IMG/VR virus record: IMGVR_UViG_3300021492_000072
Reading direction: 5' to 3' (one strand)
Length of the DNA stretch: 64,000 nt
From: a virus
The notes under the pieces were generated by a model, which saw only the letters and a list, made by a program, of their open reading frames with translations, did no database searches and had not been told where the DNA came from. Positions 1-64,000 of this stretch are shown in pieces (the first letter of the stretch is position 1; each line of letters begins with the position of its first letter). The translations under genes and the position numbers were made by a program.

Positions 1-110
1 CGGGCTGGAGAGTTGCCCACTTATGTTCGGCATGTAAGTACTTTAAACCCAAAACTTTCACATGCTCAGCATTCCCTGAGGGGATCCCAAGTGACATAAT
101 AGAAGGCTTT

Positions 111-1280
111 ATGCCGCACACTAATGTGTTTCGGGGTCAAGTAGGGGACTACGTGTTTGAGCCAAAAACGGACTTTAAACTGTCAGAGCTCTTTGGGGTA
201 ACTGAAGACTTAACCCGCCGAGTTTTCAGACCAAAAGAGGACATCATAAAGTGGATAACATATAAAGGACGTAGAATTCCTATTTTCAAAAAACGCCCGC
301 CTACCAAGTCATACAAAGCCCTGGGCCAGCTTTTAACGGCTGTAAGCGGAGTTACACTTGAAGCATCCTTCCAAGCCATAAAAAGGTTCGCCAGGTTTCT
401 AGAGAAGAAAGGCGCGGAGTGGATAACCGTAGACGATCCTATTTGGAGAAGACATGTGAAAAGAATTGAGGATTACTTCCCCCTCCGTGATGTGGGGTAT
501 TATAAAACTAATGGTGATATGTACCTACCCCAAATAATGCGCGTTCATAGGACGTTACGGAAGCTCGAAAAGCGGTTCCCAGGGATATTATCCGGTGTGC
601 GTATAACATGCGTCCCTCAAGGTAGAACTCCTAGAACGAAAGCCTTTGCTACTATAGACAGAGCGCACTTGGAAGGCGGGGCCCTTCTCAAAAGTCCTAA
701 GTTTGACGATCTTTATTTTGGCAAAATCTTTAAGCACGCCGGGATTGTAAAAGAACACACAACTTACAGCCAGATACGGTCTGCGTATTGGATTCCTGAA
801 ACGCATTTAAGCGACCTAGAAAACTTGAGCCTTTATACTGAATATTTTAAGCGTCGCTTTGGAGGTATAGAGCCTCCCTTGGTGGCTTTTGTATCCTCAA
901 AATACACAGCTACCTGTTACCCTTCCATGAATCACATTGTTCACGAATTTGGTCACATATTTCACAACAAACACAACAAGCTTAGAGAGTTTATGCTTGA
1001 CGTATACGCACCCTACTTAGGGAGGTGCATTAAAGCGGGTTTTGACAAATTCCCGCTCCAGCCGATGTCTGGACGTGCAAAATTACCGCGTCTCACAGCA
1101 CTATTCCAAGTAGATACCAAATTCAGAAGCGCGGTTTACACTCCTTATTCGTTAGTCGACCCATTCGAAGGCTACGCTGAGGCATTTAAAGGGTACATCA
1201 TCCATCCACAGATTCTAAAGCGCAAGTGGCCCGAAGCGTATGAGTTCTTTCGAAAAATAGAAGAACAAGGTTTAAGTTAA
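111..1280 (+). CDS. Zincin-like metallopeptidase carrying the WxTxxGRR tag
   Basis: HEFGH zinc motif plus downstream EGYAEAF (lethal-factor/MPTase-like arrangement); WITYKGRRIPI near the N-terminus. Confidence 0.7.
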   Translation: MPHTNVFRGQVGDYVFEPKTDFKLSELFGVTEDLTRRVFRPKEDIIKWITYKGRRIPIFKKRPPTKSYKALGQLLTAVSGVTLEASFQAIKRFARFLEKKGAEWITVDDPIWRRHVKRIEDYFPLRDVGYYKTNGDMYLPQIMRVHRTLRKLEKRFPGILSGVRITCVPQGRTPRTKAFATIDRAHLEGGALLKSPKFDDLYFGKIFKHAGIVKEHTTYSQIRSAYWIPETHLSDLENLSLYTEYFKRRFGGIEPPLVAFVSSKYTATCYPSMNHIVHEFGHIFHNKHNKLREFMLDVYAPYLGRCIKAGFDKFPLQPMSGRAKLPRLTALFQVDTKFRSAVYTPYSLVDPFEGYAEAFKGYIIHPQILKRKWPEAYEFFRKIEEQGLS

Positions 1281-1321
1281 TGTACTTGACACTTCAAGCG
1301 GTGAGTACTAGTTAACCAGTA

Positions 1322-2296
1322 ATGGAACGTGTTGTCTTCTTCGTGACGCGAAAGCCCAAGTTCGCCCCCAGTCCTTTCTACCTAGAAGGACGCAGGCCAA
1401 CCGACAAGTATTTATGGGATCCAATTATTGACCTACTTGAGCGTAAAGTCGTAACTTGCCCAGACGGAAAACCAGGTCATTGGGTGACATTACCTGGAGG
1501 CCGTAAGGTTTGTATCCCAGAGTCGTATTGGCGGAAGAAAGCACTTACTGCGGGTGTAACTGCGGGTACGGTTACTGCTGCTGTTACAGCTGCTACGCTC
1601 GCAGCGTCAGCGCGGGTTCGGGCTTTTGTTCGTGGTCTTCATTTCACCCCCGAAGGTGCGATACAGCCGCTATTGGGGCGACGCGGTCTGAACTTTATAC
1701 TAAAAAGCCCCGATGTTGTGAGTCGATCTTTTCGCGCCGCTGCTCTGACTGGATTTAAAGTGCGACGTTTTGGGTATTATGAGTATAGGGGTGTGAGGGG
1801 TTTGATGATCGATGGGTCGCTAAAGAATTTTCCAGAGTCCAAGTTCTTGTACGCCACAACGAAAGATCCAGATGTGCTATGGGCCGGATTGATTTCTATT
1901 CCAAAGGCATCGCGTAAGGCATCACGTGACCTCTTTAGAGGTGTCTTTGACTTAACGCGCGCGAGCGGTGCGTCAAAAATACGATTCATAGCAGGACTTG
2001 AAAATGGATCATCAATGTGGGCACGTTTAGGTGGTAAGTGGGTCGACAAGGGTGCTGAAAATGCGTGTAAGCGAGCAATCTTAGAGCGGCGTAGAAGCAT
2101 TGGCTACCCCGCTGACTTAGACAGACTCATCACCGAAGCACGAACCCCAAAAGAGTTAGTACAAAAATTGGATGAGAGGTTGGGTAAATCAGGCACACGC
2201 AGACTTCTAAGAAATGTTGAATGGTGGGGGGAACTCGACTTGAAAGATCCTCAAGTCAGGTCCTTTTTATTAAAGTTAACAGGACAGAAGTTGTGA
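1322..2296 (+). CDS. Tagged protein with C-terminal GNAT-like domain
   Basis: CPDGKPGHWVTLPGGRKVCIP tag, then Ala/Thr hydrophobic helix; GASKIRFIAGLENGSSMWARLGG resembles the C-terminal motif of phage GNAT-like domains. Confidence 0.5.
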   Translation: MERVVFFVTRKPKFAPSPFYLEGRRPTDKYLWDPIIDLLERKVVTCPDGKPGHWVTLPGGRKVCIPESYWRKKALTAGVTAGTVTAAVTAATLAASARVRAFVRGLHFTPEGAIQPLLGRRGLNFILKSPDVVSRSFRAAALTGFKVRRFGYYEYRGVRGLMIDGSLKNFPESKFLYATTKDPDVLWAGLISIPKASRKASRDLFRGVFDLTRASGASKIRFIAGLENGSSMWARLGGKWVDKGAENACKRAILERRRSIGYPADLDRLITEARTPKELVQKLDERLGKSGTRRLLRNVEWWGELDLKDPQVRSFLLKLTGQKL

Positions 2297-3174
2297 ATGT
2301 ACCAGAAGCACTGAAGAAATATGCGAGACCTTTCTTGGTTTGGTGTGAGGGGTCCTATCCTTACTGTCTGCACATACACCTCGCGAGTGTTTTTCATGGT
2401 GACCTTCGTATGAGGTGGTGTGGGCGTGACCTTATTGGTGTAACTTTATTCCTCTACCGCTCGGGGTCTGTGAAGCATAGACCAAATGGAAGAGAGGGTT
2501 GGGATGACTTCCTTAAGATTGTGAAGTACCCACGAAGATACTTTAAGCTGGACTATACAACAGGAGAGATTATTGGTCAGAGGAGCCTTCAAGCGACGAT
2601 GAAGCTTCCGGAGGCTAATGCGTGGATCAATGTTCGGAAGTTTATATCACCACCCGGTTATATCGGAGCGCGTTATCTTAAGGACAAGTGGGGCTACATG
2701 ACGCGTGTGGACACTGGGTTAGTGGAGCACCTTACACGCAAGCTAGATATGTTTGAGTTTTACTTTACTAAAGGGAAGGCCTTTCGTGGTAGATACATCC
2801 TTCGACCCTTTGGGCGTGGTTTCCATTTTTACACTGCATCTGCTGACAAACCACACGTAGTGGGTACAAAGTATGAGAAGTTAAAAGAGGGTAAGGAGTT
2901 AGGGGGTTTCCTGTGGATCAGAGCAAAGGATCAGACACCATACATTCTTTCATTGCGTGCGGTTGAAAAGCGTTTCGTTGCCCCTTTTGGCTACTCAGGT
3001 CTACCTACACAATTAAAGAAGTTGATCCCTTCAAGGTTTCAATACTGGAAGTTAAGGAGCGAGAAGGATCGTATAAAGGTGCGGGATGAGTTAAGGGATG
3101 CGCTTAAAAGGAAAGGACTGATGAAGTACCTAGAATCTGGTGCGTGGTCTTACGTGAAAAGTTTAGAGGCTTGA
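2293..3174 (+). CDS. LigD 3'-phosphoesterase-like protein
   Basis: HLASVFHGDLRM resembles HxAxxLHYDxRL; VDTG..FEFYF..FRGRYILR resembles the PE-domain C-terminal strands; GTG overlaps the upstream TGA. Confidence 0.5.
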   Translation: MNVPEALKKYARPFLVWCEGSYPYCLHIHLASVFHGDLRMRWCGRDLIGVTLFLYRSGSVKHRPNGREGWDDFLKIVKYPRRYFKLDYTTGEIIGQRSLQATMKLPEANAWINVRKFISPPGYIGARYLKDKWGYMTRVDTGLVEHLTRKLDMFEFYFTKGKAFRGRYILRPFGRGFHFYTASADKPHVVGTKYEKLKEGKELGGFLWIRAKDQTPYILSLRAVEKRFVAPFGYSGLPTQLKKLIPSRFQYWKLRSEKDRIKVRDELRDALKRKGLMKYLESGAWSYVKSLEA

Positions 3175-3224
3175 CCTTTTTTGGTAGACCCTAGTTTAAA
3201 TTTGGAACAAAGGAGGTGAGAGCT

Positions 3225-4301
3225 ATGTCGTTTTCGCGGTTTGAAAATGGGTTATTCCAAGCAACAGGTCAGTTTATTGCATCGGCTGACACTAAACCGT
3301 TTAAGGACTTCGCGAAGCAAGGTGAGTTAATAGTTGCGGGTTACGCTACAACTTTCGACGTTGGGCTGGAAGGAGCTGTCATCGCGAGGGACGCGTTAAA
3401 TGAAGAGGATTTGAAGCAACGCCCGACTTTGCTGTTCAACCACGACCAGAATCGCCCCATCGGACGTGTTGTAAGCTCTAAGGTTGATGATAAGGGCCTT
3501 TTCATAGTTGGTGTTATTGATAGTACTGAAAAGGAACTTCAACAGAAAATCATGTCTGGTACGCTTTCTCGTTTCTCAATCAGGGGCCGGATAATGCGCT
3601 CACATGCTGAATGGAGGAAGGACCTTCAGAAGAATATAGACGTAATTGATGAGTTAAAGACTTTAGAAGTATCTGTTGTTTCGGTACCCGCTGTTGCAGA
3701 GGCCGAAATTCAAAAATGGTATCTGCAACGTAATTTTAACGAAGGAGGTGATAGTATGAGTGAACAAAGAGACGTTGAGGCAAAGGACATCACGCGCGAC
3801 ACTGAACTCCCAGAAGAGGATGAGTTTGTGCTTGAAGACGATGGAACAATTGAGTTATTGCTGGGGCTAGATGAGCGAGTTAATGACTTGGTTGACAAGA
3901 TTAGTACTTTTGAAGCGGCTGCTAATGACCTTAAGGCAGTCATGGAGAAGTTGAGCGCAATCGATAAGAAGATTGATGAGGTACTCAAAAAGTTGGAGAA
4001 GTATCCATATCCATATCCAGCTAAGAGAGACGCTGAAGAGTCAGCTGACCAATCAGAGCAGGGAGAAGGAGATCAGGAGAGACAGGAGTCCACTAATCCA
4101 CTTGAGGAGATTCAGAAGTCTATCCAACGCTTGGCTGACGAAGTAAAGTCGATAAAGGAATCTCCTACTATAAAGGGGGAGAAGGAGGCTGGAAAGGAAG
4201 ACGAACTAAAGAGATTTATAGAATCAGAAGAGTACAAGAGCGCACCCCCAACTGACAAGCTGAGGATGTTATACGACTTTTTGCAAAAAGGAGGTGAGTA
4301 G
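3225..4301 (+). CDS. HK97-family prohead protease fused to scaffold
   Basis: VAGYATTF, LLFNHD..PIG, GL, FSI.G, EVSVVSVPA motifs; acidic coiled-coil C-terminal half; GGAGGTGA SD. Confidence 0.9.
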   Translation: MSFSRFENGLFQATGQFIASADTKPFKDFAKQGELIVAGYATTFDVGLEGAVIARDALNEEDLKQRPTLLFNHDQNRPIGRVVSSKVDDKGLFIVGVIDSTEKELQQKIMSGTLSRFSIRGRIMRSHAEWRKDLQKNIDVIDELKTLEVSVVSVPAVAEAEIQKWYLQRNFNEGGDSMSEQRDVEAKDITRDTELPEEDEFVLEDDGTIELLLGLDERVNDLVDKISTFEAAANDLKAVMEKLSAIDKKIDEVLKKLEKYPYPYPAKRDAEESADQSEQGEGDQERQESTNPLEEIQKSIQRLADEVKSIKESPTIKGEKEAGKEDELKRFIESEEYKSAPPTDKLRMLYDFLQKGGE

Positions 4302-4302
4302 G

Positions 4303-5232
4303 ATGCTAGATTTAAAGCGCGAATTAGTTAGAAGCTTAACCGAAAGTGATATTGCTTCGATCATCCCCAAGGAAGTAGATAAGATCATCGAGTCCATGGT
4401 TGAGCATAAGAATCCTCTTCGTCAGAATCTTCCTCGTAAACCAGGCTCTGGCGCGGGAGTTCCCGTTAACCGGAGAGACGGCGCTTCAACAGAGCCCAAG
4501 TTCTACGGTGACACCGACTCATTCGATGAAAGCACAGGCAGTTACTCTCAGGTTGTGTTTACATACAAGACCATTGGATGTCAGGGGAAGGTCACTCGTA
4601 AGGCACGCGCAATCGGAGCTAACTACGCTGACTTACTGGCCAATGAAATGGAGGAACGGTCCCAAGAGTTCCGTGACAAAGAAGAATGGGGATACTTTTG
4701 GGGCGATGCAACAGCAAATCCAAAACAGTTTGATGGGTTAGATAAGTTAACCCACAGTGACAATAGATTTGCAGTCGGTGGAAGTGGTGGTGGCAACTTA
4801 ACACTTGAGTTAATGGACCAAGCAATTGACGCAGTTCGCGGGACACCTGACATGATCGTGTGCAGTAAAAGAACACGTAGGAGAATACGTGCCTTACTTC
4901 AAACTCAACAAAGGTTCGTAAATACCACAAAAGTGAAGGGTGGCTTCGAACTCATGAGCTATAATGATATTCCTATCTACGTGTCTAACCAAATTCCTGA
5001 CACTCTTAAGGTTGATACGGACGGGAAGACCATCACTAGCTTAACCGCTGGTACATTGTCAGCTCTCTTTATTTTGGACACTGAGAAAGTGTATGTGTCC
5101 GAGTTAACCCCCCTTACTATTAAACCTCTCGCCAAAACTAGCTCGCAGTTTGACCTCTTTGACATCTACGCTGACGAGGTTTTAGTAGTTCGTAATCCAT
5201 ACGCGTGTGCTGAGATTGTAGGAATTGTATAA
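4303..5232 (+). CDS. Major capsid protein (HK97 fold)
   Basis: Directly follows the protease; about 310 aa; FDGL and YNDIPI motifs; strong SD; hairpin downstream. Confidence 0.85.
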   Translation: MLDLKRELVRSLTESDIASIIPKEVDKIIESMVEHKNPLRQNLPRKPGSGAGVPVNRRDGASTEPKFYGDTDSFDESTGSYSQVVFTYKTIGCQGKVTRKARAIGANYADLLANEMEERSQEFRDKEEWGYFWGDATANPKQFDGLDKLTHSDNRFAVGGSGGGNLTLELMDQAIDAVRGTPDMIVCSKRTRRRIRALLQTQQRFVNTTKVKGGFELMSYNDIPIYVSNQIPDTLKVDTDGKTITSLTAGTLSALFILDTEKVYVSELTPLTIKPLAKTSSQFDLFDIYADEVLVVRNPYACAEIVGIV

Positions 5233-5243
5233 TAAATCGGAGA

Positions 5244-5263
5244 GGGGGACTGTAAGGTCCCCC
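5244..5263 (+). terminator. GC-rich hairpin after the capsid gene
   Basis: GGGGGAC-TGTAAG-GTCCCCC; no U-tract, so it may be an mRNA stabiliser rather than a terminator. Confidence 0.5.
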
Positions 5264-5288
5264 GTAATGTTAGTGGGGGAGGTTACTT

Positions 5289-5690
5289 ATGTATAAAATG
5301 AAGTACTGTGGGCCGTTTAGTGGTCCAGAATGGACTCTTGCTACTTATCGTGAGGTCATAACTGTAAAAAACGGGTACTGCACAGTTAAGTACCCGGAAA
5401 CAGTTCAAACGCTACAACTGCAAGGCTTCAAATTAGTAGAGCAAGACGACACCCCAAAGCCACCACCTCGTCAGAAGGAATCTATTAAACCAGTAGCAAC
5501 GCCTCCACCGAGACAAAAGCCGGAGCTGTCTCAAGCTGAAACGAAGATCCTTGAATTGCTTAAAAAAGGTGCAAACCTAGGTGCCATAGCGGTTGCTATT
5601 AAGTGGAAAAAGTCAAAGATAGAGAATTGGATACGAACTCACAGCAAGCTAGTAGCTGAGGTAGTAAATGCGCCAAGTTCTGCCAAATAG
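5289..5690 (+). CDS. Hypothetical head-region protein with Pro-rich linker and HTH-like C-terminus
   Basis: SD GGAGG; PPPRQK twice; helical C-terminus. Confidence 0.55.
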   Translation: MYKMKYCGPFSGPEWTLATYREVITVKNGYCTVKYPETVQTLQLQGFKLVEQDDTPKPPPRQKESIKPVATPPPRQKPELSQAETKILELLKKGANLGAIAVAIKWKKSKIENWIRTHSKLVAEVVNAPSSAK

Positions 5691-6486
5691 CCCAATTTCG
5701 TTAGCATTCGATTTTGTTTACGCGGGTGTAACGGTTAGCGATGTTGAGGACCCTGTGGTTGAAGTGTACTCCTTCGCTCAGGCGTTGATGACCGCCGCTG
5801 CCTTAACATGGGGTGGGGCTCATTATGAAGCACGTGTTCAAGCACCACAGGAGTTGGGTGTTTACGTAGCAGTAGCTCACGGTAAGTATAATGGTGACTA
5901 TATAACAGCCGCTTCACACGAAGCTCTTGAAGTAGTTTCATACGGGGCAGAAGCGCACCACGCGCTTATAACCCTCAATGAGGTTAAAGAGTACTTGGAA
6001 TTGACAGACTTTAGCGAAGACGCGTTTCTGCGACTTCTTACCGAGGCGTGCATTAGCAGTGTATTGAACTACCTTCACATTACAATCGGGCCGCAAACAA
6101 CAAAAGAGACCTTTCCTGTGTCTGATTGTGCCTCTTGGAGCTTAAACTATTACCCCGTCATTTCAGTGGAACATATTAGTGTAGATGGTGTTGAGTTAAG
6201 TAGTACAGATTACACATTAAACGCTAATACGGGTACGATTTGGTTCAATGAGTTAGTAAGTGGGGTGCTAGAAGTTGAGTATACATACGGGCTCACATCT
6301 ATACCATATGATATGAAGCTCGCGTGCCTCAAGCTAGCAGCTGTGCTTTATAACCTACGAAACACAGAAGGCTATTCATCTCGAAGGTTGTTAAGCGTCG
6401 CTGAAACATATTTAGCGAGCAGCAAGGCTGATGTCTTTCACGAGATACGTTCTTTACTCGCTCCCTATAAACGGGTATCACGTTAG
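5668..6486 (+). CDS. Head-tail connector/adaptor (gp6-like)
   Basis: LITLNEVKEYL, YTYG..IPYDMKLACLKLAA, LLAPYKR; position after capsid. Confidence 0.8.
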   Translation: MRQVLPNSPISLAFDFVYAGVTVSDVEDPVVEVYSFAQALMTAAALTWGGAHYEARVQAPQELGVYVAVAHGKYNGDYITAASHEALEVVSYGAEAHHALITLNEVKEYLELTDFSEDAFLRLLTEACISSVLNYLHITIGPQTTKETFPVSDCASWSLNYYPVISVEHISVDGVELSSTDYTLNANTGTIWFNELVSGVLEVEYTYGLTSIPYDMKLACLKLAAVLYNLRNTEGYSSRRLLSVAETYLASSKADVFHEIRSLLAPYKRVSR

Positions 6487-7236
6487 AAGTTGGTTTTGGT
6501 CAACATATCCCCAATTACGTTGATACATTCTCCACTTTTCTCTCGGCCATCGAAGCATGTCATGAACAATAAGTCTCTTGGGGTTGACGAAAGTACTAAT
6601 GTTTGGGTGATATAAGTGGTGAAGTGTTATATCTGCGGCTCCGACCCGGTACCCAAACGCTTCTAGTTTTATCCAAAACGCGTTATCTTCACCATACTTA
6701 CCGTAAAAATCTTTCTCTGGCATCCCGCCCACGTGGTTCATTATAGTCTTAGTGATCCACATAGCACCGCCAGCTGCACCCATTTTCTCTGGTGTGGTGC
6801 TACGTATGTAAGGGCCCCCAAGTGACTCTGATTTAAGAAATCGTTCTGTTGCCTCCTTTGACATGTACAAAATACGATTCCACGCTGCAGCTGGAGGCCG
6901 CGTCTGGGCCAATATGCTTTGATAATTGGGTGGGTAAATGAGATCAGCGTCGGTAAGTAACACGTGTTCAAACGTGGCCAACTCTTTCACACCTACGTTA
7001 AAGGCCCAAGCTCTGTTAAAGGGGTGAAAAGTGAAAACCTTTAGGTACCGAAAGGGTTTGCGGATCCATTCACGGAAGGCGTTAATGTGGTCATGAATGT
7101 ACGCTGTGGGGCCTGTCTCAACGATACATATCTCACACCGAGCTGAGCGGGCTAGGGATTTCACACAGAAAGTTAGGAGTGGAAGTCGTAGTGGGTGGTG
7201 TTCATATGGTATAACAATAGAGATTGGGATTGACAC
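6478..7236 (-). CDS. Glycosyltransferase (GT2/GT7-like)
   Basis: ISIVIPY, FNRAWAFNVG, DAD, GGM.E.F.G.YGED; GTG start after AGGAGG. Confidence 0.85.
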   Translation of the reverse strand: MSIPISIVIPYEHHPLRLPLLTFCVKSLARSARCEICIVETGPTAYIHDHINAFREWIRKPFRYLKVFTFHPFNRAWAFNVGVKELATFEHVLLTDADLIYPPNYQSILAQTRPPAAAWNRILYMSKEATERFLKSESLGGPYIRSTTPEKMGAAGGAMWITKTIMNHVGGMPEKDFYGKYGEDNAFWIKLEAFGYRVGAADITLHHLYHPNISTFVNPKRLIVHDMLRWPREKWRMYQRNWGYVDQNQLLT

Positions 7237-7264
7237 GCTTCCTCCTTTGATATAGACTACACTT

Positions 7265-7293
7265 ATGATACCAAACTCGCAAGACATTGACAA
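7265..7293 (-). promoter_or_regulatory. Sigma70-like promoter
   Basis: TTGTCA-17nt-TATCAT; overlaps a divergent TTGACA. Confidence 0.55.
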
Positions 7294-7311
7294 GTTTGAA
7301 AGACAAGGTTA

Positions 7312-7719
7312 ATGGCAACCACACAAGCTTTATTAAGTGAAACAGACTTTCCACAGGCAACGGTTGATGTCTTTTATAACAGTGAAGTGCTTGAGAGATG
7401 GATATTTGTGGGTGTACAGCAGCAAGGGATCGCGTCTGTTTTGTGGTGGATTACAAGAGGTTACCATCAATTTACTGTACTTCTTCCCCTTGCGCAATTG
7501 TACCTCCTACATCATATCAGAACGCTGCGAATCAGAGTACCTGCCCGACAAATCTGGACAATAAAGCGCGAACATGGTATCACTATTTACCCCACTCTTC
7601 AGTTCTACACAAGCGCGGGCAAAGTTGCTGAATTACGCGGCTGTGGATTTAACTTCCAAGAGTTGAAGAGTGTGGTAGTCAACCACTTGACCCCGGGGGT
7701 GAGCTATGGGAACTACTAG
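7312..7719 (+). CDS. Hypothetical protein
   Basis: ORF overlapping the holin start. Confidence 0.45.
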   Translation: MATTQALLSETDFPQATVDVFYNSEVLERWIFVGVQQQGIASVLWWITRGYHQFTVLLPLAQLYLLHHIRTLRIRVPARQIWTIKREHGITIYPTLQFYTSAGKVAELRGCGFNFQELKSVVVNHLTPGVSYGNY

Positions 7720-8194
7720 TAGTGTTTTCAAAAAAAGGAGGTTCCCATTGTACAGTGTACTTTATTACAGAGGCCAGCTTACTACAGATTTCACATTTAA
7801 GTCAGTCGCTTCAGGGCTTTTATATGCTCTTTTATGGCTGTTTGGTGATGTCAACGACGCTGTCATTGCTCTACTAGCATTAATGACTCTTGACGTTATA
7901 TTAGGTTTGTCAGCCGCTATTAAATACCATGATGTCTCTTCAGACAAACTACGGCAAGGTGCGGTAAAGTTTTTATTGTATTTTGTGTTGATCATAGCCG
8001 CCAACTGTGTTGACAAGGTTGTAGCTCTTATACCGCTTATGAGCCAAATAGTACAGATCAGGAGTTTCACTATGATTTATCTAGCGGTATCTGAAGGGAT
8101 TAGTGTCCTTGAGAATCTTTCATCACTTGGTGTGGCTGTGCCTAAAGTGATGCTCAAAAGACTCCGCCGGTTCAAGCAAAGCATGGAGAGGTAA
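7706..8194 (+). CDS. Phage holin (family 4-like)
   Basis: TM helices; D..LG, SS..LR.G..K, EGISVLENL..LGV.VP..L..RL signature. Confidence 0.85.
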   Translation: MGTTSSVFKKRRFPLYSVLYYRGQLTTDFTFKSVASGLLYALLWLFGDVNDAVIALLALMTLDVILGLSAAIKYHDVSSDKLRQGAVKFLLYFVLIIAANCVDKVVALIPLMSQIVQIRSFTMIYLAVSEGISVLENLSSLGVAVPKVMLKRLRRFKQSMER

Positions 8195-9445
8195 ATGGCA
8201 CGGATTATAATGTGTCCTGACAACAAACCAGGGACATGGATTACGCTAAAAGAAACAGGAAGACGCGTTTGTGTTCATTACATCAAAAAGAATGGTAGGT
8301 GGGAGAGGATCTCAGCAGCTATACCGTCAGCGAAAGTGTTAGGTGGTGTTACATTAGCAGCTATAGCCGCCGCGATACTACGAAGGAAGCCACCGTTGAT
8401 TAAGGACATCCGAAAAGTTGCCGTGATTCACGGAAAAGCTGAGTACGCGACTGATAAGTGGTACCAAGCTATAATGAGTGCGTGGATGGGGATGAAATCG
8501 ATCCCTCCTGTAACTCCTAGTGCAAAACCACCTAAGTTACTGAAAACCGCTGCTTTAATATACACACCACATCCAGGAGCAACTGCAGTGAAGGCCGAGA
8601 AGATTATTGGTCATAGAGAAATGATGAAGTTGATCAGCGACAAGTTTGAATTCTCGTTTCTCTTCCACAAACACCCAGAGTATCACCTGGACACCTATCT
8701 GGCGTCCAACTTCAAGAACGTAGATGAAATGAGGAATTACTTCGCTTCGGTAGGTAAATCCTTTATATTGAAACCGAGGTTTGGGTCGCTTGGGACTCTT
8801 AAAGACTTTCCTAACGGTGAATGGTCAAACAAAGCAATCGAAAAATATATCAAGTCTTATGGTGCTGATGATGTAGTTGTACAGGAGCTAGTACCCGTTG
8901 CAAACGAGTTTCGGGTACATGTGGTGAATGGAAAAGTTTACGCTGTAATGCACAGATGGGGCCCACCAGGAGGACTCGGAAAAGTTTGGCGTGAACATAT
9001 TCCGTTTGGGCATATTGTGTTTCCAGTCTGGCGTAAGGGTGATATTGTAAAATTCACAGAGAAGGCAATTCAACCTTGGGGGAAGAACCTTCATGCTGGG
9101 TTGGACGTGATCCAACTTCCCGATGGGAGCTATAAGATCTTAGAAGCAAATCCCCTTCCTGCTTCCTTTTTACATCCTTACGTATCTAGAAAGTTCCACA
9201 GAGCAGTTACTGGCGTGTGGACTGCAGATATACAAGCACTAGCTGTGGTAGGAGGTGCGGTTGGTGCTTGGACTACAATTTCAGGAACGAGGGAACTTGT
9301 GAACAAGAGGAAGAGGGACTATCCTGAGATAGTTACTTTCAAAGGGGATAAAGGTTTTTGGGTAACACTAGAAACAGGTAAGAAAGTCTTCATTCCCCTG
9401 AAGTATGCAGCGGATTACATTAGAGAAAGGTGGTTCGCTTGGTGA
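8195..9445 (+). CDS. RimK-like ATP-grasp ligase with the tag at both termini
   Basis: FILKPRFGSLG, VVQE, EFRVHV, GLDVI, ILEAN motifs; WITLKETGRRVCV and WVTLETGKKVFIP. Confidence 0.8.
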   Translation: MARIIMCPDNKPGTWITLKETGRRVCVHYIKKNGRWERISAAIPSAKVLGGVTLAAIAAAILRRKPPLIKDIRKVAVIHGKAEYATDKWYQAIMSAWMGMKSIPPVTPSAKPPKLLKTAALIYTPHPGATAVKAEKIIGHREMMKLISDKFEFSFLFHKHPEYHLDTYLASNFKNVDEMRNYFASVGKSFILKPRFGSLGTLKDFPNGEWSNKAIEKYIKSYGADDVVVQELVPVANEFRVHVVNGKVYAVMHRWGPPGGLGKVWREHIPFGHIVFPVWRKGDIVKFTEKAIQPWGKNLHAGLDVIQLPDGSYKILEANPLPASFLHPYVSRKFHRAVTGVWTADIQALAVVGGAVGAWTTISGTRELVNKRKRDYPEIVTFKGDKGFWVTLETGKKVFIPLKYAADYIRERWFAW

Positions 9446-9475
9446 AGCACTTAGGGACACGTAAGGAGGAAGTAA

Positions 9476-9562
9476 ATGATAACGATTATGGTTAAAAACG
9501 CTTGGGTTCAAATAGGAATACTTGGGTATAGGATAGAACCCTCAGGGGTGTATTTTGGATAG
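9476..9562 (+). CDS. Possible 28-aa peptide
   Basis: AAGGAGG SD then ATG; MITIMVKNAWVQIGILGYRIEPSGVYFG. Confidence 0.35.
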   Translation: MITIMVKNAWVQIGILGYRIEPSGVYFG

Positions 9563-9566
9563 GGTA

Positions 9567-10100
9567 TTAAGCCCCAAGCGCGCTCCTTATTTGTTCGTAA
9601 AGCTTGGTGCCTTTCTTAGCAAGCCCAGCTTTATCGACACACACCTCAAACACAATGAACCCAGTACGAGGGTCAACAAGATCTACTAAGATAAGTGCGG
9701 CTTCATTTTTACTCTCAACGGGATTGAGTCTTGTATTTAAATAAGTCATGTAGGATTTGGGTTTCTTCATCCCTTTGGTTACATCCACAGGTTCTTCCTT
9801 CTTCATAAGCTGGATCAACTTTTTAAAGGCATCAGTGGTTTTAGGTTTGGCGGTCTCACGTACTAAATACTGAGCGAAGTTAGACTGCACGTAAGCGACG
9901 TCACCCATCACTCGATGTGCGGTCGCTAGTTTGTCAACCGGTCCTTCGAGCTTCACTGAAGATATGAGAGTCTCCTTTAGTGACTCAAAACTCTTGGGAT
10001 GAGTCGCGACGGCAACTAATCCAAGTCCCCGAGTGCCTAGAAAGACCGTGACTCGTGGATTTGCCTTCCCCACAGTTAACACAGAACCTTGCTTCTTCAT
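9567..10100 (-). CDS. Unknown protein, paralogue of the N-terminal half of 21192-22187
   Basis: Shared GPVDKLA, GDVAYVQSN and LNT..NP. Confidence 0.75.
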   Translation of the reverse strand: MKKQGSVLTVGKANPRVTVFLGTRGLGLVAVATHPKSFESLKETLISSVKLEGPVDKLATAHRVMGDVAYVQSNFAQYLVRETAKPKTTDAFKKLIQLMKKEEPVDVTKGMKKPKSYMTYLNTRLNPVESKNEAALILVDLVDPRTGFIVFEVCVDKAGLAKKGTKLYEQIRSALGA

Positions 10101-10106
10101 AGTGGC

Positions 10107-10466
10107 TTACCTCCTTTTAGATTTTTCCTCGATCTCTCTACGTCTCCGCCTCGCCTGCAAGTTAATCCCAGCAGCCGAAGCTGCTATAATGGCTCCTAGC
10201 ATACCCAACTTTTCCCCAAGAGCGCGGTAGCCGAGTGCTGCCATTGAGGTTTTGCACCGACTCGCTAAGAGTTCTCCACCCAAGAGTCCTATCGCTGCTA
10301 TACCCGCGCCAATTGTGGAAATCTTTTCACTCACTTTTTCGTCATTCGTCCACTTTTGATACGCTTTTATATTCTTCTCTTCGATGAATACACGCTTACC
10401 CGCTCTTGTTGTGACCCAAATACCTCTCTTTCCTCGAAAGGTTGTAATTTTTGGTTTCCTAGACAT
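10107..10466 (-). CDS. Small tagged membrane-hairpin protein
   Basis: ITTFRGKRGIWVTTRAGKRVFIEE followed by two Gly/Ala hydrophobic helices. Confidence 0.75.
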   Translation of the reverse strand: MSRKPKITTFRGKRGIWVTTRAGKRVFIEEKNIKAYQKWTNDEKVSEKISTIGAGIAAIGLLGGELLASRCKTSMAALGYRALGEKLGMLGAIIAASAAGINLQARRRRREIEEKSKRR

Positions 10467-10788
10467 TTTCTTCCTCCTTATATCTAGTTACTAGAGACAC
10501 GCCCGCGCCTGCGATTGCAATAGTAACGCCCATCTTGCTGAGTTTACTACCGAGTGCACGGTACCCAAACTTTGCAAAAGCAGTTCTACATTGTAACGCA
10601 AGTGACGCACCGCTCTTAACACCAACAGATGCTATAGCCGATCCGACACCGCTAACCCACCTAATGGCCTTTTTACTATTGGTCCATTTCTGATATGCTT
10701 TTATGTTCTTCTCTTCTATGAATACACGTCTGCCTGTCCTTAATGTGAACCAAGCACCTCTCTTCCCTCTATAAGTAGTGATCCTCAC
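10459..10788 (-). CDS. Small tagged membrane-hairpin protein (tandem paralogue)
   Basis: ITTYRGKRGAWFTLRTGRRVFIEEKNIKAYQKWTN nearly identical to its neighbour. Confidence 0.75.
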   Translation of the reverse strand: MRITTYRGKRGAWFTLRTGRRVFIEEKNIKAYQKWTNSKKAIRWVSGVGSAIASVGVKSGASLALQCRTAFAKFGYRALGSKLSKMGVTIAIAGAGVSLVTRYKEEENV

Positions 10789-10838
10789 GCTTCCTTTTTA
10801 AACTCCTATTGAAGGAGTAGTCAAGTTGTTATAAAGAA

Positions 10839-11114
10839 TCAGAGGTGAACCTTTGCAAGCAGTCGAACTATCTTTCCATGACTTTTCAACGACGGTGACT
10901 CCACGTACGCTTGAATTTCCCACTGCCCAGCTCTGTCAAAAACAACATTGTCTGCTTTTATCTTTGTGGGATTATCACCAAGGACAGTAGCGTCCCATGC
11001 GCCTGATTCTCCATTGGGTTTTTTATATTTTATTTTTTGTACAGACGTGCTAGACACGTCACATCCTACATCTAAAACAACATCTACTGTGTCACCTACA
11101 AAGACGTTAATCAT
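10839..11114 (-). CDS. Small Ig/BppU-like fibre partner, copy 1
   Basis: YKKPNG..G.W.A, FD.AGQWEIQAY; highly similar to 13690-13962. Confidence 0.7.
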   Translation of the reverse strand: MINVFVGDTVDVVLDVGCDVSSTSVQKIKYKKPNGESGAWDATVLGDNPTKIKADNVVFDRAGQWEIQAYVESPSLKSHGKIVRLLAKVHL

Positions 11115-11115
11115 C

Positions 11116-12414
11116 TTACAACCAACTGTCTAGCTCAATTTTATTAGTTATTTTACTGCTTTGTTCAAGTTCTTTAATTACTTTACTACTTAGCTCAAAT
11201 CCTTGAATCATTTTACTACTTAGCTCAAATCCTTGAATCATTTTACTACTTAGCTCAAATCCTTGAATCATTTTACTACTTAGTGCAAGCTCCTCTATTA
11301 CTTCACTACGTAGCTCAAACTCCCTAACTACTTCACTATCAAACTCAAGTTCTTCGGTTATCCCACTATCTGCTTCGAATTCTTCGACTACTTCACTACC
11401 TACCTCCAGTTTTTCAGTTACTTCACTACCTTCTTCGAACCCTTCAATTGCTCTGCTGTCTAACTCGAGCTTCTTCTCAAAGGGCAGCAATGGAGTGAGA
11501 ACTGTGTCGACACCCCATGAAGTGGAAAGAGCGAGCTTTTTGAGTAAGGCATCAATATCGTAGGCCAGGCCAGATAGTACTACATCGATGACGAATTCAA
11601 CAGTAATTTGAAGCTTTTGCAACAGAGCTGAGCAGGAATAACTAGTGTTGAGGTTTAACCGCTGTAATAGCGCGTTTATAGTTGCACTCTCCTCAAGTCC
11701 AAAAGACTGAAGTAGAGTGTCAATAACAGCTTGTACAAACTGCCTTTTTGACAGTAAAGTGTCGGCACTTAATTGTGCTTCTTGTGTTACAGTAAGGAGT
11801 GTGTCAATTGAGATACCCTGTGTCAAAGCTAGTTTTTGTAATAGTGTGTCGATGGTGCTTTCAGTTGATAAGTCTAAAGCTTTTAGGAAGGTATCAATCG
11901 TAATAGAGCTTGTTAGTTGTTTTGACAACAAGGCGCTTACTGTAGTTGATGTACTTAGATCTAACTTCTTGATCAGAGTGTCAACAGTTATGGACTCTTG
12001 AGGTGCGGCTCCAATAATAGTATCGATTGTTGTGGAAGTAGAAACGCCTAATTTTCTTAGTAACGAGTCAATTGTGGTTGAAGTTAAACCAAGCTTCTGG
12101 AGTAGTGTGTCAACCGTTGATGACGTTGTTAGTCCTAAAGCTTTCAGTAGGCCATCTACAGTGATGGATGAGAGAAGGGCTCCTTGTATGATGGCATCTA
12201 TGTCGAGCGCTTCTAACCCCTGTTTTTGTAACAAAACATCAACAGTAACTTGTCCTGACAAGCCAAGTGCTTGGAGCAAACTATCAACCGTGTAAGACGA
12301 TGTAGGGGCCTCACCAGGAGCCCTCATCACAGCATAATGACCGATATAGGTCCTCACGGGCCTGAGGCTCGTCTTGCTCTTCTTTGTTACAGGACATCCA
12401 TTGTAATTAGCCAT
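11116..12414 (-). CDS. Repeat-rich fibre/stalk protein
   Basis: About 16-aa [IV]D[TSA]LL[QK]K repeats, then 10-aa ELxS repeats. Confidence 0.7.
   Translation of the reverse strand: MANYNGCPVTKKSKTSLRPVRTYIGHYAVMRAPGEAPTSSYTVDSLLQALGLSGQVTVDVLLQKQGLEALDIDAIIQGALLSSITVDGLLKALGLTTSSTVDTLLQKLGLTSTTIDSLLRKLGVSTSTTIDTIIGAAPQESITVDTLIKKLDLSTSTTVSALLSKQLTSSITIDTFLKALDLSTESTIDTLLQKLALTQGISIDTLLTVTQEAQLSADTLLSKRQFVQAVIDTLLQSFGLEESATINALLQRLNLNTSYSCSALLQKLQITVEFVIDVVLSGLAYDIDALLKKLALSTSWGVDTVLTPLLPFEKKLELDSRAIEGFEEGSEVTEKLEVGSEVVEEFEADSGITEELEFDSEVVREFELRSEVIEELALSSKMIQGFELSSKMIQGFELSSKMIQGFELSSKVIKELEQSSKITNKIELDSWL
11182..11283. repeat. 30-bp tandem repeat, about 3.4 copies
   Basis: TTTACTACTTAGCTCAAATCCTTGAATCAT repeated; encodes ELSSKMIQGF. 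Confidence 0.95.
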
Positions 12415-12419
12415 AAGGT

Positions 12420-12581
12420 TTATTGTGGTCTTGTTTTAAAGCTCTTCGCTCCATTGAAGGACCTTTCAGATCTGGAACTTGATTTACCTTTTTTTAGCTG
12501 TTTTGATCCTCCCCACTGTCTTCCTACTCTCGCACTAAGCCCAGCCTTTTTTGTTACTGAGGAACCAGTATAGTTAGCCAT
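12420..12581 (-). CDS. 53-aa basic protein
   Basis: MANYTGSSVTKK start matches MANYNGCPVTKK of the next gene; ATG overlaps the upstream stop. Confidence 0.6.
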   Translation of the reverse strand: MANYTGSSVTKKAGLSARVGRQWGGSKQLKKGKSSSRSERSFNGAKSFKTRPQ

Positions 12582-13558
12582 TAGACACTCCTTGGTATAA
12601 TAATGACACTGTTGTTATAACAAACAAATACATCATAAGTAACTCCTCCATACTCGATTGTATCTTCGGAGACAACATTTTGTTTATTTTTATCTAAAGC
12701 ATATAGATGTTTGAAGTACCCCAAATAATCTGTATATGTAGTATTAGATACTGTTAGAAGAAGAGGCCAGAAAAATCTTTTACTATTTGGATATCTCTTG
12801 CTGTTAGAATCATCGGTAGGCCCAAATCTGGCAGCAGTATAGTTATAATTTTTTCCAACTACTCCATTATAGTAAAACTGGACACAACCAGAGTAAGAAC
12901 GGAATCTATAATCAGATATGAAATTTGGCATTGGATCTTCGCCTACTCGTGCCCCACTAGAGTATGAATTATTAAGGTGAGTAAAAGTAATAGTTGTGCC
13001 AGAAATAGAAGAAATTTGAGCTCTCTCACAGTTTTCATCATCCATAATCAGATAATACTCACCTTCCTCTAAAGGGTCTGTAGTGTCAACTTGAACTGAG
13101 ACACTATCTCCTGATGATATAGACGATTGGGTTATCGCATAGTCTGGATTATACACTGTGTCATAAATCCCACCGTACCAACAGTAGTAAGCGGCTCCAA
13201 CCAAAGTGATTACTACTACATGATCTTTATCCCCATAAAACCAATAGTTATGTACTGACCCACTAGAATAGATATAACTATAACTGTCTCCGCTTTCTTT
13301 CTTTCCGGTATGGTTTGTATTATCCCAACTTAAATACTGTCTTGTCTCTATACGGTGATATGAAGCGTTTTTAGTGAACTTAATGCAGATTTTCTGCTTG
13401 GTATTTTCCCCTGTACTGGTAACCACAAAGTAACCATTTCCACTTCGTTGGTCATCGTGATCGGTCCAGCCAACAGTGTTCACCAGAAAATCATGTAGCT
13501 TATCCAACAAGTCTGACTCGTCATTGGCTGAACCTTTTAACACTGTATGATAACTCAT
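12581..13558 (-). CDS. Putative virion/fibre-tip protein
   Basis: Tyr/Asn/Ser-rich beta protein; SD GGAGG; located in the fibre block. Confidence 0.6.
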   Translation of the reverse strand: MSYHTVLKGSANDESDLLDKLHDFLVNTVGWTDHDDQRSGNGYFVVTSTGENTKQKICIKFTKNASYHRIETRQYLSWDNTNHTGKKESGDSYSYIYSSGSVHNYWFYGDKDHVVVITLVGAAYYCWYGGIYDTVYNPDYAITQSSISSGDSVSVQVDTTDPLEEGEYYLIMDDENCERAQISSISGTTITFTHLNNSYSSGARVGEDPMPNFISDYRFRSYSGCVQFYYNGVVGKNYNYTAARFGPTDDSNSKRYPNSKRFFWPLLLTVSNTTYTDYLGYFKHLYALDKNKQNVVSEDTIEYGGVTYDVFVCYNNSVIIIPRSV

Positions 13559-13651
13559 AGCTTAACCTCCTTTGTCTAACGACAGCACGCACAGCGTGGG
13601 TACTCCGCTATGGGTAAGGGCAGTAGGTCTTTACCCTCTCTTTTATAGGCT

Positions 13652-13680
13652 CTTGTAACTGTTGTCACACATCTGGTCAA
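13652..13680 (-). promoter_or_regulatory. Sigma70-like promoter
   Basis: TTGACC-17nt-TACAAG. Confidence 0.45.
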
Positions 13681-13689
13681 GCGAGGAAC

Positions 13690-13962
13690 TTAAAGGTGAG
13701 TCTTCACAAGTAAATAGACTATCTTTCCATGACTTTTCAACGTTGTTGATTCTATATATGCTTGAATTTCCCATTGACCGGCTTTGTCAAAGACGACGTT
13801 GTCTGCCTCTATTTTTGTAGGATCATCACTAAGGGCGGCGTCCCACGCGCCTGTTTCCCCGTTAGGCTTTCTGTACTTTATCTTTCTCACAACCGCGTCA
13901 GATACGTCACATCCTACATTTAAGACAATATCTACTGAGTCACCTGCAAAGACGTTAATCAT
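13690..13962 (-). CDS. Small Ig/BppU-like fibre partner, copy 2
   Basis: Paralogue of 10839-11114. Confidence 0.7.
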   Translation of the reverse strand: MINVFAGDSVDIVLNVGCDVSDAVVRKIKYRKPNGETGAWDAALSDDPTKIEADNVVFDKAGQWEIQAYIESTTLKSHGKIVYLLVKTHL

Positions 13963-16900
13963 TTCGCAACCCAACTATCTAACTCAATTTTACCAGTTAT
14001 TCCACTGTCTAGTTCAAGCCTCTTAGTTACTTCACTATCTAACCCAAGCTTTCGCTTACAAAATACTAGTGGAATGAGAACCGTGTCAACGCTCCATGTA
14101 GTAGGAAGGGTAAGCTTTTTGAGCAGGACGTTAATGGGCAGCGTTTTGTAGTAAGCCAAACTGACCAACATTGTGTCGATGACAAATGAGGTAGTGATTT
14201 GGAGTTTCTGTAATAAGGCAGAACAAGAATAACTAGTGTCGAGGCCTAGTTTTCGTAGCAGAGCATCCACAGGCATACTCTCTTCAAGTCCGAGAGACAT
14301 GAGTAAAATGTCAATAACAGTTTGTGCTATTCGCTCTTTTGATAGTAGAACGTCAGTACTTAATTGTACTTCTCGTATGGTTGTGAGAAGGGTGTCAATT
14401 GGAAGACTTTGTGATAAAGCAAGCTTTTGTAACAACACGTCAATGGTGTTTTCGGTTGACAGGTTTAGAACCTTCAAAAGAGTATTGATTGTGATAGAAC
14501 CTATTAACTGCTTTGATAGTAAAGAATCAGCTTGGAAGGTCACAGAGTCGGTTTTCTGTAGCAAAGTGTCAACGGTTGCTGAGGTTGTAACTCCTAATTT
14601 TTTAAGTAACGCGTTGATAGTTATAGACTCTTGGAACGCGCCACCGATGACAACGTCAATAGTAACTGATGTGTCTAGGTCTAATTTCTTTAGCAATGAG
14701 TCAATCGTAGTAGAAGTAGGTAGGTCAATCGCTTTGAGTAAAGCATCTAAGGTCAGCTGTGTAGAAAAGAGTGTTTGTATTAGTGTATCAATAGAAACTT
14801 GTGAAGTAAGGCCAAGAGACTGAAGCAGTGTATTAATTGTGGTCGTACTAGTTAGGGTCTTTTGTAGCGAAGCGTCGATAGAAGCGGAGGTAGAGAGGCC
14901 CAGGCCTTGGAGTAAGCTGTCCACAGTCAGAGTACTTTGCTTAGTTAATTTAAGTAGGACGTCCAGAGTCACACCAGATGACAACGCTTTTTGTAACAAG
15001 ACGTCTATCGTGGTTGATGTATCAAAACCTAGCTTCTCAACCAAAGCGTCTATTGCGGCGCTGGAAGTTAAACCAATCTTTTGAAGTAATGTGTCGACGG
15101 ATGTTGAAGTTGTGATTCCTAATTTTTCAAGTAACGTGTTGATAGCTATAGATTCTTGGAACATAGCCCCAATGACGGCGTCAATAGAAACAGATGTGTC
15201 TAAGTCTAACTTCTTTAGTAAGGAATCAATCGTGGTAGAAGTAGGCAAATTAACTGCTTTGAGTAAAGTATCTAAAGTCATACTAGACGACAGTGTTTTT
15301 TGTAACAGAACGTCTATTGTGGCGCTAGAAGTTAAACCAATCTTTTGAAGTAATGTGTCAACAGCTGCTGAGGTTGTGATTCCTAGCTTCTGAAGTACTA
15401 TGTCGATAGTTACGGACTCTTGGAACATAGCTTTAATAACAGCATCGATCGTCGCAGAAGTGGAGAGCCCAAACTTTTTCAGCACCGAATCAATTGTGAC
15501 CGAAGTTAAACCAGCTGACTGAAGCACAGCATCTATGAGAACTTCGGTACTTAATCCTAGCTTTTGAAGCAAGCCATCTACTGTAAGAGAACTTTCCTTG
15601 ATCGACTGAAGTAAGGTGTCAATTGTTATTGTTGATGTAAACGTCTTCTGTAGTAAGGTGCTGACCGTAACACTTTGTGTCAGCCCTAATTTTTCGAGTA
15701 GTGTGTCAACTGTTGACGATGTTGTTAAACCCAGAGCTTTCAGTAGGCCATCTACGCTAAGCGCTGAAAGAAGTGCTTTTTGTAGTAAGGCATCTATATT
15801 AAGCGCTTCCTCTAAGTCCTGCTTCTGTAGTAGAACGTCAGTGGTGACTTGTTCGGTTAGCCCAAGGGCTTGAAGCAAGCTGTCGGTTGTGTAAGAGGTT
15901 GTGTAAGCAGCTGATACGTACTCATCCGCCCCAATGTCCCAAGTTCCACTCCTAGTTTCGCCATCTATGTCATCAGTGAAAGCCAGATTCGGATCAGAGG
16001 ATAAATCTACACCTGCATCCTTTGCACAAGTATCATTAGAGGCAAGATGGAAGTCATCATTGGCTTCATCTACAAAAGAAACTGTGCAAGTTTTTGAGTT
16101 AGCACCAGGGGCATCACCAGAGATATCTGAGATGTTGTAGTCAGAATCGGGGTCAAAATCACCATTATACCCATCAGTGCAATTTTGGACAAGATTATTT
16201 TTTGCCACAATATCTTGATAGCCTGATGAATAAATACCGACATTACAATTATAAATCGTGTTATTATAAGCATAAACCTTCTGCCCTGCTGTGCTTATCC
16301 TTGCATCAATTCCATCCGAACTGTTAAAATCATAAATAATATTGTTCCAAATTTTTACAGGACCTTCAGATGTATTCCCTATTATTCCTTTTGCTAAATT
16401 TCCATTACATCCCCAAATGATATTGTATGATACCTCATAATGAGGAGCATCCCTAACATCCAGAGCATGGTTATAATCACCAGGCCCCGTTTGTCTAATT
16501 TGAAGTCCCTCAATTTTTGTATAAGGTTCGTTGATATGAAGTGCATAAGAATCAGCGTTATTAACTATTCTATACTTACTATCGTTCCACTTTCCATCAT
16601 GCCGATATCCTTCACTTGGGTCAGTCCAGATTTTGATATAACGAGTAGCATCAGTATCCCAACCATCAACAGTCGCTCTATCATCTGCACTTCCACCCGT
16701 GCATCTACATTTAGCAACTGCTATCTCACCGTCTTGATAAGCGAAAGTATCTATATCACAAGACGCCCCAGAGTCATCACCAGTTATAGTATCATCAACA
16801 GTAGGAGTGCCGCTTGAGAGTTCATACCGCATATAAGAAGAATTATCTGTCTCGATCATCACTCCCGTTGCACCAGAGGGACTAAATGATAGAGTTTCGC

Positions 16901-17051
16901 CACCAGTAAACGTTCCACTATGATTAGAAGTATTAGCCCTCTGCATATTAGGCAGATTACGCTGTTCTCCTGCCTCCCAAGCAGAAAGAGAGGTGTAATC
17001 CGTTCCCGTACTATTATCTGGGTCAACCACTTTTACGACTTCAGTCGCCAT
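13959..17051 (-). CDS. Fibre/adhesin: parallel beta-helix head plus long DxLL repeat stalk
   Basis: NNIIY/NNTIY helix repeats, DFHL...DIDG..R..WDIGADE, dozens of DTLL repeats, ELDS C-terminus. Confidence 0.75.
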   Translation of the reverse strand: MATEVVKVVDPDNSTGTDYTSLSAWEAGEQRNLPNMQRANTSNHSGTFTGGETLSFSPSGATGVMIETDNSSYMRYELSSGTPTVDDTITGDDSGASCDIDTFAYQDGEIAVAKCRCTGGSADDRATVDGWDTDATRYIKIWTDPSEGYRHDGKWNDSKYRIVNNADSYALHINEPYTKIEGLQIRQTGPGDYNHALDVRDAPHYEVSYNIIWGCNGNLAKGIIGNTSEGPVKIWNNIIYDFNSSDGIDARISTAGQKVYAYNNTIYNCNVGIYSSGYQDIVAKNNLVQNCTDGYNGDFDPDSDYNISDISGDAPGANSKTCTVSFVDEANDDFHLASNDTCAKDAGVDLSSDPNLAFTDDIDGETRSGTWDIGADEYVSAAYTTSYTTDSLLQALGLTEQVTTDVLLQKQDLEEALNIDALLQKALLSALSVDGLLKALGLTTSSTVDTLLEKLGLTQSVTVSTLLQKTFTSTITIDTLLQSIKESSLTVDGLLQKLGLSTEVLIDAVLQSAGLTSVTIDSVLKKFGLSTSATIDAVIKAMFQESVTIDIVLQKLGITTSAAVDTLLQKIGLTSSATIDVLLQKTLSSSMTLDTLLKAVNLPTSTTIDSLLKKLDLDTSVSIDAVIGAMFQESIAINTLLEKLGITTSTSVDTLLQKIGLTSSAAIDALVEKLGFDTSTTIDVLLQKALSSGVTLDVLLKLTKQSTLTVDSLLQGLGLSTSASIDASLQKTLTSTTTINTLLQSLGLTSQVSIDTLIQTLFSTQLTLDALLKAIDLPTSTTIDSLLKKLDLDTSVTIDVVIGGAFQESITINALLKKLGVTTSATVDTLLQKTDSVTFQADSLLSKQLIGSITINTLLKVLNLSTENTIDVLLQKLALSQSLPIDTLLTTIREVQLSTDVLLSKERIAQTVIDILLMSLGLEESMPVDALLRKLGLDTSYSCSALLQKLQITTSFVIDTMLVSLAYYKTLPINVLLKKLTLPTTWSVDTVLIPLVFCKRKLGLDSEVTKRLELDSGITGKIELDSWVAK

Positions 17052-17566
17052 TACTGTCTCTGGTCAATAATTTTCAGATCTTTTGCGCTCATTTCTACTA
17101 TGCCTTTTTTCAAGTCGTTCTCAATCTTGCCAATGTCAACTCTATATCGCCTCCTAGCCACCGTATAAATTTCTGGTTCTTCTTCAATTCTTATATCATA
17201 ATCTTCTTCGCTTATGTTTATTCCAAAATGAGTTAACTCTTGAGCGGCCAACCTGCATTTCTCCAGACACTCTTTTTGTGCGGCATCTCTATCTGAGCTT
17301 GAAACAAAAACACCGAGCTTATCTGATAACGCAGTATACCTGGTCCCCAGACTTATCTCATGGGGTTGCACTAGGTGTCGTACATCTTTGATTTCTACAT
17401 CTTTTATGCGTAGAATGTAAAACTTTTGCTTGTTTAGCTCTTCTTTGCCCCATTTACAGGGACTGGGTTTAGCCACGACAACATATCCCTTTTTGTAACA
17501 ACCCCTCAGATCCTTCACTTCGTTTTGGTGGGTCACATCCGTGGCTTTCACAAGTAATTCAACCAT
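17051..17566 (-). CDS. Hypothetical protein of the fibre block
   Basis: Translationally coupled ORF. Confidence 0.6.
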   Translation of the reverse strand: MVELLVKATDVTHQNEVKDLRGCYKKGYVVVAKPSPCKWGKEELNKQKFYILRIKDVEIKDVRHLVQPHEISLGTRYTALSDKLGVFVSSSDRDAAQKECLEKCRLAAQELTHFGINISEEDYDIRIEEEPEIYTVARRRYRVDIGKIENDLKKGIVEMSAKDLKIIDQRQ

Positions 17567-17568
17567 AC

Positions 17569-17973
17569 CTAATCCCCCAACAATAAAATGAAATTCCCTG
17601 GTGTAGCAGGTTTGGGATATGGTATGTAGATCGTAGCCTCAGCTTTGTCTGACTCCTCGTCCGCATTTTTCGCAGTCAGACCGAAAGTGTAGTTTTGGCC
17701 AGGGATCACATCGTATGTAAAAGTTTCTTCGAAGCTTTTGGCACCAGCCTCATCACACTTTGAGGTGAACTCTTGAATTTCTGTCCAAGTGTCATCTGGG
17801 TTCTTCAGGTACAGTGTGAATCTTATCTCCCATTCAGGACAGTCGTAGTCCCACTTCGCTGTGAACTCTTCTGCTACAGACTCAGGGATAATAATGTGTG
17901 TGTGTACCACTGCCTGTGATAGTATAGGCAGAAGAAACAAAATAAAGGCTAATACAATAATAAACTTTCTCAT
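17569..17973 (-). CDS. Secreted fibronectin-III-like protein
   Basis: Signal peptide MRKFIIVLAFILFLL..SQA; W..., PGQNYTFGLTAKN..ES. Confidence 0.65.
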   Translation of the reverse strand: MRKFIIVLAFILFLLPILSQAVVHTHIIIPESVAEEFTAKWDYDCPEWEIRFTLYLKNPDDTWTEIQEFTSKCDEAGAKSFEETFTYDVIPGQNYTFGLTAKNADEESDKAEATIYIPYPKPATPGNFILLLGD

Positions 17974-18161
17974 TCTCTTACCCCCTTTCCGTAAAGTCTT
18001 CTAAACAACCTAACCATTTCATTCTTCACCTTCCTGTTGGGCCCAACATAAATCAGGGCCTCCATTTCTACAACCACCATCTCTTTCTTCCTCAATTGAA
18101 TCATATCATACCACACTTTTATCCACCACTCATCATCGTACTTCTCCAATCTCCACTTCAC
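17970..18161 (-). CDS. Small hypothetical protein
   Basis: Fills the gap between coupled genes. Confidence 0.35.
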   Translation of the reverse strand: MKWRLEKYDDEWWIKVWYDMIQLRKKEMVVVEMEALIYVGPNRKVKNEMVRLFRRLYGKGVRE

Positions 18162-18534
18162 TTACAGTTCCCTGCTCAGTGATCTCTAATCTCTTTTTTG
18201 AGTTCTCTAACACGTAGACAGTTGGCAGCCTAGCGACTCCGCTCTTACCATATTTGACCTTATTTCGTCGATAAATTTTAAAGTAACCGTCCACAACCGA
18301 AAGCTCATAAATAGGGTTGTTAGTTGGAATTACTAGCTTCCCCTTCTTCGTCAGTACGTGAAACATTCGCACACTAAAAGGGTACCATCCAATCTTCACT
18401 ATATCACCTTTAGGAATATCTCCGAAGTAGACTTCTGTTCCGTCAGGTGTAAACTGAGAAACAGCTAGCCCTGACTTGTACTGCACTATCCAAAAATAGA
18501 CTAACGGACGCTCTAGATCACCTTTAAATCTCAT
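18133..18534 (-). CDS. Hypothetical protein
   Basis: ORF overlapping the upstream stop. Confidence 0.6.
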   Translation of the reverse strand: MRFKGDLERPLVYFWIVQYKSGLAVSQFTPDGTEVYFGDIPKGDIVKIGWYPFSVRMFHVLTKKGKLVIPTNNPIYELSVVDGYFKIYRRNKVKYGKSGVARLPTVYVLENSKKRLEITEQGTVSEVEIGEVR

Positions 18535-19093
18535 CCCAGACGAATGTGTAGGTAATGTCAGCCTGTTCACCTTGTGTGGCATCAGAAGCAACCTTTACTT
18601 GAGTTACAATATGTTTAGTCCTCCCGGCAGAGGTATACTCTCCACTATCTACCTGCATCTTATTTGTCTCAGAATACGTGCTAATATCCGTGGTTGGGGT
18701 TGTCTGCCCATTGTAGTAGGAGTGTCCACTTGTCCCATCCTCAATCGCATCACCGGATGTACCCGGAGTACCAGTTGCCTGGTCATAGCTAGCATCGGGG
18801 CACCCATGATCGCCAGAGTCTCTTTGGCCAACCCTTACTTCACCACCCGTGCCAAGCGTCCACGAATACGAGCTTGGGTACCACCTGATATTGCTTACTT
18901 TAGTGAAAGTGCCTCCCGCGATGTTTAAACAATGTGACTTCCAATACGAGTAATTAAACCCACTAGATGGGATGGGGATAGGGTTACTAGTCCCTGGGTT
19001 GTAGTCGTCAGCGGTACAATACCGAGCCGCGGTTACCACCGACCAAGTGGGTCCTGATCCATTTCCTTCTCTGATTTCAACTGTTGCTGCCAT
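18524..19093 (-). CDS. Putative virion structural/decoration protein
   Basis: First gene of the block; very strong SD; Gly/Thr/Ser-rich; ends TFVWDEI. Confidence 0.6.
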   Translation of the reverse strand: MAATVEIREGNGSGPTWSVVTAARYCTADDYNPGTSNPIPIPSSGFNYSYWKSHCLNIAGGTFTKVSNIRWYPSSYSWTLGTGGEVRVGQRDSGDHGCPDASYDQATGTPGTSGDAIEDGTSGHSYYNGQTTPTTDISTYSETNKMQVDSGEYTSAGRTKHIVTQVKVASDATQGEQADITYTFVWDEI

Positions 19094-19130
19094 ACTCCTC
19101 CTCCTCCTCTTTATTGAGTTTTCTTCTTCG

Positions 19131-19159
19131 CTTGTAACCGCTGTTAGTCATTCAGTCAA
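19131..19159 (-). promoter_or_regulatory. Sigma70-like promoter
   Basis: TTGACT-17nt-TACAAG; divergent TTGACG at 19180. Confidence 0.45.
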
Positions 19160-19225
19160 GCGGCTTGTGAACTTACTTCTTGACGGTGAAACCAAAATCA
19201 TAGATATTATTGGACGGAGGTAGAC

Positions 19226-21118
19226 ATGAAGACAACTATAATCACTTTTGATGAACAGAAGGGTGTTTTAATACAGCACTTGCTGCAATGGAAAGACTTC
19301 CCTAAGATAGTAGCGTGCGATGAATCCGATCGAACTTTGTACAGAGAGTTGGGGTGTAAAACAGTTCCACGTGGAATGAACTTCCTTGAAACGTTTAAGC
19401 GCCTAATCTCAGCAGTTAACACCGAGACGTTTACCTTTATCTACCCAGGATGCTTCGTAAATCCTAATTACTTCCTGGAAGCAGCTAACATCTTAAGAGC
19501 ACCTAATGTAGGCTTACTAGCACCAGGTCTGGATGTTGCAGCTGGACCACAAGCGGCTAGCCAACACATTCAGTTCAGACAATCAGTAAGAGTAGCACCA
19601 TGGTGTTTTAGTGGACGTACCTCACAAATTAAGTCGAGCTTAAACACCAAACATCTTTTAACAGGCTTTGATGTAGTCCCCTACATTTGTACTACTCTCG
19701 CCTTAGAAGGCTCGTTTCAAGTTGTATGTTCCAAATATATCCTCCAAGTACCAGTAAGCTTAAAGGATCGTGTAAAAGAAGCTGATTTAGGACATTACTT
19801 ACTAACCCAACCTGTTAAGCCACTCAACCCCGTGCTCGTTTACACAGGACGTGGTAGGGTCCCACCTCATGCAGCGGCGTTATTCTCAAAAGTAATAAAA
19901 GCACCGCTTGAGTCGGTGGAGCAGCCACGTGACGCGTTAGTGTTCGTATTAAACGAGGGAGAGGATTTTGACCCCTCAGTAACTAAAGAGAAGATCAAAA
20001 GATTGTGTACACCTGTTGACCCAGCAACGCTTGCTTACTACGTGTGCGTTGTTGACGTGTGGAATGAGTATAAAGTCGGGAACCTTAATTGGTCCCTCAG
20101 AGCCTTACGGAGTGGTACCCCAAAACTAAACTCCATAATTCAATCGAACCCAGAACTAATCCCTGGAGACGCAAAGCGAACCTCAGGGGTTGTTATTCGC
20201 AGGGGACTAAAGGACCTGCCGAGAGCAACACTAACGGTTCAACCCTTCACCCCTCCTTCTCTCACAATAGCTACTATTATGAAGAACGAGAAGGACCGGC
20301 TCGCGGCTTATTTGAGTTTAACTCTCCCGTTTGCTGACGAAGTATTATTGGTTGATACGGGCTCACGGGACAAGTCGGATAAGCACGCTAGAAAGTTCGG
20401 TGCGAGGGTTATAAACTTCAAGTTCAGAGATCACTTCGCCGAAGCGAGGAATGCGTATTTAAAGGAGTGTAAAACTAAGTGGTTGCTCCACTTAGACATA
20501 GATGAGGTAACGGACTTCAAGAAAGTAATGAACTTAATTTTATCGGACCTCCCATCAGTAGATGGAGTTCAACTTCAGGTGTTGAACGTCATGAAGCGTA
20601 CTCGCTCGTATGTACATCAAGACGCGGTCCGCATCATCAAGAACCCGAACTCGTGGTACTATACAGGAAGAGTTCACGAAACTGTAGAAGAGTGTGCCGC
20701 AAAACACTCTAAATCTTTAATCAGGGCATCTGGGTTAGTCATATATCATTTTGGTTACCTCTCCTCCAATGTCCCTAGCAAGTTAGAGTACTATCGGAAG
20801 CTTAACGAATTACAAATGCAGGAAAACCCATACGACTGCCGACCTTACTTTAACCTTGCCCTACACGAGTTAAATCACCAGGAGTTAACTGATGAACAAA
20901 TTGATAAAGTTATTAGAATGTTGAAGAGAAGTATAGAATTACACAGCACTTTCGTACTTGCGAAATATGAGTTAAGCCGATGTTACTGCTTAAAGGCTCT
21001 CCAACTTATAGAGGATATCATGCAGCTTGCACCTCGTGATCATCCCTTATATAAAGAGGTGAGTGAGGTGTACACCCTCTTGAAGAACTACACACGACGT
21101 ATTATAGTTGAAGAATGA
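19226..21118 (+). CDS. Multi-domain GT2 glycosyltransferase with TPR
   Basis: IMKNE, VDTGSRD, FAEARN, LDIDE, VHE, HFGY; TPR-like helical C-terminus. Confidence 0.85.
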   Translation: MKTTIITFDEQKGVLIQHLLQWKDFPKIVACDESDRTLYRELGCKTVPRGMNFLETFKRLISAVNTETFTFIYPGCFVNPNYFLEAANILRAPNVGLLAPGLDVAAGPQAASQHIQFRQSVRVAPWCFSGRTSQIKSSLNTKHLLTGFDVVPYICTTLALEGSFQVVCSKYILQVPVSLKDRVKEADLGHYLLTQPVKPLNPVLVYTGRGRVPPHAAALFSKVIKAPLESVEQPRDALVFVLNEGEDFDPSVTKEKIKRLCTPVDPATLAYYVCVVDVWNEYKVGNLNWSLRALRSGTPKLNSIIQSNPELIPGDAKRTSGVVIRRGLKDLPRATLTVQPFTPPSLTIATIMKNEKDRLAAYLSLTLPFADEVLLVDTGSRDKSDKHARKFGARVINFKFRDHFAEARNAYLKECKTKWLLHLDIDEVTDFKKVMNLILSDLPSVDGVQLQVLNVMKRTRSYVHQDAVRIIKNPNSWYYTGRVHETVEECAAKHSKSLIRASGLVIYHFGYLSSNVPSKLEYYRKLNELQMQENPYDCRPYFNLALHELNHQELTDEQIDKVIRMLKRSIELHSTFVLAKYELSRCYCLKALQLIEDIMQLAPRDHPLYKEVSEVYTLLKNYTRRIIVEE

Positions 21119-21149
21119 AGAATTTGTTACGTCATAACCCGCTGTTTGA
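21020..21149 (+). repeat. Direct repeat, copy 1
   Basis: 55-bp exact block plus a near-identical block matching 22327-22442. Confidence 0.95.
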
Positions 21150-21191
21150 ATGGTTTGACCTTGCTTAAGAAAGGATGAATAAGAGGGGATG

Positions 21192-22187
21192 TCACCGATT
21201 CCTTTCTCTTCTTCTTCGATAGATCGCGGCAAGAATGGCAGCAACGACACCAATTGTAGCTCCAGCGTACATAAGAGGTTTTCCAAATTTAAGCCCAAGT
21301 TTAGAGATATCTCTCGAGGCATCAAGTATGTCAGACTGGTTTTTTGCCATCCATGAGGCACCTTTTAGCGCTTTTACTGGATCTTGTTTAAACCCCTTTT
21401 TAAAGAGATTAAACATCAGTGCGTTGTCTTTTACCGCAGCATGTGCGGCCCCTGACGCAACACCAATACCAGATAATAATAACCCCGCCCCAGCAGTAAT
21501 CCCACCAAAGTTAACAAGTGATTTCAGTGCGCTTTCACGCCAATCGTGATAAGCATCTACTTTATCCTTTGGAATAAAAACACGCCTACCAGTCTTTGTT
21601 GTAACCCAATATCCTAGTTTACCTTTCCACTCTGTCAGTTTTGCCTTTGTGGGTGTCTTACGTTCCAACGACCTTTTTATCGCTTCTAGCGTTTTAGTTC
21701 CAGCTTCAACTACTTGCTTTACACCATATACAAATTCGCCAAAAATAAGTCCTATTTTCTTATCTACAACAACAAATACTTTAAAAGCCGGATTAGTGGT
21801 GGTAGGATTAAACGCAGTGTTCAAACCTAGACTATACGCTTCAGGAGAAACAATCTGAGGAGGGGGTGATGGTTTCGTTTTACTTATTTCTTTAAGAAAT
21901 TCTTTACATAATTGACTAAAAGCGTTATTAGGCGCTTTACTTCCTAAGGCTACACATTCTGCTACGTTAGATTGCACATAAGCAACATCGCCTAATGATC
22001 TATATTTAGCGGCTAACTTATCAACCGGTCCCGTTTGATACAAAATACTACGTAATTTTGGGTAATACTTTTGAAAAAGTGGTACATGAGTTATGATTAC
22101 AGTCAATGCTATCCCACGTGCTCCAAATCTTGTAGAAATACGAGGACTTACTTTCGACACACCTAAAACTAAACCGTATTTCTTCAT
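21192..22187 (-). CDS. Fusion of the 9567-like domain, the tag and a membrane hairpin
   Basis: MKKYG start aligns with MKKQG; GYWVTTKTGRRVFIP; two hydrophobic helices, ends RRRRE. Confidence 0.75.
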   Translation of the reverse strand: MKKYGLVLGVSKVSPRISTRFGARGIALTVIITHVPLFQKYYPKLRSILYQTGPVDKLAAKYRSLGDVAYVQSNVAECVALGSKAPNNAFSQLCKEFLKEISKTKPSPPPQIVSPEAYSLGLNTAFNPTTTNPAFKVFVVVDKKIGLIFGEFVYGVKQVVEAGTKTLEAIKRSLERKTPTKAKLTEWKGKLGYWVTTKTGRRVFIPKDKVDAYHDWRESALKSLVNFGGITAGAGLLLSGIGVASGAAHAAVKDNALMFNLFKKGFKQDPVKALKGASWMAKNQSDILDASRDISKLGLKFGKPLMYAGATIGVVAAILAAIYRRRRERNR

Positions 22188-22218
22188 TTCTTCATTTACC
22201 CCCTCTTTCTTCATCTCC

Positions 22219-22247
22219 ATCTAAACTCAAGATGTAAAGGGCGTCAA
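22219..22247 (-). promoter_or_regulatory. Sigma70-like promoter of the inserted gene
   Basis: TTGACG-17nt-TTAGAT. Confidence 0.4.
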
Positions 22248-22326
22248 GCCCTGGGTGATCAAAGACATATAGGAGAGGAAGAGACTGAACTTGAAAGTTT
22301 GTAAGTTTCGTCTTATAGAAATCATT

Positions 22327-22442
22327 ATGCAGCTTGCACCTCGTGATCATCCCTTATATAAAGAGGTGAGTGAGGTGTACATTCACACGTCGTATTATAG
22401 TTGAAGAATGAAGAATTTGCTACGACATAACCCATTGTTTGA
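22327..22442 (+). repeat. Direct repeat, copy 2
   Basis: Matches 21020-21149 with an internal deletion of about 14 bp. Confidence 0.95.
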
Positions 22443-23007
22443 GCGACGCTGTCAGGACTTTACCGTTCGACGGTATACACCCTGCATTTCACCTTCCCTC
22501 AAATGTCACAAAAATCGGCCCGTCAACATTTCAGCTATCATTAAACCTAAGTCGCAACTTAGGTTGATCCGCACTGATGTTGGGGATAAAGTGAATTGTA
22601 GTGTAGTAGGAAACACAGTAGAGACGTTAATTTTAGAAACCCAAGTGCCATCTACTACAAGCGCTGAGTACTCCTACTTGGACTACATTCAATGTGACAT
22701 AGATTGCCAAGTAAGCTGCTATGTAAACAGACCTGAGGCGCAACTGCAGTTGGGCACTATAAAAGGTGCTCTTGTTGAAGCCAAAAAGGCGCTAGGAATG
22801 GATGAGCTTGGCAGGCTGGTTTTTATCAACACACAAGTGTTAGTGTGCTTACCCTCTGTGTTTTCGATCATGGCGGGTGATACAGTAGAATCCTCAAGCG
22901 GCGTTTACGAAATTAAGTCGGTGAACCCCGCCTATAACCCGCGTGGTGAACTCGAATTCTTAGAGTGTGATGTAACACAACTGTTCGACCCCGGAGCACG
23001 CTCATGA
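22408..23007 (+). CDS. Putative head closure protein
   Basis: GD.V...G.YEIKSV C-terminal pattern; neck position. Confidence 0.55.
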   Translation: MKNLLRHNPLFERRCQDFTVRRYTPCISPSLKCHKNRPVNISAIIKPKSQLRLIRTDVGDKVNCSVVGNTVETLILETQVPSTTSAEYSYLDYIQCDIDCQVSCYVNRPEAQLQLGTIKGALVEAKKALGMDELGRLVFINTQVLVCLPSVFSIMAGDTVESSSGVYEIKSVNPAYNPRGELEFLECDVTQLFDPGARS

Positions 23008-23384
23008 GACTAACGGTTAGAACAAAAAACCCGACCTACATACAATCTGACTTAGAACAAAGAAAAAAGCGTACAATAGAAGTGATTTACAGCGAGATCC
23101 TGAAGCTCGTGTCAGCCAGGCCTATGAGTAGGGAGGAGCTACGTTTCTCTGGACATCCATATGCGCGTCGGCATGGGCTCAAATACGTTGAACCTGTTGT
23201 ACACTTAAACACAGGGCGCTTGAAGAGCGCAATTAAAGTAAGGCGTGGCGGGGTTGTGTTCGACCTCAGTGATTGTCCTTACATAGAATATGTCCGAAAA
23301 GGTACGCGAACGATGTTACCTCGGTGGTTCGTGAAAGAGGCAATAAAGAACGCGCAACCCGAGTTGAGGAAAATTTGGCGATGA
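23004..23384 (+). CDS. HK97 gp10-like neck protein
   Basis: TGRLKSAI, Y.EYV..GT..M.PR.F. Confidence 0.7.
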   Translation: MRLTVRTKNPTYIQSDLEQRKKRTIEVIYSEILKLVSARPMSREELRFSGHPYARRHGLKYVEPVVHLNTGRLKSAIKVRRGGVVFDLSDCPYIEYVRKGTRTMLPRWFVKEAIKNAQPELRKIWR

Positions 23385-23797
23385 GATACACGGTTGAAGT
23401 GTTGTATTACTTAAAGGAGATCTACGAACGCGCCCTTCAATCCTTAAATCGGGGGTACCAACTAAACCTAGTAAGATCCCCAGTCATCACCACATCGCTC
23501 CCCACCCCACACACCGCTCCTGCTAGCTTTATCAAGTACGAAGTACAAAAGACCTCACTTTATGGGTTCTTTGACCTTAAGGTCGAGTTTGTACTCACTG
23601 TTGCTATAGAACATAATGTAAGTGGTTTCGCAGAAAGGTTCGTTGCTGAAATGAAGCAACGACTCAACGGGCGCCTTTTCACTCCGCACGTCTATTTCGT
23701 GAGAACATCTCTAATGATTGCTGAGTCCTTAAACACATCAGAAAAAACACGGACTTACACACTTACTTGCATATTCCAGGGGTTTGAAAAAGAATGA
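23381..23797 (+). CDS. Putative tail terminator
   Basis: Synteny and size; ATGA coupling. Confidence 0.5.
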   Translation: MRYTVEVLYYLKEIYERALQSLNRGYQLNLVRSPVITTSLPTPHTAPASFIKYEVQKTSLYGFFDLKVEFVLTVAIEHNVSGFAERFVAEMKQRLNGRLFTPHVYFVRTSLMIAESLNTSEKTRTYTLTCIFQGFEKE

Positions 23798-23988
23798 AGC
23801 AAAATCCACAAACATGGCGGTGTGACAAGTGTGGTGCACTTTTAGGTTTCGTTGACCTTCCTGACGTCTTACGAATTAAATACAAAGACGCGTACACCCT
23901 AATAAATGTTGTCACAGGAAAGACCGAAGTAAAAGTCGTCTGTCGAAAGTGTGGCTTCATCAACACCAAGATACTCAAGCTCGCTTGA
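23794..23988 (+). CDS. Mu Com-like zinc-ribbon protein
   Basis: WRCDKCGALLG...VCRKCGFIN. Confidence 0.6.
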   Translation: MKQNPQTWRCDKCGALLGFVDLPDVLRIKYKDAYTLINVVTGKTEVKVVCRKCGFINTKILKLA

Positions 23989-24068
23989 CTTTTAGGTCAC
24001 ACTGGTCCATTCAATGTTAGTCTAGGCGGTGACGCTTAGAAACTAATTTCAAGGAGGTGAAATGTAGT

Positions 24069-24617
24069 ATGAACGTTCCCGAGTACACTACCAAACGTTT
24101 ATCGTTCGGCCCTGGTGTGTTATATCTTGGCGCAGCGGGGGCAACTCCTTCCAGCGATATTGGTGCAGTAAAAACAGGAGCTGTACTAACCATCACTAGA
24201 GACAAGTTAGAAGTGAAACAAGGGTCGCCCGCACAGCTGATCCAGCAGTGGGTTATCAGTGAGTCTGTAAAATTAGAGGTTCATGGGATGGAATGGAACC
24301 TTGAAAACCTGAAGTACGCGATTGGAGCTGGAATCATCAAAACTGTATCGGGTGGCAAGACATTAGAGTTAGGTGGTACTATGAGTATCGAGGAGTGCGC
24401 GCTCGAATTCGTACACCAAATGCCTGCCGGTGGTACGGTCATAGTTGACATTTGGAAAGCACAAGCGGGTGGTGAAATCGCAATCACCTTCGGTGATGAC
24501 CCTCACGAGTTCCCTTATGTGTTTATGGGTTTGAATGCCGCTACTGATTGGGCTGGAAACCCATTAGAGTCAGGAGCACAATTATGTAAAATCACTTTAT
24601 TAGGTGACTTTACTTAA
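24069..24617 (+). CDS. Tail tube (major tail) protein
   Basis: LSFGPGVLY..DIG, typical size, upstream of chaperones and tape measure. Confidence 0.75.
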   Translation: MNVPEYTTKRLSFGPGVLYLGAAGATPSSDIGAVKTGAVLTITRDKLEVKQGSPAQLIQQWVISESVKLEVHGMEWNLENLKYAIGAGIIKTVSGGKTLELGGTMSIEECALEFVHQMPAGGTVIVDIWKAQAGGEIAITFGDDPHEFPYVFMGLNAATDWAGNPLESGAQLCKITLLGDFT

Positions 24618-24656
24618 TAGTAATATAAATCCAAAATGACGCCCAGGAGGTGCAAC

Positions 24657-25061
24657 ATGGGACAAAAACCATTTGAAGAGTATTTAGAGGGTAACAGGAA
24701 AGTTAAGCTCTCTTCCGGTAAGGAGGTAGAAGTACCACCCCTTACTTGGGGAAGAGAGCTTAAGATCTACAAAGCATTAACTGAAGTCCTCAAGAAACTC
24801 GCCGCGCCTGTGGACACTAAAACAGGCGAAGTAACAGCAGTTACTCCTGATCAAATGTACTCGTTTTTGCTGACTTTTGTGGACGAAGCTACTAACATCG
24901 CGGCTCTTGTGTTTGATCAGGACGCTCAATGGGTGACGGAAAACCTCACATCAAGTGATATGACTGAGTTTGTCCTCCCTTTATCACTAAGCATTTTCAA
25001 CAAGCTCAGCAAGGGTATGACGGACGCTTTCAACGCTCTCGCGTCGCTAGAGAAGAAGTAG
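24657..25061 (+). CDS. Tail assembly chaperone (G)
   Basis: Position; slippery site near the 3' end. Confidence 0.75.
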   Translation: MGQKPFEEYLEGNRKVKLSSGKEVEVPPLTWGRELKIYKALTEVLKKLAAPVDTKTGEVTAVTPDQMYSFLLTFVDEATNIAALVFDQDAQWVTENLTSSDMTEFVLPLSLSIFNKLSKGMTDAFNALASLEKK

Positions 25062-25306
25062 AGAAGATAATTGCTGATATTGTTGACTTCTTGTGTTCTG
25101 AATACGGTTGGACACCGGATCAGGTCTTCAACTTGACACGAGCCACAGTTTCCGCTCTATTAGAATCAGCCATGAAAAGGAAGAAGGAGGAGTATAAGTT
25201 TTATGCGAGCTGTGCGGGGGCTAAGTTGCAAGAGGAGATTACTACCTCTGAGGACCTACTACGTCAAGTGAAGCAGTCGGGGATACCGTTTGAGGTGAGG
25301 AAGTAA
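24977..25306 (+). CDS. Tail assembly chaperone T segment, reached by -1 frameshift
   Basis: C CCT TTA in correct phase; -1 frame open into YGWTPDQV.NLT. Confidence 0.7.
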   Translation, partial: PFITKHFQQAQQGYDGRFQRSRVAREEVEKIIADIVDFLCSEYGWTPDQVFNLTRATVSALLESAMKRKKEEYKFYASCAGAKLQEEITTSEDLLRQVKQSGIPFEVRK

Positions 25307-28300
25307 TGCCGGAAGAATACGTTGTTGAAGTAAAACTAGAAAACGAAGAAAGTCTGGCTGACCTTACTCGTGCGTTCAACGAAGTTAACGCTGAATTAAA
25401 CCGCCTCAACGCCTCGCTTACCCGATTTCAAAAGGCAGTGAGTGCACAAAGCAGTGAACTCCAGAAGTCAGTGAAACAGTCTACACAGCTAGCATCGTCA
25501 AGCCGACAGGTTACTAAAGAAGTCGAAAACCAAGCATCAGCTCTGACGTGGGTGAAAAGAGTGTTTATCGGAGTCGCCGGCGCTGTTGCTGCGGTTACCG
25601 TCGCGTATCGACATCACGAAAGGATTCAGAGCATCCTCTACAAGCTCGATCAACGTCGGTATCTCCTCGCGCTGGCACTCGCGAAAGGCCTTACCGAATA
25701 TGGAAAACAACACAGAACTGTTGCGAATATTCTCACGGCATTTGGTGCTACCTTATCGAGTTTGATAAGAACTACCTACAACTACGTGAGTGGATCTTAT
25801 GGGGCAAAGGCGGCTGTTACTTCGTTTGGGAAAACTGTGAAGGCCTCAGCTGCTATTGTGGCTTCTGAATTACGCCGAGCTCCGGTTGATTGGTTAAAGT
25901 TAGTTAAAAACAGCTTCACAGAGTCATCTGGGTTGATTAAGAATTTTTTGGCATCTACCTCTGCGTCAGTAGTTGAGACAACAGGTGTGTTACTCCTCGG
26001 GGTTTCAAAAGGTGTAACTATGTCCTTGAAGATGATTTCAAACCAAGTTCTACCTTCAGTTGCACTGCAGTTTAAAAATGCGTTATCGAGCGCTCAAGTG
26101 CGCTTCGTTGAAGTTGCAAAAAGCTCCTCGGTGTTGAAAGCAGCACTTTTGTCATTAGGAACCTTGGCGAAAAACATGGGAACGCTTTTCGTTAATTTAG
26201 GTTTGGATCTCAGGAATACATTTGAGACAGGTGTTATGGTATCATCTATGTATTTCGATATCTTTGATATTTCACTGAAAAAAACAACTAACTTGGTCAG
26301 AAGTTTTAGCACAACTGTAATGGGGGTTGCTAAAACATTAGCGGCACCACTTGCTGCTCTCGTTACTCCTCTCGTCGACCTTCCAAGCGCGATAAGCCCA
26401 AGCTTTCGGGCAGCAGTGACTCGATTTAAGCAATTTGAGTCCGCAACTTGGGCTCTGGCCCGAACTACTTATGAAGCTTCAAGAGAGTCATCCTCCGCAC
26501 TGAGGAGCTTTGCTGCCGCATCTAAGGTCTACTTAACTGAACACTTGGCTGTTGTGAAGGACACTTTAGCTACGTCAGCGAAAAGCTTTAAAATTTGGTT
26601 AAGTTCGTTAGGGATTGGTAAAAGAGAAGTCCCCCTATTGTTGAAACCCTTCACTCTACTACTTGGTTCTTTAGCTATTATGTCTGGGAGGTTGCTAAAG
26701 CTTGTACCGTCGTTCAGGAACTTTGGGAATGTTGTGGAGAGCGCTGGGTGGGCTCTGAACAGAGCAAGTTCGTTCACGCGTGTCTATGGTTCTGTCGTGA
26801 CCAATCTTGATCGTGGGTTGACTGAAGTAACAGGAACTACTAAGTCTGTAACGAGGAGTTTTGGTGACGTAACAGCTGCGACTATCAAACAAAAAGTGGG
26901 TGTTATGGGTTTACTTGGTAGCCTTGGTGAGTTGGTGGCCCACTACTTTTTGGTATATCAATGGCATCTAACCATTGCTCATGCGCTCGAAGGACTCGCT
27001 CACCTTCTAGTACATGTTGGACAAACCTGGGTTGCGTCGCTTCATCATGCGTTTGAAGTTAGTGTTGAATTCCTCCGCACCGAGTTAGATTTAATCCGTG
27101 CGACTCAACGGTACCAGGAACTCACCAAAGACATGTCTAGATCAACAAAAGAATGGGTCGATTGGGCAGACAAGCTCGCCATCTCCCTCGGCAAGGATAT
27201 TGCTCCAATGAGACGTGTCACTGGTGTACTGCTCGACTACGCTGCCGTGTATGGTTTAACCAGAAGTGAAACTGAACGTTTCATAAAGTTGATGATCGAT
27301 GTGTCTACTTATCTAGGGACTGATGTATTCATGGCAATGCGGCACGTTCGTGGCGCCCTAGCTGGACTCAGTTTGTCTGCTATGTATTTAGGTATCCAAG
27401 TAGAAGCACTGAAGGAGAGGGCTAAACATTACGAAGAGCAATTACGAAAAACAGGTGTAGCAGCGGGTGTTGACATAAAGCAGAAGGCTATGCTGTTAGC
27501 GTTGATGGATGAACTGAACTTTGTACAAGGAATGACTAACAAGTTAATGGATACTGGGTATGGTGCTGTTCATAGATACAGAGTTGCCCAACAGGCACTC
27601 GCGAACGCGATTGGTGAAGCCGCCTCACCTGCGATGAGTTCCCTGTACAACATGATGACAAGAGCCATTGAAGGTGTGTTTGGGTTAGGTAGTGGATTTA
27701 TGAGGGCGTATGTTGGTGTGAAAGCCTTCTTAGGTGTCGCGTTTCAAGTTGTAGGTACTGCAGCAGTTATGGCTGCTAAAGTATTGGTCCTGATGGAAAC
27801 CCTACGCATGCTAGAAATAGTTCTCACGTTTGTCAATAAATCTCTCTACACCCTACCAATAGCGTCTGTTCCATTCTTACGTTCAATCATACGAATGGAG
27901 GGTGAAACAGTTAAATTCAAAAACCTTTGGGTTGTTGCTGGCAACACAATACGCTTTGTAGCCCGTTTAGTGGTCGGTGAGATAAAGGGCCTTGTAACTA
28001 GTGGGACCGCAATGTTGGCCCAACTTACAACCAAGGCCATTAGTACTATGAAAGCGTTCCTAACTGTAAAGTTTCCTACGTTCGCAGTTGCAGCTCTCTA
28101 TGGTGAACGTTTCACTCGTACCATCGCTGCACAAAGAACAGTTGCTGCAAGACTGACCGAAACGTTAAAGGCAGTAGGAAGAGCTAATCTTGAGACTGGT
28201 ACACACATGGTTGCGTGTGCAACAAGTGCTATATGGCTTAAAAGTAACATAGCCTCCTGCATCACAAAGCTCCAAGACTTCGGGAAAGCATCAGAACGTG

Positions 28301-31300
28301 TAGGAAGGTCGATTCTATTTATGCGTCTCCCCGCACTCGCTAGTAGCTTCAAAGACCTGTCTGTATCAGTAGCAGCTGCTGGTGTCAGTGCGGTCCGGTG
28401 GATGACCAGAGCTCATACACCCGTAACGAAATATGCGGATACAGTAGCTGAAGCGGTGAGACGGACGCATGGAATGGAGGCGGCGGCGCGCGCTTGGGGT
28501 GGCGCTTTTTTACAAGCGATAGGCCTTGTGAAGCTATCGGAAACAAGGTTCGCTGGTTTGTTAGGAAGGTTCCGCAGGCTAATAACTTTCATCTCAAATA
28601 TTGGAATTGGTACACTTGGTGCTCTTGGTGAGAAGTTTAAGCTTCTTTGGTCAATAGTTCGCACTGTAGGAGTGAGGTTCTATCTCATTACTGCGGTTGT
28701 ACTTGGTACCTTCAAGGCTTTTGGAAATCTGATCAGGGCGATCTCGGAGACGTTTGGTGTGACTATTAGGTTAGTCCCAGTAATCAAAGCAGTCGGTGCT
28801 CTTTTATACGACATTATAAAGCCTATTATCTGGTTAGGGAAACTGGCGGTCAATGTCGTTGCTAGTGTGTTAACCGAAGCGTTTGCCGGATTAGCACTAA
28901 CCATAGGGCTTACTCTTAAGCTCTTAGAAAAACTTCCTTTCATAGGAGGTAAGGTGAAGGGCTTAGGAGACAAATTCGTTGAGCTATCGTTCCGCTTAGA
29001 TGAGATGGCGAAAGGAGCGGGTGAGTCGACGAAGCAGACACGTGATCTCCGTAAGGAAGTAGAGAGTTTACTTACAACCTTAGAGACCCGCGCCAGGGAA
29101 AGAGGGTTAAACTTAGCTGTCGCTGAGTCTTATAAGGTGCTGATTGAGAGGGCGATTGATTACAAGTACGCATTGGAAGCTGAACGGAAGCTCAGAGAGG
29201 ACTTGGAAGAAGCGAAGGAAAAAGGCCTCTTGACCGATAAGGGGTTACGGGCACAAAGAGAACACCTCCAAAAAGTTACCTTAGAAGCAAATTCAGCGGA
29301 AAACAAGTTTAAGAAAGCTATCGAGGAGTCAACAAAAGCTACGAAGACCGAGCTCGATCAAGTAAAGACCTTAGGTAACGCTTACATAGAACATCTTCGT
29401 GTACACAAAGGGATAGAACCGGCTCTAAAGAACCAAGTCACACTTTACAGCCTGATCAGTAAGGTTCAAGAAGACCAAGCTCGTGTAATGTCAGGAAGTA
29501 CGCTGGCTGCGCGAGATCTCGCGGGTGACTTTGACCAACTAGCGGATCTTTTCTCTGAGTGGGCGTCCACAGCCGACAGCGAAGCAAAGCCCGCACTAGA
29601 AGCGCAAGCGGCACATCTAAAAGCCCTGGCAGAGAAGCTACGAGAGGTGGGCGGAAGCTTAGAGGAGCACCCTGAGTTACTAAAAGAGCTCACAGATGCT
29701 TACACAAAGAGCGCCGCTGCAGCAGGGGTACTCACCTCTGAATCCAGTAAGCTAAAGCTGCAACAGGAATTACTAAAGAAAGCTATAGAAGACGCAGCTA
29801 AAGCACCTCTTTTGAAACCAGAAGCCCCAGAAGAATTTGCGAAACGACTCGCAAGAGTTGTTGCCATAGAAAAGGAACTTCGGGAGATCCGTGAGAAAGG
29901 ATTCAAAGAGCTTCAAATCCAGGCCGCACTAGGTGTGGACACGCTCGACGAGCAGATCAGACGTGAGGTAGAGCTCACTAAGAAGATTCGAGAGAAGCTC
30001 GACGCCCTAAGAGAAGGCTCCGAGGTGTATGAGGAAACCTTCCGTCAATATCGTTCACATATCGAAAAAGTGGTTTCACTACAAACTCAGTTCATTAGTC
30101 AAGTTGCTAGATCGTCAGAGGTATACCTTAGTGGACTAAGGAGTGCACGTGAGTTTGAAGTACAGCGACTTGAGTTACTAAGGAGAGGCTCAGCAGAGTA
30201 CGAGGCGGCTCATGCTAGAAGGAAAGCACTAGACACAGAATATATAGGAAGCCTCGACCGAATAATTAGTGCTTACGAGAGGCTCGCGACATCTGCTGTT
30301 GTTGCACCTCGCGCGAGACAAGCCGCGTTGGAGCAACTTCGCTCAATGCATACTAGCATCATCCAACAGGTTCGTACCTTACAACTAGAGTATCTCAGAG
30401 CACAGAAGAATGTAGAAAAAATGCGAGACGCGTTCGAAGTTATGCAGATGGAGTTCAGGCACGACATCGAAGACATGGTAAATGCTCACGCGTCAGCGGA
30501 AGACAGAAAACGTATGGCTTCTGAGCGTGCAACAGAATATATGAGGAAGGCATGGGATCTCTACTACAAAGGTAATTACGAAGCCGCGGAGAGTCTCGCT
30601 CGAAAAGCCATACCTCTATATAAACAGATGGCCGAAGCGGCGGCTGAAGAAGCAAGAGAAACGTGGAAGGGTACAAAAATAGTTAAGGAGAAAGAAGACG
30701 AAGCACGTGAAGAGGGTGCCCGTAAGGTAAAAGAGGTTCATGATTTCATACTAATGCTCGCTGACAAACGCATCGAGAAGGAAAAAGAGGAAGCCGCAAA
30801 TATAAAAGAGACGATGGAAAAGATGACTAAGTTGCTAGAAGACCATAAAGCCGCTTTTGAAGCATCAGAGGAGTGGGCAACTCGGTATTACACTAAGTTA
30901 GAAGAAAGAGTATCTTCATTGATCAAGAAGCTGAAAGAACTGCCCAGAGAAATACACGTGAAGATTATCGTTGAAGAAAGCCGTCACGTGGGTGGACTTA
31001 TTGGTAAATATCTACGTCGTCAGTTTGGTGGATTGGTTCCTGGCACAGGCAAAGGAGATATTGTGCCCGCATTGTTAGAGCCAGGAGAGTATGTAATACC
31101 AACACGTGTAGTAGAAAGATTAGGGGTGTCCTTTTTTGAATCATTACGTAAGAACACCCCCTTAGCCCCTCCTCCAGTCGTTCGGATGCAAGAAGGAGGG
31201 CTTGTACCAGAACCTGCGGCTGAACGAGTAGTACGACTCGACTTTAGGGTAGGTTCTGAAACGTATCCGCTTAGGGGGAGGCCAGATGTGGTTGATGGTT

Positions 31301-31347
31301 TAGTTAAAGCGTTGAAAAGGAAAGCGTTAGTAGGTGCAAACGCATGA
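25306..31347 (+). CDS. Tape measure protein
   Basis: 2013 aa, helical and Ala/Leu-rich; GGLVPG.G.GD.VPALL.PGEYVIP C-terminal motif. Confidence 0.92.
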   Translation: MPEEYVVEVKLENEESLADLTRAFNEVNAELNRLNASLTRFQKAVSAQSSELQKSVKQSTQLASSSRQVTKEVENQASALTWVKRVFIGVAGAVAAVTVAYRHHERIQSILYKLDQRRYLLALALAKGLTEYGKQHRTVANILTAFGATLSSLIRTTYNYVSGSYGAKAAVTSFGKTVKASAAIVASELRRAPVDWLKLVKNSFTESSGLIKNFLASTSASVVETTGVLLLGVSKGVTMSLKMISNQVLPSVALQFKNALSSAQVRFVEVAKSSSVLKAALLSLGTLAKNMGTLFVNLGLDLRNTFETGVMVSSMYFDIFDISLKKTTNLVRSFSTTVMGVAKTLAAPLAALVTPLVDLPSAISPSFRAAVTRFKQFESATWALARTTYEASRESSSALRSFAAASKVYLTEHLAVVKDTLATSAKSFKIWLSSLGIGKREVPLLLKPFTLLLGSLAIMSGRLLKLVPSFRNFGNVVESAGWALNRASSFTRVYGSVVTNLDRGLTEVTGTTKSVTRSFGDVTAATIKQKVGVMGLLGSLGELVAHYFLVYQWHLTIAHALEGLAHLLVHVGQTWVASLHHAFEVSVEFLRTELDLIRATQRYQELTKDMSRSTKEWVDWADKLAISLGKDIAPMRRVTGVLLDYAAVYGLTRSETERFIKLMIDVSTYLGTDVFMAMRHVRGALAGLSLSAMYLGIQVEALKERAKHYEEQLRKTGVAAGVDIKQKAMLLALMDELNFVQGMTNKLMDTGYGAVHRYRVAQQALANAIGEAASPAMSSLYNMMTRAIEGVFGLGSGFMRAYVGVKAFLGVAFQVVGTAAVMAAKVLVLMETLRMLEIVLTFVNKSLYTLPIASVPFLRSIIRMEGETVKFKNLWVVAGNTIRFVARLVVGEIKGLVTSGTAMLAQLTTKAISTMKAFLTVKFPTFAVAALYGERFTRTIAAQRTVAARLTETLKAVGRANLETGTHMVACATSAIWLKSNIASCITKLQDFGKASERVGRSILFMRLPALASSFKDLSVSVAAAGVSAVRWMTRAHTPVTKYADTVAEAVRRTHGMEAAARAWGGAFLQAIGLVKLSETRFAGLLGRFRRLITFISNIGIGTLGALGEKFKLLWSIVRTVGVRFYLITAVVLGTFKAFGNLIRAISETFGVTIRLVPVIKAVGALLYDIIKPIIWLGKLAVNVVASVLTEAFAGLALTIGLTLKLLEKLPFIGGKVKGLGDKFVELSFRLDEMAKGAGESTKQTRDLRKEVESLLTTLETRARERGLNLAVAESYKVLIERAIDYKYALEAERKLREDLEEAKEKGLLTDKGLRAQREHLQKVTLEANSAENKFKKAIEESTKATKTELDQVKTLGNAYIEHLRVHKGIEPALKNQVTLYSLISKVQEDQARVMSGSTLAARDLAGDFDQLADLFSEWASTADSEAKPALEAQAAHLKALAEKLREVGGSLEEHPELLKELTDAYTKSAAAAGVLTSESSKLKLQQELLKKAIEDAAKAPLLKPEAPEEFAKRLARVVAIEKELREIREKGFKELQIQAALGVDTLDEQIRREVELTKKIREKLDALREGSEVYEETFRQYRSHIEKVVSLQTQFISQVARSSEVYLSGLRSAREFEVQRLELLRRGSAEYEAAHARRKALDTEYIGSLDRIISAYERLATSAVVAPRARQAALEQLRSMHTSIIQQVRTLQLEYLRAQKNVEKMRDAFEVMQMEFRHDIEDMVNAHASAEDRKRMASERATEYMRKAWDLYYKGNYEAAESLARKAIPLYKQMAEAAAEEARETWKGTKIVKEKEDEAREEGARKVKEVHDFILMLADKRIEKEKEEAANIKETMEKMTKLLEDHKAAFEASEEWATRYYTKLEERVSSLIKKLKELPREIHVKIIVEESRHVGGLIGKYLRRQFGGLVPGTGKGDIVPALLEPGEYVIPTRVVERLGVSFFESLRKNTPLAPPPVVRMQEGGLVPEPAAERVVRLDFRVGSETYPLRGRPDVVDGLVKALKRKALVGANA

Positions 31348-31730
31348 GTTTAAAATTTGAGTTAGCGGGAATTGAGTTACCTGATATGTTTTGGGTTGAT
31401 GAAAAAATGGTCTACGAAGTAGTAGGGTCTGTTGACAGAACCTTGGGGGGCACGGAAATCGTGTGGGAACAGACTCTGACTGGTGGGAGGCCGATTACAT
31501 TAACAACAAAATTAGGAGAATGGAGGCTATCAACGTTTACTGAGGATCAACTCGATGAAATCCTTGAACTGGCACGGGTCCCCAACACCACCTACAACCT
31601 AACTCACGATGGGAGCACTTACAGGGTTCGTTTCGCTCACGAAGACCCCCCATGCGTTGAGACGAATCGAATCTACCCTAGTGGACTGTACGACGTTATA
31701 ATAAAACTACGTGAAGTAAAGCAGCTTTAG
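31344..31730 (+). CDS. Distal tail/tail tip protein
   Basis: Follows the tape measure; RTLGG...GGRPITL. Confidence 0.6.
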   Translation: MSLKFELAGIELPDMFWVDEKMVYEVVGSVDRTLGGTEIVWEQTLTGGRPITLTTKLGEWRLSTFTEDQLDEILELARVPNTTYNLTHDGSTYRVRFAHEDPPCVETNRIYPSGLYDVIIKLREVKQL

Positions 31731-31740
31731 GAGGTGAAAT

Positions 31741-33144
31741 ATGGCTGTAACAAGAGACGATTTGGCATTTGTGAAAAGCGCAACTGTTACAGATACAGAC
31801 AACAATGGTGGGCGAAAGAGTTACATCGAGGTACCAAACCGCGCTCGGTTTAATCTATTCCCTCGCGTAACACGTCCTGAGAGGATGAATGGTAAAACTA
31901 GATATCGTAAGGAGTTTTTATGGAACAAAAATGCATCGAATGAAATTGCGTATGGTGTGTTAGCTTACATCTTATACCCCAGTCCAGCAGGTGACAGGTT
32001 TTATCTAGCTGAGGGAACACAGACAGACACACAAGGAGATATTGATAGCAGCTATAAATGGTGTGGTGGGGGCGCGTTACACTCAGACGTAACTGCCGGT
32101 GCGACTCAAATCTCGGTTGAGTTCGAAAGTGATGACTTCCATATCGCAAATGGAATGACTATCGCGATCAATAGTCACTTCCTAGTCGGTCAAACGATCA
32201 TGTCTGGTGTAAGAGCGTTCGATGCAGTAAAGTTTGATTCTGTACAAGGTATGTGGGTAAAAGAATCCGCGCCCGACGCGGACTCTGAAGACGTATACCC
32301 ATATGGGACGTACTTAGGAGATAATAAAGTATTCAGTTACAATGACAATGGGGAATTGGAGTACCTTACTGTCGCAAATGATGAATACACAGGTGAGGTC
32401 ATTGGTACTGGGGATGGTAACACAAAGGAATTCACCGACACACTAGAACACCCACCTATTGAGCTAAACACAGTCACAGTGTACTTCACCATTGATGGAG
32501 CTACTTATTCTGGGTCCGCCGACGAGAACGGAAACATTTCAGGGGCATACATTTCGTCTGGTTCTGTAAACGCAACTGGGCTTATTAACCTTACCTTCAC
32601 TACAGCCCCCGACAATGGAACAAACATAACCTGCAATTACACTAAACGAGCTTACTCTTGGAGTGGTAATGTCTGTACTATTGATCTTATGTTTCCAGTC
32701 GCAAATGATTATCTCGCATCAAATACTTATGTGGGTGTTTGTGTGGCTGTTGGAGATATTAAACCATCTATCTCCGATGTCACAGTGAACTCCGCTAATG
32801 GAACCTTCGATTACACACTAGTAACCGAGGACAATCGCGGCACGGTAGAAGACGATTGGACTATAACTTTTACTAGTTCAACTGAGTTCACTTGTTCAGG
32901 AGCTAACGAGGGGAGTGTTGGCTCAGGGAACATCACTTCAAGCTTTAGTCCAACAAACCCAAACACAGGTCAGCCCTACTTTACAATTCCTCCGTCTGTG
33001 TGGGGAGGTGCTTGGACATCGGGGGATACTGTTACTTTCAAAACCCACCCCGCAGCTGCTCCGTTGTGGTGGAAGGAAGTAGTTCCAGCTGGAACTGGGC
33101 CTTATAGCGATAATGGTGTGATGTTAGAAGTTTATGTAGAGTAG
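31741..33144 (+). CDS. Tail tip structural protein
   Basis: NLFP.V...ER..G...YRK.F; Gly/Thr-rich beta domains. Confidence 0.65.
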   Translation: MAVTRDDLAFVKSATVTDTDNNGGRKSYIEVPNRARFNLFPRVTRPERMNGKTRYRKEFLWNKNASNEIAYGVLAYILYPSPAGDRFYLAEGTQTDTQGDIDSSYKWCGGGALHSDVTAGATQISVEFESDDFHIANGMTIAINSHFLVGQTIMSGVRAFDAVKFDSVQGMWVKESAPDADSEDVYPYGTYLGDNKVFSYNDNGELEYLTVANDEYTGEVIGTGDGNTKEFTDTLEHPPIELNTVTVYFTIDGATYSGSADENGNISGAYISSGSVNATGLINLTFTTAPDNGTNITCNYTKRAYSWSGNVCTIDLMFPVANDYLASNTYVGVCVAVGDIKPSISDVTVNSANGTFDYTLVTEDNRGTVEDDWTITFTSSTEFTCSGANEGSVGSGNITSSFSPTNPNTGQPYFTIPPSVWGGAWTSGDTVTFKTHPAAAPLWWKEVVPAGTGPYSDNGVMLEVYVE

Positions 33145-33157
33145 GAGGCCAACCTCA

Positions 33158-36100
33158 GTGACAACTTCGCAGAGCATAACTGAGGGGAGAAACGCTTTCA
33201 AGTTCACCCCAACTAAGTGGCTGAGGATTGAGGCGTCGAAGAAGGAAGCTCCGGAAGCCAAAATATTAGTTGGGAAGAAAGACTACGTCAAAGTACGCTA
33301 CCTTGGCAGTGTTTCAACTACGCCGACACAAGAAGAGGGCAGGCTAAGATGGTGTGGTGAGGACGAGGAAGTCCACCTTTACCACTTAGGGCACAAAAAA
33401 CATCAGGGAAAAAGGCAACTACATCCTGTTGAGGAGTGGTCTTACGAACAAGAAGTCATCTTAAAGAAGAAGCCCTTAAACAGTACTCTAACTTTTGAAG
33501 TCGAGGCTAAAGGACTGGAATACAGAAAGGAAGGTGACAAATACGTTTTTTACAGAAAGATTAGGCTACCAGCTTCAGAGGAAGAGATATGTGAAGATAT
33601 CTTCTACCTTAACCCCATAGTCGTCAGAGACAGTCAAGGTAAAGAGACAAAACCAAAAGTAGAGTTAAAAGATGGGATCCTAACAATCAAGATCAACAAA
33701 AACTTCCTTAACAAAGCGGTCTATCCAATAAGCGTCGACCCCTCTTATACAGTCAAGACCGGCGCTAGCTATGCTTCCACACAAACCAACAATCAGCGTA
33801 AGCTAGCCAGGACTAGTGACGGTACTTTATGGTGTGTTTACCACCGATCAGATGGGTCTTACAACCAGGTCTATGCCTCCTACTCTACTAATGATGGTGA
33901 GACTTGGACGGAAGAGCAAGTAACAAACGTAAGCGGCAATCAGTATTACCCCTCTATTGCTATAGATAGTAACGATAACATCCACGTGGTTTGGCGGGGG
34001 TACGGCTGGGGGAGCAATACTAATAGGAACAACGTCCGATATAGAAAGAGGACCTCTTCGGGATGGCAAACACATGAAGCAGTAACAGATATAAGTTACC
34101 ATCAATATGACCCCGCAATTGCCATAGACAGTCAGGATAATATTCACGTAGTTTGGTGTGGTGGAGGTTGGGGAACTAATACTAGCTACAACAATATTCA
34201 ATACAGAAAAAGAACCTCGTCAGGATGGCAAACACAAGAGTCAGTGACAGATACAAATAACAACCAGAGCCGCCCCGCCATCGCTATAGATAGTAACGAT
34301 AACGTTCATGTAGTTTGGCAAGGTAAAGGGTGGGGGACAAACACCGCTAACGACGACATTCAATATAGAAAGAGAACCTCTTCAGGGTGGCAAACGCAAG
34401 AAGATGTTACAGATAGGACCGACTACCAGCAGTCGCCCTCTATTGCTATAGATAGTAATGATGACATTCATGTGGTTTGGTATGGGTATGGTTGGGGAAC
34501 GAACACTAGTTACTACAACATACGGTATAGAAAGAGAACCTCTTCAGGATGGCAATCTCATGAGGCAGTAACAGATAAAGACAACAACCAATACGACCCC
34601 ACTATTGCTATAGATAAGAACGACAACATTCATGTAGTTTGGCACGGCCAGGGGTGGGGTAGTAACCCTAGTTACTACAACATTCAATATAGGAAGAGAA
34701 CTTCGTCAGGGTGGCAAACACAAGAGGGGCTCACAGACGTATCAGCCTATCAATATTCCCCTAACTGTATTTGGGCATTGCACCCTACTGTCTCGGGTGA
34801 GAAGCCAAACAGAACTAAAACAGGATACGCTTTTGTCTGGGTGGATGGATCAACGATCAAATTTTACAAGAGTGATGACTTGGCGTGGGACGCACCACCT
34901 AAGGCTTATCTCACAGTTGACTCTCTACTAGAAAAGTCGAACCTAAACACAACTTTCAGTATCGATACTATCACCTGGCCTGGTTATTCTTACACAATTA
35001 GGTCAAACATAGAGAGTACAGCAGACAATGGTCAACGTGCGCTAGCCAGGACTAGTGACGGTACTTTATGGTGTGCTTATTGTCGGTCAGATGGGTCTTA
35101 CAACCAGGTCTACGCCGCTTACTCTACTGACGGTGGGGTAAGCTGGGCGGAAGAGCAAATAACGAACGCAAGTGGTAATCAATACAACCCCGCTATCGCT
35201 ATAGATAGTAACGATAACGTTCATGTGGTTTGGACTGGGCAAGGTTGGGGGAGTAATACAGGATATAAAAACATTCAGTACCGAAAAAGAACCTCATCAG
35301 GGTGGCAAACACAAGAAGCACTAACAGATAAAGACGCTGACCAAGTCAGCCCCTCAATTGCTATAGATAGCGATAATGACGTTCACATAGTTTGGTATGG
35401 TAAAGGATGGGGTGATAATCCTAGCTACTACAACATCCAATATAGAAAGAGAACTCTAACTACTTGGGAGACGCAAGAGGCAATAACAGATGTAGCCCAT
35501 CACCAACAAGGCCCTTCTATTGCCATCGATAGTAACGATAACATTCATGTAGTCTGGTACGGTGCAGGTTGGGGGTCAAACCCCGCTTACGACGATATTC
35601 AGTATAGAAAGAAAACCCTACTTGGGTGGCAGTCGCAGGAATCCGTTACAGACGTAGATGGTGAGAATCAAACCGAACCTTGTATCGCTATAGACGGAAA
35701 TGACGACGTCCATGTAGTTTGGCGTGGGACAGGATGGGGAACATACACAGGGTACGTCAATATCCAATATAGAAAGAGAACCTCATCTGGTTGGCAACCC
35801 CAAGAAGCAGTGACAGATAAAGATGATGATCAATACGCCCCCTCCATTGCTGTAGATAGTGACGGTAACGTTCATGTGGTTTGGAGCGGTAAAGGCTGGG
35901 GTACAAACGTAAGTGTAGTCAACGTTCAACACAGAAAAAGAACCTTTGTGGGGTGGCAAAACCCAGAATCAGTCACTGACGTGTCTACGCCAACTCAGGA
36001 GTGTCCAAACCTTATCTGGGCATTACATCCTACAGTATCTGGAGCGAAAACTAACAGAGCAAAGAGAGGTTTCGCGCTCGTCTGGAGAGACGGCTCAACA

Positions 36101-39100
36101 TTTAAAATTTACAAAAGTAACGATTTGGACTGGGAAACGCCTCCTGCGACTTGTACGATCGACTCACTACTAAAAAAACTAGGTGTAACTTCATCATTTG
36201 GTATTGACACTTATATTGGGACCCCACTTTTAGAATCCATATCAATTGACTCCATAATTCAAAAATTAAGATCAGCCTACAGTACAGTCGACGCCCTACT
36301 TAAAAGTCTCTTCATAGTTAAAGAAAGCGTCCCAACCAATAGTACAGCATACAACAATCAACGTAAGCTAGCCAGGACTAGTGACGGTATTTTGTGGTGC
36401 GTTTACCTTCGCTGGGATGGGTCATACTACCAAGTCTATGCTGCTTACTCCACTGATGATGGTGAAACTTGGACAGAAGAGCAAGTAACAAACGCAAGTA
36501 ATAATCAATACTGCCCTTCTATTGCTATCGATAGTAACGATGACATCCACGTGGTTTGGAGCGGTTATGGTTGGGGAACAAACACGAACTACCGTAACAT
36601 TCAATACAGGAAGAGAACCTCTTCAGGATGGCAAACGCAAGAGTCAGTAACAGATAAGAATCGAAATCAATGGTATCCCTCTATTGCTATAGATAGTAAT
36701 GATAACGTTCATGTAGTTTGGGAAGGCAAAGGATGGGGAACAAATACTGAATACGACAACATTCAATACAGGAAGAGAACCTCTTCAGGGTGGCAACCAC
36801 AAGAGTCAGTCACAGATAAGGATAGGAACCAGCCACACCCCACTATCGCTATAGATAGCCAAGACAACATCCATGTAGTTTGGTCTGGTCAGGGTTGGGG
36901 AACGAACAACAACTACGACAATGTACAATACAGGAAGAGAACCTCGTCAGGATGGCAAACACAAGAAGCAGTAACAGATAAAGATGCCTCTCAGACTTCT
37001 CCAGTTATCGCTATAGACAGTAGCGACAACATTCACGTAGTCTGGGCAGGTGCAGGTTGGGGCACGCTTGGATATGTAGATATTCAGTATAGAAAGAGGA
37101 CATCAAGTGGGTGGCAAGATCGAGAAGCAGTAACGGATGCGGGTACCGACCAAAGTAATCCTACCATTGCTGTGGATGAAGATGATAATGTTTACGTGGT
37201 TTGGAGTTGTAATCCCTATAAAATCTGTCACAGAAAAAGGACTTCTTCGGGGTGGCAAACACAAGAGGAGCTCATAAGCGCGTCGACTGAGCAAGAATAC
37301 CCTAGTCTCATTTGGGCGTTACACCCCACTGTCTCAAACGGAAAGCCGAACAGAACTAAAGCAGGATATGCTTTTGTTTGGGTAGATGGAACAACACTCA
37401 AATACTACAAGAGTAGCGATTTAGATTGGGGTTCACCATACATCAAATCTTACAGCTGTACAATTAATACCTTCCTAAGGAAACTGTGTCAGAAACCATT
37501 TAGCATTGACGCTTTCATTGGTCCCCCACTTGTAAGATACTTGTTTGTCAGTGCACTGCTTCAGAAGTTTAACCTGAGTCACAGCTTCAATATAGACACA
37601 CTAGTTGAAATCCCGATTTACACCTACACAGTTAAGACAGGTGCGACGAGTGACAGCACATCTTATAACAATCAGAGGAAACTAGCTAGAACTAGTAATG
37701 GCACCTTGTGGTGCGTCTACCATCGATCAGATGGGTCTTACCTCCAAATATATGCTGCTTACTCCACTGATGATGGGGAAAGTTGGACGGAGGAGCAAAT
37801 AACAAACGCAAGTAATAATCAATACTGCCCTTCTATTGCCATCGATAGTAACGATGACATCCACGTGGTTTGGTATGGGCGAGGTTGGGGAAGCAATACA
37901 AGTAAGTACAACATTCAATACAGGAAGAGAACCTCTTCAGGATGGCAAACGCAAGAGTCAGTAACGGATAAAGGTGAGGATCAGTACTACCCCGCCATTG
38001 CCATAGATAGTAACGATGACATCCACGTGGTTTGGGAAGGCACGGGCTGGGGTACGTTCTCTGAAACGGTTAACATTCGGTACAGAAAGAGAACTTCGTC
38101 AGGATGGCAAGATCACGAAGCAGTAACAGACAAAAGTGACCACCAATACAGACCAGCTATTGCTATAGACAGCAATGATAACGTTCACGTAGTTTGGGAA
38201 GGCAAAGGATGGGGAACAAACCCAGACAACCAAAACATCCGGCACAGAAAAAGAACCTCTGAGGCATGGATGACACCTGACCCGGTCACGGATGTGTCAA
38301 GCAACCAACATAACCCTTCTATTGCTATAGATAGTAATGATGACATTCATGTGGTTTGGTATGGGTATGGTTGGGGAACTCAACCTAGCGACTACAACAT
38401 CAAATACAGGAAAAAAACTTCTCTGGGGTGGCAGTCGATCGAGTCGATAACAGACAAAAGTACCAGCCAATATTACCCCTCTATTGCTATAGATAGTGAT
38501 GACGTCATTCACGTAGTTTGGTACGGTCTTGGTTGGGGAACCAACACCGGCTATTACAACATCATATACAGAAAAAGAACTCCTTCAGGGTGGCAAACAC
38601 CGTTAACAATCACTGACGAACCGGCTCATCAGAGGCACCCGGGTCTCATTTGGGCACTGCACCCAACGATTTCAAATGTCAAACCAGGCAGAACAAGGAA
38701 AGGCTGTGCCCTCGTTTGGGTAGATGGAACGACTGTTAAGTTTGGCAAAGTCTTCTTAGAATGGGAAGTTCCTTTCGGAACTAGTAGCTACACAATCAAT
38801 TCCCTATTGGAAAAGATAGATCAGATTTCCACATTTAATATTGATGCGTATGTTGGAGAGGTGCTTCTAGAGTCCACAACTATAGATGCGATACTCCAGA
38901 AAGCACTCACAAACAGCTTCATCATAGACGCACGGATACGCGAAGCATCAGTGCCCAGCATAACTATCGACGCAGTATTAGTAGAACCAAGTCCGTATTA
39001 TACAGTTGCTATTAGTGTACCAAGCAACAGTACAGAGTTTAGTGCGCAGCGGAAGTTGGTCAGAGCAAGTGACGGTACTTATTGGTGTGTCTTTTGTCGC

Positions 39101-42100
39101 GCAGACGAGAACTATTACCGACAAATCTACGTCGCTTACTCTACCAACAAAGGGAAAACCTGGACTATAGAACAAGTGAGTTTCGCAACAGCTAATCAAT
39201 ACAACCCCTCCATTGCTATAGATAGCCAGGACAACATTCACGTAGTCTGGGCAGGTGCAAGCTGGGGTACGTACCCCACAATCCAAAACATTCAGTACAG
39301 GAAAAGAACCTCTTCGGGGTGGCAACCACAAGAGTCAGTCACAGATGTAAATAATGTTCAGTATAGACCCGTTGTTGCTATAGACAGCAATGATAACGTT
39401 CATGTAGTTTGGTATGGCCAAGGCTGGGGGCTGTACTACAACTACTACAACATTCAATACAGAAAGAGAACCTCGGCAGGGTGGCAAGACCGAGAGGCGG
39501 TAACGGATAAAAAAGGACATCAATTCGACCCTGCCATCGCTGTAGACAGTCAAAACAATATTCACGTAGTCTGGTATGGTAAGGGCTGGGGAACAAACTA
39601 TGAACGCTACAACATTCAATACAGAAAGAGAACATCAGATGGATGGCAAACACAAGAGGCTGTGACGAACGAAGAGCACGATCAACAACATCCTTCCATC
39701 GCTGTAGATAGTTGGGATTGTGTTCATGTAGTCTGGTCAGGTCAGGGGTGGAGCGGACCCTACATATTCGACATCCGTTATAGAAAAAGAACTTCGGTCA
39801 GTTGGCTGCCACACGAAGCAGTAACATACACTAAAGGTGAGGATCAGCATCACCCCTCAATCGCGATAGACAAATTTGACAAGATCCACGTAGTATGGCA
39901 CGGTAAGGGTTGGGGAGAAAATACAGACAAGAACAACATTCAATACAGGAGAAAAACTTCTGATGGTTGGCAAGCGCAAATAAGCCTCACAGATTCACCA
40001 TATGATCAATATCATCCAAGTCTTATTTGGGCGCTACATCCAACTATTTCTGAATTAAAGACAAATAGGCCAAAATCTGGCTACGCCTTCATTTGGACAA
40101 GCGGGTCGTCTGTGAAGATCTACAAGAGTAAGGATTTAAGGTGGGAAAGGTTAATGTTAGGAGTATCTACCGGATGGACACGGTGTGGGGCTCTAACCGA
40201 AACACAAAACCAACACCAAGCACATCCTCTAATTTGGGCCTTAAGACAAGTGCTCTTAAACGCCTTCCCTCTACCAAAAATCATCACTCAGTTTTTGAGA
40301 GACGTGATTGCGAAGTATAACACCCCCTCGCGAAGTTATCCTGTAACTCAAATCATTGATGGCACTGTACAACAACTGAAAAACACAATTGTAAAACACA
40401 ACACCCCGTCACACATTTACCACATGAATCAGATCACTGATGGGATCGCACAGCAGTTAAAGAGCCTGATCTCTAGTGATCCAATACGAAGAAGCCAATT
40501 CCTACGTAACGTTTTGACTACATTTACGTTGACTACCGAGCATCATCTACGAACAGCAGTTGGTGGTGCACCAAGTGATATAATAGGTTTTGGTGATGGA
40601 ACAAGTACGACGTTCACCGGCAACCTAACTTACACACCACATGTATCCTCTGTTGTTATCCACTACACTATTAATGGTGCTTCATACGAAGGTGTTGCCG
40701 ATGAAGACGGGAACATAACAGGTACCTACATAGCCAGTGGGACCATCGATCCTAATGGTCATCTAACGCTTACGTTTACTATCGCACCAGATTCAGGTTC
40801 ATCGATCTTAGCTTCATATACCCGTAGAATGGTTGATTGGTCTCTAAAGGTTGATGGGGTTGATTTCAGCACAGTTGTAAGCGAAGTTCACGTTAGCCAA
40901 AGAGAGAGCGAAAAGATCAATCACATTGAGGTCACCGTAAAAGACCCTAGTAAGTTCACAATGTGTGACCCCGCCCATAATTGGGGTACAGAAAGGATTC
41001 AATTAACTGTTGGTGACACTACCTACTCTTTTCTTCTTGAGTCACGCGAAGGTTCAGAAGTAGAGTTCACAATTTGGGGAAGGGCTAAAGCAGCACTCTT
41101 AACAGAACCCTTCGCGGAGAAGGTTGATAAAGAGTGGTCAGACCTGAACGCGTCATCTATAGCATCAGAATTAGCTGGCAGTGTACCTCTAGACTGGGAG
41201 GCGGTGGATTACTATATCCCGTACGGTAGTTTTGAAGGTTACCCCTTAGACATAATAGGAAGGTTAGCTGAAACGGTAGGTGCTGTCGTCCGTACCAGAC
41301 CAGATGGGAGCTTAGTAGTCAGACCAAAATTCACTGTTCGCCCGAAAGACTTGTCAGAAGTAACGGAAACGCGTCGTTACGACCGGTATACCAACCTAGT
41401 TTCATTGGGCTACAGTGAAGAACTTCCTACTTGTAATGCTGTGGTTGTAAAAGGTGAGCCTACAGGTCACGAAGTTTCTTTTACACTGGAGATGGATGAC
41501 GGTGAACCATGCTACGAAGCTGGTGTTGATAGTGCATATATTCGTGTGTACTCGAACCCAGTTGGTTTTCCATATGAGGTCGTTTCAACAGGGACTGTAA
41601 CAAAAGTGCACGGTGCGAAAACGGAAGAGGTGGAGGAGACGATAACTATCACGAACGAGAGCGGTTCCCTTAAACATCCAGTTTACAAGGACTTCTCTTA
41701 TACTTGGGCAGGTAAGTGCCAGGGAAACGTGATACGAACTGGGAAAACGCTTCATATTTCGGGCTGCAAATGTGGTGTGCTTCGTGTGAAATACACAACA
41801 AAGTATGATGTCTATAAAGTGTCGTGTGGAAAACTCGCACCCGATGAAAAAGAACGCCCCGTCCTAGTATGCGTTGTTGTCCCTGAAGAAGCCGCTGCTG
41901 TCTCAGTGAAGGTAGTTATGGGTAAGGGTGATAAGGAGTGTGATCCTATAGACGATGATCTAATAGCAACGGACTCTGTTGCTGTAACTCGTGGGAAGTC
42001 ATTTTTGGATGATAACTACTACCTTAAGAGAAAGTTCACTTTCCGGGTCCCGTATGAGGGTGCTGTCGATGGTGAAGTTGCTGACCTGGAAGACGATGTG

Positions 42101-42226
42101 CACAACTTGTACGGGCGCGGCTTGATACGGCAGGCTAATATTGTGATAAATCTTAGTGGAAGTACACGTAAAATTTGGCAAGATTTGGAGGTTGTTTGCT
42201 TTGAAAATCCGCCTTCTCGAGACTAG
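33158..42226 (+). CDS. 3022-aa tail protein: five beta-propeller modules plus hub-like C-terminus
   Basis: Asp-box YSTxDGxTW and PSIAIDS..IHVVW repeats; C-terminal baseplate-hub-like region. Confidence 0.8.
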   Translation: MTTSQSITEGRNAFKFTPTKWLRIEASKKEAPEAKILVGKKDYVKVRYLGSVSTTPTQEEGRLRWCGEDEEVHLYHLGHKKHQGKRQLHPVEEWSYEQEVILKKKPLNSTLTFEVEAKGLEYRKEGDKYVFYRKIRLPASEEEICEDIFYLNPIVVRDSQGKETKPKVELKDGILTIKINKNFLNKAVYPISVDPSYTVKTGASYASTQTNNQRKLARTSDGTLWCVYHRSDGSYNQVYASYSTNDGETWTEEQVTNVSGNQYYPSIAIDSNDNIHVVWRGYGWGSNTNRNNVRYRKRTSSGWQTHEAVTDISYHQYDPAIAIDSQDNIHVVWCGGGWGTNTSYNNIQYRKRTSSGWQTQESVTDTNNNQSRPAIAIDSNDNVHVVWQGKGWGTNTANDDIQYRKRTSSGWQTQEDVTDRTDYQQSPSIAIDSNDDIHVVWYGYGWGTNTSYYNIRYRKRTSSGWQSHEAVTDKDNNQYDPTIAIDKNDNIHVVWHGQGWGSNPSYYNIQYRKRTSSGWQTQEGLTDVSAYQYSPNCIWALHPTVSGEKPNRTKTGYAFVWVDGSTIKFYKSDDLAWDAPPKAYLTVDSLLEKSNLNTTFSIDTITWPGYSYTIRSNIESTADNGQRALARTSDGTLWCAYCRSDGSYNQVYAAYSTDGGVSWAEEQITNASGNQYNPAIAIDSNDNVHVVWTGQGWGSNTGYKNIQYRKRTSSGWQTQEALTDKDADQVSPSIAIDSDNDVHIVWYGKGWGDNPSYYNIQYRKRTLTTWETQEAITDVAHHQQGPSIAIDSNDNIHVVWYGAGWGSNPAYDDIQYRKKTLLGWQSQESVTDVDGENQTEPCIAIDGNDDVHVVWRGTGWGTYTGYVNIQYRKRTSSGWQPQEAVTDKDDDQYAPSIAVDSDGNVHVVWSGKGWGTNVSVVNVQHRKRTFVGWQNPESVTDVSTPTQECPNLIWALHPTVSGAKTNRAKRGFALVWRDGSTFKIYKSNDLDWETPPATCTIDSLLKKLGVTSSFGIDTYIGTPLLESISIDSIIQKLRSAYSTVDALLKSLFIVKESVPTNSTAYNNQRKLARTSDGILWCVYLRWDGSYYQVYAAYSTDDGETWTEEQVTNASNNQYCPSIAIDSNDDIHVVWSGYGWGTNTNYRNIQYRKRTSSGWQTQESVTDKNRNQWYPSIAIDSNDNVHVVWEGKGWGTNTEYDNIQYRKRTSSGWQPQESVTDKDRNQPHPTIAIDSQDNIHVVWSGQGWGTNNNYDNVQYRKRTSSGWQTQEAVTDKDASQTSPVIAIDSSDNIHVVWAGAGWGTLGYVDIQYRKRTSSGWQDREAVTDAGTDQSNPTIAVDEDDNVYVVWSCNPYKICHRKRTSSGWQTQEELISASTEQEYPSLIWALHPTVSNGKPNRTKAGYAFVWVDGTTLKYYKSSDLDWGSPYIKSYSCTINTFLRKLCQKPFSIDAFIGPPLVRYLFVSALLQKFNLSHSFNIDTLVEIPIYTYTVKTGATSDSTSYNNQRKLARTSNGTLWCVYHRSDGSYLQIYAAYSTDDGESWTEEQITNASNNQYCPSIAIDSNDDIHVVWYGRGWGSNTSKYNIQYRKRTSSGWQTQESVTDKGEDQYYPAIAIDSNDDIHVVWEGTGWGTFSETVNIRYRKRTSSGWQDHEAVTDKSDHQYRPAIAIDSNDNVHVVWEGKGWGTNPDNQNIRHRKRTSEAWMTPDPVTDVSSNQHNPSIAIDSNDDIHVVWYGYGWGTQPSDYNIKYRKKTSLGWQSIESITDKSTSQYYPSIAIDSDDVIHVVWYGLGWGTNTGYYNIIYRKRTPSGWQTPLTITDEPAHQRHPGLIWALHPTISNVKPGRTRKGCALVWVDGTTVKFGKVFLEWEVPFGTSSYTINSLLEKIDQISTFNIDAYVGEVLLESTTIDAILQKALTNSFIIDARIREASVPSITIDAVLVEPSPYYTVAISVPSNSTEFSAQRKLVRASDGTYWCVFCRADENYYRQIYVAYSTNKGKTWTIEQVSFATANQYNPSIAIDSQDNIHVVWAGASWGTYPTIQNIQYRKRTSSGWQPQESVTDVNNVQYRPVVAIDSNDNVHVVWYGQGWGLYYNYYNIQYRKRTSAGWQDREAVTDKKGHQFDPAIAVDSQNNIHVVWYGKGWGTNYERYNIQYRKRTSDGWQTQEAVTNEEHDQQHPSIAVDSWDCVHVVWSGQGWSGPYIFDIRYRKRTSVSWLPHEAVTYTKGEDQHHPSIAIDKFDKIHVVWHGKGWGENTDKNNIQYRRKTSDGWQAQISLTDSPYDQYHPSLIWALHPTISELKTNRPKSGYAFIWTSGSSVKIYKSKDLRWERLMLGVSTGWTRCGALTETQNQHQAHPLIWALRQVLLNAFPLPKIITQFLRDVIAKYNTPSRSYPVTQIIDGTVQQLKNTIVKHNTPSHIYHMNQITDGIAQQLKSLISSDPIRRSQFLRNVLTTFTLTTEHHLRTAVGGAPSDIIGFGDGTSTTFTGNLTYTPHVSSVVIHYTINGASYEGVADEDGNITGTYIASGTIDPNGHLTLTFTIAPDSGSSILASYTRRMVDWSLKVDGVDFSTVVSEVHVSQRESEKINHIEVTVKDPSKFTMCDPAHNWGTERIQLTVGDTTYSFLLESREGSEVEFTIWGRAKAALLTEPFAEKVDKEWSDLNASSIASELAGSVPLDWEAVDYYIPYGSFEGYPLDIIGRLAETVGAVVRTRPDGSLVVRPKFTVRPKDLSEVTETRRYDRYTNLVSLGYSEELPTCNAVVVKGEPTGHEVSFTLEMDDGEPCYEAGVDSAYIRVYSNPVGFPYEVVSTGTVTKVHGAKTEEVEETITITNESGSLKHPVYKDFSYTWAGKCQGNVIRTGKTLHISGCKCGVLRVKYTTKYDVYKVSCGKLAPDEKERPVLVCVVVPEEAAAVSVKVVMGKGDKECDPIDDDLIATDSVAVTRGKSFLDDNYYLKRKFTFRVPYEGAVDGEVADLEDDVHNLYGRGLIRQANIVINLSGSTRKIWQDLEVVCFENPPSRD
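33795..40145 (+). repeat. Nested coding repeats: 25 units of about 57 aa in five modules
   Basis: Recurring ATTGCTATAGATAGT, CATGTAGTTTGG, AAGAGAACCTC. Confidence 0.9.
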
Positions 42227-42431
42227 TGAAGAGCTTAAGACTGGTGTGGTTACAGGCTTCCGCGAAGGTCTGTACATAGTAAAGGTTGGAGCTTCAACCA
42301 TAAGGGCTACATCGAGTCACTCGTTCACAATAGGCGATCGGGTCGTTGTGGGGAGAGCAGGTACACAGTACGTTGTTATTGGGAAGAGAAAAGGAACTCC
42401 TCGAGAGCCAAAAGTAATCAGAGTCGATTAG
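42201..42431 (+). CDS. Small OB-fold-like tail tip protein
   Basis: GVV...Y.VKVG...GDRVVV; TTG start after GGAGG. Confidence 0.5.
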   Translation: MKIRLLETSEELKTGVVTGFREGLYIVKVGASTIRATSSHSFTIGDRVVVGRAGTQYVVIGKRKGTPREPKVIRVD

Positions 42432-42440
42432 GAGCTGTAA

Positions 42441-42941
42441 ATGGCAGAAGTCACAAAAAGTAGCATCACTGTAACGTTCAAGGCATTGTGCGTTGCTGAG
42501 CCGGGCCATGGAATCACGGCCGAATTGGACGCTGAGCGTAACGAAGGGAAAAGCTGCTTCACATATGGGGAAAAAGTATACTTCAGAGTTTATACGTACC
42601 CACAAGATATGCGGATCACACTGACACCGAGTGACGGATCGATCAATGCAGAAGGAAGTAGTACAGAGACTATCGAAGATGAGATACTAACGTTTGCTGA
42701 CACAAAAGAGGCCTCAACACATCGATACATTAAAGCCATTACCTCGTATGACTGGTTTGGAACGAGCTTGGGTCAGATTACTTGTATTGGGGGTTCCACA
42801 ATTGTGGCCGCTAAAGAAGGTTGTGCGGTACTACAACTAACATACACGAGCTTTTATCGCGTCTATAGCATAACCGTACCTCCCAGAGACTATGAGACCT
42901 ACTTGGTTCTCATCCTCATTAAGGAAGTAGAGGAGGAGTAA
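42441..42941 (+). CDS. Tail tip protein
   Basis: Paralogous to the next gene and to the C-terminus of the giant protein. Confidence 0.6.
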   Translation: MAEVTKSSITVTFKALCVAEPGHGITAELDAERNEGKSCFTYGEKVYFRVYTYPQDMRITLTPSDGSINAEGSSTETIEDEILTFADTKEASTHRYIKAITSYDWFGTSLGQITCIGGSTIVAAKEGCAVLQLTYTSFYRVYSITVPPRDYETYLVLILIKEVEEE

Positions 42942-43666
42942 TGCCCGCAACGAGTCAACTCCAAGTTGGGATCTCGAAGACCTGTATAGGGGCTGAAGTA
43001 AAAGCCTTTACGCTCGAGTTAGACTCGGAAAAAAACAGAGGCCAATCCACGTTCCCACCCGGTGAATTTGCTTATGTCCGATGCTTCCCTGCGCTACTCA
43101 AACCGGAGTTGAGAGTAAGTATGGGCACCGCGAGACTTGAAGCGGAAGGCTTACCACTATCACTAGAAGACGAAATCACTTTTGCGCGCAGTAAAAGCGC
43201 TAATCTACGGTACCCTTATCACTCCAATTTTGAGTGGGAGTGGGTGGGGCGAGAAGGTCCCCCACCGAAAGTGACTGGAGAAGGTACGATCTTATTAAGC
43301 GAGGAATTTTCGGGGATCCTTAAAATTAAGTACCAAACTATGTATGACCGAATCGAAGTGCATTGCACAGAAGAAGCGTCGGTGCTCTTAGAAGCTATAA
43401 AAGAAGATAGGTATGGCCACATCACTTTAAAGTGGAAGCCAGAAACTCGCGAAGTGTACCTAACTGTACGAGACGCCTGTACCCGAACAATAATCCCAAG
43501 CGTTTATGTGTGGGTTGATGGTAAGTATGTAGGAACGACGGATCTACAAGGAAGGATTTATTTAGGGAAGCTGAAGGTTGGAACACATTCGCTAAAAATG
43601 TCGAAGCACGGTTACCAAGATAGTGACTCAGACACAATCGCGAATGATTCTTTTACTGTGTCATGA
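42941..43666 (+). CDS. Tail tip protein with PEGA-like C-terminus
   Basis: VWVDGKYVGTT...L..G.H.LKMSK.GY. Confidence 0.65.
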   Translation: MPATSQLQVGISKTCIGAEVKAFTLELDSEKNRGQSTFPPGEFAYVRCFPALLKPELRVSMGTARLEAEGLPLSLEDEITFARSKSANLRYPYHSNFEWEWVGREGPPPKVTGEGTILLSEEFSGILKIKYQTMYDRIEVHCTEEASVLLEAIKEDRYGHITLKWKPETREVYLTVRDACTRTIIPSVYVWVDGKYVGTTDLQGRIYLGKLKVGTHSLKMSKHGYQDSDSDTIANDSFTVS

Positions 43667-45279
43667 CGCAAGAATTAATTGCATATTTATGCCCGCACCC
43701 CTGGAGACCACGTGGGTTATGTAACCCCACAAACTACAGGGCTTCTACGTCCTCTAGGACAGAAGGTGATAAAGCTGAAGTTGAAACCTTTCTATGTCCT
43801 AAAGGTTTCGAGTGCGATCGTGCTGAAATAAAAGCGTACTTATTACCAGAAGGTAGGAGCGCGATCGACTGCTTACTCTGTATCCCTACGTGTACCGAAT
43901 CGGACGTTGAACCCGCCCCAGAAATTGCAAACGAAGATTTCTGTAAAAAAATGCTAGATTTACATAATGAAGCTAGAGCGACCCACCCCGATGAATGTCC
44001 TCCTTATAAGTGTAAGCAGCTGGAGTTGGACAAAGATTTATGTGAAATAGCGTTCTGGCACGCAGGTGATATGATCGTAAACGATTACTTCGACCACACC
44101 GATAGCTTAGGGCGGACACACAGTGTAAGACTAGCAAGGTTTGGATATAGAGCCTTGCAAACAGGTGAAAACATTGCTGCCCATACGTACGTCAACGAGT
44201 CTAAGGGTTGCTCCAATGTTGCTGAAGATTTTATGAACGAGTGGATGGCGAGCCCAGGGCATAGAGGTAACATCATGCGATCTGAGTTCAATAGAGTAGG
44301 TTTTGGGTTGGCCTATAGAATGTGGACTGATAATACGGGTAATATATACAAAAAATATGTAGCTGTTGCGATCTTCGCGCAAGCGACGGGTGATTTTGAA
44401 AGCGGGATCTTACCTAAACCGGAGTTGCCGTGTACTGGTGAGTGTGTTGAAAAGATCGAGTGGTACCAAGACTTTGTTGTCAGGAAAGCCTGGGTGGGGG
44501 ACGAGTATGTTGAGTACAAAGTACCTAAACCAGTGATAATTACTAAAGTGAAGATTCCACAAATTTGTGCTCTTTACAAAATACGTTTCCAGTTCGAGTT
44601 GAGTCAGTGTTATGTTGAGTACTACTTAGACCAAAAAGAAGGTCCTATCCCAAGTGATAACAGGCTAGAGTTTGCATGGAACAATAAAGAAGCGATAGGT
44701 GCCTCGTACATAGATGACCATGTGTGGACGATACATTGGAACTTTGATGAGAGTCAACACTGCTTTTACCCAGGGAGTTATATGGTAGTCTATGGGTGGC
44801 TGAAAGGATATGAAGATGAATGTAATCCCTTCGTGATAGGATTCGGCTGGTTCGAGACGTACTGCTGGACAAGTGGTACAATACAAGGATGTGGTTTGCT
44901 AGAGAGAGGTTACCTAATAGAGGGTGGAATGGGAGTGCCGATGAAGGAGAAGTGGATAGGGGATCGCCGCCTACACTGGCTGGTAAACTTCAAAGGTAAA
45001 CTGTATTGGGTAAAGTGTAGTGATTTCTACAAGTACAGCATAGGTGAAAGATGTGTAATCCTGAAAGGCGGTACTAGCAAAGCCCAAAACCAGAATGGGA
45101 GACTCGTGTTGGAACCAGCGTGCCGTGGACCGGTCCCATGGATCTTATTAAGTAAAGACTTCCCTTTCGTTCTTGAGAAGGGGGGTGAAAAATTCTTCGA
45201 CCCAATAAGTGACAGTAATGTGGCTTATTCGTTAGACTGTGAGTCAGATTTAATAGTCCCAATAAAGTTTTGGTGGTAG
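43663..45279 (+). CDS. CAP/SCP-domain protein
   Basis: HNEAR, A..HA.DM...YFDH, GENIA, WM.SPGHR.NI, VGFG. Confidence 0.85.
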   Translation: MTQELIAYLCPHPWRPRGLCNPTNYRASTSSRTEGDKAEVETFLCPKGFECDRAEIKAYLLPEGRSAIDCLLCIPTCTESDVEPAPEIANEDFCKKMLDLHNEARATHPDECPPYKCKQLELDKDLCEIAFWHAGDMIVNDYFDHTDSLGRTHSVRLARFGYRALQTGENIAAHTYVNESKGCSNVAEDFMNEWMASPGHRGNIMRSEFNRVGFGLAYRMWTDNTGNIYKKYVAVAIFAQATGDFESGILPKPELPCTGECVEKIEWYQDFVVRKAWVGDEYVEYKVPKPVIITKVKIPQICALYKIRFQFELSQCYVEYYLDQKEGPIPSDNRLEFAWNNKEAIGASYIDDHVWTIHWNFDESQHCFYPGSYMVVYGWLKGYEDECNPFVIGFGWFETYCWTSGTIQGCGLLERGYLIEGGMGVPMKEKWIGDRRLHWLVNFKGKLYWVKCSDFYKYSIGERCVILKGGTSKAQNQNGRLVLEPACRGPVPWILLSKDFPFVLEKGGEKFFDPISDSNVAYSLDCESDLIVPIKFWW

Positions 45280-45280
45280 G

Positions 45281-46972
45281 GTGGCTAAGTATAACATAAC
45301 AAACGCGGATGCTGTAGTTGGCAGGTTCCATAAGTGGGCTAGAATTCTAAAGCTAAATGAACGTACAAACAGAGCAACGGTAGAAATTTTAGGCGAAGGC
45401 CACATACCAACAGGTGAGGTCCTTGATGGTGTCGCGTTCCATTACCACTGTACACCAACCTCAATCGAAGTAAGAGGATCATCAGAAAACGCGGCCCTCG
45501 CATTTAATGTTGGTGATGTAGTCATATTACGCTACGACGAGGAGGTTCCCAGAATAGTCGCGAGAAAGTTCGGGATCGCTGAATTTGGTGACCCAGACCC
45601 GAGCCAAGATTATTACTCACAAATGGAGTTAGACCGAAGTGGGACGGCAACAAAATGTGAGAAACCAATTTTCATTACAGGATGTCAAAGGTTCGTATCG
45701 TACGACATTTGTACCGGTGAGTTAAAAGAGATGGAAGGAGGAAAGGAGCTACTACCACCCCTACTACTTCACGCGGCTACTATGTATAAAGGTTTAATGT
45801 ATATATTCGGTGGTTACACATACTACCACAATATACCCACCTTTTCATTCGTTTATGACCCTCAAATAGACACTGGTAACTTGTTCATGAACTGGGATGG
45901 GGCCGTACATAGCCACACAACAGTTGTATGGAGAGATAGTCTATATTTGTTGGGTGGTGCAGAGACAACAATAAAGTGGGTCCTTGCCGAGCCACATGGT
46001 GAGCCATACCTCAGACGCCTTAAAATGGATAACGAAGCAACAGAAGGTCTTATAAGCCCAAAACATTGGTTCGAGGGCAACTTTCAATATGACTATATAA
46101 TCGTCCCAAAAACCTTAACCGCTAAGTTTGTCGAAAGCGATCAGCCACGAATACTGTGGGATACAGGAGAGCACCCGCGAAGCAAGTTTTTATACTACGA
46201 CCCAGAAAGGGGCGTGTTCTATTTCTTTGTTTGGTCTGACTTGATCACCAATGGTGACATTAGAGATGGTGAAGGAATTGTGTATTGTGATCCCAACTCA
46301 GCTCCTTCTGACTACCGGATCCGAATCCGACACTACAGCCCATGTGAACCCATGAACGCTGAAGTAAAATTCAACTATGCGTCGTGGGAAGTTGGGACAC
46401 CAAACGCACCTTGTGGACTTGCAGGACACGCAGCCGTTGTGATTGGAGACGAAATGTATGTATATGGAGGACATCACCGTAACACTGCGATGAACTATCC
46501 ACCATACAACGTCAGTAGCCTACTCAAATTTAACTTCCTCACCAACACATGGACCCAGCTACAAGACTGCCCTTATCACCAGCACCTGACGCACCGTTAT
46601 GAATGTTGGTATCCTGTAGGAGTAACTGATGGTGAAAGACTGTACATCTACGGCGGATATATTGGGCAAAATGAAGACAATAAACCTATCGTGAGCAACA
46701 AACTTGTTATGTATGACAGGACTTGGCATCTTATCAGCTACGGACCCAGAGGTCTCATGGGTGCTGCTGGCGTTTTATATAACAAGAAAATCTACATCTT
46801 TGGAGGGCTCTATTACAAAGAAGGTGCGTTGTCACCAGGTACTGAACTCCCGTGCCTTTGGTACAGCAGAATGATGTACATCTACGACCTGGAGACTGGG
46901 AGCTGGCAAAGTTACGATTTCCCTTATGATATGCAATTTTGTGCAGCGGCTGTGCGACCTGAAGAATGCTAA
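45281..46972 (+). CDS. Kelch-repeat protein
   Basis: Repeated H.A....MY[IV][FY]GG ... YD ... W. Confidence 0.8.
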   Translation: MAKYNITNADAVVGRFHKWARILKLNERTNRATVEILGEGHIPTGEVLDGVAFHYHCTPTSIEVRGSSENAALAFNVGDVVILRYDEEVPRIVARKFGIAEFGDPDPSQDYYSQMELDRSGTATKCEKPIFITGCQRFVSYDICTGELKEMEGGKELLPPLLLHAATMYKGLMYIFGGYTYYHNIPTFSFVYDPQIDTGNLFMNWDGAVHSHTTVVWRDSLYLLGGAETTIKWVLAEPHGEPYLRRLKMDNEATEGLISPKHWFEGNFQYDYIIVPKTLTAKFVESDQPRILWDTGEHPRSKFLYYDPERGVFYFFVWSDLITNGDIRDGEGIVYCDPNSAPSDYRIRIRHYSPCEPMNAEVKFNYASWEVGTPNAPCGLAGHAAVVIGDEMYVYGGHHRNTAMNYPPYNVSSLLKFNFLTNTWTQLQDCPYHQHLTHRYECWYPVGVTDGERLYIYGGYIGQNEDNKPIVSNKLVMYDRTWHLISYGPRGLMGAAGVLYNKKIYIFGGLYYKEGALSPGTELPCLWYSRMMYIYDLETGSWQSYDFPYDMQFCAAAVRPEEC

Positions 46973-47431
46973 CTACTTACAAAACACCGCAAGAAAGGAG
47001 CGGTCTCTAGTCTCACTGTGACATAAATAAATGTTGGCACCACGAAGTTTGAAGTCTTCAGGTGTCCAAAGTAAGACGCCCCTCCCATACCACTCCAAAA
47101 GGGATAATATGATCACTAAGCGGCGTGCTTTCGCTCGAATCATTTCAAGTACAGTAGTACCAGTTTGTTTATCGTACTCCCAGCTATGATGGAAGATTAC
47201 ATCATACTTTGACTTAAAAACTTGTCTCAAGATGTCGCCGTCATAAATGGTGTTATAGAGGCGTGCGTAATCGATTGAATAGGGTGTAACACAATCAAGG
47301 TGTATGTTAGGGAAGTAGGTACGGATACAGTACCCAATAAGTGCATTTTCGTTGTGTACCTCCAAAACGGATTTAGGAGGATTCTTCGTTAAAAGCGTAA
47401 TCAAGGTAGTCAGAACTTGTGGGTTAATCAT
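46973..47431 (-). CDS. Degenerate SAM methyltransferase-like protein
   Basis: P.SVLEV, Y..IY.GD, YDVI, W.PE; aligns by eye with 60397-60963 but lacks GxGxG. Confidence 0.5.
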   Translation of the reverse strand: MINPQVLTTLITLLTKNPPKSVLEVHNENALIGYCIRTYFPNIHLDCVTPYSIDYARLYNTIYDGDILRQVFKSKYDVIFHHSWEYDKQTGTTVLEMIRAKARRLVIILSLLEWYGRGVLLWTPEDFKLRGANIYLCHSETRDRSFLAVFCK

Positions 47432-47715
47432 CTCCGACTACACTCTAAACTCTCCTTTATTAGCCGCTTTGGTAACGTTAAATCCAAACTATCTCTCATG
47501 TGATGGCAGAAACCAATCTCAAACAGCTTTTCCACAATAAGTTTATGACGTTTCGCGACTAATTCTTTAGTCACCTTCTCCCCTGACTTCAGTTTCATTC
47601 TTCTGCCTTTCTTTAACATAGACCACCACGCATGACAAATCCTATGATCGTCAAGTAACTGCTTTTTCCGTAAGACAGACAGCTTCTTCAGCTTTAAAAG
47701 CTTTGAGAGCGGCAT
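47428..47715 (-). CDS. Basic His-containing hypothetical protein
   Basis: DDHRICH, HKLIVE...GFCH. Confidence 0.55.
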   Translation of the reverse strand: MPLSKLLKLKKLSVLRKKQLLDDHRICHAWWSMLKKGRRMKLKSGEKVTKELVAKRHKLIVEKLFEIGFCHHMRDSLDLTLPKRLIKESLECSRR

Positions 47716-47722
47716 CCCTTAC

Positions 47723-47751
47723 ATAATACCTACTAGTTCACTCGGCGTCAA
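47723..47751 (-). promoter_or_regulatory. Sigma70-like promoter
   Basis: TTGACG-17nt-TATTAT. Confidence 0.6.
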
Positions 47752-47814
47752 GTAACCCTCTGCAGCTTGAAATAGTTTCAGCAAAACGTTATGGAGCAAT
47801 TAAGGGGGGTGAAA

Positions 47815-48462
47815 ATGAAAAAGATAATTGCTTGTAGTGACCTTCACATCCCCTACACAAGCCGCTACTTTATCACGTTCGCAAACTACGCGTGTGAAGC
47901 AGATATTGTTGTGTTTAACGGCGACATCCTCGACTTGGTAAGATGTAATGTAAAGGAGATAAAGAACAGTAAAACGGGGAGAGAGCTATTAGACGCTTTG
48001 AAGAAAGTGATCCTAAAGACAAAGACGGTCTTCGTCGAGGGTAACCACGACCCAGAACTAGGAAAATCGCTAACTGAACTATTAGGGTTCGAGGTTGAAT
48101 CAGTGCCTTCCTACCGTTTAGGCAGAATGGGTTTCATACACGGCCACCAACTCGATCCAGCATGCAAACACTGGAACTGGAAACTCCTAACTAAGGTTGC
48201 GCCTTTCTTCTTCCGTCCACCTAGTGGGTGGAAGAAACGGAACCGGGAAAAGTGGAAGAAGAAAATAGGACTCATCTACACAAACGCGTTTACCTTTCTT
48301 GAAGAGAATCCGTGGTGTACCCTACTGGTAATCGGACATACTCATTACCCTAGTCTCCACGAACTAGAAACAGAACAGTGGTTAGCAGACTGCGGGGATA
48401 TGACGGACTCTATAAGTGGAGTAAAAATAGAAAATGGAAAGGCTAAAATAATAACATTGTAG
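47815..48462 (+). CDS. Calcineurin-like metallophosphoesterase (LpxH-like)
   Basis: SDLH, GDILD, GNHD, HGH, GHTH. Confidence 0.9.
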   Translation: MKKIIACSDLHIPYTSRYFITFANYACEADIVVFNGDILDLVRCNVKEIKNSKTGRELLDALKKVILKTKTVFVEGNHDPELGKSLTELLGFEVESVPSYRLGRMGFIHGHQLDPACKHWNWKLLTKVAPFFFRPPSGWKKRNREKWKKKIGLIYTNAFTFLEENPWCTLLVIGHTHYPSLHELETEQWLADCGDMTDSISGVKIENGKAKIITL

Positions 48463-48483
48463 GCAAGAATGGGGGTGTGTAAG

Positions 48484-48867
48484 ATGAAAAGAAGATTAGT
48501 AGTCCTCTTTTTGCTATGTTCAATTGTATGGGGATGTGCAGGAGGAAGCTTAAAAAAGTGGGGTAAGAGTTACGACAGATTCATGAAGCAAGCAGAAGCG
48601 TTGGCGGAAGTATTGTGTGAGCACAGTGAGTTCTCAAGTTGCTACTGGAAGGCGGTTCTCGGTAACGACATAAACAAACTACCCGCTGAGGCATTAACCA
48701 TCTTAAACGAAATAGAACAAATCACAAAGGGCAGAAGCGCTGAGGACTTGACAGAGTGTGAGAAAGGAAGACTCTTTGGACTTTGGAAGCGGTTCGCTTA
48801 TTTAGTAGGTAAGGATGTCATAAAACGAGTCGTCCCGTTTATGATCAAATTTGCAGGTATGATATAA
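48484..48867 (+). CDS. Putative lipoprotein
   Basis: MKRR, hydrophobic stretch, WGC lipobox-like site. Confidence 0.55.
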   Translation: MKRRLVVLFLLCSIVWGCAGGSLKKWGKSYDRFMKQAEALAEVLCEHSEFSSCYWKAVLGNDINKLPAEALTILNEIEQITKGRSAEDLTECEKGRLFGLWKRFAYLVGKDVIKRVVPFMIKFAGMI

Positions 48868-49358
48868 TGGTTAGATTTTTAGCCTACCAAGGGACTGATT
48901 GGATCGCGAGGGTCATCAAATACCAAACGCAATCAGTCTACTCCCATATAGCATACCTTTGGAATGACAAATATGTGATAGAGTGCTGGCCCGAGCACTG
49001 GTACCAGCTGCTGAACGTGAGATGGAACAAACGTCCCCTTTTCAAAGGGTATAAAAAAGGGGACAAGTACGAGATCTGGGGCTTAGAAGTCAGCGAAGCA
49101 CACAAGACGTTCATCCACAACTTCTTCTTAGGGCTAGTAAAGACGAGAGCTAAATTCGACTACGTCGCTGGCTTCGGGCTATTCACCAAGTGGAGAAAGG
49201 AAAAGAAGGGTCAGTATTTTTGTTCTGAGGGGTGTATAGCCCCGTTGGTTAAGGTCTTTGAGTGGGATCACATAGCTCCTTGGAAGGTGACGCCTGAAGC
49301 ATTCGTTCAGATAATTCAAGCAGCGGGAGGAATACTAATAAAATCAGGAAGGGTGTAA
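48867..49358 (+). CDS. Permuted papain-like (YiiX/NlpC-P60) amidase
   Basis: YSHIA ... KFD ... FCSE ... P. Confidence 0.7.
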   Translation: MVRFLAYQGTDWIARVIKYQTQSVYSHIAYLWNDKYVIECWPEHWYQLLNVRWNKRPLFKGYKKGDKYEIWGLEVSEAHKTFIHNFFLGLVKTRAKFDYVAGFGLFTKWRKEKKGQYFCSEGCIAPLVKVFEWDHIAPWKVTPEAFVQIIQAAGGILIKSGRV

Positions 49359-49624
49359 TGGGAAATTTACAAGGACGTTGGGAGGTTTACATTGCTGGGA
49401 TACACATCTTGACGAAGGAAATAAAAGGAAAAGAAGGAAAAAATTACTTCCCGTGGGGAAGCGAAGCGGTTTTGTTGGACTTTGAGGTTAAAGGAATGGA
49501 GTTACACTATAAGTATTTACCTATCAAGGACATTTTGGAAGAGGAAAGCGAACACGCCCTTAAGGGAACAATGTACATTAAAGATAAAAAGTGGTTCGAC
49601 TTTATCATGCTCAGAACGAGTTAG
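49358..49624 (+). CDS. Hypothetical protein
   Basis: Coupled ORF. Confidence 0.55.
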   Translation: MGNLQGRWEVYIAGIHILTKEIKGKEGKNYFPWGSEAVLLDFEVKGMELHYKYLPIKDILEEESEHALKGTMYIKDKKWFDFIMLRTS

Positions 49625-49633
49625 GAGGGTACA

Positions 49634-49957
49634 ATGGAAAGTAACCTTGTAGCACAAAACCAGAATTGGCGTGTTCGCCAGTGTTTACAACCCGGTGGGG
49701 AAGAGTACGCCATCACCAAAAGATCTGGGAGATACACTCTCTACCTACACGGGACAGAGGAGAAACTGGCCTTCTATAATAAGCTTCGCTCACTCCTTGA
49801 ATCCTATAAGGAGGGGGAGGAAGATCTATGGATGATATGTTTTGGTAGCCCACATCTGACCCCAGAGTTTTGCGTAGCACTAACTATCGAAGATGTTAGA
49901 TTTCTCCTCAATGCAATACCAACTACGGAAACTATATACCCAACAAGGAGGACATAA
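49634..49957 (+). CDS. Hypothetical protein
   Basis: SD AGGAGG. Confidence 0.55.
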   Translation: MESNLVAQNQNWRVRQCLQPGGEEYAITKRSGRYTLYLHGTEEKLAFYNKLRSLLESYKEGEEDLWMICFGSPHLTPEFCVALTIEDVRFLLNAIPTTETIYPTRRT

Positions 49958-50949
49958 TGATAGACGAAAAAACGTTAAAACAGCTTTACAAGAAGTTAAG
50001 AGGTAAACGTGGTTTTGTTGGCTTTTCAAGAGTAGAGCAGCCAGTCTTAGCCGAAGGTGTGGAAACAGGTGAGACAGGTATCAGGGTGTACGTTAGGAAG
50101 AAACTGCCCGTGAACTTACTCAGGGAGCAGGACATCATCCCATCTGAATTTAAAGGAAAGAGGGTTGATGTGGTTGAAGTGGGCGACGTTAAGGCCCTAA
50201 AAGTTGACAAAACAAAGGAGTTCAGACCAGTCGAAATCGGTGTATCTGTGGGACACATAAACATTACAGCCTGCAGCTTGGGTTTCTACCCTATTTACAA
50301 AGACGGTGTAGTCCTTGTAGGAGGTAACGCTCACTGCTATACTCCTGATGCGAGTTTAAGCCCGGAACAGATAAGGGAGAAGCGGATAGTCCAACCCGGA
50401 AGGTATCACGACAAAAACTCAGGCATAGTGGGTGAATATTTTTGGCATGAGAGGGTCGTCCCAGTAGATGAAGGGTGCCCAATTGGTAAAGCTGTTGTGA
50501 GTGTCCTCAACTTCTTGGCCAAATTAGTTGGGAGCGGAACAAGACTCACCCTAGAAAGAGATAACGTAAACCACATCGACTTCGCCGTGTACGTTCCCAC
50601 TGTCGAACACATTAACAAGATAGCTGATGATAGTATTGATGAGTCAGCGCCTATGGTAGGCTTCCTCTTCGCGGGGAGCGATCAAGTGGGAGTAATATGC
50701 AAGGCTAGATACATTGTTGAAAAAGGCTTCACTTTCAATGTCCCTGTAGCTGAAGTACATAATGGTGACAGAGTGAAAGGTTGCTCTTTTTGGTGTAATT
50801 ACGAAACAACAGTAACTGATGAGTCGGCTTTCATCCAAGTTAGCTACGGTAACTTCACTGCTTTGTTTAATGATGTTATTCTTGTAGAGAATGAAGACAA
50901 TACGATTAAGGGAGGATGGAGCGGGAGTGGGTGGCGGAAAGTGACTTAA
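49957..50949 (+). CDS. Trypsin-like serine protease with prodomain
   Basis: NAHC (His), IDFA (Asp), GGWSGS (Ser). Confidence 0.7.
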   Translation: MIDEKTLKQLYKKLRGKRGFVGFSRVEQPVLAEGVETGETGIRVYVRKKLPVNLLREQDIIPSEFKGKRVDVVEVGDVKALKVDKTKEFRPVEIGVSVGHINITACSLGFYPIYKDGVVLVGGNAHCYTPDASLSPEQIREKRIVQPGRYHDKNSGIVGEYFWHERVVPVDEGCPIGKAVVSVLNFLAKLVGSGTRLTLERDNVNHIDFAVYVPTVEHINKIADDSIDESAPMVGFLFAGSDQVGVICKARYIVEKGFTFNVPVAEVHNGDRVKGCSFWCNYETTVTDESAFIQVSYGNFTALFNDVILVENEDNTIKGGWSGSGWRKVT

Positions 50950-51113
50950 AGCAAAAAGCAGAACTACAAGGTTTTATAACCATAGCTAAAGTTTGGGTTT
51001 TGGAACATAAGACCAGATGTAACGAGACGGAAGATCCTGACGAGTGTAAGAGGATTATGAAAAGACTCCTGGAGTTATTTAAGAAACTTGAAAACCTACT
51101 TAGGCTGATATGA
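50916..51113 (+). CDS. Small hypothetical protein
   Basis: Last ORF before the convergent block. Confidence 0.4.
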   Translation: MEREWVAESDLKQKAELQGFITIAKVWVLEHKTRCNETEDPDECKRIMKRLLELFKKLENLLRLI

Positions 51114-51117
51114 GTCC

Positions 51118-51648
51118 TTACACACCTTGCTTCTCTATCTCCAGAATTCTACGCGCAACAGATTCAGCCGTCTCATCAGGCTTACCCTCAATCACCTGAA
51201 CCTCTTCATAAGGTAACGAAAAACGCTTCAACACCTCAGCCACAGCATTAGTCACCTCAGCGTCTTCTCGTTTACTCCGCACGAAAAAGGTGTAAAGACT
51301 CACGTCATAAAAGCTCAACAATGACATTGTGTTTAGTGGTGATCCTACACAAAGCCTGTAAGCGCAGTTGTCCACTATACTTCTGTCAGCCACTATCACT
51401 TTGTCCCTGTAAACTAAGTAACTAGCAACAGTAACAAAGTCCAACGCTGTCTCAAAATAGTCATAAGCCTCAGCGTCGCGTTGGATCGTTTCCTTCCAAG
51501 CGTCTCTGATGTCCATTTGTTTCAGTAGGCAATCAGCGAACTCACCCACAAAGGCGAACCTGTATGAACGCAAGAGCCTCTTAAGCCGAGTAAAAATCGT
51601 CGTTTTACCGACGTCGTGGCTCCCTGATAAAGCGTAAACTCTAATCAT
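51118..51648 (-). CDS. P-loop nucleotide kinase-like (AAA_28)
   Basis: SGSHDVGKTT, E.A, DRS..D. Confidence 0.75.
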   Translation of the reverse strand: MIRVYALSGSHDVGKTTIFTRLKRLLRSYRFAFVGEFADCLLKQMDIRDAWKETIQRDAEAYDYFETALDFVTVASYLVYRDKVIVADRSIVDNCAYRLCVGSPLNTMSLLSFYDVSLYTFFVRSKREDAEVTNAVAEVLKRFSLPYEEVQVIEGKPDETAESVARRILEIEKQGV

Positions 51649-51992
51649 GATTCACACCCTTTTAAAAGAAGCTTTTTTAATTTCAAAAAGCACTCTCTTA
51701 TTTGCCCCGCTTTAAACGAAGCGATATAGTCATACTTAGTCTCGCCAGCATAAGGAAGGTCTCCCGCCCAGCCTGTCCAATTTCTCTTCCCGTTAATGAT
51801 AATGTCATCTGAGTTTCTGTGCTCATATACACAGTAGGTCATATTGTCATTTAAGTTTCCAAAAGTTAGTCCCATTTCTCTACCGTTCTGGAAGCAGTTG
51901 ACACAAATCTTGTAGTCCTTTAAATCCTTATCTTTTTTGATTAAATTGAGAATTTTGAATGACACGTTAAGTCCCTCATTAAGCAGTACCAT
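51645..51992 (-). CDS. Hypothetical protein
   Basis: SD GGAGGT. Confidence 0.6.
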   Translation of the reverse strand: MVLLNEGLNVSFKILNLIKKDKDLKDYKICVNCFQNGREMGLTFGNLNDNMTYCVYEHRNSDDIIINGKRNWTGWAGDLPYAGETKYDYIASFKAGQIRECFLKLKKLLLKGCES

Positions 51993-52005
51993 AGTGACCT
52001 CCCCT

Positions 52006-52251
52006 TCACTTTATTTGCTGCGCCGCTCTGCTGCTTTTCCACTTCTCTAGGATCACCTTAAAGCCGTCACAAATCTCCCTGTAGGTACCTTGTCTTAAGT
52101 AACAGTCGCTCTCTCTTAAAGCAAGCTCTTTATACTGAGTAGCTATGTGCTCAACAACAGCGGGTGTTAGACTAATTACAATCTTATCTTTAAAGTAGCA
52201 CCCCTCTACTTCAGGGCGCAACTCCACCTTTACGAATTCAATCTTCGCCAT
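52006..52251 (-). CDS. Hypothetical protein
   Basis: SD GGAGGT. Confidence 0.55.
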   Translation of the reverse strand: MAKIEFVKVELRPEVEGCYFKDKIVISLTPAVVEHIATQYKELALRESDCYLRQGTYREICDGFKVILEKWKSSRAAQQIK

Positions 52252-52261
52252 TTCATACCTC

Positions 52262-52627
52262 CTAGTATACCCACATCACAGGATGTGGTAGACTAATATC
52301 CATGTCAACATGAATGAAGTTCTTACTCACTCCAATTCTAATCGCTCCCCACCGTAATAAGACTCTGAGCAACCGATACCGATACTCCGAACCATATGCT
52401 CTAATATCTGCTGCCATGCCTCTCAAGTGTGCACTATTTGGTGCGCCCCCCACTTCCTTATTGTGACGAGCACACCTAAACCCTGAGTCAATCACAATAG
52501 GAGACCCTAAATCCGACCTTACTTGATCGAGCCACTTCACGAAATCTTCCCTCATCTCACACGCACCACAACACGGGCAAGCGAATTCTTTAGGACTAAA
52601 GTGATCGACCTCCTCCCACCAGCTCAC
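52262..52627 (-). CDS. Peptidase M15A (probable endolysin)
   Basis: EFACPCCG, SGFRC..HN..VGG..NS.H..G.AAD, FIHVD. Confidence 0.9.
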   Translation of the reverse strand: MSWWEEVDHFSPKEFACPCCGACEMREDFVKWLDQVRSDLGSPIVIDSGFRCARHNKEVGGAPNSAHLRGMAADIRAYGSEYRYRLLRVLLRWGAIRIGVSKNFIHVDMDISLPHPVMWVY

Positions 52628-52645
52628 TCCGTCTTCCTCCCTTAC

Positions 52646-52819
52646 TTACGTACTTCTCACCTTTCTCTTTATATCCTCGAATTTACAGCCACCCGTTACT
52701 CCTGTTTCAATATCTACAAACCATACAGGATACATATAGCTTTCGTCTCTCACTTTCAGAATCCTTACTATCCTTCCGTCCTTAAGTTCAACTACATCAT
52801 CTACACGTAGTTTATTCAT
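52646..52819 (-). CDS. 57-aa hypothetical protein (not in the ORF track)
   Basis: MNKLRVDDVVELKDGRIVRI...; SD upstream. Confidence 0.5.
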   Translation of the reverse strand: MNKLRVDDVVELKDGRIVRILKVRDESYMYPVWFVDIETGVTGGCKFEDIKRKVRST

Positions 52820-52825
52820 CTTCCT

Positions 52826-53350
52826 TCACCTCCTTTCTTTCCACTTTCCCTCACTACGATCGTAAAAATAACCACTTCTATGGAGGTACTCTCCTAAGTT
52901 ACAAGACGATACCTTGCAAACCTTACTAAACTCCAGCATCGAACTAAATGACGCTAACACTTTCTTTATCCCTCCATAACGCTTAAACGCCTCTTCTGCC
53001 AGCCCATAGGGTGCGTTGTTGTACACCCTGGGCTTAGTTTTAATTCCTATTCTTTTTAAGCCTTCTAAAACGACGTTATATCTGAATCCCCAATAGGAAC
53101 CCATTCCCATTGTTCCCTTCTCATTATACTGTCTACTCAGTTCGCGTTTCACTACCTCTACATCACACCCATAGTGCATAAACACATTCCAAAGAAACGA
53201 GTTCTTACGGCAGCCAGATATGGTAGCCGCAATCGCGCTTTTGAACCTTACAGCAAGATCAGGGCTAAGCTTATCGGCTACCTTAAATAACTCTTTACCA
53301 TCTGCGTCTGAAATGACTAAGGTGAGCCGTTTCTCGCGTTGACTACTCAT
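52826..53350 (-). CDS. Hypothetical, possibly DNA-binding
   Basis: Basic helical ORF. Confidence 0.55.
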   Translation of the reverse strand: MSSQREKRLTLVISDADGKELFKVADKLSPDLAVRFKSAIAATISGCRKNSFLWNVFMHYGCDVEVVKRELSRQYNEKGTMGMGSYWGFRYNVVLEGLKRIGIKTKPRVYNNAPYGLAEEAFKRYGGIKKVLASFSSMLEFSKVCKVSSCNLGEYLHRSGYFYDRSEGKWKERR

Positions 53351-53582
53351 CGCAAGTTGGTTTTAAGTAATCTCCAAAGTCTCGGGGCATCAGCACTTGC
53401 CATGTGTCATCATAGCCCAACAACGTTTCGGGGCGTCTTATGTCCGCTAACCTAACGTTTGGAGCACGGGGATCCAGCCCATACAGCTCACACAATTTGC
53501 GTGCTGATATGAAATGAACTTCTCCATCGTTTGGGCTTACTACATAACCGCCAATCACTAAAAACTTCACCTGCTTAATCAA
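53343..53582 (-). CDS. Hypothetical phage protein
   Basis: GYVVS.NDG..HFI.A..L..LYG. Confidence 0.55.
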   Translation of the reverse strand: MIKQVKFLVIGGYVVSPNDGEVHFISARKLCELYGLDPRAPNVRLADIRRPETLLGYDDTWQVLMPRDFGDYLKPTCDE

Positions 53583-53790
53583 AGAGCTTCCTCCCCACTA
53601 TCAACAGAACAATTAGAGCTAAAACGCAACTACAATCCGCCGAATAGCCAAGCAGACCTCTACCAGGTATCTGTGTGAGTCCTAAAAGGAAGCAATACCC
53701 AATTATGAACGCACCAGGTAGAAGTGCCCACCCCTTCCAACCTTGCCTGTACGCTAGTATCGTTAACACAATCTCTAAAATTAACATCAC
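53575..53790 (-). CDS. Small membrane protein
   Basis: Hydrophobic segments. Confidence 0.55.
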   Translation of the reverse strand: MMLILEIVLTILAYRQGWKGWALLPGAFIIGYCFLLGLTQIPGRGLLGYSADCSCVLALIVLLIVGRKLFD

Positions 53791-53791
53791 T

Positions 53792-54259
53792 TTAACCTCC
53801 CTTAATCTCGGGCAGTTGAAATACCTTATCTGAAATAAAAAGCCCGTGACCGAACACTATCCACATATAATCTTTTTTGTAAAACCGTGCTCTAACCAGC
53901 AACGAGCTATACTCAGCTTCGGCTTCCGCAACTCGGCGTAAATAATCACTCAACTTTGAGGACTGTTGTAAGTTCGTCAAACTCCCACCGACCAAATCTC
54001 CTGGCTGCTCTGGGTAAACAGCGGCTCTAATATCGTCAATTCTTTGTTGAAGCACTTTTATTTCATGCAACTGCCCTACTAGTTGGGGATAAGTCGTTAT
54101 ACCTTTGGGTACAAACGCTGCCAAAAGTATGACAGACAAAAGAGCACTTACAAGACCAGAAAACACAAGGTGGTCCTTTCCTCGTTTCCCAAAATATACA
54201 ACTGAAATTAGACCGACTAAAAGTAGAAGTATCCAAATCATTTCAGCCTCCTCCCACAA
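53792..54259 (-). CDS. Membrane protein with two N-terminal TM helices
   Basis: Hydrophobic N-terminus, helical remainder. Confidence 0.6.
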   Translation of the reverse strand: MWEEAEMIWILLLLVGLISVVYFGKRGKDHLVFSGLVSALLSVILLAAFVPKGITTYPQLVGQLHEIKVLQQRIDDIRAAVYPEQPGDLVGGSLTNLQQSSKLSDYLRRVAEAEAEYSSLLVRARFYKKDYMWIVFGHGLFISDKVFQLPEIKGG

Positions 54260-54263
54260 CCTC

Positions 54264-54503
54264 TTACTCTACCGTGCGGGGTTTTCTCTGTAAGTCTATC
54301 GGCAGCTTATAAGAACGAGGAGGAAACTCGTCATCCTCGTAGACCACCCTCCCTGATAGACTGTGCGTGTGCTGTCTTAGTTTTTGTAACCTTAACACTT
54401 CTTCTACCATAGAAGATAAATGACTTCTCAAAACCTCGACTTTCTCGTCAAGAGTCATCTCATCCCAATACTTTGGCCTAGCTTCACCAATACAACTCTC
54501 CAT
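54264..54503 (-). CDS. Hypothetical protein
   Basis: SD GGAGGT. Confidence 0.55.
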   Translation of the reverse strand: MESCIGEARPKYWDEMTLDEKVEVLRSHLSSMVEEVLRLQKLRQHTHSLSGRVVYEDDEFPPRSYKLPIDLQRKPRTVE

Positions 54504-54549
54504 CTCTTACCTCCTTTCTACATTATTCCCATATAAAGCAAACAAAGCT

Positions 54550-54777
54550 TCATCTTTCTTCCCATAACTTCCTCATAACAACTCCAGCATCTAAATTGCC
54601 CCACCTAATTAAGTCAACATACCCTGCAAGGTCTGCAAAACACTCCAGACACAAAGTTTTCGTGGGATTCCAACCACACTTCTTACAGACCCGGTTCCAC
54701 AACTCATCGCTAACTCTCCACACCACATTTTGCACTCTCCCACACCTCTTACATGACTGAGGAGTAGCCAAAATCAC
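54550..54777 (-). CDS. Small zinc-finger protein
   Basis: CKRC...V.DELW...LCLECF. Confidence 0.6.
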   Translation of the reverse strand: MILATPQSCKRCGRVQNVVWRVSDELWNRVCKKCGWNPTKTLCLECFADLAGYVDLIRWGNLDAGVVMRKLWEER

Positions 54778-54782
54778 ACCTC

Positions 54783-55052
54783 CTATAAACCACTACCACT
54801 AGTAGGTGGGCGGCTTTCTTCTAACACAAAGCAATCTCCTCTATCAACCACCTTACTCAACAACACTTTAGTCTCGCAATCAGGTAAAGTTCCCCACCAA
54901 CACCCACTAAGTGACGCACAGAGCCCTTGTACTTTACCACACTTCATACATATTCTAAATTCTTTCACTAAGCGAGGACAGTTCTCCCCTAAAAAATTAT
55001 TGGTGGTAACACGGTAAACATATTTCCACTTATGCCAGCAAAACTTAAACAC
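54783..55052 (-). CDS. Small Cys/His protein
   Basis: CWHKW...CMKCG. Confidence 0.55.
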   Translation of the reverse strand: MFKFCWHKWKYVYRVTTNNFLGENCPRLVKEFRICMKCGKVQGLCASLSGCWWGTLPDCETKVLLSKVVDRGDCFVLEESRPPTSGSGL

Positions 55053-55272
55053 CTCCTATGCCCCCAACCTCATCCTCTCTACCAAAAGCTAAAACTATGA
55101 CCCTACAATCTAAATCGACCTCCTTAAGCTCAGCTCTCTTGTTATTGTAAAGTTCTATCGCTTTCAGCCTCGCCTCTACCTCGTCTTTCCCCTCTAAATC
55201 CACTTCGTACTTCTTCTTTACCTCATAAACATGAACATGATACTTCATCCTCACACCTCCTACCATATACAC
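55045..55272 (-). CDS. Hypothetical protein
   Basis: Coupled ORF; start probably at MKYHV. Confidence 0.5.
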   Translation of the reverse strand: MYMVGGVRMKYHVHVYEVKKKYEVDLEGKDEVEARLKAIELYNNKRAELKEVDLDCRVIVLAFGREDEVGGIGGV

Positions 55273-55622
55273 TCTTTTGCGATTGAAACCAGACGGAGAA
55301 AGACCTCATCCTTCACCTTCTCCTTCGGATCCAATGCCTCATAAGGAACAAGGTCTGGATGCACCTTGTTCTCCGGATCATACTTTTTTCCAAATATCCA
55401 GCCCATTTCCTCGTACCTCCGCACCCAGGAGTCGTGAGCCTCCTTAAAGTCTCCAAACGACCTCCTTCCAGAACACAAATCGTCGACTAACTCAACAAAC
55501 TGTTTTCTGAAGTCAGGATCCCGGTTATCCCAAGACTTTGGGATCACTGGGCACCCCAACATCATTGCGTGTAGCCTTGCTGCCTCATAGCAAAATCTTG
55601 CTCTCCTTTCCTTTAAATCCAT
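55260..55622 (-). CDS. RyR-domain phage protein
   Basis: HDSW....GW..G..YD...K.HPDLVPY..L...EK.KD. Confidence 0.8.
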   Translation of the reverse strand: MDLKERRARFCYEAARLHAMMLGCPVIPKSWDNRDPDFRKQFVELVDDLCSGRRSFGDFKEAHDSWVRRYEEMGWIFGKKYDPENKVHPDLVPYEALDPKEKVKDEVFLRLVSIAKECIW

Positions 55623-55641
55623 CTTACACCCCCAGATTCCA

Positions 55642-56301
55642 TCAATCTCCCTCAACCACGCTCTTAATATACTTATCAAACCGAGCAAAAGTTCCTTCTG
55701 TGACAAGCTTCTCCGAAAGTAGGTATTCGAAAACCTCCTTTATCTCAACTATCTTAAAAATCTTAAGGTCATGTTGCATAAGTATGTTGAGATCCTCTTT
55801 AGCTAACTCTTGTCTATCCACTGCGATAAAAATGCCAACAGGTAGGACTTTTCTCAAAGCAGAAAGTCTTTGCCAATTATCAACCTTAGTCTTTCCTGTG
55901 GTGATAACATCATCTACAATCAGCACTCGGTCCGCGTCACGTAAATCACCCACAATAAGTTTTTCCGCAGTGTCTCCATAATCCTTGCTCTCCTTCCTGT
56001 CATAGCCCCACCGTTTACTGACCTCATAACGCTCCCACAACTTTTCAGCAACTAGTGAAGCCAAAGGAATGCCTTTATAAGCTGGACCGTGAATATAATC
56101 AAAATTGTCTCCTAAATTATCCCAGATGGCCTGCGCATATATGGTTCCTACCTTAGAACATCCTTCTCCATCCTTCACTGCCAGCCCCATATTTATAAAA
56201 TAAGGGGATATACGACCACTCTTTAACTTAAACTCCCCAAACTTAATAGCGCCTGTCTTAAATAGGTGGTGGATGAATTCCTCCTTATAGGCTGTCAGCA
56301 T
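55642..56301 (-). CDS. pyrE: Orotate phosphoribosyltransferase
   Basis: FGEFKLKSGRISPYF, GPAYKGIP, RKE.KDYG, VDDVITTG. Confidence 0.92.
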   Translation of the reverse strand: MLTAYKEEFIHHLFKTGAIKFGEFKLKSGRISPYFINMGLAVKDGEGCSKVGTIYAQAIWDNLGDNFDYIHGPAYKGIPLASLVAEKLWERYEVSKRWGYDRKESKDYGDTAEKLIVGDLRDADRVLIVDDVITTGKTKVDNWQRLSALRKVLPVGIFIAVDRQELAKEDLNILMQHDLKIFKIVEIKEVFEYLLSEKLVTEGTFARFDKYIKSVVEGD

Positions 56302-56302
56302 T

Positions 56303-56965
56303 CTATACCTCCAATATTTCTTTATAAAGCTCTTCCGCTGCTTTTTTAGGATCTGAAGCGCCATAAATAGCCCTTCCTATAATTTCATAATCAGCTCCTG
56401 TTTTTATTGCATCCCCAACCCTGGCACCCTGAACTTTTATGCCGGGGGACATGATGTAAATGTTCTCCCTTAGCGCGGGAGCAACAGAAGCTATAATTTC
56501 CGGCTTTGTAGCGGGTAAAACTACACCATCTACGCCCAAAGTATTGACTGTTTCTACTAACTGCTTTGTTATTGGATTAATATATTGAGAAGCACCAGGA
56601 TGGGTCATGCTCATAACTACTATTACATCGCCCCTATTTAACTCTAGGATGCTTTCTATAACATCTCTACCTACAAAACCGTGAACAATAACAGCATCAG
56701 CTCCTGCTTCATAGGCAATTTGAGCTATGCGGCTTGAAATGTAAGGAATATCAGCAATTTTTCCGTCGTAAACTACCGGAATCCGGGAAACCTTTTTAAT
56801 CTCAGAAATGACCTTATACCCCCTTTGCATCTCTAGGGGGCGTCCTATTTTAAAGACAAAATTACCTTCAAGGCCACAGAGTTGCCTAGCAAGCTCAACG
56901 GCCGAATCCACGTCTGTGACGTCCAACGCGATAACAATGCCTCTCTTCTTTTCTATGATAGACAT
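56303..56965 (-). CDS. pyrF: Orotidine-5'-phosphate decarboxylase
   Basis: IALD, KIG, DGKIADIP, PGI..QG, IIGRAIY. Confidence 0.92.
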   Translation of the reverse strand: MSIIEKKRGIVIALDVTDVDSAVELARQLCGLEGNFVFKIGRPLEMQRGYKVISEIKKVSRIPVVYDGKIADIPYISSRIAQIAYEAGADAVIVHGFVGRDVIESILELNRGDVIVVMSMTHPGASQYINPITKQLVETVNTLGVDGVVLPATKPEIIASVAPALRENIYIMSPGIKVQGARVGDAIKTGADYEIIGRAIYGASDPKKAAEELYKEILEV

Positions 56966-56977
56966 AAGAACCTCCTT

Positions 56978-57388
56978 TTAAATACGTCTACGACTATACT
57001 CCTTAACCTGGCTTTCTTTGCGTTCATCAAGGCCACCTCCAACCAATTCTAAACTGCTTCCCGGCTCAGGGATAGTTAAACCTCTTTCAAGACTAACTTC
57101 TATCCACGCACGTTTCGCTTCCTGGAGTCTCTCAAGTGCCTCTTCTTTAGTCCTGCCTTCAGCGCCACAGCCAGGTAGATCAGGAATTTCCGCACCAAAG
57201 TACTCCTCACCATTATACTCAGTGAATTTTTCAATCACGGCAGGATACCGCAGACCAAGGTAATAGTAGAGTTTAAAAAGTCTAACAAGCTTATCTATCT
57301 TCCTCAGCTCCTCCCGCGTAGCACCGTAGCAATCCCCCGAGGAAGACACAATCTTTGCTATCTCTTCTTTAATTTCCTCCACAATCAA
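56978..57388 (-). CDS. HicB-like antitoxin-domain protein
   Basis: AEIPDLPGC.A.G.T.EEA...L.EA...W.......G..IPEP. Confidence 0.8.
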   Translation of the reverse strand: MIVEEIKEEIAKIVSSSGDCYGATREELRKIDKLVRLFKLYYYLGLRYPAVIEKFTEYNGEEYFGAEIPDLPGCGAEGRTKEEALERLQEAKRAWIEVSLERGLTIPEPGSSLELVGGGLDERKESQVKEYSRRRI

Positions 57389-58344
57389 CCCTTAATGAAC
57401 TGGGGTAATGGACTCTCAAACATCCGTGGCTTTCCCAATAAGGCACATAATGTGTTAACAAACTGCTTTGCCATACACTCCATAGTATACTTCTGGTGCA
57501 CTAAGTGATGCCCATTGCAGGACACTTCCTTCACCAACTCTTCATCGCTCAGGGATTTAAAGACGACCTCCTCCAAGTTTTCTAAAGAAGCGGGTATAAA
57601 GTGCTCATATGGCTTGTAACCTAACTCCAATAAGTCATCAAAACAGGGTGTTACTAAGGCCGATTTACAAGCAGGTACTTCAAAGTATTTAGCTACAAGG
57701 TAATCAAACTTACCTCCATCAGTTACTACAAGCTTGGCACGGTTCAACAACCGTGCGTAATCAGCACCCATAACAACTTCACTGGGTTCAAAGTGTCTGT
57801 AGCCGGGGTGTTTAAGGTAGTAAAATCCAGGGAAACCTTGAAAGGACCTTAACGCCTGTGACCTAAAAGGGTAGTACTGAGGACTAACCCAACCCGTAAG
57901 CAAGATGTCTATTGACTTTGGAAGCTGATAGTCTTTAAACAGTGACGCGGCTCCGATAGGGACCCACGCACTCTCAGTAACCATAAGCTGCTTGAAGTGC
58001 TTCAATAAAGCATTTTTGTACTTAAAGACAATCAGGTCTATCTTATTTTTCCTAACAAATTCAACTCTTTCAGGGATGTAAGAGTGTAGATCCCAGTAGT
58101 GTACTACTTTTGGTAAACTCACCCTATCAATACCAGTAACGGGTGGTGTAACGGGAGGTGCTTCACCTAACATCACAACATCAAAGTCTTTACCTTGTTC
58201 CTTATACGTCTCAATCAGGTGGGGTAAGTGGCAAGGCTGATGATAAAAGGTCACATCAACAAGCTTAGACAGCTCACGCTTAAACTCAATGTGTGAAACC
58301 CCAATCCAGTTCGTGTAATCTTTACAAATATACAGAATACGCGT
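57385..58344 (-). CDS. CgeB-like glycosyltransferase
   Basis: YP.R, HPGY, YA..LN..K, KYFE.PAC; frame extends to an ACG after the SD. Confidence 0.8.
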   Translation of the reverse strand, partial: TRILYICKDYTNWIGVSHIEFKRELSKLVDVTFYHQPCHLPHLIETYKEQGKDFDVVMLGEAPPVTPPVTGIDRVSLPKVVHYWDLHSYIPERVEFVRKNKIDLIVFKYKNALLKHFKQLMVTESAWVPIGAASLFKDYQLPKSIDILLTGWVSPQYYPFRSQALRSFQGFPGFYYLKHPGYRHFEPSEVVMGADYARLLNRAKLVVTDGGKFDYLVAKYFEVPACKSALVTPCFDDLLELGYKPYEHFIPASLENLEEVVFKSLSDEELVKEVSCNGHHLVHQKYTMECMAKQFVNTLCALLGKPRMFESPLPQFIKG

Positions 58345-58388
58345 AAGCTACCCCTCCTATTTGCCTCAAATTACACCACCTTCGTCCA

Positions 58389-59297
58389 TCAGGGAGTAAT
58401 TACAGAATGCACGTAGGGTCGCTTTGATTCAAGATATCGAGTTAGTTTTACAAACAAGGAATCAGGGTGTGCGTCTGAAACACAAAACCGCGTCCTTCTA
58501 AGCATCTCTCCCCACAGATGGACGCTATAAACGCCCCCTTGGAGTAACTCCTCAACCGTAATTGAAGTGGGTTCAAAGAGTTTTTTAAACTCCCTCCAAC
58601 CTACAAAATAGTGTCGCTTGGAAACATAATCCACTTTGTCAAACATATACACAAGTTCACTATACCAACGTGGCCCAACAAGGTTGAACGTGTCAGGCCT
58701 GTACCTCTCTAAAAAATGTTCATACATATAATCGAACACGGGTTGATGAGGTGAAGACGCATATACAATGCCGTTACTTAAGTGTAACCCGTCTTCAGAC
58801 GCAATATAGGTAGACACACCCTTAACTAGCTCCGAAAACGGACGTATAGCAAAGACGTCGGTGTCACAATAGAACCCACCATACTTCGCCAACACTACAA
58901 TCCTAAAATAATCAGCCCGGTTCACCTCTTTAAAACGCCCCTTAAGCGACCGATAAACTTTCAACTCACTATGACTAAGGAGGTCCTCCAAGCTCGCTAC
59001 AGTGACTGGCACACGATCCAATTTAGGACCGTCAAGGCAAAGTACAACATCTAGCCCCCCAAGGAAGTGGAGAGACTCTAAACAATCGAAAAAGTAGTCG
59101 GGGACATTACCCCCAGTCCAAAAAGTAAAACAAGGTAGACACTGCATATCAACCTCCTCTGGGAAAAACCACCATAAGCCTTTCCCCGGAATATGAACAC
59201 GAAGTTGATCGTTAAACTCTTCTGTAACAATACCAATACGGCCGCTAAGACCCAAATCATTCGCAGGAAAAAACGAACGGATCCGCACTAACTTCAC
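58389..59297 (-). CDS. GT32 (DXD) glycosyltransferase; start 59297 or 59147
   Basis: RADYFR..VL..YGG.Y.DTD, GP, HLW. Confidence 0.85.
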   Translation of the reverse strand: MKLVRIRSFFPANDLGLSGRIGIVTEEFNDQLRVHIPGKGLWWFFPEEVDMQCLPCFTFWTGGNVPDYFFDCLESLHFLGGLDVVLCLDGPKLDRVPVTVASLEDLLSHSELKVYRSLKGRFKEVNRADYFRIVVLAKYGGFYCDTDVFAIRPFSELVKGVSTYIASEDGLHLSNGIVYASSPHQPVFDYMYEHFLERYRPDTFNLVGPRWYSELVYMFDKVDYVSKRHYFVGWREFKKLFEPTSITVEELLQGGVYSVHLWGEMLRRTRFCVSDAHPDSLFVKLTRYLESKRPYVHSVITP

Positions 59298-59365
59298 ATT
59301 CCATCTTATAAGAGAGTCCTGCGCTTCTTGCAAGGTTCGTCAGTTAGGATCCCCACGCACCAACC

Positions 59366-59394
59366 TTGACGGTTGAACAAACCCTAATTAAGAT
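59366..59394 (+). promoter_or_regulatory. Sigma70-like promoter
   Basis: TTGACG-17nt-TAAGAT. Confidence 0.6.
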
Positions 59395-59400
59395 GGACAC

Positions 59401-60402
59401 GTGCTTAAAGCAGAAATTAGTCCCACCAGGTTCAACGGAAGACGCCACGTTTATGACGCGTTCATCTTCGACGTGAGAAAGCCAATCCGAACCACAGATG
59501 TGTATAAATACCTTCAGAGGAGAGGTATTAAAGATGTTATCGTTGAGCCCAAATACGATGGGCTCTATGTACAAGTCGCGAAAGATGGGAGTGAAGTCCG
59601 TGTTTGGTCTGATTTGGGTAACAACCTAACAGCAAATATCAGCAGTAAGATCGTCGAGAAAGTGAAACAACTTCCTTGTAAAACCCTAGTAGCTGAAGGG
59701 GAGCTAGAACTCTTTATCAACGGGAAGCATGAAGCTAGAGGCCTAATAACTGGGCTTATACATCGAAGAAAGAGAAACCTCCCCCCAGGAGTGCACGAAG
59801 TTGTCACCCTATTCGACTGCTTATACTTAAATGGAGTAGACATATCAACAAAAAACACCCAAGAAAGGTTAAACTCGCTTAAGACCCTCAAGCTACCACA
59901 GCTCCTCACCCCCTCTAGGGTACCGTTGAACATGGTTCCATACTGGCGTGTAAAAAATCCAACATCACTTCAAGCGGTCGCCAAAAAGATTTGCAGATTG
60001 CGCCACTTTGAAGGAGTCATCATCAAACCCACAAATCAAACCGCACGTAACCTGAGATTCATAAAATTCAAGAAGTACATCGAATTCGCTTTGTCGGTTC
60101 TTAAACGAATTCCCACAAGAACCAGGGGGGTTTACAACTACGACTTGGGAGCACTTACACATGAAGGAAAGCTAATAAAAGTCGCCAGAAGCTACAACAC
60201 GCGACTCCGACTTACCCCCGGTGATCATGCAGCAGTAGCATGCTTCAACGTGAGCGCTTACATGAAGGATGGGAAAATCAAAAGAGTGCATCTATATGCG
60301 CCCAAAATACAAACCAAAACCACTGCCCCTGTCAATTCAGTCGACACCATCATCAAGACAGCTAAAGCCTTTGGTGTACTGGAGATGCACAGGAAGTTAT
60401 GA
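59401..60402 (+). CDS. ATP-dependent DNA ligase-like nucleotidyltransferase
   Basis: EPKYDG, EGEL, FDCLYLNG, EGVIIK, KFKK. Confidence 0.85.
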   Translation: MLKAEISPTRFNGRRHVYDAFIFDVRKPIRTTDVYKYLQRRGIKDVIVEPKYDGLYVQVAKDGSEVRVWSDLGNNLTANISSKIVEKVKQLPCKTLVAEGELELFINGKHEARGLITGLIHRRKRNLPPGVHEVVTLFDCLYLNGVDISTKNTQERLNSLKTLKLPQLLTPSRVPLNMVPYWRVKNPTSLQAVAKKICRLRHFEGVIIKPTNQTARNLRFIKFKKYIEFALSVLKRIPTRTRGVYNYDLGALTHEGKLIKVARSYNTRLRLTPGDHAAVACFNVSAYMKDGKIKRVHLYAPKIQTKTTAPVNSVDTIIKTAKAFGVLEMHRKL

Positions 60403-60963
60403 ATTCTTCTTAATCACTGCCAGGTATGTCTTTTTCCCTTTTTCACTCCCGCTATAGATTATCTCCGTGTTTTTATAGATAGCTAGAATTTCCTCAGGTG
60501 CCCAGTAACAAACATGTGACTCGAAATCGTCCGGCTTACACCCCTTCATAGCTCCATACCACTCAGCGGGAGTAGATACTAAAACCGCTTTGTTCGCTTT
60601 GTCGTAAAGCCGCGCAAGCACCTTCTTTCCAACGTCCTTTTCCATATGCTCAATGACGTCTGATAAGATGATCACATCGTAGTTCGGAAGGGTATGCAGC
60701 GGAAACTCCCTCACATCCCCAATGTAAATGTTGTCATAAATGTACTTATGAACCACACTTATGTACGGCTCGTAAGCCTCGAGACAGTCGATCCGGATTT
60801 TCCATTCAGACTTCTTTATTCTCCAAAACCACACTTCCAAATATTCCCTGGCTAAGAACCCATACTTCCCAAAACCAGGACCGACATCAAGTATGGATTG
60901 CGGTTTCATCTCCATCAGTTTTTCAATGAAGTGTACTATTGCGTACGGATTACTTGTTGGCAA
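60397..60963 (-). CDS. Class I SAM methyltransferase
   Basis: ILDVGPGFGKYG, DVIEH, STP. Confidence 0.85.
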   Translation of the reverse strand: MPTSNPYAIVHFIEKLMEMKPQSILDVGPGFGKYGFLAREYLEVWFWRIKKSEWKIRIDCLEAYEPYISVVHKYIYDNIYIGDVREFPLHTLPNYDVIILSDVIEHMEKDVGKKVLARLYDKANKAVLVSTPAEWYGAMKGCKPDDFESHVCYWAPEEILAIYKNTEIIYSGSEKGKKTYLAVIKKNS

Positions 60964-60997
60964 GGTACACCTCCCATATATTTTCCCCTTACCTTCG

Positions 60998-61285
60998 CTA
61001 GGAACCCGCGCTTATCGCTGAGATATGGCGCAAATACGACGCGATTACACAACGCACATCGTCGGGTAAAGGGTAGTTCATTATATAATCAAGACAGCAC
61101 TCAACTTGATGAAGGCTCAGACTACCAGGAAACCGCACAGCTCGCCCCCCTAGGTGCCGAGGTGACGGTACTGTCTGAGGTAAGGGTGAATAAACCAAAG
61201 TCCACCGCGAATTACTGGTAACAAACCCTCTTTCACCCTCAAAATAGATGTCCCAACCTCTATAATTTTTCATAAACCGAGCCAT
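60998..61285 (-). CDS. Hypothetical protein
   Basis: Start MARF after SD. Confidence 0.45.
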   Translation of the reverse strand: MARFMKNYRGWDIYFEGERGFVTSNSRWTLVYSPLPQTVPSPRHLGGRAVRFPGSLSLHQVECCLDYIMNYPLPDDVRCVIASYLRHISAISAGS

Positions 61286-61895
61286 CCCCTGCTCCTCTTT
61301 TCTGAAAAACAATAAAGTAGCTATGTTGATTAACTGAACAACTCCTATTTTTGACCTGAAAAGCAGTCGGCGAAAATCTATGCCCCGTGTATACAAAAAA
61401 GTCAACCACCTCAAAATACTTCTCGTACGTCTTTATCCATTCATAATGTAAGCAGTAAAACTTATTCTGTTTCTTCAGATACAAATCTGAACACTTTAGT
61501 ATTATCTTACCCTCACTCTCTAGTATCTCGTTAAACTTTTCGCGGCTCGTTCTCATCATTCTCTGTAAATTCTCATAAGAACCACAATAACTACCATAGT
61601 CTTTCTCCCGTGGATCGTCTTTTGCCTTAATACCAAAAAGATATGGCGGGTCGAATATAATCAAATCCTTCTTATCTTTCATGTCGAAAAGGTCCATCAC
61701 AACATTGTCCCCAAAATCCCTTATGTCAGAAAACAGCACATGTTTGATTTCATCTTTCGTGAAAGAGCTCCATAAGTATCTCCTACCACACGTGCAATCC
61801 CAAATTTTACACTTATTCCGTGAGTGAAAAAGGAAAATGTCTTTGAAAAAATCTGACACTTTACCACCCTTACAACTAATAGGCACTTTGCTCAT
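61260..61895 (-). CDS. DNA amino-methyltransferase (N6A/N4C)
   Basis: WDCTCG motif I-like, FDPPY motif IV. Confidence 0.8.
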   Translation of the reverse strand: MSKVPISCKGGKVSDFFKDIFLFHSRNKCKIWDCTCGRRYLWSSFTKDEIKHVLFSDIRDFGDNVVMDLFDMKDKKDLIIFDPPYLFGIKAKDDPREKDYGSYCGSYENLQRMMRTSREKFNEILESEGKIILKCSDLYLKKQNKFYCLHYEWIKTYEKYFEVVDFFVYTGHRFSPTAFQVKNRSCSVNQHSYFIVFQKRGAGDGSVYEKL

Positions 61896-62364
61896 CTCGT
61901 AGTACCTCTTGTACTTGATTTGTCATCTGCTTGAAATCCACTATCCCTTTGATCCGCAACTGGATAAGCATTTCAACTCGAGCGTTGGGTTCCGTATCTC
62001 CTACTACCTTAAACTTCCCACAACAACAATACCTACCATCAGGTAACCTCCGCGTGTCCGTCATTGAAGGAAGCCATCTTTCTATCTCTCTACTAGAAGG
62101 AGCCTTGACAAGAGGTTTTGTTTCCCTCGCATACAAAGAACTCATCCTATAAACTTCTCCATCTTCCATAGCTATAATTTGACTCGAGCTTAAATAGGAA
62201 AGGATCCAACGCTGTTTAGGGTTACTTTGCAGGCATACATCATCGGGTAACTCTTCCCAATACCAGCCCCCACCCTCTTGAGGATAACCTAACTTCTTTA
62301 ACTTTAAACACAAATCAAAAGAAGGAACTTCATCCTCAGGATTGAAAATAGGCTTCTCCATCAA
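61876..62364 (-). CDS. Hypothetical phage protein
   Basis: VPS.DLC.KLK.LGYPQ. Confidence 0.6.
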   Translation of the reverse strand: MMEKPIFNPEDEVPSFDLCLKLKKLGYPQEGGGWYWEELPDDVCLQSNPKQRWILSYLSSSQIIAMEDGEVYRMSSLYARETKPLVKAPSSREIERWLPSMTDTRRLPDGRYCCCGKFKVVGDTEPNARVEMLIQLRIKGIVDFKQMTNQVQEVLRDEQSAY

Positions 62365-62458
62365 TTAAGACCGCTCCTCGCATCCACTCTTCAGTACGTT
62401 AAGAGTAGACAATTAGTGTTAAACGCTGCCCTTATTTCTCCAAGCTTTGGTGGCGTAA

Positions 62459-62719
62459 CTACGCGCGGTTCCCTTCGGTAAACACCTCAACTACAACTTT
62501 CATCATCCGATCAACAGACTGACCGACAACCTGCGCGATGACTCTAATAGCCGAAATAATCCGACCATTCTTCCCAATCAGTAAACCCGCCGACTTCCGA
62601 TCTACTGCCCGTAGTGTGATCAAGAGAGTCTGGTTTCCTCCACTGTGTTCTACTTTAACCTTATTAGGACCTACAATGGCGTACGCAACCTCTCTCACTA
62701 CATTTACTACTCTTTCCAT
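62459..62719 (-). CDS. KH-domain RNA-binding protein (KhpA-like)
   Basis: AIV..P..V.V, G.LIGKNGR.I.AIR. Confidence 0.8.
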   Translation of the reverse strand: MERVVNVVREVAYAIVGPNKVKVEHSGGNQTLLITLRAVDRKSAGLLIGKNGRIISAIRVIAQVVGQSVDRMMKVVVEVFTEGNRA

Positions 62720-63432
62720 TTAGACACCTCACTCAAAGGAACATTAAACCCTTGCTTTTGTAAAATTGTCAAGGCTGCGCGGCGGTGGTGGCACGCAAGA
62801 CACTGACCGCAACTGCGCCAACCCTCACTTGTCCTAATCGGAGTGTAACAGCTAATTGTGTCTCCAATGTTGATCCCCAGTTCTAGCGCCAATTTAAACA
62901 CATCTACCTTCGTCTTAACCTTGTCCATTAAAGGTGCGTCAATTCGAATCGATCCACTATTGGGTTGTGGCCGGGTGGTTCTGTGAAGAGTAATCGTTAA
63001 TAAGTCTGAAAGATCACTTAAGACTCTAGGATGACAGTCAGGGTAATCACAAGAAGAAGGATCGTCTGTTCGAGAAGCGTCGTGTGGTGCGAAACCTACT
63101 ACAATCAAGGACGCACCAACAGAAGCAGCGTAGTTCGCTGCTAAGACTAGGTATATAATGTTCCTTCCCCACAAAAACTCCCACTGCTGCCCACTCATGG
63201 TTACATAGCTTAAAGATGTCTCTTGTGCTTCTCGGATCAAAGAGGTAACATCCGCGTCAACTACTTTGAAATTAATGCCGTGGCGTTCAGCGAACCTACG
63301 AGCATACTCTGTCTCAAACTCTTTACGTACCCTTCGAAAATTCAACCCACAAACCTCATGTCCACTCTTTTTTGCCAACATACATGCAGCCGCCGAATCA
63401 ACACCACCACTCAATAAGGCAACGCACTTCAT
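62707..63432 (-). CDS. queC: 7-cyano-7-deazaguanine synthase
   Basis: LLSGGVDS, GRN, YPDC, SCY, CGQCLAC..R. Confidence 0.88.
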   Translation of the reverse strand: MKCVALLSGGVDSAAACMLAKKSGHEVCGLNFRRVRKEFETEYARRFAERHGINFKVVDADVTSLIREAQETSLSYVTMSGQQWEFLWGRNIIYLVLAANYAASVGASLIVVGFAPHDASRTDDPSSCDYPDCHPRVLSDLSDLLTITLHRTTRPQPNSGSIRIDAPLMDKVKTKVDVFKLALELGINIGDTISCYTPIRTSEGWRSCGQCLACHHRRAALTILQKQGFNVPLSEVSKWKE

Positions 63433-63463
63433 TTCATTTACCTCCTCAAAGATCTATACTTTA

Positions 63464-63769
63464 TTAGCGACATCTACTCATTACCTCCAACATTAGTAGT
63501 TTCTTAAACCCATTAGGCAGCCCCATTGTTTCAACCAACCAGCTCGTAAGATCCTCAACTCGATCAAATTCAGGACACACAGACTCTGTCAAGATCGCGC
63601 GGTACTTCACTGCAGTTGAACGCCATTTAGGGAACATTGCTTTAAAGCGTTCCCAAAAGATACAATGATGGGGTTCAACCCAAATGAATCGTCCTTTACC
63701 ATAAGGGATGTAAATCCGACGAACCCTGTCGTCGCACAAATCGCGTAACACCTTCGTCATCAACCACAT
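63464..63769 (-). CDS. Hypothetical protein
   Basis: ORF in the co-oriented block. Confidence 0.5.
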   Translation of the reverse strand: MWLMTKVLRDLCDDRVRRIYIPYGKGRFIWVEPHHCIFWERFKAMFPKWRSTAVKYRAILTESVCPEFDRVEDLTSWLVETMGLPNGFKKLLMLEVMSRCR

Positions 63770-63790
63770 TTTACCCCCCGCGCAAAGCGA

Positions 63791-63982
63791 TTAACTTACA
63801 ACATAAGACTCAAACGCTCCTGACGCGAACTTATCAGCGATGTCATGAGCGATGGCGTTGGCACGATCTGGGTCATGTAAGACCACAGCACCAACATCTT
63901 CACGACCCCCACCCCCATACATCGTCATAATCTCACCTATATTATACCTTTTACGCAGCTCCTTCCAAGGATTCCGACCCAC
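63791..63982 (-). CDS. C-terminal part of a gene probably starting beyond the window; DHHA1-like
   Basis: VGRNPW...IG..M..YGGGG...VG. Confidence 0.4.
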   Translation of the reverse strand: MGRNPWKELRKRYNIGEIMTMYGGGGREDVGAVVLHDPDRANAIAHDIADKFASGAFESYVVS

Positions 63983-64000
63983 ACTTAAGTAGATGTTGTC

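What the first reader, a model, noticed from the sequence alone, without database searches (positions are those of the whole stretch)
111..22187. Shared short tag on six unrelated proteins: candidate head-packaged effector system
Seen: seven copies of a basic motif. They are WITYKGRRIPI (252), GHWVTLPGGRKVCI (1481), GTWITLKETGRRVCV (8237), GFWVTLETGKKVFI (9359), GIWVTTRAGKRVFI (10418, minus), GAWFTLRTGRRVFI (10752, minus) and GYWVTTKTGRRVFI (21608, minus). Each lies next to a Gly/Ala-rich hydrophobic helix. The attached cargo differs: zincin peptidase, GNAT-like, ATP-grasp ligase, membrane hairpins, an unknown domain. All carriers sit in or around the head/neck module. Known: T4 internal proteins use a short capsid-targeting sequence, and zincin and GNAT domains are common cargoes of MuF/polyvalent phage proteins. 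Inference: the motif is a modular address label for loading proteins into the prohead or ejecting them, delivering host-modifying enzymes with the DNA.
Basis: partly seen in the sequence, partly recalled or inferred. Interest (0 to 1): 0.92.

Follow-up and report, generated by a model that had tools for sequence, protein, structure and literature searches.

The report
Portable cargo tag on phage proteins
Seven copies of one short peptide sit on otherwise unrelated proteins of an uncultured phage; the same unnamed peptide precedes the enzyme modules fused to portal and MuF head proteins in many other phages and ends toxin-like enzymes in gut Melainabacteria, so it is probably an undescribed passenger label for delivered proteins, though no experiment shows this.

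Summary
All seven copies are found at the stated places; shuffled sequence gives none, and there are none in the other 42 kb. A profile scores them 33-51 bits against 7.5 for the next best hit. The core is about 20 residues (G-x-W-[VI]-T, a 2-3 residue turn, G-[RKH]-[RKH]-[VI]-[FC]-I). AlphaFold predicts a confident three-stranded beta unit. No Pfam, PHROG or NCBIfam model covers it, no PDB sequence contains it, and none of six short tag strings searched occurs in the open-paper library.

It belongs to a wider family. In other uncultured phages it lies just behind the portal domain (three portal families) or the MuF domain. There it precedes each zincin, ADP-ribosyltransferase, Zeta-toxin, kinase or phosphatase module. 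In Melainabacteria chromosomes it forms the extreme C-terminus of lipase, GH108 and DUF6973 proteins; the eleven printed show no obvious Sec leader.

Modularity and head-gene linkage hold, but loading is untested. The Gly/Ala helix is lineage-specific, three of the six carriers are related to one another, and GNAT is unconfirmed.

This scan has noted comparable tags on other phage DNA before.

Best reading: a portable passenger tag (confidence about 0.45).

The parts
3..1280 (+). Tagged zincin metallopeptidase (HEFGH). The full gene is 439 aa and starts 39 bases before the window; the tag is at 216-326 (Trp codon 252).
   Evidence: weak ATLF match, E 0.003; 439-aa product P0049; tag 33 bits.
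1322..2296 (+). Tagged protein of unknown fold. The tag is at 1445-1555, a Cys-pair dialect, followed by an Ala/Thr/Gly-rich hydrophobic stretch.
   Evidence: 51 bits; no family. The tag-plus-domain cassette weakly matches the C-terminus of P0018. Orthologues P0021, P0042 and P0043 keep the tag.
8195..9445 (+). RimK/R2K-like ATP-grasp ligase with a tag at each end (8201-8311 and 9323-9433). A short hydrophobic helix lies inside each tag. The gene starts directly after the holin gene.
   Evidence: R2K_3/R2K_2, E 4e-4; MptN 1e-8, RimK 2e-6, all below cut-off. Homologue P0023 (40% identity) keeps only the N-terminal tag.
10107..10466 (-). 119-aa protein: N-terminal tag (10344-10454), Gly-zipper-like hydrophobic hairpin, poly-Arg tail.
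   Evidence: 48 bits.
10459..10788 (-). 109-aa paralogue of the 119-aa protein; tag at 10678-10788.
   Evidence: 51 bits; 54% identity over 106 aa.
9567..10100 (-). Untagged 177-aa protein homologous to the N-terminal domain of 21192-22220. This is the split form of that fusion.
   Evidence: 39% identity over 169 aa.
21192..22220 (-). 342-aa fusion: unknown N-terminal domain, tag (21534-21644), then hydrophobic helices and a poly-Arg tail.
   Evidence: 51 bits. AlphaFold gives tag strands at 195-198, 201-207 and 213-217, with pLDDT about 80-87. Homologues at 29-36% identity keep the tag as the best-conserved stretch.
21005..21149 (+). Left copy of a roughly 140-bp direct repeat flanking the 342-aa gene (right copy at 22312-22442).
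   Evidence: 70 nt at 93% and 59 nt at 92% identity.
22312..22442 (+). Right copy of the direct repeat.
3216..5232 (+). Context: S78 prohead protease with a coiled-coil tail (3216-4301) and HK97-fold major capsid protein (4294-5232). Neither carries the tag.
7706..8194 (+). Context: holin (Phage_holin_4_1) immediately upstream of the double-tagged ATP-grasp gene.
   Evidence: E 1e-25.

Best explanation
The seven copies are this phage's local form of a widespread, unnamed peptide module of about 20-35 residues: a small beta-meander built around G-x-W-[VI]-T, a turn, then G-[basic]-[basic]-[VI]-[FC]-I. I read it as a portable passenger tag. It marks a protein or protein module as cargo of the phage particle, probably by docking as an added beta-strand unit to a conserved surface near the portal during procapsid assembly. 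The cargo would then be held in the head and leave with the DNA. In most phages the tagged modules are strung behind the portal or MuF protein; in this phage they are spread over six separate genes. In this lineage the tag is also coupled to Gly/Ala-rich hydrophobic helices. I take this to mean that several passengers (the two small hairpin proteins and the 342-aa fusion) act at or in the host membrane after ejection, while the zincin and the ATP-grasp ligase are host-modifying enzymes.

Shown: the motif, its modularity, its protein-level conservation, its predicted beta structure, and its linkage to portal/MuF and to effector-type domains.

Inferred: docking, packaging, ejection and membrane action.
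For: - Non-random and specific.
- Similarity between the cargo classes is confined to the tag, with or without the helix.
- The tag is the best-conserved stretch in 29-36%-identical homologues.
- At residues that are identical between copies, only 0-60% use the same codon, so the peptide is under selection and this is not recent recombination.
- AlphaFold predicts three strands at pLDDT about 80-87.
- Family: 39 cluster representatives at E<=1e-3 among 1.84 billion proteins, many with 2-9 matched stretches per protein, and 92 further proteins with profile A8.
- Same-polypeptide partners: Phage_portal (23), Portal_Mu (4), lambda-type portal (1), MuF (3), ADP-ribosyltransferase families (8), Zeta toxin (2), CHAP (2), lipase family (13), DUF6973 (9), M15 peptidase (1).
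- In portal fusions the tag begins at residues 381-565, that is, behind the portal domain.
- Gene order TerL ... portal (2 tags) - MuF polyvalent protein (3 tags).
- Five consecutive tagged genes in L003 and three in L001.
- The tag occurs at N-termini, C-termini and internally (15, 32 and 57 copies), which fits a docking handle better than a cut site.
- Tags within one genome resemble each other more than tags of different genomes (0.575 against 0.406 identity), as expected if each phage's tags track one partner.
Against: - There are no virion proteomics, no receptor and no co-fold.
- This phage's portal-MuF-zincin protein, protease/scaffold and capsid protein carry no tag, so tag-to-tag assembly with a core head protein is not supported.
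- Portals of three unrelated Pfam families carry the tag, so a portal-specific receptor is unlikely.
- A portal needs no address label.
- In Melainabacteria the tag ends chromosomal lipase, GH108 and DUF6973 proteins lying between housekeeping genes, far from the prophage MuF or portal genes of the same genomes.
- Four of the six carriers here lie outside the portal-to-protease slot. One is a lone reversed gene between direct repeats, which looks like a moron.
- The hydrophobic helices could mean ordinary membrane proteins of the infected cell.
- The tag was not found in cultured phages, though the test was weak.
Confidence: 0.45

Rival explanations
1. Exit or translocation signal rather than a loading signal. 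The hairpin is read by the channel through which effectors leave (portal/tail tube in phages, an unknown export or phage-derived route in Melainabacteria). It acts as a leader or trailer for threading.
For: In Melainabacteria-labelled loci all 43 copies end 1-3 residues before the stop codon (40 of them exactly 2). They sit on Lipase_3, GH108 and DUF6973 proteins among housekeeping genes, and the eleven printed show no obvious N-terminal Sec leader (by eye, not tested with a predictor). Four consecutive L003 genes also end with the tag. Cargo fused to a portal must be freed and threaded out.
Against: Many copies are internal (57 of 104) or N-terminal, which is odd for a terminal secretion signal. 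No candidate exporter was found next to the bacterial genes. This reading overlaps with the best explanation and cannot be separated from it by sequence.
Confidence: 0.17
2. Processing signal. The tag marks where a polyprotein is cut (by the zincin modules or the prohead protease), and the stand-alone tagged genes are descendants of such cassettes.
For: The tag stands at module boundaries of polyvalent proteins and very often next to zincin modules (P0004 is three tag-plus-zincin units; also P0031, P0036, P0018, the L001 573-aa protein and window 3-1280). Iyer et al. 2017 propose zincin-mediated processing of polyvalent proteins (PMC5512222).
Against: 32 copies are at the extreme C-terminus and 15 at the N-terminus, where nothing can be cut off. 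The conserved residues are hydrophobic, aromatic or turn Gly plus one basic residue, a structural pattern rather than an extended scissile site. A folded hairpin at pLDDT above 80 is a poor protease substrate.
Confidence: 0.15
3. Local membrane-protein module. In this phage the tag plus Gly/Ala helices is a juxtamembrane unit of proteins that act in the infected or lysogenic cell (lysis control, superinfection exclusion, envelope modification) and are not carried in the virion.
For: Hydrophobic hairpins with poly-Arg tails. The ATP-grasp gene abuts the holin gene. Two GT2 genes lie nearby. The 342-aa gene is a reversed, repeat-flanked insertion.
Against: Family-wide, only 16 of 101 copies have a hydrophobic helix within 70 residues, and most carriers are soluble portal/MuF/effector proteins. 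A tag-helix-enzyme-helix-tag layout would place an ATP-dependent ligase outside the membrane if both helices spanned it.
Confidence: 0.12
4. A purely structural spacer or shuffling junction. The module is an autonomously folding hairpin that insulates neighbouring domains and/or is the conserved edge at which effector cassettes are swapped. It has no reader.
For: Trp/Phe and Thr/basic cross-strand positions fit a self-stabilising hairpin (inference). The tag lies at cassette edges in highly mosaic proteins.
Against: Codons are scrambled between copies, so DNA-level recombination is not what keeps them alike. A spacer has no reason to sit at the very end of 43 of 43 Melainabacteria proteins or to be the best-conserved part of small proteins.
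Confidence: 0.1

Closest known systems
Phage-type polyvalent proteins and portal- or MuF-fused effectors (Iyer, Burroughs, Anand, de Souza, Aravind 2017, PMC5512222)
   Same: The same cargo repertoire (zincin, ADP-ribosyltransferases, Zeta-like kinases, phosphatases, ATP-grasp) and the same genomic place next to portal and MuF. Relatives bearing this tag are textbook polyvalent proteins.
   Different: Text searches of that paper found no description of this peptide, and no Pfam LPD or other model matches it. The window's carriers are single-cargo, separately encoded proteins. Several have hydrophobic hairpins, and the local portal-MuF-zincin protein is untagged.
MuF polymorphic toxins of temperate phages (Jamet et al. 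2017, PMC5576092)
   Same: Variable toxin-like domains attached to a head-morphogenesis protein, presumed to be packaged and injected.
   Different: There the MuF domain itself is the constant trafficking part, and no junction motif is described. Here the constant part is a 20-35-residue tag that works without MuF in the same polypeptide.
T4 capsid-targeting sequence of internal proteins IPI-III and Alt (reviewed in PMC3012670 and PMC9958956; details from my own knowledge)
   Same: A short peptide on unrelated proteins that are carried in the head and injected.
   Different: The T4 sequence is an N-terminal leader of about 10 residues removed by the gp21 protease. This tag is longer, is predicted to fold, occurs at either end or internally and in multiple copies, and shares no sequence with the T4 leader.
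Encapsulin cargo-loading peptides (own knowledge)
   Same: Short terminal peptides that dock diverse enzymes to the inside of an HK97-fold shell.
   Different: The consensus is different (Gly/Ser/Leu-rich and extended, not a Trp-centred hairpin). No evidence here that the capsid protein is the receptor.
Ejection proteins of P22 (gp7, gp16, gp20) and the T7 internal core (PMC8402733; own knowledge)
   Same: Virion-carried proteins with membrane-active segments that leave before or with the DNA. This is a model for the tagged hairpin proteins.
   Different: No sequence or fold match was found. Those proteins share no common tag.

Membership tests
Phage-type polyvalent proteins (Iyer et al. 2017) | Two or more unrelated effector or enzyme domains in one polypeptide | tested here: not met
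   Each window carrier has at most one recognisable cargo domain. Tag-bearing relatives do meet it (P0018, P0029, P0036, L031).
Phage-type polyvalent proteins (Iyer et al. 2017) | Encoded beside or fused to portal/MuF head genes | tested here: met
   Two carriers lie between the portal-MuF gene and the prohead protease. 30 of 92 family members carry portal and/or MuF in the same chain.
Phage-type polyvalent proteins (Iyer et al. 2017) | Zincin-like metallopeptidase module present | tested here: met
   HEFGH plus a downstream Glu helix in 3-1280, with a weak ATLF match. A second zincin is on the upstream portal-MuF protein.
T4-type capsid-targeting sequence | Short N-terminal leader (about 10 residues) | tested here: not met
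   The tag is 20-35 residues and lies at the N-terminus, C-terminus or internally.
T4-type capsid-targeting sequence | Removed by the prohead protease and sufficient to package a foreign protein | not testable with these tools
   Needs virion proteomics and reporter fusions.
MuF polymorphic toxins | N-terminal MuF domain on the same protein | tested here: not met
   No MuF match in any window carrier. Present in relatives P0029, P0041, P0065 and L012.
MuF polymorphic toxins | C-terminal toxin with an adjacent immunity gene | tested here: inconclusive
   No toxin family was recognised in the window. The untagged 9567-10100 next to the hairpin genes could be a partner. LprI-like neighbours are seen only in Melainabacteria loci.
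Encapsulin-like cargo-loading peptide | Terminal peptide that binds the inner face of an HK97-fold shell | not testable with these tools
   No co-folding is available. The HK97-fold capsid protein is present at 4294-5232.
Integral membrane hairpin proteins (holin-like or ejection-pore) | Two hydrophobic helices of transmembrane length with a basic flank | tested here: inconclusive
   Kyte-Doolittle 17-residue maxima are 1.5-2.0 and poly-Arg tails are present. The helices are Gly/Ala-rich and short, AlphaFold confidence there is below 50, and no dedicated predictor was available.

The most novel reading that the evidence does not exclude
The W-V-T ... V-F-I hairpin is a general trafficking signal read by one conserved partner. 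It would serve both for cargo of tailed-phage heads (bacterial and archaeal viruses alike) and for a still unknown, possibly phage-derived, export route of lipase, muramidase and DUF6973 effectors in Melainabacteria. If so, the injected 'effectorome' of uncultured phages could be read from sequence, and foreign proteins could be loaded by adding about 25 residues.
Probability: 0.3. Interest if true: 0.85.

Novelty: new variant of a known kind. Interest (0 to 1): 0.7.

Why it matters
Phages are thought to carry enzymes and toxins in the head and inject them with their DNA. Outside T4, how such passengers are chosen is unknown. A short, recognisable, transferable tag shared by hundreds of portal-, MuF- and effector-type proteins would make that question directly testable with tag-reporter fusions and pull-downs. 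It would also give a sequence rule for finding injected effectors in metagenomes, and a handle for loading proteins into phage capsids.

The same tag at the extreme C-terminus of chromosomal lipase and lysozyme-like proteins in Melainabacteria hints at an undescribed effector route in a poorly known phylum.

Tried and rejected
Family and structure look-ups that found nothing:
- Pfam, PHROGs and NCBIfam on the carriers and on the bare 37-residue tags: no family covers the tag. There was only a 16-bit DUF2442 hit, judged to be chance.
- PDB sequences searched with the tag profile: nothing.
- Foldseek against PDB and BFVD, and VIA-align wide, on the 342-aa model: no match above noise, best Z 6.0, mostly helical.
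- AlphaFold of the ATP-grasp protein with three sequences: unusable, mean pLDDT 33.

Sequence searches that found nothing:
- tblastn of the 342-aa protein and of a 41-aa canonical tag against 50,697 phage records: no real hit. The best hit (Flavobacterium phage 1/32) lacks the motif. This is a weak test for so short a motif.
- The search for related loci with the tag alignment or the 342-aa protein: nothing.
- No whole genome is held for the window.
- Literature: none of the six short tag strings searched occurs in any open paper in the library. Term searches of Iyer 2017 and Jamet 2017 found no description of it.

Ideas rejected:
- DNA binding as the general role. The basic flanks are local; canonical copies have acidic flanks.
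- Recent gene conversion. Codons differ between copies.
- Tag-to-tag assembly with a core head protein. No tag is found on the portal-MuF protein, protease or capsid protein here.

Other:
- Promoter and terminator scans around the reversed genes were uninformative.
- ESM Atlas neighbours of the 119-aa protein (all Nitrososphaerota, score at most 0.81) are treated as noise.

Full report
**What is in the window**

The first 22 kb belong to the structural region of a large uncultured tailed phage. One assembly of it is a 152,866-bp contig.

Gene order, plus strand unless marked:
- a zincin gene cut by the window start (3-1280)
- an unknown gene (1322-2296)
- a LigD-phosphoesterase-like gene (2293-3174)
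- S78 prohead protease with a coiled-coil tail (3216-4301)
- HK97-fold capsid protein (4294-5232)
- head-tail adaptor (5668-6486)
- a GT2 glycosyltransferase on the minus strand (6478-7293)
- a holin (7706-8194)
- an ATP-grasp gene (8195-9445)
- a minus-strand block from 19093 down to 9567, holding fibre-like genes and three small genes
- a second GT2 (19226-21118)
- a lone minus-strand gene (21192-22220)
- tail genes from 22408

 A 1441-aa portal-MuF-zincin protein is encoded divergently just upstream of the window.

A regular expression for the core finds exactly the seven claimed copies. It finds none in 50 shuffles and none in the remaining 42 kb. A profile of 26 tag copies scores the seven at 33-51 bits, and the next best stretch in any frame of the window scores 7.5 bits. 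The alignment extends the similarity to about 35 residues: an upstream strand, a G-K-x-G turn, the W-[VI]-T strand, a 2-3-residue turn, the G-R-R-V-F-I strand and the start of a helix.

The best local alignments between the zincin, the 1322 protein, the ATP-grasp protein and the hairpin family cover only the tag and, in some pairs, the hydrophobic stretch after it.

The carriers are not six independent proteins. The 119- and 109-aa proteins are paralogues. The 342-aa protein is a fusion of a 9567-10100-like domain with the same tag-hairpin unit.

**The peptide, not the DNA, is conserved**

Between copies, residues that are identical use the same codon in only 0-60% of cases. The tandem paralogues reach 69%. 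In homologues of the 342-aa protein that are 29-36% identical overall, nearly all columns conserved at 70% or more lie in the tag. Orthologues of the zincin, the 1322 protein and the ATP-grasp protein in other samples keep their tags.

AlphaFold (nine sequences) predicts the tag of the 342-aa protein as three short strands at pLDDT about 80-87, followed by a helix. The hydrophobic C-terminal half is not confidently modelled.

**It is part of a wider, unnamed family**

A search with the seven-copy profile against 1.84 billion cluster representatives gave 39 proteins at E<=1e-3, many with 2-9 matched stretches. They include:
- a 1093-aa MuF protein with three tags separating a GNAT-like and a zincin module (P0029)
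- a protein made of three tag-plus-zincin units (P0004)
- tag-plus-ADP-ribosyltransferase repeats (P0030, P0033)
- a thymidylate-kinase / MuF-like / zincin / ART-like protein (P0018)
- an ATP-grasp homologue (P0023)
- lysine-rich proteins in which a Gly/Ala helix, a basic stretch and the tag recur up to six times (P0005, P0011)

In their contigs:
- P0029 follows a 1127-aa portal fusion that itself has two tags, downstream of TerL.
- P0036 lies downstream of the small-terminase gene and two unannotated ORFs.
- Five consecutive genes in L003 are tagged, four of them at the very C-terminus.
- Three adjacent genes in L001 are tagged.

Through these hits the window's basic dialect connects to a canonical form, G-[HR]-W-V-T-I-x-G-x-H-V-F-I. 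An exact back-translated pattern for this form has about 0.05 matches expected by chance by my own estimate. It found 26 IMG/VR loci. The carriers include portals of the lambda and SPP1/HK97 Pfam families, MuF, Zeta toxin plus a PI3/4-kinase-like module, a histidine phosphatase and an ADP-ribosylating exotoxin domain.

A wider profile (A8) found 92 proteins at E<=1e-3. Of these, 28 carry a portal domain of three Pfam families and 3 carry MuF. Others carry ART families (8), Zeta toxin (2), CHAP (2), lipase-type domains (13), DUF6973 (9) or M15 peptidase (1). In portal fusions the tag starts at residues 381-565, behind the portal domain. Over all these proteins, 57 copies are internal, 32 are at the C-terminus and 15 at the N-terminus.

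**An unexpected branch: Melainabacteria**

The same DNA pattern in one genome per prokaryotic species gave 56 loci. Most come from Gastranaerophilales and other Melainabacteria MAGs. The rest come from Acidobacteriota, Tepidisphaerales, Eubacteriales, Muribaculaceae and a Methanospirillum provirus.

In the Melainabacteria loci all 43 copies end 1-3 residues before the stop codon. The carriers are class-3 lipases, GH108 muramidases, DUF6973 proteins and Gly-rich proteins. The eleven whose sequences I printed show no obvious Sec leader. They lie between housekeeping genes (NrdD, oxaloacetate decarboxylase, Mur ligase, EngA), sometimes next to LprI-like genes. MuF or portal genes exist in some of these genomes, but far away. 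So the tag is not confined to phage head modules. Everywhere, though, it sits on effector-type proteins.

**What it most likely does**

The tag is portable, under peptide-level selection and predicted to fold. It is attached to proteins that are fused to or encoded beside the portal and MuF. It heads each module of polyvalent proteins, which the literature already regards as packaged and injected (PMC5512222).

Its position at either extreme terminus argues against a cleavage site as the general role. The acidic flanks of the canonical form argue against DNA binding. The scrambled codons argue against a mere recombination junction. Tags within one genome share a dialect (0.575 against 0.406 identity), which fits a common genome-encoded reader, although old intragenomic spread would give the same result.

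I therefore favour a passenger tag that docks cargo for carriage in, and delivery from, the particle (0.45). I cannot separate loading from exit. The Melainabacteria data keep a translocation-signal reading alive (0.17). Processing (0.15), a purely local membrane role (0.12) and a structural spacer (0.10) remain possible.

**Points specific to this phage**
- The Gly/Ala hydrophobic helix next to the tag is lineage-specific (16 of 101 copies family-wide). In P0005 and P0011 it lies upstream instead of downstream.
- Two local copies replace a strand residue and the Phe with a Cys pair. A different Cys/His version occurs in P0009 and P0022, which suggests contact between those positions or metal binding.
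- The 342-aa gene lies between 92-93% identical direct repeats that duplicate the neighbouring gene junction, so it was inserted there.
- The local portal-MuF-zincin protein has no tag.

**Known or new**

Polyvalent and MuF-linked effectors and the T4 capsid-targeting sequence are known. This peptide is not in Pfam, PHROGs, NCBIfam or the PDB. The six short tag strings I searched are not printed in any paper of the open library. Earlier agents of this scan have reported comparable but sequence-distinct header tags on other phage DNA, so the phenomenon is recurrent. This report adds the dispersed single-gene form, the coupling to hydrophobic hairpins and the bacterial C-terminal form.

Noticed in passing
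window 2293-3174 (+): An untagged gene between the tagged 1322 gene and the prohead protease resembles the LigD 3'-phosphoesterase domain by ESM Atlas features (score 0.92, 189 shared features). Its 30%-identical homologue in L001 lies next to an ATP-dependent DNA ligase and three tagged genes. It may be a DNA-end-processing enzyme in a head module.
   Followed up: partly
window 21005-21149 and 22312-22442: Direct repeats at 92-93% identity duplicate the 3' end of the GT2 gene and the start of the next gene. They flank the reversed 342-aa tagged gene, which looks like the footprint of its insertion.
   Followed up: yes
loci L038-L093 (e.g. L066:2324-4927, L091:4631-7759, L042:3613-6457): Gastranaerophilales/Melainabacteria chromosomes carry small islands of lipase, GH108 and DUF6973 proteins that all end in the canonical tag two residues before the stop. 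The tag is preceded by one or two copies of a helical repeat of about 30 residues, sometimes with LprI-like neighbours. This looks like effector-immunity islands of an unknown delivery route.
   Followed up: partly
L019, L027, L030, L034, L039, L088, P0041, P0051: In many phage copies the tag continues into a second conserved piece about 8 residues downstream (G-x-I-x-x-G-P), so the full module may be longer than the hairpin.
   Followed up: no
L010:316-2703 versus L008:1567-2703: The epimerase (SqdB-like) gene upstream of the portal is 378 aa in one assembly of this phage and 795 aa, with Hint/intein domains, in another. This is an intein presence/absence polymorphism.
   Followed up: no
window 21192-22220 (-), residues 28-116 of the product; also 9567-10100 (-): The confidently modelled N-terminal domain gives only weak structural matches. 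The top non-helical ones are to anthrax lethal factor and Certhrax helical regions (Z 5.0-5.5). It might be a degenerate zincin-like fold; this is a lead only.
   Followed up: partly
window 11116-12414 (-) and 13959-17051 (-): Two fibre-like genes share long arrays of a repeat of about 15 residues (D-x-L-L-Q-K-L-G-L type) and a C-terminal E-L-x-S repeat.
   Followed up: no
window 25306-31347 (+) and 33158-42226 (+): Two giant ORFs of 2013 and 3022 aa in the tail region (the first probably the tape measure). Neither has a tag.
   Followed up: no
L075 (= L014), Methanospirillum MAG contig: Three consecutive ORFs of an archaeal provirus-like region each carry one tag copy, so the tag also occurs in a virus-like region binned with an archaeon.
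   Followed up: no
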